This document shows, piece after piece, positions 1 to 37,860 of a DNA stretch of 37,860 nt (positions are counted from its first letter, which is position 1; each line of letters opens with the position of its first letter). Source of the DNA: an uncultured Gammaproteobacteria bacterium. Lineage in GTDB: Bacteria > Patescibacteriota > Patescibacteriia > JACPL01 > CAZRYK01. Position numbers and translations under genes: made by a program. The notes under the pieces are model-generated. The model saw nothing but the letters and a program-made list of their open reading frames with translations, did no database searches and was not told where the DNA came from. The stretch is taken from NCBI GenBank assembly GCA_964604315.1, contig CAZRYK010000003.1:4105-41964 (forward strand), read 5' to 3'.

Positions 1-94
1 AAACCAAATTATTTGTGATAGCCGTCAACTATCTTATAAGCCAGAGTAGGCATAGCCGAACAGCGAAATCCATTTAAACAACTAACCATTTCCT

Positions 95-520
95 ATGGCT
101 AAAAATAAATCAAAACTAGCAGTCATAAAAACCCAACCCACCGCGGCGAGCGTGAAGGATTTTCTCAACAAGGTGAAGGACGAACAAAAACGCAAAGACA
201 GTTTTGTGATTTTGGAAATGATGAAAAAAGCAACTGGGGAAGAGCCAAAAATGTGGGGCAGCGCAATCATCGGTTTTGGTAATGTGCGCTACATAAGCCC
301 AGCCACGGGAAGAGAAGTAGATTGGATGCGGATCGGGTTCTCTCCGCGCAAAGCAAGCCTATCGCTGTATCTGACTATGGATATAAAGAAGCATGCTACG
401 ACTTTGAAAAAACTTGGCAAACACAAGACCGGCGTGGGTTGCCTCTACATTAATAAGCTCGAGGATATTGATATAGAAATTCTGAAACGAATGATCGATG
501 CCTCGTTAAAGAGAAAGTAA
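95..520 (+). CDS. DUF1801 (YdhG-like) domain protein
   Basis: 141-aa ORF; motifs EEPKMWGSAIIGFG, GFSPRK and LGKHKTGVGCLYINKLEDID are typical of this family. Confidence 0.85.
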   Translation: MAKNKSKLAVIKTQPTAASVKDFLNKVKDEQKRKDSFVILEMMKKATGEEPKMWGSAIIGFGNVRYISPATGREVDWMRIGFSPRKASLSLYLTMDIKKHATTLKKLGKHKTGVGCLYINKLEDIDIEILKRMIDASLKRK

Positions 521-552
521 CAAAAATCAAGCCAGAACAGAAATCTTCGAAC

Positions 553-912
553 TTAACTTGGCCGGTAAACGATTTCAACATTGTTGCCGTCGGGGTCGTG
601 AACAAAGGCAATGTATTGATCTTCGCGATGCGGCCGTGGCCCGGGCGCGCCATTGTCTGTACCGCCGTTTTTTAATCCGGTTTGATAAAAACGATCAACG
701 GTATCCTTATCTTTTGCGCGGAACGCCACATGGACCCCCTGACTTAAAAAATCTTCCTTACGCAACCATACCCCAGCGTCCCCCGGCCCCTTAAAACCCA
801 TTTTGTTTTCCGCTTCTCTTGCAACGGCATACCCCAAAACTTCAAGAATCGCAGTATAAAACTGCTTACTACGTTGAAAATCGCTGACTCTAAAAGAAAC
901 ATGATCGATCAT
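553..912 (-). CDS. VOC family protein (glyoxalase/bleomycin-resistance fold)
   Basis: MIDHVSFRVSD, HVAFRA and AFVHDPDGNNVE metal-binding motifs. Confidence 0.9.
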   Translation of the reverse strand: MIDHVSFRVSDFQRSKQFYTAILEVLGYAVAREAENKMGFKGPGDAGVWLRKEDFLSQGVHVAFRAKDKDTVDRFYQTGLKNGGTDNGAPGPRPHREDQYIAFVHDPDGNNVEIVYRPS

Positions 913-1013
913 GTTTTTATTTTACCACACCTGTCAAGAGTTGTATTTTCCTCAAACTTTGCCATCAAGAAACCGGCTAGATTCTTATTTAACCTTAGCG
1001 AAAATACATTCCC

Positions 1014-1076
1014 TTTACATCACTAGTATAATATAGTATACTAGTAGATAATCCTTCTTGTATACCATAATATACA
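1014..1076 (+). promoter_or_regulatory. sigma70-like promoter with two GTATA-N6-TATAC inverted repeats (putative operator)
   Basis: TTTACA(1014-1019)-17 nt-TATACT(1037-1042); inverted repeats ACTAGTATA/TATACTAGT at 1022-1045 and TGTATA/TATACA at 1059-1076. Confidence 0.45.
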
Positions 1077-1077
1077 T

Positions 1078-2499
1078 ATGAACCAAGAACTCATACAATA
1101 CCTCCAACAACAAATCCGAACAACAGATGAACGACTTAAACGGTTTACGCATAACCCGCTAGGAAAAAAATATCCTAAACGGTTTATGTTCGTAAAAATA
1201 AAAAAGTACATCAATGACTTTCTGAACAAAAAAACCGTCAATACAATAGTGATTATCCCTGGGTTTCGCGGCGTCGGCAAAACTACATTAATGGCTCAAG
1301 TATGTGCCGAGTATAAAGAGAACATACGCCATGTATTATTTTTATCCATTGAGGATGCAAAAAACCTATTTGATGTTGGTATTGCTGAATTAATGTCTGC
1401 GTATGAAGAGATCCTCGGCAATGATTTGGAAAAAATAAAAGAACCGGTCATTATTTTTCTGGATGAAATTCAAAGTGATCCGAAGTGGGCCGTGACGTTA
1501 AAATCTCTCTTTGAAAAAACATCACATGTCTTTTTCTGCTGCAGTGGATCTTCTGCTGTTATTTTACAGACAACAACGAACCTTGCTCGTCGCGCTGTTT
1601 TTGAAAAAATGCCGCCTTTGTGCTTTACGGAATATGAAATGATTAAGAACACCATTTATCCACCGGGTTTAAAAGAAAAGATACGACAGGCAATATATTT
1701 TTCCAAAGATGCTCATGACGTTTATCAACAATTATTGAAACTGCAAAGCGACGTTCACCAATACTGGACAAAGGCCAGCAGAAAAGATATTAAGGAATAC
1801 CTTTCATACGGAACGCTCCCCTTCGCGCTCACCACGCCCAACCAAACGGCTGTGTACGACTCGATTTCATTACTCCTTGATAAAATCATTAAACTGGATT
1901 TGCCAACACTAGGAAATTTTGATCCAGATACCCTTGGAGCTGTAAAGCGCATCCTTTTTGCGATTGCGGAAAATGACACAACGAGTCTCAACACCCTTGA
2001 AAAAAAACTTGGGATCAGTCGTCTGACGATTGCCAACATCTTTGATGCTCTTGAAAAAGCCGAACTACTCATTAAAATTCCTGCGTATGGATCAAATATG
2101 ACGGCCGCAAAAAAACCGAATAAGTATCTTTTTATGTCACCTGCTATTCGCATGTCCTTTTTTTACTTCACAGGACAAGAAAGTACCTATCTCATGCGAC
2201 AAGGAAAACTCCTCGAGGATTCTATTGGATCCCATCTCTATCGAGAGCTAATCTTACGCAATAACGGCGCTATTCGCTACGACAGCGCAGAAGGCGGAGC
2301 AGATTTTATTATACAGATTCTTAACCGCAAGCAAATTATTATTGAGGTAGGCATGGGCGAAAAGGACAAAAAACAGATCTTGAACAGCTTAAAAAGAATA
2401 ACATCGGATTATAACGTCATTTTTTCCGCGTCAGAATTAGCTTTCGACAGCAACTTTCACATTGTATCTATCCCCCTGGATTACTATTTCTTAATCTAG
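1078..2499 (+). CDS. AAA_14/DUF4143-type ATP-binding protein (P-loop ATPase, wHTH, degenerate PD-(D/E)xK C-terminus)
   Basis: Walker A GFRGVGKT, Walker B IFLDEIQ, CSGSS, HTH-like SLNTLEKKLGISRLTIANIFDALEKA, C-terminal ADFI...IIEVG. Confidence 0.85.
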   Translation: MNQELIQYLQQQIRTTDERLKRFTHNPLGKKYPKRFMFVKIKKYINDFLNKKTVNTIVIIPGFRGVGKTTLMAQVCAEYKENIRHVLFLSIEDAKNLFDVGIAELMSAYEEILGNDLEKIKEPVIIFLDEIQSDPKWAVTLKSLFEKTSHVFFCCSGSSAVILQTTTNLARRAVFEKMPPLCFTEYEMIKNTIYPPGLKEKIRQAIYFSKDAHDVYQQLLKLQSDVHQYWTKASRKDIKEYLSYGTLPFALTTPNQTAVYDSISLLLDKIIKLDLPTLGNFDPDTLGAVKRILFAIAENDTTSLNTLEKKLGISRLTIANIFDALEKAELLIKIPAYGSNMTAAKKPNKYLFMSPAIRMSFFYFTGQESTYLMRQGKLLEDSIGSHLYRELILRNNGAIRYDSAEGGADFIIQILNRKQIIIEVGMGEKDKKQILNSLKRITSDYNVIFSASELAFDSNFHIVSIPLDYYFLI

Positions 2500-2528
2500 G
2501 AAATTAAAACCTCAATCAAAAGAGATAA

Positions 2529-2765
2529 ATGCATTCTATGGATATTTTCAAAATCATCGGCGCGGTGGGGCTTTTGCTCATCTCGCTTGGGATCGTCACA
2601 AAAAAAAGAAAAACGCAAGATCTTTTTTACATATTGGGAGGGCTTTGTTTAGAGGCCTACAGCATTTATCTTGGCGATGTCATTTTTATTATTCTCCAAA
2701 TCATCTTTACCCTCTCGGCCATTTACGATTTTATTAAAGTCCGCCGCAAGAAAACCAATGAGTAG
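2529..2765 (+). CDS. Small membrane protein (about 3 hydrophobic helices)
   Basis: 78-aa ORF, hydrophobic segments, basic C-terminus. Confidence 0.65.
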   Translation: MHSMDIFKIIGAVGLLLISLGIVTKKRKTQDLFYILGGLCLEAYSIYLGDVIFIILQIIFTLSAIYDFIKVRRKKTNE

Positions 2766-2784
2766 CTACCCGCGTAGACAATTG

Positions 2785-3147
2785 ATGAAAAAGGGGGTTA
2801 TTATTGTATTGATTGTTTGCGTCCTGACAATTTTAGGATTTCTTTTGATGAGAAGCAAGCCAAGTGATAGCACCATTACGAGAATCCATTCAAGGATATT
2901 CACAACGTCTTTTGAATCGCTCGAGGATTTTTACGTTGCCCCGCAAGATGATAAAGGCACGTCGCATGAATTATGGAACGGATACGCCAAAGTCTGGCAA
3001 GATCGGCAACTGGTTTCACATGCTCAAGTGCAAGGCGCAAACGGTCTGCTTGCCCAAGCCCATTTTGGTCTGTATGCCGCCCCGTCTATTAGCAACTTAA
3101 CGGTTTATAACGACGATCTCACTATTCGAGAGATTGATACAAAATAA
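2785..3147 (+). CDS. Membrane-anchored/secreted hypothetical protein, possibly an internally deleted polysaccharide-lyase-like beta-sandwich
   Basis: Likely ATG 2785 (MKKGVIIVLIVCVLTILGFLL signal anchor); C-terminal VWQD...HFGLY...VYNDDL. Confidence 0.55.
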   Translation: MKKGVIIVLIVCVLTILGFLLMRSKPSDSTITRIHSRIFTTSFESLEDFYVAPQDDKGTSHELWNGYAKVWQDRQLVSHAQVQGANGLLAQAHFGLYAAPSISNLTVYNDDLTIREIDTK

Positions 3148-3188
3148 AAGAAAAGCGACGTAAAATGGACAAATATTGAAATTAATGG

Positions 3189-3218
3189 TATGCCCCCTTG
3201 GGCAAGCCGCGGGGTATA
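3189..3218. repeat. REP/IS200-605-end-like imperfect palindrome
   Basis: TATGCCCC-CTTGGGCAAGCCGC-GGGGTATA with inner GGC-AA-GCC; no transposase nearby. Confidence 0.35.
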
Positions 3219-3239
3219 ATCGCTTAATTAATCTTTAAT

Positions 3240-3587
3240 TTGAAAACTATGAGAATCTTTCATCTTGCAGATTTACCTGAGATTGGTGTAAGTCATAACC
3301 CAGACATCAAGAAAAAAATCATTTTGGGGAAAGGATTCGTCCCCCATCTTATGACATTTGCACAAGCAACTTTTAAACCCGGACAAAAAGTAGATACCCA
3401 TGTACACGAAACCATGACCGAAGTTTTTTATATTCAAAACGGCCGCGCAGAATTTATTGTCGAGGGAACCTCTTTTGAAGTAACAGCGGGCGACACGGTC
3501 GTTATCGAAGCTGGCGAAAAACATTCTCAAAACAATCCTTTTTCCCAAGCCGTTACCTGGTTATATTTTGGTATTGCCGTTGATTAA
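3240..3587 (+). CDS. Cupin domain protein
   Basis: HVHETMTEVFYIQNGRAEF and GDTVVIEAGEKHSQNN cupin motifs. Confidence 0.88.
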   Translation: MKTMRIFHLADLPEIGVSHNPDIKKKIILGKGFVPHLMTFAQATFKPGQKVDTHVHETMTEVFYIQNGRAEFIVEGTSFEVTAGDTVVIEAGEKHSQNNPFSQAVTWLYFGIAVD

Positions 3588-3594
3588 TCGCCCC

Positions 3595-3984
3595 TTAAAG
3601 TACAAAATCCATAACAACCCCGGCAATAAGAGCAAGGGCCGACAAGGCGAAGATAAAAATGTAGTTCCACTTTTCTTTCGACGATTGCAAGGTATGAAAA
3701 ATATACGCCATCGCGGCTTTGTCGTCTTTAGAAAGCCCTTTTATAGCTGCCACTTTTTCTTCTAATCCCCGCTCCTGAATAATCCGGCCGCGTTTTTCAG
3801 AAATGTCGTACCGATGAATAAAATACACCACAAAACCGATAGTCCCAATGTACCACGCCACTTGCACCCACACCGGATCATAAGCATTCAACACAATAAT
3901 AATCCGGTACGCAAGCGTGGCAATAATCCCGGACCAAAAATAAAATAATCGCGTGGCGTGCGAATGGGCTTTGAGATTTTCCAT
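3595..3984 (-). CDS. Hypothetical membrane protein
   Basis: 129-aa ORF with about 3 predicted TM segments. Confidence 0.7.
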   Translation of the reverse strand: MENLKAHSHATRLFYFWSGIIATLAYRIIIVLNAYDPVWVQVAWYIGTIGFVVYFIHRYDISEKRGRIIQERGLEEKVAAIKGLSKDDKAAMAYIFHTLQSSKEKWNYIFIFALSALALIAGVVMDFVL

Positions 3985-4116
3985 ACATAAAGAACGTTAA
4001 CGATGAATAACGATATCATACTACATTACCATTACCATTAATAGACCGCCGTTTGCTTTGAAACGATTTTATGTTAAAGTACAGACATGCGTATTGTCAC
4101 TTAAACGTTTTTTTGT

Positions 4117-5484
4117 ATGATCGGCGAAAGACCCCAACCACAACCAGTAGATTTGGCAGTGCCTTCCGAACCCTCCAATATCACCAACCCGGAACCCCAT
4201 ACTCAAGAGAGCGCGACCCCCGCCCCTGAACAGCGCGACAAACGATGGATGGAATATATGGAAGCGCGCCACCAAAGCGCAAAACAAGGCGTACAAATCG
4301 AAAAAATCTTAAGCGAAGAATCCCCCTCGCAACTGGGTTCGGCCCGAGCGCATCATGATGAATATACCCGCGGGAAAGCGCGACGGACATTGGAATATGT
4401 TTTGAGCAAAATGTCGGACGACAAATACCAAGCGCACCACAAAGATTTGGAGGAAACCATTGAACGCTATCTTCTCAATCGGGATCGCGCGCGCATTGCG
4501 GAATTTCAGTGGCAAGAACAGCTGTCTGCCGAAGGGACAAGCAACGACCCCCAAAGCATGGGCGATAAAATATTTTATATTCGTCTTCAACGTCGACCCA
4601 AGGGTGTCGTGGAAGCATCACGCAAAGAGGCGTATTTTGTCTTAACATTTGAGAACGATCAAGACTATTTGGATTTCCTCGGGAATCCTGATTTGAACGC
4701 AAGCGGCGGCACTTTCCATCGGGCCATGCAATTGCAACATTTAGATGTAGACGTTGTGTGCATTCGCGGGAAGCAGGATCATTGGAGGGTTTTGAATCAT
4801 GAGCGCCAACATTTTATCAACGACACGATTTTTAATAAATTTGTCGGCATTGACGATTCTAACGTCCCGCCAAACAAAGATTACCCAGTTCTTACTCGCA
4901 ACTACCGATCCCGCACAGACATTATTGGAGATTTACAGACGGTGAAAGATGAGATGCTGGCTCGCATCCGAGAAGCCGGTAACGCATTGCATTGCACATC
5001 GTTTTTTAACAAACCGCTGTATGCGCATTTAAAAGAAAAATTTCAACCCAATGAGCTCCCGGAAATCGATCGGCTTTTTGACAGCATCAACTTCGAATTA
5101 GTTCATTTATTCAGCAACCAATTAATAGACAACGCGCATTTGCGGGCGCTTCTGGTGTACCATATGGTAGATGTTCCGCTCCTACGGTTCCCTGAACGGC
5201 TTCGGGCTTTGCGGGATTTTTATGAAGCCAAATTTGCCCCGATCATTCAAACCCTTCCGTCGTTTGAAGATCGTTACCAAAAACAGCGTAAACCATTGAT
5301 GCAAGCACAAAATACCGATCACGCCGTGTTGATCCGACATGCCGCATCGAGCATCGGAAGAATTCTGGGAAACGTCGCTCTAAGCCCAACCGAAGAACGT
5401 TTGAAAATCCGCGAGGCTAGAACGATGTTGATTGCCGAACGTAGCACCTACGACCGCCTCCACCCTCCCCCCGCAACGCAATAA
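4117..5484 (+). CDS. Hypothetical protein with HExxH motif (possible zincin-like metallopeptidase)
   Basis: 455-aa ORF; P/E/Q-rich N-terminus; VLNHERQH at 4798-4812 (HERQH). Confidence 0.7.
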   Translation: MIGERPQPQPVDLAVPSEPSNITNPEPHTQESATPAPEQRDKRWMEYMEARHQSAKQGVQIEKILSEESPSQLGSARAHHDEYTRGKARRTLEYVLSKMSDDKYQAHHKDLEETIERYLLNRDRARIAEFQWQEQLSAEGTSNDPQSMGDKIFYIRLQRRPKGVVEASRKEAYFVLTFENDQDYLDFLGNPDLNASGGTFHRAMQLQHLDVDVVCIRGKQDHWRVLNHERQHFINDTIFNKFVGIDDSNVPPNKDYPVLTRNYRSRTDIIGDLQTVKDEMLARIREAGNALHCTSFFNKPLYAHLKEKFQPNELPEIDRLFDSINFELVHLFSNQLIDNAHLRALLVYHMVDVPLLRFPERLRALRDFYEAKFAPIIQTLPSFEDRYQKQRKPLMQAQNTDHAVLIRHAASSIGRILGNVALSPTEERLKIREARTMLIAERSTYDRLHPPPATQ

Positions 5485-5569
5485 TGTCCGAAGCTCGGTT
5501 TTGAATAACGGTTCTCTTCATTATAAATCGCTTTCGTGGTATAGTAGTATATTGTAGTTAACATTTTTT

Positions 5570-8500
5570 ATGTTCAGATTTATGAGGCCATCAAACAAAG
5601 TGATTATCGGCGCGAAAAGTGACGTCTCACTTAAAATCTCAAAGGTTCTTTTAACGTTAACTGCAATTTTTTCCATTTCGGCCGTTGCTTTGGCATTGTA
5701 TAGCTCAACACGGGTATCTCCAGAAAAAAGTTTTGAACAACAGCTATCGGCAAATTACCTCTTACCTCCAGCGCGCGAAGGCCGAAGTGTGTTTGGCGGA
5801 TGGAAAGCTATCGCTGTAAACCCCACCTACCGTTTCCGCGTGGGTAAAGTGCAAGGCCGCGACACCTTTATTGACCCTCTTGGCTACCCCATGTACGCTC
5901 GCGCGGTTTTGAACGTTTCGTGGGACAACTTAACCGAGGAAGCGCGGCAATCATATTTCAATAATGAGGAATTACCCTGGGCACAAAGTAGTGCTTTAGA
6001 AGTCTACAAATGGGGGTTTAATGCTATTGGCTATATTGACCCGACAGATGAAGTGCTTTTAGACCCGTCTGTTACCAAAGTCTCGTATTTTGGACTTTTC
6101 GATAACTTAAACGAATGGGGCGGCAACATACCCAACCCTTGGGACCCCACATGGGTAGCCGAGACCGACAAACGTGCGCAAGAATATACCGCCGCAATAA
6201 AGGACGATCCGTTCCACATTGCCGCGGTCACGGTTTTTGAGCCGCCGGTCGATTTTCTTTCGGCCGATGCAAGTTCGATTCACCCGAACAGCGGATGGTT
6301 TCACACTATGATGGCGGCGCAAGCTGGGTCACCTGCCAAAGTCGCATACGAGGAATCGATGAAAAAGCAGTATGATTCTGTGGAAGAATACAATCAAACC
6401 TATGGCACGGACTACACGGATTTTAGTGCATTGCGCAATACCGACACGGGGGTCTTTAAACGATTTGAAAATATTGATACGGACGAAGAACGAAAATTGG
6501 TTCCCCAAGTGGTGGAAGATGTCAACGTCTACCTTGCAGATATTATCGGCGAATACCAACGCGTCATTTACCAGGCCTTAAAAAAATACGATGCCAAGAT
6601 TGTGGTAGGCGGCCCGGCATTATCAGGCGAAAGTGCGTATAGTCCCGAGATTTTACAAGCCATCGGGGCAAACGCGGATTTTCTTGGCGTGAACTCCTCC
6701 AGCGACGAGGGTTTTGATGAAGCGTATATTCTGAAACTTGCCGAAGAAGCAGGGTTACCCGTATTACAGACGCGTTTCACGGTGGCGCAAGAACCATGCA
6801 CCGTGGATGTACTTGGCCGCACGTTCCCCAGCGTGCCAGAACAAGAAAACCGCGCCGAAGCGTATTTTGATACCGTGAATGAAGCACTTGCTCACCCGAA
6901 CGTGCTTGGCAACAACTGGGGCGAATGGATCGACCCGGATGTTTCGGCGAACCCCGATGCGCCGTGCGAGTACGCCAACACCGGTCTTTTTGCACGCACC
7001 GGCCAGCGCTACAAAAAACTTTTTGATCGCGGAACTGAACTCTGGGCCGAAAAACTCTTTGAAGAAATGCTATGGGGTCGCGAGTCACAAACTGAATACA
7101 CTTCTCCCTACAAGCGGCCGACTCCAACCATTCCTGGCATTCCTCCTCAAGTTCCAGCACCGCGCGACTTTTACCCCAATCACCCCGTTGATGCCCCGGG
7201 AAAAGACATCACACGAAAAGACGAACTGGAATTCCCACAAACCGAGGCGATCATCTTTTACGGAACGGACGAATCCGAGCAGTGTATTGATACGCTCGCA
7301 TCATTTGATTATCTGCGATTCGGCCTCATTGCTTCATCTGCAAAACAAGGAGACGGCGGCGTCAACCTCGGCAACCGATCGGGTGTAGGCAACTGGGCAG
7401 GTACGCGATACAACCTCAATGAGCTAAGCGCCTCCCAAAAACTTATTCTCGATGCCAAAGCGCTCAATCCTAACCTCAATGTGTACTCTCATGCAGGACT
7501 TCGTGGCGTAGAAACCGACTGGGCAGATTATGGTGAAACCCATCCGCGTCGCTGGTTCATTGATGCGTTAAGTCCTCGCTGGTTCGCATACACTCCCCTT
7601 GTCCAACTTCAACAATCTGTCGATAACAAGTCAACCGCCTTTGAATTCAAAGCCGAAGATATCGAGAACATGCGTCGTTTAGGTGCGAAGAGCGCCGAAG
7701 AATTGGGTTTAAGCCCAACCCGCTGGATCAAGGAAGCGGAAAGCCTGTACACATACTTTCAGGGGTTTGATAACGATCAAGGATCTGGTAGCGGCACAAC
7801 CGAAATCATGGCCATCGGCAAAATTGAATTAAACGGCGATCGTGGAATCATTCATACCCTCACTCGCGGTCGGACAATAAGCGGGGGCGAAAGCGATGAA
7901 GGTGGAGGAATAAACGTTCAAACCCGCACAGTCTGGGGCAAACCGGATACCAACATGTATTCAGCTGGCGCGCGATTTGGACTTCTCTCAAACGTGGATA
8001 AGGCCTCATATGGCACCAACAACATTAGAATGAACATTGTGTGCGCCAATCCTGAAAACACATCGACATTCTGCCAAGAAGTGAACGCTGGCGGTTCGTG
8101 GACAGAGCATGTTATCGGCTATGTACGCGATATTCTCATTCGTTCATATGCTGGAGATGTGTATCTCAATAATGGAATTACTTTTGACGCCGATGAAAAT
8201 CGAACTTGGAGGGCGTACAGTTCAAAATTCACCGGCACTGAACAAAAAGATCAACAGCTTGATATGGACGGCGATGGCGTTGCCGATTCGGTTGGCATAC
8301 TTAGCGCCTCGCTTTTTGGAGCGTACGATGCCGCCGCAACACGTATTTCTGAAGAAGCCAAACGTCAAGGCCGCTATGATTTCTTCGCCGTCATGAACGG
8401 CGCACTTGCAACCGAACGTGAAAACGAGCAGGTTGTCTACGGAGAATGGAACATCGCCGGACGCGAATGGGAGCAATTCTTTAACAATTTCACGGATAGA

Positions 8501-9058
8501 GGAACTCAAGACGCGATTGACCAATATCGACGCCTGTATACTGGATTGGTAGATCGCGATCATCCGCTTGCGCTTCTTACCTCTCGAGATCGGGCAAATA
8601 TTGAAAATGAAGGTAAGATCAATCTCAAAGATTTTCGATCGGTCGCCGCGATTGGACTGATCTTTGGCAATGGCGCTATTGGGGTGACTGGAGATTATGC
8701 ATCGAACCTTGAAGCGTGCGGAAGCGAAGATGTACCCGACACATGGATGGATTATTTCTCGGTTGACTCGGAAGGATACGCATCTACGCATGCAAACTAC
8801 AGTGGAGACACGCGTCTTGAGAACCGCCATTGGCTGGGCAAAGCGCTTGGCGACGGCGAACAAATCGCCGGCCTTAATAACACATTCAAACGCGAATTTG
8901 AAAAGGGCGTTGCGTACTATTCTGTTCCCGGCGGAACGATTCAACTTGATAGCTCCATGAACAAAGTCTGCGGCACCGACCCGGTGAACGATTGTTCAAA
9001 AAATATTACATCGATAACCTTAGAACCCGGCGAAGGCATTGTCCTCCTCCGGCCATAG
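5570..9058 (+). CDS. Membrane-anchored multi-domain glycoside hydrolase-like protein (GH50/agarase-like clan GH-A barrel, Pro linker, second GHL15-like barrel)
   Basis: N-terminal TM; FRVGKVQGRDTFIDPLG, KWGFNAIG, KKQYDSVEEYNQTYGT, PNVLGNNWGEWID, EYANTGL; Pro-rich linker; C-terminal FKREFEKG...TLEPGEGIVLL. Confidence 0.72.
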   Translation: MFRFMRPSNKVIIGAKSDVSLKISKVLLTLTAIFSISAVALALYSSTRVSPEKSFEQQLSANYLLPPAREGRSVFGGWKAIAVNPTYRFRVGKVQGRDTFIDPLGYPMYARAVLNVSWDNLTEEARQSYFNNEELPWAQSSALEVYKWGFNAIGYIDPTDEVLLDPSVTKVSYFGLFDNLNEWGGNIPNPWDPTWVAETDKRAQEYTAAIKDDPFHIAAVTVFEPPVDFLSADASSIHPNSGWFHTMMAAQAGSPAKVAYEESMKKQYDSVEEYNQTYGTDYTDFSALRNTDTGVFKRFENIDTDEERKLVPQVVEDVNVYLADIIGEYQRVIYQALKKYDAKIVVGGPALSGESAYSPEILQAIGANADFLGVNSSSDEGFDEAYILKLAEEAGLPVLQTRFTVAQEPCTVDVLGRTFPSVPEQENRAEAYFDTVNEALAHPNVLGNNWGEWIDPDVSANPDAPCEYANTGLFARTGQRYKKLFDRGTELWAEKLFEEMLWGRESQTEYTSPYKRPTPTIPGIPPQVPAPRDFYPNHPVDAPGKDITRKDELEFPQTEAIIFYGTDESEQCIDTLASFDYLRFGLIASSAKQGDGGVNLGNRSGVGNWAGTRYNLNELSASQKLILDAKALNPNLNVYSHAGLRGVETDWADYGETHPRRWFIDALSPRWFAYTPLVQLQQSVDNKSTAFEFKAEDIENMRRLGAKSAEELGLSPTRWIKEAESLYTYFQGFDNDQGSGSGTTEIMAIGKIELNGDRGIIHTLTRGRTISGGESDEGGGINVQTRTVWGKPDTNMYSAGARFGLLSNVDKASYGTNNIRMNIVCANPENTSTFCQEVNAGGSWTEHVIGYVRDILIRSYAGDVYLNNGITFDADENRTWRAYSSKFTGTEQKDQQLDMDGDGVADSVGILSASLFGAYDAAATRISEEAKRQGRYDFFAVMNGALATERENEQVVYGEWNIAGREWEQFFNNFTDRGTQDAIDQYRRLYTGLVDRDHPLALLTSRDRANIENEGKINLKDFRSVAAIGLIFGNGAIGVTGDYASNLEACGSEDVPDTWMDYFSVDSEGYASTHANYSGDTRLENRHWLGKALGDGEQIAGLNNTFKREFEKGVAYYSVPGGTIQLDSSMNKVCGTDPVNDCSKNITSITLEPGEGIVLLRP

Positions 9059-9239
9059 GGACCTCTGCAAAAAATTCTTTCATTCGCAAACCAAGCGCGT
9101 ACTTCCCCAGTGCGCGTTTTGGTGATGAATAAGAAAATCTTTAACCGATGGATTGGACAAAAAAATGGGTTTGTGTTATGATGTGCAACGACCCAATCCC
9201 GCATGGGAGATGGGGTTTTCAATTACTAAAGACTTTTTT

Positions 9240-11027
9240 GTGGATATTCGCAACATCGCTATTATTGCGCACGTCGACCATGGTAAAACAACGCTTACCG
9301 ATGCCATTTTACGGCAAACCGGCGCGGTTGAGGACGACGCAAGCATGGACAGCAACGCACTAGAAAAAGAGCGTGGCATTACGATTTATTCCAAAAACGC
9401 CGCGGCCATATACAAAGGCACGAAGATTAATATTGTGGACACTCCGGGCCATGCGGATTTTGGCAGTGAAGTGGAACGCGTGTTGCGATCCATCGATTCC
9501 GTGCTTTTGGTTGTCGATGCGCAAGAAGGCCCCATGCCGCAAACACGTTTTGTGTTAAAAAAATCCTTGGCATTGGGATTAAAACCTATTTTAGTCATTA
9601 ACAAAATCGACAAACCCGCCGCAGACATTGAAAAAACGCATAACGAGGTTTTTGATCTTTTTGCCGAACTAGGTGCAACCGACGCGCAATTAGATTTTCC
9701 GGTGGTGTATACGATTGGAAAAAACGGTGTAGCCATGCGCAATGCTTCCGACGAACAGAAAGACATGACACCGCTTTTAGACATGATTTTGGAACACGTG
9801 CCGCTTGCCTCCGGAAAATCCGGTGCGGGTTTTAGCGCACAACCGTTTAATCTTGCATACGACAACTTTTTAGGTCGCATGGCGATTGTTCGTGTGCATA
9901 GCGGGTCGGCTCAACTGAACGATAAAGTCTTTGTGAAAAAACCTACCGGCGAAATTTCGCAACATCGCATTACCAAACTTTTCACCTTCGAAGGAACGCG
10001 TCGCGTGGAAACAGAAACCGTGGAAGCGGGCGACATTGCCATTATCGCCGGACTTCCCGAAGTCTACATTGGCGACACAATTGCCAACACCGAAGACGCA
10101 AAAATGTTAGAGGCTATCGCTGTGGACGAGCCAACCATTAAGCTCTATTTTTTGGTCAACAACTCCCCGTTTGCCGGACGCGAAGGAACCTTTGTCACCA
10201 GCCGGCAATTGCGCGAACGCTTAGAAAAAGAAATCGAAGTGAACGTGGGGCTGAAAGTAGATTTTGATTCAGAAAATACCGAACAATTTACGGTTCAAGG
10301 CCGCGGCGAATTGCATATTGCGATTTTAATAGAAAACATGAAACGCGAAGGGTATGAATTGCAAGTGTCCCAACCCCAAGTGATTTTAAAAGACATCGAC
10401 GGCGTGCGTAGCGAACCCTTCGAAGAAGTCACGGTCGATGTGCCGGAAAATTTCCAGGGCGCGGTGATTGAAAAAATCAACAAACGCGGCGGCACCATGA
10501 CGAATATGCATGCGCATGCGGGCCGTGTGTTTATGACCTTCGAAGCCCCGAGCCGAGGATTGTTAAGTTATCGCAATACGTTTGTCATTGATACCAAAGG
10601 CGAGGGGATTTTTGCCAGCCGTGTGATTGGCTACAAACCGCACGTGGGGGAAATTACCCGCGCCTCAACCGGCTCCATGATTTCTGGCCTCACCGGAAAA
10701 GCTTTAGGCTATGCGTTAGACAATTTGCAAACACGCGGCACATTATATATTGGGCCGACAACGGAGGTATACGAAGGCATGGTCATTGGCAATACGTCGA
10801 AAGACGAACAGATGACCGTGAATCCCATCAAAGGAAAAAAACTTTCGAACATGCGCTCCAAAGCCTCGGATGAAGCGATTATTTTAACGCCGCCAAAACT
10901 TCTGACCATCGAAACCGGCTTAGAGGTGATGGCCGAAGATGAATATTTAGAAGTCACGCCAAAGTCCGTCCGGTTGCGCAAAAAATATTTAACCGAAAAC
11001 GAGCGCAACAAATTCCGCCGAAAATAA
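9240..11027 (+). CDS. typA: Translational GTPase TypA/BipA
   Basis: IRNIAIIAHVDHGKTTL, DTPGHADFG, INKID, EVTPKSVRLRK; likely GTG start at 9240. Confidence 0.97.
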   Translation: MDIRNIAIIAHVDHGKTTLTDAILRQTGAVEDDASMDSNALEKERGITIYSKNAAAIYKGTKINIVDTPGHADFGSEVERVLRSIDSVLLVVDAQEGPMPQTRFVLKKSLALGLKPILVINKIDKPAADIEKTHNEVFDLFAELGATDAQLDFPVVYTIGKNGVAMRNASDEQKDMTPLLDMILEHVPLASGKSGAGFSAQPFNLAYDNFLGRMAIVRVHSGSAQLNDKVFVKKPTGEISQHRITKLFTFEGTRRVETETVEAGDIAIIAGLPEVYIGDTIANTEDAKMLEAIAVDEPTIKLYFLVNNSPFAGREGTFVTSRQLRERLEKEIEVNVGLKVDFDSENTEQFTVQGRGELHIAILIENMKREGYELQVSQPQVILKDIDGVRSEPFEEVTVDVPENFQGAVIEKINKRGGTMTNMHAHAGRVFMTFEAPSRGLLSYRNTFVIDTKGEGIFASRVIGYKPHVGEITRASTGSMISGLTGKALGYALDNLQTRGTLYIGPTTEVYEGMVIGNTSKDEQMTVNPIKGKKLSNMRSKASDEAIILTPPKLLTIETGLEVMAEDEYLEVTPKSVRLRKKYLTENERNKFRRK

Positions 11028-11066
11028 CGGCTGGCCTGCCCTTAAAAGGCGTGGTATAATTCCAAT

Positions 11067-11930
11067 ATGAAAGCGACCCTTGTCCAGACTCGTTTGCAAA
11101 CGGTTTCCAAGGTCAACACCGCAGTTCGCGTAATGGCTGTGGCAAGTTTTTTGGCCGCCGCGAGCGCGTTTTTGGCCGTGAATTTTGAAAGCGACATTAA
11201 TAACTGGTATACGGGCTCTCGCTTGAATGTGACAATTGTCGATGGTACATACGCAACCGATCACGGCGAAGTGCCCTACCGATTATGCTACGCGAAAGAT
11301 ATCAACATCGCCATGAAATACCCCTCGGTGCTTTTTGCGCCAGGCGAAACCATAAACATGAACCGATGGACCGTGGATTGCGCACGCTTAGCCGAACAAG
11401 GCTATGTAACCTTTATGAAAGGCCGCACCGGAGAAAATTATCCGGAATGGGAAGAAGAAGTTGCAAAAGCTGTACAAACCATGAAGACATTCTCGTTTGT
11501 TGACGGCAGGCGTATTGCGGCTATTGCTTCCAGTTTTGGCAATCAAGAAATTCAGAGTTACGGCATTGATCATGCCAATGATTTTCAGTCGTACATTGCG
11601 TTATCTACCTTTAACAACCCCCATGTCATGCTGGGGTCTTTAGAGACATTCGACATTCCCACCATGCTTCTATCTGGCGGCGGCGAAGAACCGGAAGGCG
11701 CACGCGATTGCGATCACGACGCGTATATTTGGTCGCAAGAATTTTCGGAGAAAATGCAAAACGAAAATCCTAAATATTACATTGATTGGAAAGCTTTCGA
11801 CAAAGAAACTTACGGATGTGTTATTCATGGTTACATGTGGGATTTTGGTTCACCGGCTGAAGAAGAATCGCTAGAAATTATTTTGCAAGTTTTAAGTGCA
11901 ACGATCGGCACAGAACCGCGAGAGATTTAA
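11067..11930 (+). CDS. Secreted/anchored alpha/beta hydrolase (dienelactone-hydrolase-like)
   Basis: SVLFAPG, LAEQGYVT, VDGRRIAAIASSFG nucleophile elbow, C-terminal HGY; TGG-TATAAT lies 6 nt before the ATG. Confidence 0.62.
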   Translation: MKATLVQTRLQTVSKVNTAVRVMAVASFLAAASAFLAVNFESDINNWYTGSRLNVTIVDGTYATDHGEVPYRLCYAKDINIAMKYPSVLFAPGETINMNRWTVDCARLAEQGYVTFMKGRTGENYPEWEEEVAKAVQTMKTFSFVDGRRIAAIASSFGNQEIQSYGIDHANDFQSYIALSTFNNPHVMLGSLETFDIPTMLLSGGGEEPEGARDCDHDAYIWSQEFSEKMQNENPKYYIDWKAFDKETYGCVIHGYMWDFGSPAEEESLEIILQVLSATIGTEPREI

Positions 11931-11934
11931 TTTT

Positions 11935-12642
11935 ATGTCTGACATAACATCGCAAAACCCTCACGCCAAAGAATCTGGAAGCCACAATTCCCGACAGCGT
12001 GGCCTGTTATGGGGAGGCGTTATGGCGTTGCTTTTTGCCGCGATTGTTATTTTAGTATGGGCTGGAAAAACGAATTCTGACTCCACAGATACTTCCGCAA
12101 CATCGATTGACACGACAGTTCGCGCCGATGATAATACCAAAGGCAAGACCGACGCCAAAGTCGTGATGATCGAATACAGCGATTTTCAATGCCCGGCGTG
12201 CGCGCTGTATTACCCGGTCGTCAAAAAATTAGAAACAGAATATGCAGACAATCTCCTTATTATCTACCGGCACTTTCCGTTAAAGGGTCGTCACGCGAAT
12301 GCCGAGATTGCTGCTAAAGCGGCCGAGGCTTCTGGGAAACAAGGGAAATTTTTTGACATGCACGATCTGCTATTTGAACGCCAAGAATCCTGGTCAAAGG
12401 AACGCGACCCTAAAGATCTTTTTGTAAGCTACGCCCAAGAACTTGGGTTAAATGTCGAACAATTCAAAACCGACTTGGATAGTGAAGATGCCAAAAACCA
12501 AGTAGATGCCGATTATCGCGACGGCATTAAAGGCGGCGTGAATGCCACACCGACGTTTTTTGTGAACGGCGAAATCGTTGTAAATCCCAATGGCTACGAA
12601 GGGTTGAAAGCCGCGATTGATCAAGAATTGCAAAATCCATGA
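11935..12642 (+). CDS. dsbA: DsbA family thiol-disulfide oxidoreductase
   Basis: EYSDFQCPAC, YRHFPL, cis-Pro loop GVNATPTFFVNG, N-terminal TM. Confidence 0.92.
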   Translation: MSDITSQNPHAKESGSHNSRQRGLLWGGVMALLFAAIVILVWAGKTNSDSTDTSATSIDTTVRADDNTKGKTDAKVVMIEYSDFQCPACALYYPVVKKLETEYADNLLIIYRHFPLKGRHANAEIAAKAAEASGKQGKFFDMHDLLFERQESWSKERDPKDLFVSYAQELGLNVEQFKTDLDSEDAKNQVDADYRDGIKGGVNATPTFFVNGEIVVNPNGYEGLKAAIDQELQNP

Positions 12643-13115
12643 GAGCAAGGGAATTTTTTCAGGTAAATGTGCGCCATTTTTCCGGAACACTTAAAGGCCT
12701 GGCATCGGTGATGTCGGCGTTAAGTTTCTTGGGTTTTTTAGATGCCACATACTTGACTGTGAAACATTTTCAAAACACGGTGCCGCCCTGCACACTTCTT
12801 TCGGGTTGTGAAACCGTCACCACCAGCAACTATGCAGAAATTTTTGGCATCCCGGTCGCATTATTAGGCACCATTTATTATCTGACCGTTTTTCTTCTCA
12901 CGATTATTTATTTTGATACCACAAAAGAGAGCGTTCTTAAAACCGCGGCGTATTTGAGCTTTATTGGACTTCTCGCGTCAGGTTGGTTTGTCTTTGCGCA
13001 AGCGTTTCTTTTAGGCGCATGGTGCCTCTACTGCTTATTTTCTTCCATCACCTCCACCCTCCTCTTCCTCACGGGCTTAGGAATTCTGGTTTTCGACCCC
13101 GGAGAAGAAATTTGA
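12639..13115 (+). CDS. Vitamin K epoxide reductase (VKOR) family protein, DsbB analogue
   Basis: CTLLSGCETV loop cysteines, WCLYC CxxC; overlaps the dsbA stop by 4 nt. Confidence 0.92.
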   Translation: MRAREFFQVNVRHFSGTLKGLASVMSALSFLGFLDATYLTVKHFQNTVPPCTLLSGCETVTTSNYAEIFGIPVALLGTIYYLTVFLLTIIYFDTTKESVLKTAAYLSFIGLLASGWFVFAQAFLLGAWCLYCLFSSITSTLLFLTGLGILVFDPGEEI

Positions 13116-13142
13116 ATCAGCAGTCAAAAAATTAGAGAAACT

Positions 13143-13222
13143 AAAGCGATTCGGTTGGCGTTAAGGAGTCACTCGCCGGAGGGCACCAATGTAGTGACTC
13201 CGTACGCCAAGCGGATCGCTTT
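13143..13222 (+). repeat. Structured intergenic motif, copy A (three stacked stems)
   Basis: AAAGCGATTCG/CGGATCGCTTT, TTGGCGT/ACGCCAA and GGAGTCACT/AGTGACTCC stems; homologous to 35519-35594. Confidence 0.8.
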
Positions 13223-13243
13223 TTCTATCGCCGATCGCTAAAG

Positions 13244-14551
13244 TTAATAATCCTTTAGTTTGCGCATATCGACATGGTCTTTGATTTTCTCCAAGGCCTT
13301 TGCTTCAATTTGCCGAATGCGTTCACGCGTCACGCCAAATTCCTGGCCCACTTCTTCTAAGGTGTGCGCAATGCCATCGTCTAAACCAAACCGCATTTCC
13401 AAAATCTTTTGTTCGCGCGGCGTTAAGTCTCCAATAATCGATCGCACATGATCGCGCAACAATTCTAACGACGCGGCGCGGTCTGGCGTGACGGTAGTGG
13501 TGTCTTCAATAAAGTCACCCAAAATGGAATCTTCATCGTCTTCCCCAACGGATGTTTCTAACGACACGGTGTCTTGCGAAATTTTAATAATATGGTGAAT
13601 CTTTTCTACCGGCTCGCCCATTTCTGCGGCAATTTCTTCGGGCATGGGTTCCCGGCCCAAAGATTGAATCAACTGACGCTCAATTTGCTGAAACTTATTG
13701 ATGGTTTCCACCATGTGCACCGGAATCCGAATCGTGCGCGATTGGTCGGCTAACGAACGGGTAATGGCTTGGCGAATCCACCACGTGGCATAGGTTGAAA
13801 ATTTATAACCCTTGCGATAATCAAATTTTTCCACGGCACGAAACAACCCCACGTTGCCTTCTTGAATTAAATCCAAAAGCGTTAATGCCCCGCCGGTAAA
13901 TTTTTTGGCAATCGAAACCACCAACCGCAAGTTGGCTTCAATCAATCTCTTTTTGGCTTCTTCATCGCCCATTTCTTTGCGTTTCGCCAACGCGATTTCT
14001 TCTTTTCCGCTCAACAAGGGAACTTTTCCAATTTCGCGCAAATACATTTGAATGGAATCCGAGGCAATGTCCCCAAGATCAAAACGTTTTTCGGTTTCAT
14101 CGGCTTGTTTTTTCTTTTCCGCATTCCGTTCTTTCAATGTTTTCAAACGTAAAATCGGTTTGGCAAGCAAATCCGGTTCGGTTTCTTTTAACTCAATGCC
14201 TTGCAGTTCCAGATCGTCTAACAATTCCTCATAGCGATCCAAATGCTGATCGACATTGGGCCATAAATAGAGTATTTCGTTTTCGGTAATAAATCCGCGT
14301 GAACGGCCTTTGCGAATCAACAGCGCCACCACGTCATCGACACTCATTACCTGCGGGCTTTCTTGGCGAGCGTATGCTTTCGGCGTCAAGGAAGAAACTT
14401 TACCCGCGTGACGTTTACGAGCGTGACGTTTACGCGCACCGATTCTTTTCCCATTCTTTTTGGCTATTCTTTTTTTCCGCGGGATAATACGTTTTTTTCG
14501 TGACAATGGTTGTCGCGGATGCTTTTTGTTTTTCTTCGCGTTTTTGGACAT
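13244..14551 (-). CDS. rpoD: RNA polymerase primary sigma factor with K/R-rich N-terminal extension
   Basis: [54 protein letters not shown]; likely ATG 14551. Confidence 0.97.
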
Positions 14552-14578
14552 GAGGGTAAAAGGACAATAATGAAACAC

Positions 14579-16366
14579 CTACATAGAACGTCGCAACGCA
14601 TTATTTAACCGAGCGCTCTCGGCCATAAGGCGATGGAATTCTTCTGAAGATGCTTTCGCAGGGTTACCCTCTAAATGTCGAATATGGTTTTCGATCTCTC
14701 GCAGGTCTTTTTTGATTTTTGCCCGGGTTAAGAGCTGTAAACGTATAGAAAGCTCATGTTGGATTTCAATGAAATCCTTTGAGTCTGTAAGCTCACCCCC
14801 CAAGATTTGCAATGACCGAACGAGGTCGACAAACGATTTATGTAAATGGTCGACGAAAGAGGTTTCCGTATTCGAAGCGTTTGCAGTATAGTATAAAACC
14901 ATTTCTTTGTAAAGTTCTTGGTGCAACTTTTGTGAAAACAACGTGGGTTCCACGTCTTTCATCACTTGGTCAAGCATTTCGGGCTTCGCAATAAGCACGG
15001 CCAAAATATATTCCGCGGCGCTGTCGATAGCGGTAAGATGCTCTTCGCCAACAGCATTTTTTGTTCCCACGGGTTGTTGAAACGTGCGCGGGTCTTTGAG
15101 CCGAAGCAAAAGTTCATGTAAATCTTCGCGCCGCACGGCCATGCGATCCGCAAGACGATCAATATAATACGTGCGCTCCATGGCGTTGGGGATTTTCCGT
15201 ATTTCGGTAAGGAGTTTTACCGCGGCTTTCTTTTTTTGGTCAATATCTTTCATGTCGATGTTGCCTAACACCGCGGTGATTAAATATTCCATCACCGGCA
15301 CCGCCTGCTCAATGGCTTTTTGAAAACTTTCAGGATTTTTTTGAATGCATTCATCCGGGTCTTTGCCAAACGGCAAAATAACGGCCTTCACGGCAATGTC
15401 GTAACGTTGCACAACATCTAAACCCCTGCGCGCCGCTTCAAAGCCCGCGCTGTCTGCGTCAAAACAAAACGCCAACGTGGTGGCATACCGCGAAAGCAAA
15501 CGTACTTGAGCTTCGGTTAATGCGGTTCCAGAGACTGCGACCACATTGGTAAATCCGTGTTGGTGGCTGGAAAGCACATCCATTTGACCTTCGACCAAAA
15601 CCGCCATGCCCGTGGTACGGATTTTTTGCTTGGCTTTGTCTAACGCATACACCATGCGGCTTTTGTCATACAACAGCGTTTGCGGCGAGTTCACATATTT
15701 ACCGCCCTGCTGGTCAGCGCTTAAAATGCGGCCGGTGAAACCCACAACGTTGCCTTGATGATCTTGCAGAGGGAACATTAAGCGTTTGCGGAAACGGTCA
15801 AAGTTGCGGCCGCCTTTGCCTTCCAAAATTAAACCCGCTTCGCGCATTTCTTGTGGTGTGAACCCGCGTTTTTTTAAAAACGTCAACAGCGCATCCCATT
15901 GGTCTGGGGCATACCCCAATTTAAATTGATCCACGGTTAAGGGTTCAATTTTCCGTTCTTTAATGTAGTTGCGCGCAATGGTTCCTTCTTGGGATTTATG
16001 CAACGCCGCAACATAAAAATCGCTTGCGGATTGCAAACAATCGAGCAAACGGGTTTTGTGATTCACCACGCGCGGGTCAAAACGTTCAATTTTTACCCCG
16101 GCCCGCTCGGCTAATAATCTTAAGGTCTCGGGAAACTCCAACCCCTCGATTTTTTGAATAAACGAAAACACGTCGCCGCCTTCGCTACAGCCAAAACAAT
16201 GCCAAATTTGTTTATCTTGCGACACGGTAAAAGATGGAGTTTTCTCATTGTGAAAAGGACATAAACCTTTATAGTTCGTGCCCGCTTTCTTGAGCTGAAC
16301 ATACTCCTTGACCACATCGTAGATGTCGATTCGTGTTTTGACCTCCTCTACGGTTCTGTCAGACAT
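14579..16366 (-). CDS. dnaG: DNA primase
   Basis: Zinc finger CPFHNEKTPSF...WHCFGC, KYVNSP, TOPRIM VEGQMDV and FDADSAG; likely ATG 16366. Confidence 0.97.
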   Translation of the reverse strand: MSDRTVEEVKTRIDIYDVVKEYVQLKKAGTNYKGLCPFHNEKTPSFTVSQDKQIWHCFGCSEGGDVFSFIQKIEGLEFPETLRLLAERAGVKIERFDPRVVNHKTRLLDCLQSASDFYVAALHKSQEGTIARNYIKERKIEPLTVDQFKLGYAPDQWDALLTFLKKRGFTPQEMREAGLILEGKGGRNFDRFRKRLMFPLQDHQGNVVGFTGRILSADQQGGKYVNSPQTLLYDKSRMVYALDKAKQKIRTTGMAVLVEGQMDVLSSHQHGFTNVVAVSGTALTEAQVRLLSRYATTLAFCFDADSAGFEAARRGLDVVQRYDIAVKAVILPFGKDPDECIQKNPESFQKAIEQAVPVMEYLITAVLGNIDMKDIDQKKKAAVKLLTEIRKIPNAMERTYYIDRLADRMAVRREDLHELLLRLKDPRTFQQPVGTKNAVGEEHLTAIDSAAEYILAVLIAKPEMLDQVMKDVEPTLFSQKLHQELYKEMVLYYTANASNTETSFVDHLHKSFVDLVRSLQILGGELTDSKDFIEIQHELSIRLQLLTRAKIKKDLREIENHIRHLEGNPAKASSEEFHRLMAESARLNNALRRSM

Positions 16367-16509
16367 AGCGTACTTACTATAAAGGAGCGGGCGGCATTTG
16401 TCCAACACCAGGTGTTTGACATGCGCTATGATGGGTGGCGCCGCAGAAAACTTTTTTTTGAAAGTCTCTACGGCGCCGATCTACCTCCTTTACCCGCCTT
16501 CGCAGAAAA

Positions 16510-16573
16510 CTCTGGGCTTTAGCCCAGAGATGAATACGAGCGGGTATCCTCCGAAGCCTTGCGCGAAGGAGGA
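16510..16573. repeat. Two adjacent REP-like palindromes
   Basis: CTCTGGGCT-TT-AGCCCAGAG (16510-16529) and TCCTCC-GAAGCCTTGCGCGAA-GGAGGA (16547-16573). Confidence 0.5.
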
Positions 16574-16574
16574 T

Positions 16575-17870
16575 TCACTGAAGCTTCTGCATCGCAACCG
16601 CGGGGTTGTCGCCTCCGACGCGGTAGTCGAGCCAGGACACGATGCAACTGCCGTCTGCTCCCAACAGCACAGCGGCTTTCCGTTGCGGCATGGCAGTGTC
16701 GGAAACTCCGACGCCGTCTTGCGCCCACCGCGCCGTATTGGTGTTGTTGAACGCTTGCACATACACGGTCTCGTTGTCGCGACCGTTCCGATCGTCTGTC
16801 CATGCGGTGTAGACGAAAGTTTCGGACGCCACGGCTTGCAGATCGTCGATGAGCTTTGCCGGAAGACGATGCGCCCACGACATGCCAACATTGTGTCCGG
16901 AGAAATCGCGGATCACACTGCACAGACTATCATTCTGACTCCACGCAATGAACGTGTTGTCCTGAAACGCCGTCGAGGCATGGGTGCGCAAAGAGCCGCT
17001 TGTGACGGTGATCGTCTTTGCAGGCCAGAACCGAAAGTTCCCCTGCACGTCCAGAATCTGAAACCGGAGCGCGGTGCGACCATCGCTTTGCAGTTCGCGA
17101 TAGGTGATAGCAACGTACCCGGGTTCGGATTCCGACAGCCGCGCGTTGCTGGCAAAGTTCGCGTTCGGCGTTACGTCCATGCCGTTCACCGGGAACAGCC
17201 ACTGGCGATTGGTGGTGTCATAGCTTTGAGCGTACACATGCGGATGCATTTCGTCGCGCCAGTCGGTCCAGGCCCAAAACACCACATCGTTGTTGCGGCA
17301 AACCCGAACGTCCATGAGGGCGCCGGCATGCGCACAGATAGTGGCAACATTCAGCGCGGTGTCGTCAACGAACGCGGCCGTAATGGCGCGTGTTGCACTG
17401 TCGGCAATCCATGTGATGACAGTTCCTTCCGGCGTTGCGATTGCCGAAAGTTCCGCCACCCCGCCGCGTGCTTCTGCGATCAGGGTTTCGGAAATGGTGT
17501 CAGTGGAAACGCGCAACGAAACCACCGACCAGTCATTGCCGTTGAGCGACTCGCGGAACACGACGCGGTTGCCGGCTATGCACGGATTGGTCTGAATGCC
17601 TTCGCGGCCCAACCGCATGCCGGTGTTGCCGAACAGCTTTCGCCCGTCGGTCGTCACCATCTGTACGGCGATATCCGGATCGGATCCGCTGTCGTCTTGC
17701 CATGCGATGACGGCGCCCTCCTTGTGTGTCTGCATGCTGGGCACATACTGCCCGTTGCCGTGATCGGCGACCAAGATGCCCATGGCGCCCCATTCTCGTG
17801 GGTCATGGGTCTCTTGCACAGGCGCGACTTGCCCGCACATCAGCAGGGTATACAACCATGCGGTGAACAT
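16575..17870 (-). CDS. Secreted repeat protein, probable beta-propeller; GC-rich
   Basis: About 6 repeats of hhxW-x-D(x)R...(V/I)YxQ; signal-like N-terminus; GGAG 8 nt before the ATG. Confidence 0.75.
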   Translation of the reverse strand: MFTAWLYTLLMCGQVAPVQETHDPREWGAMGILVADHGNGQYVPSMQTHKEGAVIAWQDDSGSDPDIAVQMVTTDGRKLFGNTGMRLGREGIQTNPCIAGNRVVFRESLNGNDWSVVSLRVSTDTISETLIAEARGGVAELSAIATPEGTVITWIADSATRAITAAFVDDTALNVATICAHAGALMDVRVCRNNDVVFWAWTDWRDEMHPHVYAQSYDTTNRQWLFPVNGMDVTPNANFASNARLSESEPGYVAITYRELQSDGRTALRFQILDVQGNFRFWPAKTITVTSGSLRTHASTAFQDNTFIAWSQNDSLCSVIRDFSGHNVGMSWAHRLPAKLIDDLQAVASETFVYTAWTDDRNGRDNETVYVQAFNNTNTARWAQDGVGVSDTAMPQRKAAVLLGADGSCIVSWLDYRVGGDNPAVAMQKLQ

Positions 17871-17968
17871 TGCGTTGTCTCCAGAAAAATGCCCAATATC
17901 AAAGAGCGCTCTTCGTGTTTCGAAGAACGCCCTACAGACATCTTAACACATCAATCAAAAAATACAAA

Positions 17969-18838
17969 TTAATCCTGTGGATGACTCTTAATGATCAGAT
18001 GCCTCATTAATGATCTCTGCAATACCTTGATTCTGTCGTCCCCGGCTCCCATGGCCCCTTGAAAAATCTTTTCAAAACCCCCTCCCTCCAGTTCTTTTAG
18101 CATCGCTTCCGATATACCTCCCTTTGTGGCAATCGTTTTGATCAACGCCGAGGGAAATTTCTTGGATGCATAAAGATGCGTCAGCGTTCCTGTAAATGTT
18201 TGCAAAACGACCCGCAAGGCTATTTCTGGCGGCAAGCCTGCCTTTACTCCAGAACGGACAAAAACCTCAATACATTTCAAGACCACTGCCGGACCACACC
18301 CCGAAATAAGTGTTAGAACATCTAAATCGTCTTCTTGTTCCACCTCCACGAGACACCCCAATTTTTCCATGACCTTAAAAAAAACTTTTCTTTCTTTGCT
18401 ACGAAAACAATCAGGCGCAAACACGCCAATAACCCCCTCATTATGAGCAATAGCAATATTAGGCATCATGCGTATAAATTGTGAACGGATGTTCGGCGCA
18501 TAACTTTTAAGAAGTTGCAACTTAACTCCCGCGGCAAAAGAGACAATCAATTTTCCATCGATAGACTTTTTGACTTCCCTCATAACCTCTTGCACTGTCT
18601 TTGGCTTAACTGCAAGAAAAATCCAGTCCGCGTTGCTAACCGCTATTCGATTATTCTTCGAAACGTTGATACTAAATTCTTTTTTTATTGCTTGAAGGTG
18701 AATACCCAGTGGATTGGATACGGTAATGCACCGAGGATGAACAATGCCGCCACGAGCAAGGCCAGCCACAAGCGCTTGAGCAATGTTCCCTGACCCTATG
18801 ATGGTTATTTTTTTATTCTCTAATCTGTCCGTTGCCAT
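17969..18838 (-). CDS. proC: Pyrroline-5-carboxylate reductase
   Basis: IIGSGNIAQAL, FLAVKP, IRMMPN, LISGCGPA, IATKGGIS. Confidence 0.95.
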   Translation of the reverse strand: MATDRLENKKITIIGSGNIAQALVAGLARGGIVHPRCITVSNPLGIHLQAIKKEFSINVSKNNRIAVSNADWIFLAVKPKTVQEVMREVKKSIDGKLIVSFAAGVKLQLLKSYAPNIRSQFIRMMPNIAIAHNEGVIGVFAPDCFRSKERKVFFKVMEKLGCLVEVEQEDDLDVLTLISGCGPAVVLKCIEVFVRSGVKAGLPPEIALRVVLQTFTGTLTHLYASKKFPSALIKTIATKGGISEAMLKELEGGGFEKIFQGAMGAGDDRIKVLQRSLMRHLIIKSHPQD

Positions 18839-20006
18839 ACATTTTCCATTTATAAGTTAATAATTCTTGTAAACCAATGGGCCCGCGTCCGTGAAGTTTA
18901 CCGGTGGCAATTCCCATCTCTGCACCTAGTCCAAAAACATACCCATCATGCAAGCGCGTCGAACAGTTAACAAAAATGGCGGCCGCATCAATCGCATGAG
19001 TAAACGTCTCGATGACTTTTTTATCGGCGGCAATAATACCTTCAGAGTGTTTTTTACCGTAACGATTTATGAACACGATTGCCTCTTCGAGATTCTTAAC
19101 GATTTTGATTGCGATCTTCAAATCTAAAAATTCTTTTTTATACGCTTTTTCGCCTTTCATTATTCTTACACCCGACTGAAATAAATCTTTCGTGAGCATG
19201 GGGACGAACGCTCCGGCAACAGCTTGATGAACAACAACGGCATCGAGTGCGTTGCACGCCGATGGCTTGCTTGTCTTTGCATTGATAATAATGCGCCTCG
19301 CTATGGCAAGATCTGCGCTTTGATCTATATAGATCCTCGCTCCTCCGGCGGAGTGCGCTAGAACGGGAATAAGGGATTGCTTTTGCACAGCTTTTACAAG
19401 ATCATAACCGCCGCGGGCAATAACTAAATCAATAAATGTATCCTCGCGCATTATTTTATTAACTTCCTGCCTCGTTTCTATACAAGTTACCGTTTTTTCA
19501 CTCATCCCAGATTCTTTAAGAGATCGCGCAATGCATGCACAAAGCTCGCGATTGGTGTTCAGCGCTTCAGAACCCCCCTTAAGAACAGCGCCATTGCCAG
19601 ATTTTATACAAAGCGCGGCAACCTCGACTGTTACTTCGGGCCGAGATTCATAAATAACTAAAATAACACCAAGGGGCACGGCCATTTTATTCACCACTAA
19701 TCCCTTTTTGATCTTTTTCTTTTCTATTATCCGCCCCACGCCGCTATGGAGTTTGCCCACCGCCCTTAGTTCCTTGAGCATCTGAATAATACCCTTGCTG
19801 TCCAGCTTTAATCGTTCGATCATTGGAGCGGCCATTCCTTCTTTTTTTGCCTTCAAGAGATCTTTCTTATTCGCTTCAATAATGTGTTGTCGCCGCTCAT
19901 GAATAATTTTTCCGAGCTTCAACAGACACGCATTTCTTGCCTCTTCCGACGTTTCAGAAAGCAGTTGCGCAGATTTTTGCAGTTCTTTTAACGCTTGTTT
20001 ATTCAT
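18813..20006 (-). CDS. proA: Gamma-glutamyl phosphate reductase
   Basis: VPLGVILVIYESRPEVT, LKGGSEA, PSACNALD (catalytic Cys), VNCSTRLHDG, EMGIATGKLHGRGPIGL. Confidence 0.96.
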   Translation of the reverse strand: MNKQALKELQKSAQLLSETSEEARNACLLKLGKIIHERRQHIIEANKKDLLKAKKEGMAAPMIERLKLDSKGIIQMLKELRAVGKLHSGVGRIIEKKKIKKGLVVNKMAVPLGVILVIYESRPEVTVEVAALCIKSGNGAVLKGGSEALNTNRELCACIARSLKESGMSEKTVTCIETRQEVNKIMREDTFIDLVIARGGYDLVKAVQKQSLIPVLAHSAGGARIYIDQSADLAIARRIIINAKTSKPSACNALDAVVVHQAVAGAFVPMLTKDLFQSGVRIMKGEKAYKKEFLDLKIAIKIVKNLEEAIVFINRYGKKHSEGIIAADKKVIETFTHAIDAAAIFVNCSTRLHDGYVFGLGAEMGIATGKLHGRGPIGLQELLTYKWKMYGNGQIRE

Positions 20007-20629
20007 ATAACTTGCAATAAAATATCTTTACTTTTCCCATCTACAATCAATGATTCAATGCCCTTCTTTTGTGCCATTTGCAGAGCCGCGCGTTTGGCCA
20101 CACCACCGCCAACGCCGAATTTGGATCCTTTCATGGTAGATAAAATGACCAGTTGACTCGCCGCGAGGACGTGCGCAATTTCTACCGCAAGAAAATCGTT
20201 TCCGGAAAAATCGTTAAGAGCGATCACGTCATTTTCATTGATCATCGGAACAACATTTATTCTCACATACGCCTCAATGGTGGTTGCTAACTTTTTCATT
20301 TCTTTGCTCTTGGTCAAGTCTTTTTTAGTGACTAACAATTGAGCAATACAAATGCCGCATGCGCTGAATATTCGTTCAAAGGCGGACGTGAGTACGGCTT
20401 GCCCCACTCCGGCCGCAAGGGTTTTAACAAAATGTGTATCGCCAGAGGCCACAACCGATTTTACACCGCACGCTACTGCTCCAGATACGACAAGCACAAT
20501 ACCTGCCCCAGATTTACTCAACAATGCGATTTGACGCGCCAATGAAGTGATCCTAAACTCATCCAGCTTGCCTCGTTGCGTAAACAATACGCCACTGCCA
20601 ATTTTTACCACAACAATTTTTTTATGCAT
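20003..20629 (-). CDS. proB: Glutamate 5-kinase, shortened (208 aa, no PUA domain, internal deletion)
   Basis: VVVKIGS, LVVSGAVACG, AAGVGQ, INENDV, GNDFLA; likely ATG 20629. Confidence 0.88.
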   Translation of the reverse strand: MHKKIVVVKIGSGVLFTQRGKLDEFRITSLARQIALLSKSGAGIVLVVSGAVACGVKSVVASGDTHFVKTLAAGVGQAVLTSAFERIFSACGICIAQLLVTKKDLTKSKEMKKLATTIEAYVRINVVPMINENDVIALNDFSGNDFLAVEIAHVLAASQLVILSTMKGSKFGVGGGVAKRAALQMAQKKGIESLIVDGKSKDILLQVI

Positions 20630-20642
20630 ATTTTTAATCAAC

Positions 20643-20694
20643 AAAAGATCTCGCCCCAATCAACCAGAAGTCGATTGGCAAGGGCGAGATTTTT
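20643..20694 (-). terminator. Attenuator terminator hairpin of the T-box leader
   Basis: AUCUCGCCC...GGGCGAGAU stem with inner CCAAUC/GAUUGG, followed by CUUUUGUUGAUU; mutually exclusive with the antiterminator. Confidence 0.8.
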
Positions 20695-20880
20695 CGCGGT
20701 ACCACCTTGCTTTAATTCTGCAATAGCCTGAACTTTTCTGATAGCAGAATTCTTATAGGCGCTCCGATATTTAACCGACACGCCTTGAGTATGTTACGGC
20801 ACTCTTCCGTCGCACTCATCGTGCGCAGCTCCCGGGCGGGTTCTCTGCAAGCATGCAGATACTATTCCCGTTCATCGCTT
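20643..20880 (-). promoter_or_regulatory. T-box riboswitch, proline specifier (CCC), short Stem I
   Basis: Minus strand: GCGAUGA K-turn start, AGUA/GAA loop, GAA-CCC-G specifier (20838-20840), GCCGUAA F-box with IIA/B pseudoknot, AAAGCAAGGUGGUACCGCG T-box and antiterminator. Confidence 0.9.
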
Positions 20881-20895
20881 TTATTATTTTCCTCA

Positions 20896-20924
20896 AATAT
20901 AGTGCAGTATTCACTTTCTGTCAA
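20896..20924 (-). promoter_or_regulatory. sigma70 promoter of the T-box/proBAC transcript
   Basis: TTGACA(20924-20919)-17 nt-TATATT(20901-20896). Confidence 0.75.
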
Positions 20925-21004
20925 ATACGACACCTTCACAAAAAAACTTTCTGGTGTGCTCGGCTCCGACGTTACGTCAGAGCGACCCTTTCAATAAACC
21001 CTAT

Positions 21005-21081
21005 TGGTGCGCTCGGCAGGAGTTGAACCTGCGACCCCCAGCTCCGGAAGCTGATGCTCTATCCAGCTGAGCTACGAGCGC
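21005..21081 (-). tRNA. tRNA-Arg(CCG)
   Basis: GCGCTCG acceptor, anticodon arm TCAGC-TTCCGGA-GCTGG, T-arm GCAGG-TTCAACT-CCTGC, encoded ACCA; 77 nt. Confidence 0.95.
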
Positions 21082-21097
21082 GCATCGAGAACAGACT

Positions 21098-21334
21098 TCA
21101 GTTCTCGCGTCTATAAAGAAGATAGCATACCAATGTCACAGCAACAATGACGCCGATGACGCCACCAATAAGCCCGGTGGCTTCGTAGCCGTAGGAGGAA
21201 AAAATACGGAAAGAACACTCTGTCGCGTCGGGACACGTCACGTTCCCGCCGTATATCGCACCCACTGCAAAACCCGCAACCCAACCAAAGGGCAGAACAA
21301 AAATGGAAAGAAGAATCTTTTTACCTTTTGTCAT
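21098..21334 (-). CDS. Small two-helix membrane protein
   Basis: 78-aa ORF, two Gly-rich hydrophobic helices flanking a CxxxxxC loop. Confidence 0.6.
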   Translation of the reverse strand: MTKGKKILLSIFVLPFGWVAGFAVGAIYGGNVTCPDATECSFRIFSSYGYEATGLIGGVIGVIVAVTLVCYLLYRREN

Positions 21335-21336
21335 AA

Positions 21337-21684
21337 CTATTGGGATTTAGATTTCTTTCTAAGCACATATTGCACCGAAGGGCTTATAGGTTTATCGGTA
21401 CGATGAATACAACCTATCCAGCAACACGGGCGGCGCATGCCTTCCTTAAGTTCTGACACCACTCTTTTGACATGCTCTGCTCTGGTCTCGCGTTTCTTGA
21501 CAAAAGTCACCCAACAGATCCATTCGTTGCGCGCGAGTGGTGTAAGATTGTTCCATTGCGCAAGAGCCGCCGGGTCCGATGCTAAAGCTTTTTGCAAATC
21601 CGTCGGGACTTTATGAACCGTCCCTGTGGCGATTTCCCCGCCTGCCTCGCTATGCGAAGCTTTGCGGGCAGGTTTTTTAGTCAT
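21337..21684 (-). CDS. YdeI/OmpD-associated family protein
   Basis: VPTDLQKALASDP...WNNLTPLARNEWICWVT..KK.ETR. Confidence 0.85.
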   Translation of the reverse strand: MTKKPARKASHSEAGGEIATGTVHKVPTDLQKALASDPAALAQWNNLTPLARNEWICWVTFVKKRETRAEHVKRVVSELKEGMRRPCCWIGCIHRTDKPISPSVQYVLRKKSKSQ

Positions 21685-21686
21685 AC

Positions 21687-22067
21687 TTAGTTGCTCACTT
21701 CAACTTTGAATCCTCCGTAGGCGAACCGTTTCATGTCAAATGGCATTGGCATCTGCTCTTTACCGTACTTTTTCTCAAAATAAGCCATGACTTTTTTGTT
21801 CACCGCATCGCGATGTGCGCGAGATTTATAAGTAATAAACGAAAACCATACGGTCTCGCCGGGTTTGACTTTTGCCATTTTCGGAAACGTCATTGTTACG
21901 AACTTGTCCGGCCTGACGTTATCTAATATACACTCTTTGTAGTCGAGCGCGCCAAATTTCTTCCACACGCGACTCCCTTCTTGCGCCATCTTTTTGTATT
22001 GTGCGGTGTTCTTTTTAGGGATGGGGATAACGAACCCATCGACGTATTTTGCGGTATTTTTTGCCAT
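21687..22067 (-). CDS. DUF1428 (YbaA-like) protein
   Basis: YVDGFVIPIP, ETVWFSFITYKSRAHRDAVN, MPFDMKRFAYGGF; ATG 22067. Confidence 0.9.
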   Translation of the reverse strand: MAKNTAKYVDGFVIPIPKKNTAQYKKMAQEGSRVWKKFGALDYKECILDNVRPDKFVTMTFPKMAKVKPGETVWFSFITYKSRAHRDAVNKKVMAYFEKKYGKEQMPMPFDMKRFAYGGFKVEVSN

Positions 22068-22140
22068 AAGAATTTTATTTATAATAATCAGGTATTTAGC
22101 ATAGCACAGCCCGCTTGTACACAAAAATTTGTACTGGCAT

Positions 22141-22323
22141 TTATACTTTCTTCCAGTCCTTGACAATGAGCCGATCACCCTCACGTATGACGACAACTTT
22201 TTGCTTTTCTTTCCACCCCAACGCGCGGATCATTTCAATAGGGATAGTCACGCCGTAACTCGACCCACCGCCGAGTTTGGTGATTTTGCGAACATTGTGT
22301 TCTTCTTGCGATCGTCGTGGCAT
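22141..22323 (-). CDS. AbrB/MazE/SpoVT family DNA-binding protein
   Basis: RKITKLGGGSSYGVTIPIEMIRALGWKEKQKVVV swapped-hairpin pattern. Confidence 0.85.
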   Translation of the reverse strand: MPRRSQEEHNVRKITKLGGGSSYGVTIPIEMIRALGWKEKQKVVVIREGDRLIVKDWKKV

Positions 22324-22341
22324 AAAGTACGTATTTTAATA
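22296..22341. repeat. 46-bp direct repeat, copy 1 (abrB 5' end and upstream bases)
   Basis: TGTGTTCTTCTTGCGATCGTCGTGGCATAAA identical at 24769-24799; 44/46 identity overall. Confidence 0.9.
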
Positions 22342-22420
22342 GGTATAATCTTTTTTGTCGTTAAAGCCTTATTTCTGTGAACAAGTTTCTCAACAAGCTC
22401 ATGAGCGTTCATTGCTACAC

Positions 22421-23925
22421 TTACTGTTCAAGGATAGTTATAACCCCCTTATCAGCATCGACCTTGACCACATACCCATCTTTGAGCAGCGCTGTGGCCT
22501 TTTTTGTTCCTACAACACATGGTCGTTGCAACTCTCGCGAAACAATAGCCGCGTGACACAAGAGCCCGCCCTCATCTGTAATGAATGCAGACGATTTTTT
22601 CATAGCACCAAGTAAATCTGGCGTTGTTTGTCTTGCCACAAGAATATCACCTTTTTTAATCTTTTGTGCGTCACGTACGCCAAAAATAATTTTCACGGGG
22701 CCGGTTGCTATACCCGGCGACACTGGTACGCCTTTTAATATTTTTTTCTTACTAGACGTTGCTGTGTGTAATTCTTTTGTAATGACGTCTTGTGCTTTTT
22801 GTCCTGTCAACAATTGAATCTTTTGATTCTTTCTAAGAAGAACACAAAGATTCATTCTATTGTAGATTTCTTGTTGAGGCGGTAGCTTTTCTTTATGGAG
22901 CGCATTGATGACTTCATCTGGTGTTAAAAAACGCACCTCGCGACCACTAAGCCCCAGCCGCTTTCCTATCTCCACATAAAGTGGCCGCGAATATAATCTT
23001 TCTTGACTAATAATTGCTCGCCGAAAATCTTTAAGATATACCCATTTTTGAAAATCAGCTATAAAACGTTGATGTCGCGGATCGATATTAAGGGTTTTAA
23101 TAAGATGGTTTTTCTTAATCTTAATCGTTTTAATACGATCATTAAGTATTGAAAGTTTTGCGGTGATTTCAGCTGGGGATTGAAGCAAGGTGTACAACTC
23201 TTCAATAAAAAATTTATATCATACGGTTCTTCTTCTGCTTGTATGGGCAACCATGACCACTTTTTAGTATGATCTATAATCTTTTGCCCAGCATCTTCCC
23301 TTTTCTTTATGGCGACCGTAAATTCTTTTACATCCTTACTTTTGACGATATCTTTTTCATTAGCTAATAGTAGCGCTATCTCTAATAATTCGCGGTCTGT
23401 CTTTGTGGCATAACTTTCTTCTTCAAGGACAGTAAAGGCATTCAAACATTCTGACATTGTTTCTCGTTCTGCCGAACCTCGTAAGATCTTCTTAAGGTAT
23501 CTTTCCATTTCTTCTACGAAAATATCATCGACAAAATTCGGTAATATGAGATAAGGCAATGCATGAACTTGTTGTTGAAAATAATGCTGAAAGTAGGAAG
23601 CGAGTTTCTCATTACTACACTTATCAAGATCTTTTGCCGTAACCGTTTTTAAGTAATCAATAACAATATGAAATCGTTTCATGCCATCTTGCGCAAGACG
23701 CCGCATATCCGATTTATCTTTCAGTAACTTGTTCTTTAAAATTTTCAGCAATCGAGCAAGTTCAAACTTGTCAACATAGTAGGTTGTCGCCTCTTGACGC
23801 GATACCATCATCATATTGTTATGCCCAACACCTAACACACCCCTCATGGCTTCAGACCAACCATAAACTTTAGTGTAAATGAGCAAAATATTTTGTTTTC
23901 TTGTGACGATATCAACCCATTCCAT
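22421..23925 (-). pseudogene. PEP-utilizing enzyme mobile (His swivel) domain protein split by a frameshift (about 501 aa if joined)
   Basis: ORFs 23059-23925 and 22421-23197 join by -1 at the T6 run 23207-23212; C-terminal GVPVSPGIATG, TTPD and TDEGGLLCHAAIVSRE. Confidence 0.8.
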
Positions 23926-23935
23926 ATGTATTATT

Positions 23936-24796
23936 TTATTCTGTACGGCTGTATGCGGCTAATGTTTGAAGGTCTTCAAGATTTATAACAAAACTTCTGC
24001 CTCTTAATTGAACGTCTAACTGTACATCTTCTTGATCTTTACGATAGATTTTTAATGCAACCTGCTCTGCGTGATCCATGCCTCCGCCGATCTTCTCAAC
24101 AAAACTTTTTCCATCGGGATTAATGGGATTTTGGTTAATATGGTCGCCAATAGTGTTCTTTAAAAAAGATAAGAGGGTTGGCAGATGCGTAATATTGACT
24201 ATTGTTCCCTCAACATTTGACGGCAACGTTGCACTGACATCGACAAATCGCATGACATGACGCGCAACAGCAGATGCAAGCTCACGCGGACTCGTTATAT
24301 CCGGTGGTATTTCTTCTTCAGTCTTTTCGACAAATTGTGCGCTTCCCCCGAATTGCTCTCTTATCAATTCTTTATTTAAAAGGCCCGTGCCTAACAGCCG
24401 TTCTTTTCTATGGATACGCACTCCTTCGAATCCTTTTTTCGTCAATGCTTGTATTTTTTCTGATTGTGCTTTTGGTACCGCCACTTGATCCATAAGGATA
24501 TCGGCTGTTTGTTGCGCTCTTTCTTTATCGCTGTAATACACTTTAATACCATCGTGAGGGGTTTCAATGACACTGCCGAGTTCGGCTGCTTGTGCTTGTC
24601 CTTTTTCTGTTAAGGCGGGTCCGCCAGCTGTATCAGATGGTTCACCGTGTCGCGCAAACACAAAATGCAAGGTGATATTATGACCCTGTTCCGGACTTTG
24701 CTCGAATTCAACATGAGATTTTTCAGGATTCACTCCTACCCCGCCCAGTTGAATGAATTTGCTGATGCTGTGTTCTTCTTGCGATCGTCGTGGCAT
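23936..24796 (-). CDS. Histidine phosphatase superfamily protein with an AbrB-derived N-terminus
   Basis: FARHGEP (RHG), YYSDKERAQQTA, ITHLPTL; begins MPRRSQEEH like the AbrB; alternative GTG start at 24733. Confidence 0.82.
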   Translation of the reverse strand: MPRRSQEEHSISKFIQLGGVGVNPEKSHVEFEQSPEQGHNITLHFVFARHGEPSDTAGGPALTEKGQAQAAELGSVIETPHDGIKVYYSDKERAQQTADILMDQVAVPKAQSEKIQALTKKGFEGVRIHRKERLLGTGLLNKELIREQFGGSAQFVEKTEEEIPPDITSPRELASAVARHVMRFVDVSATLPSNVEGTIVNITHLPTLLSFLKNTIGDHINQNPINPDGKSFVEKIGGGMDHAEQVALKIYRKDQEDVQLDVQLRGRSFVINLEDLQTLAAYSRTE

Positions 24797-24814
24797 AAAA
24801 TACATATTTTAATA
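24769..24814. repeat. 46-bp direct repeat, copy 2
   Basis: Matches 22296-22341 at offset 2473; overlaps inverted repeat AAATACATAT/ATATGTATTT (24798-24821). Confidence 0.9.
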
Positions 24815-24920
24815 TGTATTTAAATACATATCTTTAGTATAGCAGAAAATTATGCTGTAAAATACTGCACGGAAAAAAATAATAAATGTTATAACTATCC
24901 CTAGGCCAAACGATGTACAT

Positions 24921-25046
24921 TGGCGGAGGAGGTGGGATTTCTTCTCCTCCGATCCTCGACGCATGTCGTCTGGGATCTCCCCCGAAGCCCGGCGCAGTTT
25001 ACCTCCTGCCACCGGCAGGAGTTTTCCTGTCGCCTTCAAATCCCGC
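24921..25046 (-). other. Structured element ending in a tRNA-Ser-like 3' end (acceptor minihelix plus GCCA)
   Basis: GGAGGAG-12 nt-CTCCTCC-GCCA; outer GCGGGATTT/AAATCCCAC pairing; inner CTCCTGCC/GGCAGGAG hairpin. Confidence 0.5.
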
Positions 25047-25098
25047 AAATAACATTTCACAGACGATCATAGCTCATGTAATGGGCTATGATTGTCTG

Positions 25099-25185
25099 CG
25101 GAAGGGGAGAGATTCGAACTCTCGGTACCATTTCTGGTACACATCCTTTCCAGGGATGCCAATTAAACCACTCTTGCACCCTTCC
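25099..25185 (-). tRNA. tRNA-Ser(GGA)
   Basis: GGAAGGG acceptor, CATCC-CTGGAAA-GGATG anticodon arm, long variable arm, GAGAG-TTCGAAT-CTCTC T-arm, G73; CCA not fully encoded (GCA). Confidence 0.95.
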
Positions 25186-25195
25186 AAGGTGACGT

Positions 25196-26197
25196 TTATA
25201 CCCTTTTCAGAAAAAGGTATTCTCTGAACTTACTAATGTGCTTGGGATTATTTGATCCTACTATTCTTATGAACTTTTGTATACCGGGAAAGTTATAGAT
25301 ATAGATTCTACTAGAAGTAGCTTTTTTCACCTTTATTCCATAAGAGAATAATGTGTCATAAAATATATTAATAAGTGGAAGCGACTGATTCGTAAAACAC
25401 AGACCAAAAGCTTTACATATTCTGGCGGGCCCCCGTCTATGAAAATAGAACCCACCATCCGTATCGAACAAGCCACGCAGACAACGTTTGAGAAACAAGG
25501 GATTCTTTTGGATCCACAACGGGATCTTTACCTGATGCAAAACTTTATTTCCTCTTCTTAATCCAAACTGCTCAAGCCTTGTGACCAGTCTCACTCCAGA
25601 AATTGTCAGTCGAATAACATTTTTACGTTCATGCCATGATGGTTTTTCTCCAAGAACCTCCATCATTAGAGAAGAAACAAATCTCGCATAGGCTCTATCA
25701 TCAACTTTGTGCAGAGTAATTGTTAATTGTGAATTTGTCAATCCGCCGTCCCCAAGGATAATACCGATCAATTCCGCTAATAAACAGGAGTGTCTGACGC
25801 CCACAAAATCTTTCCTTGTTATACATCCTAACTTTGAGTACTTCTCTGGATTTTCTCGCCTTCGCTTTTGAGAAATTCTTCCACCCTTTTTTCTTCCCTC
25901 GGGAGTTCCCGGTGGTCCGTATAATTTTAGCCTCGCTATTCCTCCCATTGGCGCAGATTTTTCAATATACCAATAGTTTTGAAGTTTCTTTATCCCACCG
26001 GTCGGAATGCTAAATTTTTTACTTAAAGACAGAATGGCGTCATAATCTGCTGTAAGCTTTTCGTTACGCCAATCTCTAAATGACCGCGTACTTACATTAC
26101 ATATCTTTGCTAATGAATCCCACGGTAGTCCGCTCTTTTGTTTTACGCTATGAAGGAAGTCTCTTTGCTTTCCTGTAAGGAATTGTGCTCTAGGCAT
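25196..26197 (-). CDS. LAGLIDADG-domain protein with N-terminal HTH-like region
   Basis: LAELIGIILGDGGL and CLRGLFDTDGG double motifs; ATG 26197; stop ends 10 nt before the tRNA-Ser 5' end. Confidence 0.85.
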   Translation of the reverse strand: MPRAQFLTGKQRDFLHSVKQKSGLPWDSLAKICNVSTRSFRDWRNEKLTADYDAILSLSKKFSIPTGGIKKLQNYWYIEKSAPMGGIARLKLYGPPGTPEGRKKGGRISQKRRRENPEKYSKLGCITRKDFVGVRHSCLLAELIGIILGDGGLTNSQLTITLHKVDDRAYARFVSSLMMEVLGEKPSWHERKNVIRLTISGVRLVTRLEQFGLRRGNKVLHQVKIPLWIQKNPLFLKRCLRGLFDTDGGFYFHRRGPARICKAFGLCFTNQSLPLINIFYDTLFSYGIKVKKATSSRIYIYNFPGIQKFIRIVGSNNPKHISKFREYLFLKRV

Positions 26198-26300
26198 AGA
26201 ATAAGTATAAAGTTTATTATACAACTATGCAAACATTCCTATACTTTCTAACCAATACCAAAATCTTATCTAGAGATAAGAGACGATGATCCGTATTTCT

Positions 26301-28004
26301 TTATCTTCCCCCGTCAAACCGTTGGAGAAGTTCTTCTATATCGATGGTTTCGCGGTTGCCGGTTTGGCGGTTTTTTAATTCCACTTTTCCGTTTTTTGCT
26401 TCGCGGCCGCAGACAATGTGCCACGGAATACCCATAAGATCCGCGTCCATAAATTTTTCTCCGCCTTTCAATTCACGGTCATCTAACAAAACTTCAACTC
26501 CGGCCTTCTGCAGGGCTTCGTACACATCGTTTGCAAGTTGCCGTTGGGTGTCATCCGAAACATTCACCGGTACAATCACAGTTCGGTAAGGCGCTACGGT
26601 TTCTGGCCAAATTAATCCATGCTCATCGTTTTGCTGTTCGGCAACGGCTTGCATCAATCGCGTGGTGCCAATGCCGTACGTTCCCATCCACATGATTTGT
26701 TCTTTACCTGTCTCGTCTAAATATTTTGCATTGAACTTTTCTGCATACACTTTTTGCAACATAAACACATGGCCCACTTCAATACCGCGCGAAACTTTTA
26801 ACGTGCCCTTGCCGCATTGCAAACACTCTTGACCTTCTTGGGCTTTGGCAATGTCGACGAATTCTTCCACGGCAAAATCTTGCCCCGCGTTAAGATTTAT
26901 ATAATGGTATTCATGTTCGTTTGCGCCGCTGACAAAATTTTTACCGCCCTCCAACGATGCGTCATAAACCGTACGCACGTTTTCTGGCAAGCCAACTGGC
27001 CCAATCGATCCCGCTGGCAATCCCGCATCTTTGAGCATCACTTCTGCCGCCGGTTCTAAAACCGTTGCACCTAAATGATTTTGCAGCTTCACATCATTAA
27101 TATCTAAATCGCCACGAATAAATGCCACCACCAACTGCCCATCGGCGCTATATAATACGGCTTTCATGGTTTGCGTGGCCGGGATTTTAAAAAACGTCAC
27201 TAGGGATGCGATAGTATTCACACCGGGCGTTGCGACTTTTTCTTTCTTTTGTTCTTTCGCATCTATTTTTGCGGCTGGGATTTTTGCCACCGCCCGCTCT
27301 TGGTTCGCACCGTAATCGCAATTGCTACAAGTAAGCAAAGTATCTTCACCGTTATCTGACAGTGCCATGAATTCCGATGAACCCTTGCCACCAATAGCGC
27401 CAGAATCGGCTTGCACAGAAATGAAACGCAAACCGCAAGCTGTAAAAATTTCGGCGTAGGCTTGCCGCATGTTTTCGAAACTTGCCCGCATCGCATCTTC
27501 ATCGCGGTCAAACGAATACGCATCGGACATGACAAACTCGCGTCCGCGTAATAAGCCATACCGTGGTCGCATTTCATCGCGGAACTTGGGGCCAATTTGG
27601 TGAATAATCAACGGCAAATCGCGATAACTTTTGACGTGTTGGCACGCAAGCGTGGTGGCCATTTCTTCGGCTGTTGGCGCTAAACCGTATTGCTCTTGGC
27701 CATACATTTCCTGCGTCGTGTACATGGTTTTGGTGTCAATGTATTTTTGCCAGCGGCCGCTGTGTTTCCAGTCTTCGGCAGGTTGCAAAATGGGTAACGT
27801 CATGTTCATGGCGCCATGTTTTTCTAACACCTCGAAAACGATTTTTTTGATTTTCTCGTGCACACGGTGGCCCAACGGCAGCAAATACCAAATACCCGCG
27901 GCTTTGGGTGCAATAAAACCGCCTTGCTCTAACAAGGCATGCGAACGAAGTAGACCTTCACGGACATCTTTCCGCGTACCGGGGAACAGACGAGTCATGC
28001 GCAT
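26301..28004 (-). CDS. proS: Proline--tRNA ligase (bacterial type with INS editing domain)
   Basis: KFRDEMRPRYGLLRGREFVMSDAYSF, IEVGHVF, MGTYGIGTTRL, anticodon-binding domain LLDDR. Confidence 0.97.
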   Translation of the reverse strand: MRMTRLFPGTRKDVREGLLRSHALLEQGGFIAPKAAGIWYLLPLGHRVHEKIKKIVFEVLEKHGAMNMTLPILQPAEDWKHSGRWQKYIDTKTMYTTQEMYGQEQYGLAPTAEEMATTLACQHVKSYRDLPLIIHQIGPKFRDEMRPRYGLLRGREFVMSDAYSFDRDEDAMRASFENMRQAYAEIFTACGLRFISVQADSGAIGGKGSSEFMALSDNGEDTLLTCSNCDYGANQERAVAKIPAAKIDAKEQKKEKVATPGVNTIASLVTFFKIPATQTMKAVLYSADGQLVVAFIRGDLDINDVKLQNHLGATVLEPAAEVMLKDAGLPAGSIGPVGLPENVRTVYDASLEGGKNFVSGANEHEYHYINLNAGQDFAVEEFVDIAKAQEGQECLQCGKGTLKVSRGIEVGHVFMLQKVYAEKFNAKYLDETGKEQIMWMGTYGIGTTRLMQAVAEQQNDEHGLIWPETVAPYRTVIVPVNVSDDTQRQLANDVYEALQKAGVEVLLDDRELKGGEKFMDADLMGIPWHIVCGREAKNGKVELKNRQTGNRETIDIEELLQRFDGGR

Positions 28005-28076
28005 AACGTTTTGGGGTCAAGTCTATCAGTAAAACAACCTTATTCTAACGAAAAAAGGCCCTCTTGTCTAGCGAAA

Positions 28077-28220
28077 TTATCTTTTTGCCACATCTTCAGA
28101 TACTTTCTCCACTCTCTGATTAAATTTTTCTAAACCCGGAATAATAATCTCCTCAACAAATTTTTGAAATTTTGGATTCCTGCTATATTCTTTTTTTAAC
28201 ACCACTTTCCCCATACTCAT
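28077..28220 (-). CDS. Putative 47-aa small protein (absent from the ORF track)
   Basis: My translation: MSMGKVVLKKEYSRNPKFQKFVEEIIIPGLEKFNQRVEKVSEDVAKR*; fills the ppsA-proS gap on the same strand. Confidence 0.4.
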   Translation of the reverse strand: MSMGKVVLKKEYSRNPKFQKFVEEIIIPGLEKFNQRVEKVSEDVAKR

Positions 28221-28251
28221 ATCTCTCTAAAAATAAATATATACTTACCGC

Positions 28252-30639
28252 TTACTTCTGATGCTTCGCCAAATCCATTGTGGTCTTTACCACCGTATCC
28301 GGGTTCAAACTCATGGAATCGATTTTGTGGTCTAACAAAAAACGCGCAAATTCTGGCGAGTCCGAAGGCCCTTGCCCACAAATGCCGATCTTGGTTTTTG
28401 TTTTATGCGCCACATCAATGACATGCGCTATCATCCATTTCACCGCTTCGTTATTTTCATTGTAAATATGTGAGACCAATTGCGAATCCCTATCTACGGC
28501 CAAGGTCATTTGCGTTAAATCGTTGGAGCCAATCGAAAACCCGTCAAAAATCTTGGCAAATTCTTCGGCCAAAATCACGTTCGATGGCACTTCACACATG
28601 ACGTAAATTTCCAAACCGTCCTTGTGCTGTACCAAACCATTTTTTGCTAATTCCGCAATCACGCGTTTGCCTTCTTCGGGCGTGCGGCAAATCGGAATCA
28701 TAATTTTCACGTTTTTTAACCCCACATCGTCGCGCACTTTTTTGTACGCCGCGCATTCCATGGCAAAAGCCGGCGCATAGGTTGCATCGTAATACCGCGA
28801 CGCCCCGCGCCAACCGATCATCGGGTTTTCTTCATGCGGCTCAAATTCCTGCCCGCCAATTAACCCCGCATACTCATTAGTTTTAAAATCGCTTAAGCGG
28901 AAAATGACATCTTTGGGGTAAAACGCCGCGCCAATCGTTGCAATGCCGTACGCCAATTTGTCGATAAAATATTGTTTTTTGTCTTTGTACCCTTTGGTGA
29001 GCTTTTCAATTTCATGTTGCGTCTTGCGGCTTTTCAATGTGTCAAAATGCACCAACGCCAAGGGGTGAATTTTAATGTTCGCCGTCACAATAAATTCTTC
29101 GCGCGCCAAGCCTACGCCATCATTCGGAATGAAACTTGCCGAAAACGCCAACTCTGGCGAGCCAATATTCATCATAATTTTTGTATGCCGCGGTTTTTTT
29201 AAACCCTTCAAACTGGTTTTATGTACTTCAAACGGAATAATACCCTTATAGACTTTTCCGTCGTCGCCCTCGGCACAGCTAACCGTAACTTCCGCGCCAT
29301 GCGGAATCTTTTTGGTTCCAGTTTCTGTTCCAATCACCGCCGGCACGCCAAATTCACGCGAGACAATGGCCGCATGACTGGTTCGCCCGCCGCGGTTAGT
29401 GACAATACCGCCAGCAATTTTCATAATCGGCTCCCAGTCTGGGTCCGTCATGTCGGTCACCAACACCTCGCCTTTTTGAAATTCATGAATTTGCGACACA
29501 TCGCGAATCACGCGCGCTTTGCCACTCCCCACCTTGCTACCGACCGGCGTTCCGGTGATGAGCACATGCGCGCCTTTGTTTTGAATTTTGTATTCTTCTA
29601 ACACGCTACGATCTTTTTGCGATTGCACGGTCTCGGGACGCGCTTGCACAATATACAATTTGCCGTCTAACCCATCTTTGGCCCATTCCATGTCCATGGG
29701 TTTGTGGTAATGGTTTTCAATCACCACGGCCCATTGCGCTAATTGCAAAATTTCTTTGTTGGTTAATACAAAACGCTCGCGATCTTTTGCCGACACAAAA
29801 ACATTTTTTGTCGGGTTTTTGGGATCGTTATTGTAAATCATGCGGCGGCGTTTACTGCCCAATTCTTTCGAAATAATCGGCTGGTGTTTTCCGTCGAGCG
29901 TGGGTTTAAACACATAATATTCGTCCGGGTTCACCGCGCCTTGCACCACGTTTTCCCCTAAACCGTACGCCGCGTTGATTAACACCGCATTCTGAAAACC
30001 GGTTTCGGTATCAATAGAAAACATGACGCCACTTGCGGCTTTGTCTGACCGCACCATTTTTTGCACGGCCACGGAAAGCGCAATAGAAAAATGATCAAAG
30101 CCTTTTTCTTGCCGATAACTAACGGCGCGATCGGTGAACAACGATGCGAACGCTTTTTTAATCGCGATTTGCAGTTCTTTTTCCCCGCGGATGTTTAAGT
30201 AGGTTTCTTGCTGACCGGCAAACGATGCGTCGGGTAAATCTTCGGCCGTGGCACTAGAGCGTACCGCCATGTCCACATTTTTACCGTAGCGTTTTTGCAT
30301 TTCTTTATACGCAACACCAATGTCTTGCGTGAGTTTTTTCGGAAACCGCGTTTGCAAAATGGTTTTGCGTACCAATAACGCATGGTGCGCTAAATTCCTT
30401 GTGTCGCGCGTATTCAAGGTTTTTAAAATCTCGCGAATCTTATTTTTGGCGCCGGATTCTTCCAATAAAAATCGGTAGGCCGAAGAGGTTACCGCAAAAC
30501 CACCAGGCACCCGCACGCCCTTAGAGGTAAGCTTTTGAATCATCTCGCCCAAAGAGGCATTTTTGCCACCCACCAAAGGAATGTCTTTGATGTCGACTTC
30601 CTCGAACCATAAAATAAATTTCTCGTCGCGTGTTATCAT
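28252..30639 (-). CDS. ppsA: Phosphoenolpyruvate synthase
   Basis: VGGKNASLGEM, AVRSSATAEDLPDASFAGQQ, GGRTSHAAIVSRE, DGFSIGSNDLTQ, GICGQGPSD; ATG 30639. Confidence 0.97.
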   Translation of the reverse strand: MITRDEKFILWFEEVDIKDIPLVGGKNASLGEMIQKLTSKGVRVPGGFAVTSSAYRFLLEESGAKNKIREILKTLNTRDTRNLAHHALLVRKTILQTRFPKKLTQDIGVAYKEMQKRYGKNVDMAVRSSATAEDLPDASFAGQQETYLNIRGEKELQIAIKKAFASLFTDRAVSYRQEKGFDHFSIALSVAVQKMVRSDKAASGVMFSIDTETGFQNAVLINAAYGLGENVVQGAVNPDEYYVFKPTLDGKHQPIISKELGSKRRRMIYNNDPKNPTKNVFVSAKDRERFVLTNKEILQLAQWAVVIENHYHKPMDMEWAKDGLDGKLYIVQARPETVQSQKDRSVLEEYKIQNKGAHVLITGTPVGSKVGSGKARVIRDVSQIHEFQKGEVLVTDMTDPDWEPIMKIAGGIVTNRGGRTSHAAIVSREFGVPAVIGTETGTKKIPHGAEVTVSCAEGDDGKVYKGIIPFEVHKTSLKGLKKPRHTKIMMNIGSPELAFSASFIPNDGVGLAREEFIVTANIKIHPLALVHFDTLKSRKTQHEIEKLTKGYKDKKQYFIDKLAYGIATIGAAFYPKDVIFRLSDFKTNEYAGLIGGQEFEPHEENPMIGWRGASRYYDATYAPAFAMECAAYKKVRDDVGLKNVKIMIPICRTPEEGKRVIAELAKNGLVQHKDGLEIYVMCEVPSNVILAEEFAKIFDGFSIGSNDLTQMTLAVDRDSQLVSHIYNENNEAVKWMIAHVIDVAHKTKTKIGICGQGPSDSPEFARFLLDHKIDSMSLNPDTVVKTTMDLAKHQK

Positions 30640-30646
30640 AGTCAAA

Positions 30647-30715
30647 GTAAGGGATAAGCGCTAAGGGCTAAGGGATAAGTATTTTTTCTTAACCCTTAAA
30701 CCTTATCCCTTATTC
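30647..30715. repeat. Inverted array of degenerate heptamers
   Basis: 5 x NTAAGNN (30647-30681), T6 spacer, 4 x CTTANNC (30688-30715). Confidence 0.7.
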
Positions 30716-30725
30716 CTGTTTGCTA

Positions 30726-31061
30726 TTACAAGTTAATCTTCTTCGCGTACTTTCCCAAAAAAGGCATGGCCCATTCCTCGCCAGACAAGGCTTTCACAAA
30801 ACCCGTAATAGCAAGGACTAAAACCAAGAGCCCTAAAAACCATCCAATCACCGGAATGCCAAAAATCGGCCAGCCAACAATTTCTATGGCGAACAATAAC
30901 AATCCTTGTTTGGCATGATGCTGAACAAACGCGCTATCCTTTCGCAAAAACAGCGGGACTAAACATAAAATCCACACATAGCTTAGAGCGGCCAGCAAGC
31001 TGTCTTCGTGGGCTTTTTTCTTTTCCTCGCTCAAGGGCTTGCTTTCGTACGGGTCTGTCAT
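30726..31061 (-). CDS. DUF4870/Tic20-like membrane protein
   Basis: AALSYVWILCLVPL...FVQHHAKQGLLLF...KALSGEEWAMPFLG. Confidence 0.85.
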   Translation of the reverse strand: MTDPYESKPLSEEKKKAHEDSLLAALSYVWILCLVPLFLRKDSAFVQHHAKQGLLLFAIEIVGWPIFGIPVIGWFLGLLVLVLAITGFVKALSGEEWAMPFLGKYAKKINL

Positions 31062-31086
31062 ACTTTTAGTATACCAAAAAATTCCA

Positions 31087-31434
31087 TTATTTCAAACCTA
31101 AAGCATCATACAAGGCGCGATCAATACTCTTTTGGGTAGAATCAGAAATTTCACCTAGTTCGCCCAACACAATACGTTGATCAAGCGTTGCGATCTTTTG
31201 GCATTTCACTACAGATGATCGTTTCAAACCGGTAGAAGAAAAGCTGGGATCCTTTTCTTTTAGCACGACTTCAGTTTTTGTAGCGCGCAAGGGCAATACC
31301 GACGATACAAAAACAACAATAATATCTTTAGCGTCTACTAAGGGTTTGGAAACAATAATTGCCGGGCGGACTTTCTTTGCAGACAGGTCGGTAAAAGGAA
31401 AGGGAACAAGAATGACTTTTCCGCGCTCAAACAT
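31087..31434 (-). CDS. Type II toxin, PemK/MazF family endoribonuclease
   Basis: RGKVILVPFPFTDLSAKKVRPAIIVS, GLKRSSVVKCQKIATLD. Confidence 0.92.
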   Translation of the reverse strand: MFERGKVILVPFPFTDLSAKKVRPAIIVSKPLVDAKDIIVVFVSSVLPLRATKTEVVLKEKDPSFSSTGLKRSSVVKCQKIATLDQRIVLGELGEISDSTQKSIDRALYDALGLK

Positions 31435-31687
31435 ACGACTTCTTTAAATCCTTTCGCGAATAGACGTCCGGCTCTTCTTCTAAGAAATCAAAACCTCCGC
31501 CATAGGCATTCATATTCGTTATGTCATCAAGATCGGGATTATACGTATCCGGAAACTTAATAAGCAGTGCTTCGGCCTTCTGGTGACGGCCGATAGCGAT
31601 AGGTTTATTGGAATACCGAACAATGCTTAACAGCTTCGATAGTTGTTTGCGAGCGTCGGTTGTAGTAATAACGGCAATGGGTTCCAT
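31427..31687 (-). CDS. Putative antitoxin with Phd/YefM-like N-terminus and acidic C-terminus
   Basis: ITTTDARKQLSKLL...IAIGRHQKAEALL; acidic tail FDFLEEEPDVYS; overlaps the toxin start by 8 nt. Confidence 0.78.
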   Translation of the reverse strand: MEPIAVITTTDARKQLSKLLSIVRYSNKPIAIGRHQKAEALLIKFPDTYNPDLDDITNMNAYGGGFDFLEEEPDVYSRKDLKKSYV

Positions 31688-31694
31688 AACATAA

Positions 31695-31751
31695 ATAGAT
31701 ACATTTTGTACATTATGTATCTATTGTACATCACAAAACGTTAAGTGTCAA
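31695..31751 (-). promoter_or_regulatory. TA-operon promoter with palindromic operator
   Basis: TTGACA(31751-31746)-17 nt-TACAAT(31728-31723); palindrome ATAGATACAT-TT-TGTACA-TT-ATGTATCTAT at 31695-31724; second TGTACA at 31725-31730. Confidence 0.75.
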
Positions 31752-31816
31752 GTTGATTCGATGCTGGGGTGCGGCCGACGTGTTTCCACGCCAGCCACAC
31801 CCCAAGCGAGCCTCCA

Positions 31817-32044
31817 TCAGCGGGTCGTGCCGTTCACCGCCTTCTTGGCGGCGGTGTAGCGCACGAGCTCCGCAACGATAACACCGGGAGCCGCCGGCGC
31901 GTCGACGCGGTCACTGACGATCGTGACGATCGCTTCGTCGTTCGCCAGAAACTCAACGCGATCGCCGCGCTCGATGATACGCGGCGACAGATCCCGATGC
32001 CCACACGCGCTATTCCAGGTAGCGCGCAAGATATTGAGACTCAT
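31817..32044 (-). CDS. Small GC-rich hypothetical protein (75 aa)
   Basis: GGAGGT at 32053-32048, 3 nt before ATG 32044; MSLNILRATW... Confidence 0.5.
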   Translation of the reverse strand: MSLNILRATWNSACGHRDLSPRIIERGDRVEFLANDEAIVTIVSDRVDAPAAPGVIVAELVRYTAAKKAVNGTTR

Positions 32045-32227
32045 GATACCTCCCTCAAAGGCAACGCGCGGAGAGGGACGCTCCCAACCAAGGGCGTCCT
32101 TCACGCGCAAGTTAAAAAGAGAATACTTAAAAACCCCCATTCTGTCAACCCCGCAAATTGACAAAACGCCCCACGCTTGGCTATGATAGACAAAAGAGTC
32201 TTGACACTTTGGTGTATTTATCATCCC

Positions 32228-35053
32228 ATGAACAAGCCTACGCGAGAATCAACCGGCAATAAATCCGTAGCGGCACAGCGCGAGGAAGAAATCCTCGCGT
32301 TTTGGAATGAGCAAAAGATTTTTGACAAATCGCTTGCCAAAGACGCTCCCCAAGGCGAGTTTGTTTTCTATGATGGCCCGCCGTTTGCCACGGGCTTGCC
32401 GCATTCGGGCACATTGCTTTCTTCGATTGCTAAAGATGTTATTCCCCGCTACAAAACCATGCGCGGGTACCATGTGCGTCGCCGTTGGGGCTGGGATTGT
32501 CACGGCCTGCCCATAGAATCGCTGGTCGAAAAAGAATTGGGGCTAAAAACCAAAAAAGACATTCTAGACATTGGCATTGAAAAGTTCAACGAAACCGAGC
32601 GGCCGTTTGTGTTGCGTTACGTGGACGAATGGAAAAAATATATTGAGCGGGTTGGGCGCTGGGTCGATTTTGACCACTCGTACAAAACCATGGACAACAC
32701 GTATATTGAAAGCGTGTGGTGGGCGATTAAGGAAATGCACAAAAAAGGCAAAATCTACGAAGGCCGCAAAGTGCTATTGTACTGCCCACACTGCGAAACG
32801 CCGCTTGCCAAAGCCGAGATTGCCATGGACAACACGTACCAAGACGTGACCGAAGAAGCCGTGACGGTAAAATTTGAAGTCAAAAATCCTGCCGATCATA
32901 GTTTGCCGCAAAACACCTTTATTCTTGCCTGGACAACAACGCCGTGGACATTACCCGGCAACGTCGCCTTGGCCGTGGGGAAAGACATCAGTTATGTTTT
33001 GGTAGAAGAAGACGATGCGCGTTATCTTTTGGCAAAAGATTTATATAAAGGTACCGGCGATATTGTAAAAGAATTCACGGGCGAGGATCTTGCGGGCTTA
33101 GCATACACGCCGCTTTATGAAGTGCAAAAAGTTCAACAGTATGAGGGTAAAAAATACCAAGTCCTTCTGGCCGATTTTGTTTCTACCGACGAAGGAACCG
33201 GCGTGGTGCACACAGCGGTCATGTACGGCGAAGACGATTTTGCGCTGGGGCAAAAAGAACACCTACCTATGGTGCAGTTGTTGGACGCCTCGGGCAAATA
33301 CAACACAGATGCACCAGAATTGGTGCGCGGCATATACATTAAAGATGCCGAGCGGCTGATTAAAAAAGATTTAGAAGACCGCGGGCTGCTTTTTAAACGC
33401 GAAAACAATACGCACTCGTACCCGCATTGCTACCGTTGCGGCACACCGTTAATTTATAACGCTATTTCGTCGTGGTTCATTGACATTCAGTCGGTGAAAC
33501 AGCGCATGATCGAAGAAAACGAACAGATCAATTGGTCGCCGCAGCACCTACAACACGGACGGTTTGGCCACATTCTTGAAACCGCGCCAGATTGGACCAT
33601 TTCGCGCAATCGTTTTTGGGCCAGCCCGTTGCCCATCTGGAAATGCGAACAGTGTAAAGAGATTGCGGTTGTTGGTTCGCGCAAAGAATTAAAAGAACGT
33701 GCAAACGAACCCGTACCAGAGGATTTAGATTTGCACCGCCCTTACATTGATGCGTTTACATTAAAATGTTCCTGTGGCGGTACTATGCGCCGTATTCCGG
33801 AAGTGGTGGATTGCTGGTTAGAATCCGGGTCTATGCCTTTTGCCGAATACCACTACCCGTTTGAAAATGTTGAGGAATTCGAAAAACGTTTCCCTGGCGA
33901 TTTTATTGCGGAATACATTGCGCAAACTCGCACATGGTTTTACTACATGCACGCCCTCGGGGTGTTGTTGTTTAACAAACATGCGTTTAATAATGTTGTC
34001 ACCACGGGGAACGTTTTGGCAGCCGACGGGTCTAAAGTGTCGAAATCCAAGAAAAATTATACCGACCCGTATGTGTTGTTTAATACCTTTGGTGCCGATG
34101 CGTTCCGTTTTTACTTAATGTCGTCTGTGGTGATGCAAGCCGAAGACATGATGTTTATTGACAGCGAGCTTCGGGAAACCCACAACAAAGTAGTGAACCT
34201 TCTGCGGAACACCTTAACGTTCTACGGGCTGTACAAAGAAAATGCTCCGGAGCCCGAGCGTGCGAGCGATCATATTTTGGATCGCTGGATTTTGGCTCGC
34301 CTCAATGAAGCGTTACAAACCACCACCGAAAGTTTTGAAGCCTATGACATGGTGCATGCCACACGACCCATGCGCGACTTTATTGACGATTTTTCCACGT
34401 GGTATGTGCGCCGGTCGCGGGAACGCGTCAAAAGTGCTGATGCCGGGCAAGCATTAGGCACCATGCGTTATGTCTTGCGTGAATTTTCTAAAATCATTGC
34501 GCCGATCATGCCCTTTATTGCCGAAGAAATTTACCGCACGGTACGCACAGACGATGACCCGGAAAGTGTGCATTTAACATCGTGGCCCAAAAACACCTCT
34601 GACATGGATTTGGCGATTTTACAAGATATGGCAACAACGCGAGCCTTAGTTTCGTCGGCCTTGAAACTTCGACAAACCGCGGGCTTAAAAATCCGCCAAC
34701 CGCTTTCGAAACTTTCGGTCAAAAACGATCTTCTTAAAGATAAAGAAGAATATCTTGCGTTGATACGCGATGAAATAAATGTGAAAGCCATTGTTTTTGA
34801 CGCGTCGATTGCAGACGAAGCTGTTCTGGACACAACCATCACGCCAGAACTTGCCGAAGAAGGCGCGGTGCGAGAATTAATCCGCACGATTCAGGATTTA
34901 CGGAAAAAAAATGGGCTATCGCGAAACGATGCCGCGGTGTTGGTATATGCCAGCGACACGACGTTACTAGAAAAACACTGGGAAGAAATTCGCCAAACGT
35001 CGAACCTCCTGGAATTCAAAAAAGGCCAAAAAACCGCGATAGAAAAAGTCTAG
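32228..35053 (+). CDS. ileS: Isoleucine--tRNA ligase, type 2 (IleRS2)
   Basis: YDGPPFATGLPH, GWDCHGLP, AWTTTPWTLPGN, DWTISRNRFWASPLP, QTRTWFY; lacks the C-terminal zinc domain of IleRS1; ATG 32228. Confidence 0.95.
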   Translation: MNKPTRESTGNKSVAAQREEEILAFWNEQKIFDKSLAKDAPQGEFVFYDGPPFATGLPHSGTLLSSIAKDVIPRYKTMRGYHVRRRWGWDCHGLPIESLVEKELGLKTKKDILDIGIEKFNETERPFVLRYVDEWKKYIERVGRWVDFDHSYKTMDNTYIESVWWAIKEMHKKGKIYEGRKVLLYCPHCETPLAKAEIAMDNTYQDVTEEAVTVKFEVKNPADHSLPQNTFILAWTTTPWTLPGNVALAVGKDISYVLVEEDDARYLLAKDLYKGTGDIVKEFTGEDLAGLAYTPLYEVQKVQQYEGKKYQVLLADFVSTDEGTGVVHTAVMYGEDDFALGQKEHLPMVQLLDASGKYNTDAPELVRGIYIKDAERLIKKDLEDRGLLFKRENNTHSYPHCYRCGTPLIYNAISSWFIDIQSVKQRMIEENEQINWSPQHLQHGRFGHILETAPDWTISRNRFWASPLPIWKCEQCKEIAVVGSRKELKERANEPVPEDLDLHRPYIDAFTLKCSCGGTMRRIPEVVDCWLESGSMPFAEYHYPFENVEEFEKRFPGDFIAEYIAQTRTWFYYMHALGVLLFNKHAFNNVVTTGNVLAADGSKVSKSKKNYTDPYVLFNTFGADAFRFYLMSSVVMQAEDMMFIDSELRETHNKVVNLLRNTLTFYGLYKENAPEPERASDHILDRWILARLNEALQTTTESFEAYDMVHATRPMRDFIDDFSTWYVRRSRERVKSADAGQALGTMRYVLREFSKIIAPIMPFIAEEIYRTVRTDDDPESVHLTSWPKNTSDMDLAILQDMATTRALVSSALKLRQTAGLKIRQPLSKLSVKNDLLKDKEEYLALIRDEINVKAIVFDASIADEAVLDTTITPELAEEGAVRELIRTIQDLRKKNGLSRNDAAVLVYASDTTLLEKHWEEIRQTSNLLEFKKGQKTAIEKV

Positions 35054-35075
35054 CGCTCAACTAAAAAAGTTTTCG

Positions 35076-35105
35076 AGGGATCCGACCTCTGGAGGTCGGA
35101 TCCCT
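35076..35105. repeat. Perfect 14-bp inverted repeat after ileS (REP-like or terminator-like)
   Basis: AGGGATCCGACCTC-TG-GAGGTCGGATCCCT. Confidence 0.7.
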
Positions 35106-35162
35106 TCTGTTTGCAGAAGGGCTGGGCGCCGCGGGCAATGGTTGCCTCTGGCGCCCCCTGTC

Positions 35163-35384
35163 CTAGCTCGCGCGCCTCGCTCGTCCCATCGGGACGAGCC
35201 GAAGCTCCGCCTGCCGGAGCAGGCCAGTGTTCTCGCGTGCAGGATCGTATGGCGAGTACGAATCCAGGACGCGGAACTCCCGCTCTGCTTCGACGCGCGT
35301 CAGCGTGCCGCTGCAGAGGAGAAACGCGAGCTTGTCGGCCGGCGAGAAGTTTCGCCAACCGTTGGGGAGATTCTGAAGGTTCAC
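35163..35384 (-). CDS. Small GC-rich hypothetical protein (73 aa)
   Basis: AAAGGAGGT (35398-35390) 5 nt before the GTG start; region is also hairpin-rich. Confidence 0.45.
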   Translation of the reverse strand: MNLQNLPNGWRNFSPADKLAFLLCSGTLTRVEAEREFRVLDSYSPYDPARENTGLLRQAELRLVPMGRARRAS

Positions 35385-35518
35385 CGACGACCTCCTTTCG
35401 GCGGCGCGGACGCCGCCTAAGAAAAAACTCCCCCGTTGCTTGTTTGTGTATCACAAGTTCCGAACTTGTACAAGTATGGTACTTAATAAGCTGTAAGTAA
35501 TAAGTAGTAAGTAAACTA

Positions 35519-35594
35519 AAGCGATCGGATTGTTGTTAAGGAATGAATCGCCGGAGGATCCAATGCTTCATTCCGTACAACAAGCCGATCGCTT
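35519..35594 (+). repeat. Structured intergenic motif, copy B
   Basis: AAGCGATCGG/CCGATCGCTT, TTGTTGT/ACAACAA and GGAATGAA/TTCATTCC stems; same bulges and loop as 13143-13222. Confidence 0.8.
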
Positions 35595-35614
35595 GTTAAA
35601 TTCATTTTTTTCTT

Positions 35615-35735
35615 TATTGCGATGATCAAGCTCCGCTTGTCATCGCAATACCTTGGAAGGGGGAGGCAGTGACTCCGACGCTTTGGTCGGAGGAGCGTCG
35701 GAAGGGGGAAACCCTTTTGGGGTTTACCCCTCCGA
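35615..35735. repeat. Cluster of palindromes downstream of groEL
   Basis: TATTGCGATGA-T-CAAGC-TCC-GCTTG-TCATCGCAATA (35615-35650); TCCGACGCT/AGCGTCGGA (35674-35702); GGGGAAACCC-TTTT-GGGGTTTACCCC. Confidence 0.65.
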
Positions 35736-35741
35736 GGCATT

Positions 35742-37397
<1,656 letters not shown>

Positions 37398-37413
37398 TTA
37401 GTAGGTTGTAAGA

Positions 37414-37692
37414 TTACTTCGTCACGACCGCCAAAACGTCTTCATGATTAAGAATCTTATATTCCTCCTTTTCATACTCCACCTCATCGCCGGAATATTT
37501 GCCAAAGAGCACAACATCTCCAACCGATAAGTTGAGTTTGATCACTTTTTCGCCATCGCCTAACGCAATGACTTCGCCTTGCGCTTTTTTTTCTTTATCC
37601 ACGGTGTCGGGTAACACAATACCGGACGCTGTGACTTCTTCTTGCTCGAGTTGTTTGACGAGCACGCGATTGCCTAAAGGCCGTAAATTCAT
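37414..37692 (-). CDS. groS: Co-chaperonin GroES
   Basis: LRPLGNRVLV, TASGIVLPDT, VGDVVLFGKYSG. Confidence 0.98.
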   Translation of the reverse strand: MNLRPLGNRVLVKQLEQEEVTASGIVLPDTVDKEKKAQGEVIALGDGEKVIKLNLSVGDVVLFGKYSGDEVEYEKEEYKILNHEDVLAVVTK

Positions 37693-37731
37693 ATCATGTA
37701 TGATTTAATGAATTAAGGATTGTTTTTAGAT

Positions 37732-37758
37732 TTAGCACTCTAGTTTTGCGAGTGCTAA
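37732..37758. promoter_or_regulatory. CIRCE element (HrcA operator)
   Basis: Perfect TTAGCACTC-N9-GAGTGCTAA upstream of groES. Confidence 0.97.
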
Positions 37759-37772
37759 ATTGAACCTCCATC

Positions 37773-37800
37773 ATTATATAAAAAACTGGCGTTTTGTCAA
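37773..37800 (-). promoter_or_regulatory. sigma70 promoter of groESL
   Basis: TTGACA(37800-37795)-16 nt-TATAAT(37778-37773). Confidence 0.75.
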
Positions 37801-37860
37801 GGCTACGTTCTCTCTCATGTCAAATGCGACATAGCGAATTCTTTGGGTGTTTGCATATTG

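Follow-up and report, generated by a model that had tools for sequence, protein, structure and literature searches.

A candidate mobile hairpin repeat with conserved unpaired blocks in intergenic spacers of a Patescibacterium

The very small genomes of Patescibacteria (CPR) are generally considered poor in repeats and mobile elements. Hairpin MITEs, such as RUP of Streptococcus pneumoniae and the Correia elements of Neisseria, are short non-coding sequences with inverted ends and a stable stem-loop; they insert near gene ends and can terminate transcription or alter mRNA stability. Integron attC sites carry R''/L''-L'/R' boxes (RYYYAAC ... GTTRRRY) and extrahelical bases, and come with a linked IntI and a cassette array. 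Further comparison systems are the 3'-UTR anti-Shine-Dalgarno elements, as in icaR of Staphylococcus aureus, and C-rich sRNA loops. In REPINs, compensatory changes across the arms have been reported to be common (PMC3116915), and in REP/REPIN-RAYT systems the tetranucleotide GTAG has been described as a determinant (PMC8266576). Here, we describe a hairpin repeat present in three copies at three non-orthologous sites, with variable occupancy at each site and sequence blocks that are invariant among the copies.

Two hairpins of about 80 nt, copies A and B, lie 22 kb apart on the plus strand of the window, the 37,860-nt (38-kb) stretch of DNA analyzed here, and share one common three-helix fold. 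Copy A (13142..13223, +; the boundaries of an earlier note on this DNA, slightly widened) begins with helix P1 (13143-13153/13212-13222, +), which is separated from P2 (13155-13161/13204-13210, +) by a G.G mismatch (13154/13211, +); a UAA/GU internal loop leads from P2 to P3 (13165-13172/13194-13201, +), and a 21-nt apical region (13173-13193, +) contains TCGCCGGAGG and CCAATG. Copy B (35517..35596, +, likewise widened) has the same architecture with different stem sequences, its P2 reading TTGTTGT/ACAACAA, its P3 GGAATGAA/TTCATTCC, and its mismatch being A.G. The two copies share a conserved 5' flank, AAAC(T), at 13137..13141 (+) for A and 35512..35516 (+) for B; on the minus strand of copy A this flank starts a U-rich tail (CUUUAGUUU) past the stem. 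A blastn search of the window with copy A as query recovers copy B at 77% identity over 87 nt (E=1.5e-12), and on this sequence match we take the two to be real paralogous copies. Plus-strand folding gives -48.7 kcal/mol for A and -39.0 kcal/mol for B (z = -8.0 and -7.4), with none of 200 shuffles folding as well, and minus-strand folding is about equal, at -43.0 and -39.5 kcal/mol. The earlier note had claimed two plus-strand copies with an identical fold, which these values bear out.

Pairing was counted in an alignment of copies A and B with a third copy, C, from a close relative (alignment A5, three sequences). Its 26 pairs have 96.6% of their cells paired; double-sided changes occur in six of them (one in P1, two in P2, three in P3), a one-sided change in one (U-G to C-G), and the stem differences between A and B break no pair. 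When the 3' partners were shifted by 1-3 columns in A5 as a control, 34-45% of cells were paired and 0-1 double changes remained. The unpaired blocks UAA/GU, UCGCCGGAGG and CCAAUG are identical across copies, GTAC at the P2/P3 junction is kept in all three, and substitutions among the three copies fall entirely outside the conserved blocks; for example, all seven differences between A and C are confined to about 17 of 57 positions. Much of what had been noted from two copies survives this analysis: the count of at least six compensatory pairs, including two in P2 and three in P3; the 1x1 purine mismatch, the invariant TAA/GT loop and the conserved apical blocks; and the observation that paired bases vary and unpaired bases do not, the structure being maintained through changes on both arms. 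Strict selection for structure fares worse, as P3 is weakened in copy C, an outcome that the earlier note had itself counted against selection. Other spacer hairpins of the lineage likewise retain pairing through compensatory change, so that covariation alone does not distinguish the motif, and compensatory stem changes together with conserved loops do not on their own point to a regulatory RNA.

Copies A and B lie in convergent spacers and are therefore 3' of minus-strand genes (rpoD and groEL) and of plus-strand genes alike, so that their placement behind rpoD and groEL, which the earlier note had stressed, is correct but not exclusive. Copy A begins 27 nt past a VKOR-family gene (+ strand); its hairpin runs into UUUUUC on the plus strand and into UUUAGUUUCUCUAAUUUUUU on the minus strand. 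Copy B, 460 nt past the IleRS gene (+ strand), runs into UUUAGUUUACUU on the minus strand. Such 3' spacers with U-rich tails are where ordinary intrinsic terminators would be expected, and these could share ancestry, for example through local duplication, under no special selection or mobility; the compensatory pairing of the lineage's other spacer hairpins agrees with this, and the earlier dismissal of a simple terminator was too firm on both counts. We nonetheless judge this explanation very unlikely. Three copies occupy unlinked sites in two genomes, and a hairpin of about 26 bp whose bulges and 20-nt apex are conserved goes far beyond the needs of termination. Copy B, moreover, is not the first hairpin 3' of either neighboring gene, and copy C, which precedes a promoter and lacks a U-tract on its plus strand, already looks like a copy in a non-terminator position.

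Comparison with close relatives shows that the motif is not a fixed feature of these spacers. We compared L057, whose RpoD is at least 90% identical (within the same 90% cluster) and whose flanking coding DNA is about 95% identical to the window, and L058, whose GroEL is 97% identical. At site A, L057 lacks the motif, and its spacer from the VKOR-family gene to rpoD carries an unrelated heptamer hairpin; at site B, L058 lacks it and has an unrelated, perfect AAAACAAAATCCGGTC hairpin instead, though the adjacent groEL 3' hairpins are conserved between L058 and the window. Copy C is found in L058 (positions 1-57, where the contig end cuts it off; 88% identity to copy A, E=1.4e-9), 11 nt upstream of the groES -35 box, and retains all conserved blocks; the corresponding site in the window holds unrelated sequence. 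Motif occupancy thus differs among close relatives at three of three sites, all of them extragenic. Copies A and C are more similar (88%) than A and B (77%), even though they occupy non-orthologous loci of different genomes, and they diverge to an extent also seen in orthologous DNA of these genomes (81-95% identity); together, this points to recent copy-and-paste spread. None of the three sites offers a clean empty state: every motif-free site carries a different hairpin, so that turnover by replacement or recombination is inseparable from transposition. The contig break within copy C was considered as a sign of multiple copies and downgraded, since same-strain Logan contigs also break off at or within other hairpins. 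Synteny upstream of groES, the side of the missing left half of copy C, is not conserved in L060. A possible shared 5' flank, (A/G)AAC, at A, B and the empty C site is only a lead.

Fragments adjoin both window copies. Eight nucleotides past copy A, directly before the rpoD stop codon, lies a solo P1 arm, GCCGATCGCT (13231..13240, +), identical to the 3' arm of copy B and probably the remnant of an earlier copy. Abutting copy B is a partial member of a second repeat family: a TAAGTAR heptamer arm (35487..35513, +), half of the family's hairpin, with 96% identity to an arm of the site-A hairpin of L057. A solo arm beside one copy and a half hairpin beside the other are the debris expected at repeat-insertion hot spots.

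The strand on which the motif would be read bears on its possible role as RNA. The earlier note had favored the plus strand from a U-G pair in copy A, which is weak evidence because the minus strand folds about equally well. On the minus strand, all three copies have a conserved 4-bp UUGG/CCGG helix with two U.G pairs that closes a variable loop of 5-6 nt, and the P3-plus-apex region is more stable there by 1.7-2.4 kcal/mol; given this helix and the conserved U-tract, we tentatively favor the minus strand as the candidate reading strand. These features, and apical blocks that are invariant in all three copies beside variable stems, would suit a structured and functional RNA module (a cis-acting element of the 3' UTR or an sRNA derived from the 3' end), with the conserved apex as its active part and copies gained and lost through the portability of the module. 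The minus strand, sense to rpoD and groEL, would present an anti-Shine-Dalgarno CCUCC beside the UUGG/CCGG helix and then a U-tract, and the plus strand GGAGG, 5-6 nt and AUG, resembling a ribosome-binding site. The AAACTAAAG flank conserved in A and B, which forms the minus-strand U-rich tail, speaks for such a module, as does another conserved block, CCUCCCCCUUCC, in the groEL 3' region, and the idea is compatible with mobility. Against it, copy C is oppositely oriented relative to its adjacent gene, the rpoD and groEL genes of close relatives do without the motif, the P4 helix is invariant and so gives no covariation support, the AUG does not open a frame that the copies have in common (AUG-UAG in A, 20 codons in B, 14 codons in C), and a promoter scan found no promoter-like site. 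We therefore regard an RNA module as possible but doubtful. A bolder version appears quite unlikely: a portable, lineage-specific module that would place an anti-Shine-Dalgarno CCUCC and the UUGG/CCGG wobble helix 3' of the rpoD and groEL mRNAs and, when reversed, would act as a Shine-Dalgarno-plus-AUG ribosome trap. If true, the formation of mRNA 3' ends and the control of translation would be linked wherever the module is inserted.

Searches for known families and further copies identified none. At gathering score, Rfam 15 matches only tRNA across the whole window and leaves both copies without a match, in keeping with the earlier failure to name a family; in E-value mode, the best matches of the two copies are miRNA models (E=5.4 and E=0.5), of the generic hairpin kind. 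Self-cleaving ribozymes and SRP RNA were considered for short sequence resemblances and rejected, no Rfam model matching either, and a multi-copy, strain-variable element does not fit SRP RNA. Scans with the conserved-block pattern across GTDB representative genomes, JGI metagenomes and IMG/VR returned no other CPR copy. The single match in GTDB representative genomes, an Intestinimonas contig without the hairpin, is a chance match. JGI metagenomes gave 51 pattern matches, of which 47 belong to a single IS630-family element from soil (HTH_Tnp_IS630 + DDE_3; L030 inverted repeats 1311-1334 and 2333-2356), where they cover its 5' UTR and start codon. We rejected such an element as the source of the motif: the inverted repeats have nothing in common with it, the flanks resemble it no better than shuffled sequence does (p = 0.1-0.6), and three other, independent JGI matches are chance matches just as good. 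No copy was found in IMG/VR, plasmids or phages, where three viral pattern matches received no covariance-model score, and covariance model R1 found none at the rpoD loci of relatives at about 77% RpoD identity or at the groESL locus of a relative at 76% GroEL identity.

Within the window, none of 48 reading frames compared with Pfam is a transposase, RAYT, integrase or IS, which counts against mobility. Neither at A (GAGAAACT / TTCTATCG) nor at B (AGTAAACT / GTTAAATT) do the flanks contain a direct repeat that would mark a target-site duplication, and TA does not abut both ends of either copy. The palindromic layout, with conserved asymmetric bulges and a conserved center, could also mark a site where double-stranded or cruciform DNA is bound by a protein (for instance a nucleoid protein, a recombinase or part of an attC-like recombination system), with the arms co-varying because one protein binds both. 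This is highly improbable in our estimation, as no integrase or recombinase gene lies nearby in the 38-kb window, attC core sites (RYYYAAC/GTTRRRY) are absent, and a protein reading double-stranded DNA would conserve the arms, which vary. Among the three candidates originally listed (a REP/RAYT-type mobile hairpin, an antisense or 3'-end sRNA, a protein-binding element), mobility is the one favored by our data, sites A and B being empty of the motif in relatives and copy C non-orthologous; the specific link to REP/RAYT is not supported, with no conserved GTAG box and no RAYT or transposase in the window.

We propose, with a probability of roughly 0.55, that the motif, a palindromic repeat of about 80 nt, is dispersed and non-autonomous, is restricted to its lineage, and behaves like a REPIN or a hairpin MITE. 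Rather than a new regulatory RNA, it is most likely one of the selfish palindromic repeats, a known class whose members can also stop transcription. In our model, the repeat would be copied into new intergenic sites by a mobilizing enzyme, and its single-stranded hairpin form would be recognized or propagated. The stems would need complementarity alone and would drift with compensating changes, and UAA/GU, TCGCCGGAGG, CCAATG and GTAC would stay fixed as unpaired or weakly paired, sequence-specific determinants. Copies between gene ends would probably serve as transcription terminators or 3'-end-stabilizing hairpins as well: for rpoD and groEL, the minus strand would be read as stem and then UUUAGUUU, and on the plus strand, where UUUUUC comes next, copy A would probably do the same for the VKOR-family gene. 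The orientation of copy C misfits a terminator for groES.

The hairpin repeat shifts position between strains that are only a few percent apart, adjoining rpoD and groESL. At least one other hairpin family, with TAAGTAR/TAAGGGA heptamers, occupies spacers likewise, and these observations together show fast turnover of CPR intergenic spacers. Should a mobilizing enzyme be found, REPIN-like, host-enzyme-dependent elements would be extended to CPR, and the repeat would provide a strain-level marker for uncultured hosts.

Measured against known systems, the motif is unlike integron attC: its copies A and B lack the core sites, the window has no integrase, and the copies lie 22 kb apart beside housekeeping genes. 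With icaR-type elements it shares a CCUCC in the apical region of its minus strand, in an mRNA 3'-end hairpin, but no target pairing was identified and the orientation of copy C does not fit. Like bidirectional intrinsic terminators, it is a GC-containing hairpin that lies in convergent spacers and is flanked on either side by U-rich sequence, most clearly in copy A; unlike them, it is much longer, has bulges and an apex that termination does not need, is repeated at unlinked loci and is missing from the same spacers in close relatives. RUP and Correia MITEs are likewise short, non-coding and bounded by inverted ends, with a stable stem-loop near gene ends, yet the motif has no TA or other target-site duplication, its terminal inverted repeats are not its best-conserved part, and, unlike for MITEs of DDE transposons, no parent IS with the same termini was found in the window, the soil IS630 being a chance match.

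REP and REPIN sequences, mobilized by RAYT HUH transposases (PMC3116915; PMC8266576), differ from the motif in several respects. It has no conserved GTAG 5' of the palindrome, GTAG occurring in the loop of copy A alone and GTAC being conserved instead; its arms are not themselves hairpins, whereas each REP unit is a small palindrome, and its center, which in REPINs is a less conserved spacer, is its most conserved part, not its ends; no RAYT (Y1 HUH) gene is found among the 48 window reading frames; and REP/REPINs are typically present in many copies, whereas the motif has two in the 38-kb window of a Patescibacterium. It nonetheless shares with them an extragenic, long hairpin of about 80-100 nt with two inverted arms around a spacer, solo-arm remnants near full copies, strain-variable occupancy without target-site duplication, and conserved motif blocks beside stems whose changes compensate one another.

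The window, whose best protein matches come from Patescibacteria near Candidatus Kerfeldbacteria, carries two copies of a hairpin repeat on its + strand: copy A (13142-13223) and copy B (35517-35596). A blastn search of the whole window with copy A recovers copy B (77% identity over 87 nt, E=1.5e-12), and each copy folds into one long hairpin on that strand (-48.7 kcal/mol for A and -39.0 for B; z-scores -8.0 and -7.4, with 0 of 200 dinucleotide shuffles equally stable). From the outside in, its helices are P1 (11 or 10 bp), P2 (7 bp) and P3 (8 bp); a 1x1 purine mismatch separates P1 from P2, a UAA/GU internal loop separates P2 from P3, and above P3 is an apical region of ~20 nt containing TCGCCGGAGG and CCAATG. 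When copies A and B are aligned with a partial third copy from a close relative (copy C), 96.6% of cells in the 26 named pairs are paired; six pairs change on both sides (one in P1, two in P2, three in P3) and one on a single side. Sliding the 3' partners by 1-3 columns as a control reduces pairing to 34-45% and double changes to 0-1. Because both measures collapse in this way, an earlier note that described two copies with a shared fold and compensatory changes was accurate, and the two-copy hairpin feature is real.

Both copies sit in convergent spacers. Copy A occupies most of the 128 nt between a VKOR-family gene (+, ending at 13115) and rpoD (-, ending at 13244), and copy B lies within the 690 nt between IleRS (+, ending at 35053) and groEL (-, ending at 35742). 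A solo P1 arm, GCCGATCGCT, adjoins copy A at 13231-13240, and half of a hairpin from a heptamer family directly abuts copy B, an arrangement that fits insertion hot spots. A consensus scan of the surrounding 500-800 nt found no promoter-like site near the copies, and a Pfam scan of 48 reading frames of the window gave no match to a transposase, RAYT or integrase family. Elsewhere in the window, a free-standing ORF (25196-26224) adjoining tRNA-Ser (25098-25185) has a weak LAGLIDADG_3 match (E=4.7e-6), and a 79-nt direct repeat, 84% identical between 22268-22346 and 24741-24819, spans the upstream AT-rich stretch and first ~18 codons (MPRRSQEEHNVRKITKLGG) of two - strand genes: a 60-aa ORF (22141-22323), AbrB/SpoVT-like by eye, and a histidine-phosphatase-family gene (23936-24805).

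Occupancy varies between near-identical genomes at all three known sites. In the contig L057 (GCA_040960375.1), RpoD clusters with that of the window at 90%, and the coding DNA flanking the VKOR-rpoD spacer is ~95% identical; between the two genes the motif is absent, and an AT-rich hairpin of AGTAAGY heptamers is found. L058 (Logan SRR22388340), whose GroEL is 97% identical to the window's, keeps the first two hairpin blocks and a third hairpin downstream of groEL, which show compensatory changes of their own, and has a perfect AAAACAAAATCCGGTC/GACCGGATTTTGTTTT hairpin at the position of the window's heptamer half-arm and copy B. The first 57 nt of L058 (TAAGGAGACACTCGCCGGAGGACACCAATGAAGGCTTCCGTACGCCAAGCTGATCGC) are copy C, which the contig start truncates. 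Its identity to copy A is 88% (E=1.4e-9), it is oriented like groES, and 11 nt separate its end from the -35 box of groES downstream; ahead of this promoter the window's sequence is unrelated. Copies A and C, at non-orthologous loci in different genomes, are nonetheless closer than A and B in one genome, and their 12% divergence lies within what orthologous DNA of these genomes shows (81-95% identity). This indicates that dispersal was recent and that the copies are not ancient paralogues. We consider it improbable that they are plain terminators of shared ancestry, for which the convergent spacers of A and B might be cited. The known copies number 2.7 in all, copy C being without its left half, and none of the three sites is cleanly empty, since each holds other sequence in the genome without a copy. 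That the contig breaks within copy C lends little support to there being multiple copies, as Logan contigs of the same strain terminate at or inside other hairpins too.

A second spacer-hairpin family is built of tandem heptamers TAAGGGA / TAAGTAA, giving TAA in all three frames (window 30647-30713 and 35484-35514; L057 3125-3192; a further relative's contig, L063, ~805-891). Its 27-nt arm beside copy B is 96% identical to the hairpin in the L057 VKOR-rpoD spacer, and the DUF4870-PPDK spacer holds a heptamer hairpin in the window and L063 and a different hairpin in another relative, L062. A near-perfect palindrome, GTTCCGAAC-yTGTACAr-GTTCGGAAC (window 35453-35475; L058 2307-2335; L062 1-30), marks the edge of the variable segment next to copy B, and two contigs of the relative end within it. 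In the groEL 3' region (window 35597-35741, - strand; L058 2100-2235), the window and the 97% relative share three hairpins maintained by compensatory changes, along with invariant blocks; one of these, ACUGCCUCCCCCUUCC (35654-35670, - strand), resembles an anti-Shine-Dalgarno. Upstream of groES, both genomes keep a canonical promoter, TTGACA-N17-TATAAT, and after it a CIRCE operator, TTAGCACTC-N9-GAGTGCTAA (window 37731-37802, - strand; L058 67-138).

Between the IleRS terminator hairpin and copy B is a GC-rich island (35100-35440; 66-71% GC against ~47% background) that folds far better than shuffles (z = -4.5 on the + strand, -5.9 on the -) and has no Rfam match, nor a Pfam match in the four of six reading frames searched; it is possibly a foreign-DNA remnant or a structured RNA not yet recognised. 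In relatives (L062, L063 and L058, compared with window 32149-35452 and 31087-31687), a small GC-rich ORF, counterpart of window 31754-32148, directly abuts DUF4870, the MazF/Phd toxin-antitoxin pair being absent between them. The ORF, of ~76-83 aa (MSLN/DxLR...) and served by the ribosome-binding site GGAGG, is conserved across two relatives (window 31817-32046, - strand; L062 144-392; L063 90-341); it has no Pfam match and a composition unusual for the genome. In SRR22388340 the contig then ends in a palindrome, H, that is the reverse complement of the groEL contig's end; since the ends share H, the same flanks seem there to enclose neither IleRS nor the GC island. Only one IleRS above ~78% identity was found in the protein collection, from the same strain, and the IleRS segment may have been acquired or rearranged in a strain-specific way.

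TAAGG, TCGCCGGAGG, CCAATG and CCGTAC are all intact in copy C, as are P1 and P2 in their 3' arms. Its P3 has one G-U pair, lacks one base and contains an A.C mismatch, and this region is less stably folded than its counterpart in A and B. Such loss of pairing in a further homologue is, by the earlier note's own standard, evidence against strict selection on structure. All seven A-C differences fall within ~17 of the 57 aligned positions, outside the conserved blocks; together with the weakened P3, this makes selection on sequence blocks clearer than strict maintenance of each pair. In part, the "compensatory" changes could reflect arm-to-arm templated repair of a quasi-palindrome and not independent selected events, and other spacer hairpins in the lineage behave alike.

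Evidence on the active strand is divided. A U-G pair in P1 of copy A and the G-U pair in P3 of copy C speak for the + strand. For the - strand, on which rpoD and groEL are encoded, copy C's A.C mismatch would become a G-U pair, and the conserved blocks in all three copies can form a 4-bp helix, UUGG/CCGG, containing two U.G pairs impossible on the + strand and closing a 5-6 nt loop of exactly the variable apical bases; P3 plus apex is 1.7-2.4 kcal/mol more stable there, and the conserved 5' flank AAACTAAAG becomes CUUUAGUUU after the stem. Against this reading, copy C is oppositely oriented relative to its neighboring gene. A less likely alternative to a mobile repeat, favored by these - strand features but not by the orientation of copy C, is that the motif is a functional RNA module whose apex is anti-SD or SD-like; this would be compatible with mobility. 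Whole-hairpin energies on the - strand (-43.0 kcal/mol for A, -39.5 for B) about equal those on the +. A protein-binding or recombination DNA site, which block conservation might also suit, strikes us as very unlikely.

The motif has no Rfam 15 match at gathering score and only generic hairpin (miRNA) matches in E-value mode, consistent with the earlier note's failure to name a family. A covariance model built from A and B, as that note had proposed, detected no additional copies, neither elsewhere in the window nor at loci of relatives with ~76-77% RpoD or GroEL identity. Public collections were also scanned with an exact pattern made from the conserved blocks: it found no copy in IMG/VR, PLSDB plasmids or GenBank phages, one chance match without a hairpin in GTDB representative genomes, and 51 matches in JGI metagenomes, 47 of them at the 5' UTR and start codon of a single IS630-family element from soil. 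We reject a link to this element because its inverted repeats are unrelated to the motif, the flanks of the matches resemble the motif no more than shuffled sequence does (p = 0.1-0.6, as for three other independent chance matches) and the covariance model gives these matches background scores; the 21-base pattern is common to both by chance. The element is abundant in soil (L030 1311-2356 and 46 other JGI soil-metagenome contigs), and in its 5' UTR hairpin (GCAUUGAUUCGCCGGAGGGUUGACCAAUGC) the loop contains the Shine-Dalgarno sequence and the stem contains the start codon. The motif family appears confined to one narrow lineage.

We propose, as the best-supported reading and with a probability of roughly 55%, that the motif is a dispersed, non-autonomous palindromic repeat behaving like a REPIN or hairpin MITE. 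Such a repeat would spread to intergenic sites and be recognised in single-stranded form, so that the hairpin would be kept and its stems would covary, with the unpaired blocks acting as specific determinants. Judged solely by position and U-tracts, the element at gene ends would probably double as a terminator or 3'-end stabiliser. Compensatory arm changes are described as common in REPINs (PMC3116915). Membership of REP/RAYT, one of the candidates in the earlier note, is not established, as no RAYT is found among the 48 window reading frames scanned; whereas GTAG is a known, conserved determinant of REP/RAYT systems (PMC8266576), here GTAC is conserved and GTAG is not, and the arms are not palindromes in their own right. 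Membership of the DDE-type MITEs is likewise unsupported for a motif with neither target-site duplication nor parent IS. The motif is a new sequence family, most likely of a known general kind, the mobile intergenic hairpin repeats, in an unusual host phylum.

Follow-up and report, generated by a model that had tools for sequence, protein, structure and literature searches.

The T-box riboswitch is the textbook case of a structured RNA that reads another RNA. T-boxes of the terminator type are said to 'generally require' an elbow-binding platform for fast capture of tRNA (PMC7583486). A Stem I without this platform has been described for T-boxes that act on translation, a slower form of control, chiefly those of actinobacterial ileS, in which the loss is compensated by a long Stem II with an S-turn (PMC7583486, PMC11297988), and shortening of Stem II in the M. 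tuberculosis ileS T-box abolished tRNA binding (PMC11297988). According to PMC3858371, which cites Brill 2011, Bacillus proBA and proI are controlled by Pro T-boxes with a CCU specifier, and known Pro T-boxes prefer a specifier with a 3' U (PMC7778990). In TBDB, the search with the class II model was confined to Actinobacteria, and sets based on RF00230 served for the rest (PMC7778990). Among the papers listed by searches of the open-access literature, none links T-box riboswitches with CPR/Patescibacteria.

The leader described here is encoded on the minus strand of a 37,860-nt stretch of DNA, which is referred to as the window in its entirety. A first-pass annotation had proposed that a proline-specific T-box with a truncated Stem I controls proBAC in an apparent CPR genome. 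On the basis of sequence analysis, we conclude that the leader (20639-20924, minus strand) is probably a proline T-box riboswitch that couples tRNA-Pro charging to proBAC transcription. The support obtained comprises sequence and structure homology, covariation, conservation of the Pro codon, gene context and the energetics of two conformers; binding of the tRNA, termination as the output, what hairpin X does and what takes the place of the elbow contact are inferred.

The leader upstream of proBAC

A search with RF00230 aligned model positions 1-219 to nucleotides 20639-20884 of the minus strand. This full-length match scored 77.9 bits (E = 2.6e-17 for the region and 2.2e-15 for the whole window), as compared with the Rfam gathering score of 93 bits. 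An Rfam scan of the window at the gathering threshold called no T-box, and the leader is visible only when an E-value threshold is used. The score is below threshold because parts of distal Stem I and Stem II are deleted. In the alignment, 2 nt stand for 47 model positions of distal Stem I, and approximately 12 Stem II positions are deleted, including the GAA half of the S-turn. A 31-nt insertion relative to RF00230 separates the IIA/B element from Stem III. Relatives alone (17 of them) also served to build R1, a covariance model for the 5' module, and this model matched the window leader with 69.6 bits (E = 1.7e-15). Thus, the T-box identity, the truncated Stem I and the lack of a Stem II S-turn described in the first-pass annotation are all recovered. 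The folding energy of the leader was -87.5 kcal/mol (z = -4.2), a value equalled by none of 200 shuffles, and its ligand-free minimum-energy structure contains the terminator. The match and the fold are far beyond chance. We conclude that the leader belongs to the T-box superfamily through its sensing core and lacks two peripheral defining features, namely the platform of Stem I and the S-turn of Stem II.

Scans of the remainder of the window with RF00230 and R1 identified no second T-box, and neither the ProRS gene (26301-28004) nor a class I synthetase gene (32177-35053) has one. An R1 match at 6311-6432 on the plus strand (15.3 bits) lies within a long ORF and was taken as chance.

The features of the leader and of the downstream operon are compiled in Table 1. 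All of the elements listed in the first-pass annotation are present at their minus-strand positions; one further element, the conserved hairpin X (20784-20758), had been overlooked. The 800-nt region contains two promoter-like sites, where 0.9 are expected. The base of Stem I carries a GA (K-turn) motif, GAUGA/GGA, formed by GCGAUGAA...GGAGC (AGC-GAUGA ... GGA-GCU), and the specifier internal loop has AAUAGUA as its 5' strand and GAA-CCC-G as its 3' strand. The IIB pairing involves loop residues GAGU (20804-20801) and ACUC (20790-20787). Hairpin X contains an invariant U.G / G-A / U.G internal motif (GUGU...GGAG) and a variable apical stem-loop. This hairpin is missing from the Rfam consensus and has a high posterior probability in the window alignment. 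The T-box sequence of the leader, AAGGUGGUACCGCG, agrees with the consensus AGGGUGGNACCGCG at 13 of 14 positions. Strand AUCUCGCCCUUGC is common to both alternative structures, constituting the 5' strand of the terminator (-24.6 kcal/mol) and part of the antiterminator (-11.3 kcal/mol).

Table 1. Features of the leader and the operon downstream, in window coordinates
Feature	Coordinates	Strand	Description
Promoter, TTGACA (20924-20919)-17 nt-TATATT (20901-20896)	20896-20924	-	sigma-70-type, 11/12 consensus matches
Truncated Stem I	20827-20879	-	basal helix AGC/GCU; no AG bulge, no distal loop
Lower Stem I, CGGG/CCCG	20870-20867 / 20836-20833	-	
Stem I cap, UCUGCA-UGCU-UGCAGA	20859-20844	-	6 bp and 4-nt UGCU loop
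Specifier	20837-20840	-	CCC (Pro) 20840-20838 and conserved purine G 20837
Stem II	20811-20826	-	5-bp hairpin, purine-rich pentaloop GAUGA, no S-turn
Stem IIA and IIB pseudoknot	20787-20810	-	IIA ACGG/CCGU
Hairpin X, GGCGUGUCGG...CGGAGCGCC	20758-20784	-	outer helix GGCG/CGCC, between IIB and Stem III
Stem III, AAUUCUGC/GCAGAAUU	20714-20751	-	22-nt loop, then AAA; aligns to RF00230 Stem III
Antiterminator	20678-20710	-	A1 GCAAGG/CCUUGC (6 bp), A2 GCGA/UCGC (4 bp); Rfam alignment
T-box bulge, UGGUACC	20704-20698	-	7 nt; UGGU complementary to tRNA ACCA-3' end
Terminator	20639-20690	-	bulged hairpin AUCUCGCCC...GGGCGAGAU 20690-20647, then UUUUGUUG 20646-20639
Operon proB-proA-proC	17969-20629	-	regulated operon; Pfam and NCBIfam
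proB	20003-20629	-	208 aa, short glutamate 5-kinase; best NCBIfam TIGR01027, 131 bits, cut-off 186
proA	18813-20006	-	NCBIfam 454 bits, cut-off 289
proC	17969-18838	-	NCBIfam 192 bits, cut-off 196.75

The proB score falls below the TIGR01027 cut-off because the protein is short. A tRNA-Arg(CCG) gene sits just upstream of the leader promoter. Assignment of the contig to CPR/Patescibacteria, as suggested initially, is supported by the relatives of its GroEL and ProB proteins. The best named GroEL matches (72-75% identity) are from Kerfeld-, Komeili-, Uhr- and Magasanikbacteria and 'Patescibacteria group', lineages that we take to be class ABY1 and its neighbours in GTDB. Named ProB relatives are from Roizman-, Gottesman- and Colwellbacteria, Microgenomates and 'Patescibacteria group', and the recovered ProB relatives are mostly from Microgenomates.

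Related leaders in CPR genomes

Scanning one genome per GTDB species with a ProB profile yielded 39 loci. RF00230 matched directly upstream of proB in 28 of the 39, with scores of 30-79 bits that were all below the gathering score, and R1 recovered 38 leaders, the window leader among them. With the two models together, a leader or a remnant was identified at 36 of 36 CPR proB loci with upstream sequence, and the CCN specifier was conserved wherever the specifier loop is readable, as was the antiterminator pairing in most members. These results indicate that a proline T-box family is widespread in CPR and apparently uncatalogued. The family probably escaped annotation because every member scores below Rfam's cut-off, which systematically hides CPR T-box leaders.

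Close ProB relatives (L041, L043 and L044, 66-67% identity) have the same leader type as the window. A ProB relative with 61% identity (L042) is without a T-box, and its leader has no Rfam match. Degenerate members were also found, the specifier loop being lost in L009 and the antiterminator in L025. Leaders with a window-type Stem I (the window, L041, L044, L031, L033 and L035) keep the K-turn motif and the AGUA/GAA specifier loop, and the length of their cap varies from 3 to 10 bp. Most Microgenomates-type leaders are more reduced, Stem I being a simple hairpin of 6 bp whose 7-nt terminal loop holds the codon (e.g. GUUUGG-UUUCCCG-CCAAAC). These hairpin-type leaders have no S-turn, and AA/AA usually replaces the GA motif. 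Many family members have a putative pause or terminator element, consisting of a hairpin and a U-run, nested in Stem III. The window leader had been regarded as a minimal T-box variant. It is indeed reduced, but it is not a one-off; it belongs to a CPR-wide family in which most members are reduced even further.

We also carried out a gene-independent metagenome scan with AAGGTGGTACCACGAG, which was not CPR-specific. Of 80 of its loci that were filtered with R1, only 4 carried the reduced 5' module. All four leaders read UUUCCCG, and two of them precede proB. The L114 leader precedes a proC-like gene, a PF01588 tRNA_bind gene and a gene for proline-tRNA ligase (TIGR00409, 448 bits, cut-off 306.7), and the L113 leader precedes a tRNA_bind gene and a ProRS-like ORF. 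A PF01588 tRNA_bind gene also adjoins the leader in L041.

Covariation was assessed in two alignments. In a MAFFT alignment of the 5' module from 17 leaders, 96.0% of the cells were paired, compared to 27-37% with slid partners. Compensatory changes occurred at 13 pairs, and the observed value was reached by none of 500 shuffles for any of the five measures. A model-fitted alignment of 37 distinct sequences, which is biased toward the fitted structure, was 96.7% paired and contained compensatory changes at 22 of 26 pairs. The pseudoknot columns were 81.7% paired versus 10-52% when slid, with a covariation score of 0.544 versus 0.139 for shuffles (0/500); variants include GGAU/AUCC, CCCAA/UUGGG, CCUGA/UCAGG and AGCC/GGCU. 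A position-free statistic, the longest complementary run, gave a weak signal for the pseudoknot (3.84 versus 3.47 for shuffles), and the column-based counts were used instead. All five pairs of Stem II showed compensatory changes among the 37 sequences, and its loop is GAUGA, GAAGA, GAUAA or GACGA in most relatives. Both parts of Stem I covary in relatives, the lower stem as GAGG/CCUU and AAGG/CCUU and the cap as UCCGCUUUC/GAAAGCGGA and UCUGCUAA/UUAGCGGA. Hairpin X was 94.5% paired, with compensatory changes at seven of its eight pairs. Compensatory changes were also found in A1 and A2; for example, the first A2 pair is A-U in 20 cases and G-C in six.

Read-out, ligand and proposed mechanism

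In 37 of the 39 leaders a hairpin is followed directly by at least five U residues (U5-U8), and for 36 of the 39 the hairpin energy is between -20 and -43 kcal/mol. With respect to the U-tract there are two exceptions. L033 lacks a convincing terminator, and in the window UUUUGUUG follows an unpaired C and is interrupted, in keeping with the weak U-tract noted earlier. The closest relatives of the window leader have U-tracts of U6-U7. A simple terminator scanner called nothing between positions 20400 and 21200 because the stem is bulged, and the terminator was therefore folded explicitly. Provided that the element works as a T-box, transcription attenuation is favoured as its output, and we consider it quite probable.

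The first-pass annotation had left room for translational control. In such a reading, the sensor would act mainly or additionally on translation, the 'terminator' helix hiding the ribosome-binding region until tRNA-Pro frees it, much as the actinobacterial ileS T-boxes with a short Stem I do. Short forms of Stem I are otherwise tied to translational control (PMC7583486, PMC11297988). Moreover, the 3' strand of the helix contains GGCGAGG or GGAGGAGG in many hairpin-type relatives, and in many of them an in-frame AUG or GUG abuts the U-run; in L019, L023, L027, L029, L037 and L038 this is the only in-frame candidate start found. In the window, the proB AUG (20629) is 10 nt past the U-tract and 17 nt past the end of the hairpin, which places the hairpin end within the 30S footprint. 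However, five to eight U residues after a GC-rich helix are retained in nearly all leaders, even when the start is 10-30 nt further downstream. In the clade that includes the window, the AUG lies 10-13 nt beyond the U-tract, and over 20 nt separate it from GAG. Complementarity to the conserved T-box sequence CCUCGYCC would by itself force a GAGG in the 3' strand. Furthermore, only about 1 of 25 window genes has a Shine-Dalgarno-like motif and several appear to be leaderless, so that there is no ribosome-binding site to sequester in the window, and Shine-Dalgarno sequestration was set aside as its mechanism for this reason. Translational control is thus unlikely for the window, although occlusion of a Shine-Dalgarno sequence could add to termination in many hairpin-type relatives.

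Much less probable still is that the leader is a decaying relic that has lost tRNA binding and is now a constitutive attenuator or without function. The leader is without two elements to which a major part in tRNA capture is ascribed (PMC7583486, PMC11297988) and degenerate members exist (L009, L025 and L042), but the Pro codon, UGGU and the helices are kept with many compensatory changes in 37 or more distinct sequences, which represent at least two CPR classes. In addition, three different sets of proline-related genes have come under the leader, and with a default state of OFF, a dead sensor preceding a terminator of this stability would silence proBAC.

The specifier is CCC in most members, CCU in L029 and L038, CCG in L031 and CCA in L035, and it is always followed by a purine (approximately 40 relatives, those with a readable specifier loop). 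Read in the register GAA-CCN-R, and in no other, both Stem I architectures specify one and the same amino acid. In register -1 the triplet is ACC (Thr) for the window type and UCC (Ser) for the hairpin type, and in register +1 the triplets are CCG, CGA and CAG (Pro, Arg and Gln). The discriminator bulge is UGGUACC, UGGUAAC, UGGUAUC or UGGUACG, with UGGU present in all 37 relatives. As A73 is the bacterial tRNA-Pro discriminator, the invariant UGGU fits the A73-CCA end. The window ProRS is of the bacterial type with an editing domain, which recognises A73. We searched for a source of the GGG anticodon and A73 and found no tRNA-Pro gene in the window or in the recovered related loci. Three proline-related gene sets with one leader type provide strong independent support for tRNA-Pro as the ligand; the proline specificity proposed initially agrees with the specifiers, the bulge and the downstream genes. 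It is extremely improbable that the leader senses another tRNA via a shifted specifier register (ACC for Thr, or CCG): GAACCCGCC permits these alternative triplets and CGGG pairs with the first CCC in the minimum-free-energy fold, but register 0 alone gives one amino acid throughout the members, the lower stems of L031 (GAGG/CCUU) and L033 (AAGG/CCUU) are unambiguous, and all of the regulated genes are proline genes.

In the mechanism that we propose, transcription would start approximately 7 nt past TATATT and the nascent RNA would fold the truncated Stem I, offering CCC in an S-turn-type specifier loop. The small Stem II, the IIA/B pseudoknot, hairpin X and Stem III would then form. If no ligand is present, or if the tRNA-Pro is charged, the terminator would form as the more stable structure and RNA polymerase would stop at the U-tract. 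Uncharged tRNA-Pro, with an expected GGG anticodon and A73, would pair with CCC through its anticodon and with the UGGU bulge through its free ACCA-3' end. The bound tRNA would stabilise the weaker antiterminator, and with the terminator's 5' strand occupied in this structure, read-through would result. Because Stem I cannot reach the tRNA elbow, anticodon capture would have to depend on the specifier loop, helped from the side by Stem II, IIA/B and possibly hairpin X.

Proline T-boxes that are devoid of the platform and the S-turn and yet carry a canonical terminator constitute a natural test of the Stem I-platform rule. If they act co-transcriptionally as proposed, elbow contact would be no general requirement of transcriptional T-boxes, and the kinetic role of this contact would pass to hairpin X, to programmed pausing or to a trans-acting elbow-binding protein. 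Candidates for such a protein would be the products of the Trbp111-like tRNA_bind genes adjoining several leaders. The 6-bp hairpin with its 7-nt loop would be the smallest natural tRNA-decoding module so far, useful for structural work and for the engineering of tRNA sensors. The usual picture of CPR bacteria is one of little regulation and little amino-acid biosynthesis; the family points to T-box regulation of proline supply (proBAC, proC and proS) in CPR/Patescibacteria.

Comparison with known T-boxes

The canonical T-boxes of B. subtilis and B. licheniformis proBA and proI (Brill et al. 2011, cited in PMC3858371) have the same layout of promoter, leader and terminator as the CPR leader. 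Both share the GA/K-turn base, the AGUA/GAA specifier loop, a Pro codon followed by a purine, the IIA/B pseudoknot, Stem III, AAGGUGGUACCGCG with a UGGN bulge, mutually exclusive antiterminator and terminator structures, and control of anabolic proline genes. In contrast, the distal part of the canonical Stem I (AG bulge, distal loop and elbow platform) is absent from the CPR leader, Stem II is a pentaloop hairpin without an S-turn, and hairpin X is an addition. The CPR specifier is mostly CCC, whereas known Pro T-boxes favour CCU (PMC7778990, PMC3858371), and the hosts are CPR/Patescibacteria rather than Firmicutes.

The class II T-boxes of actinobacterial ileS (Sherwood et al. 2015 and the Mycobacterium and Nocardia structures, as reviewed in PMC7583486 and PMC11297988) likewise have a Stem I, intermediate or ultrashort in length, without an elbow platform, decode through the specifier, Stem II and IIA/B, and possess the same discriminator core. 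According to the same sources they differ in output, using a translational SD/anti-SD sequestrator without a U-tract where the CPR leaders have a hairpin followed by U5-8. They are Ile-specific, with a long Stem II and an essential S-turn (a string of five purines), whereas the CPR leaders are Pro-specific, with a 5-bp Stem II lacking an S-turn and with hairpin X. The CPR leader does not fit this class. The glyQS T-boxes are also naturally reduced and act by termination; however, they keep the full Stem I with its platform and drop Stem II and IIA/B, the opposite of what is seen in the CPR leaders.

The combination of a platform-less Stem I, a miniature Stem II, an extra hairpin and a terminator is unexpected for T-boxes. 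We tentatively suggest that the CPR leaders might represent a third T-box class, although we would put this at somewhat short of an even chance. Such a class would be coupled to a terminator, would lack both the platform and the S-turn, would present the codon in a short capped loop or a 7-nt loop, and would always contain hairpin X.

A short ProB in CPR genomes

The window ProB belongs to a lineage in which the protein is only ~204–213 aa long. It lacks a PUA domain and covers about 170 positions at the start of the glutamate 5-kinase model. This short form is conserved in many CPR MAGs (253 homologues found), so it represents a family of short ProB proteins rather than a truncation artefact. 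Many MAG records that encode a CPR-type short ProB and carry the Pro T-box leader have the title 'uncultured Gammaproteobacteria bacterium' or 'Candidatus Saccharibacteria'; in these third-party assemblies the taxonomy label is probably a placeholder or an error.

Translation starts and other reading frames in the window

Inspection of the start regions of ~25 window genes revealed that a Shine-Dalgarno-like motif was almost wholly missing, and that several genes carried a TATAAT-like box 6–7 nt upstream of the ATG. The combination of few SD-like motifs and TATAAT-like boxes near the ATG suggests that leaderless or SD-independent initiation is widespread in this organism. Elsewhere in the window, a minus-strand 431-aa ORF fully overlaps a plus-strand 524-aa ORF. 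The GC content of this segment is 55% compared to ~44–46% in its surroundings. The 431-aa ORF had no Pfam or NCBIfam match; in another contig (L001), its counterpart follows proC as a called gene. Three large window ORFs (455, 1162 and 287 aa) were also without a Pfam match.

Hairpins nested in Stem III and divergent leaders

In many hairpin-type leaders, i.e. those with Stem I reduced to a 6-bp hairpin, a GC-rich hairpin followed by U5–U8 (e.g. ACACACCCUGGGGUGUGUUUUUU) is nested in Stem III, 5' of the antiterminator. L041 and L044 also have U6 runs in their Stem III loops, and Stem III of the window leader contained no nested hairpin and U-run. The nested element resembles an intrinsic terminator or else a strong pause site of the hairpin-dependent kind, and it might gain time for tRNA capture in leaders that lack the elbow platform of distal Stem I.

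Several leaders were degenerate or divergent. L025 kept the decoding module and lost both antiterminator and terminator, such that the nested hairpin and U8 now directly adjoin the ATG. L009 lost both the specifier loop and hairpin X, the conserved hairpin between the IIA/B pseudoknot and Stem III. In L042, which encodes a ProB 61% identical to that of the window, the T-box was absent, no Rfam match was obtained, and a hairpin with U6 was the only element before proB. A recognisable terminator was not found in L033. In L004, L009, L011 and L019, hairpin X may stand in for an element of the stretch between hairpin X and GGUGGUA of the T-box sequence.

Positions of the features in the window and in related contig loci (L numbers)
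Feature	Position	Strand	Locus
Short ProB	20003-20629	-	window
Start regions (examples)	11067, 1078	+	window
Start regions (examples)	31061, 912	-	window
Overlapping ORFs, segment	16398-17972		window
431-aa ORF	16575-17870	-	window
455-aa ORF	4117-5484	+	window
1162-aa ORF	5570-9058	+	window
287-aa ORF	11067-11930	+	window
Nested hairpin and U-run	inside Stem III, ~30-60 nt upstream of GGUGGUA		L005, L006, L010, L013, L015-L018, L020, L022, L024, L025, L030, L032, L037, L101, L113, L114
Divergent leader	~1313-1500		L025
Divergent leader	55-244		L009
Divergent leader	1-471		L042
Divergent leader	1412-1500		L033
PF01588 tRNA_bind gene	78-407	+	L041
PF01588 tRNA_bind gene	435-791	-	L113
PF01588 tRNA_bind gene	5745-6080	-	L114
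Gammaproteobacteria or Saccharibacteria title			L003-L006, L008, L013, L019, L020, L025, L028, L033, L034, L036-L038

Stand-alone tRNA_bind genes

In CPR contigs, stand-alone genes for PF01588 tRNA_bind proteins (Trbp111/CsaA-like, 109–118 aa) adjoin either proS or a Pro T-box leader. The protein could be a ProRS cofactor. Alternatively, and speculatively, it could be a trans-acting stand-in for the missing Stem I platform; the tRNA elbow is the binding site of Trbp111.
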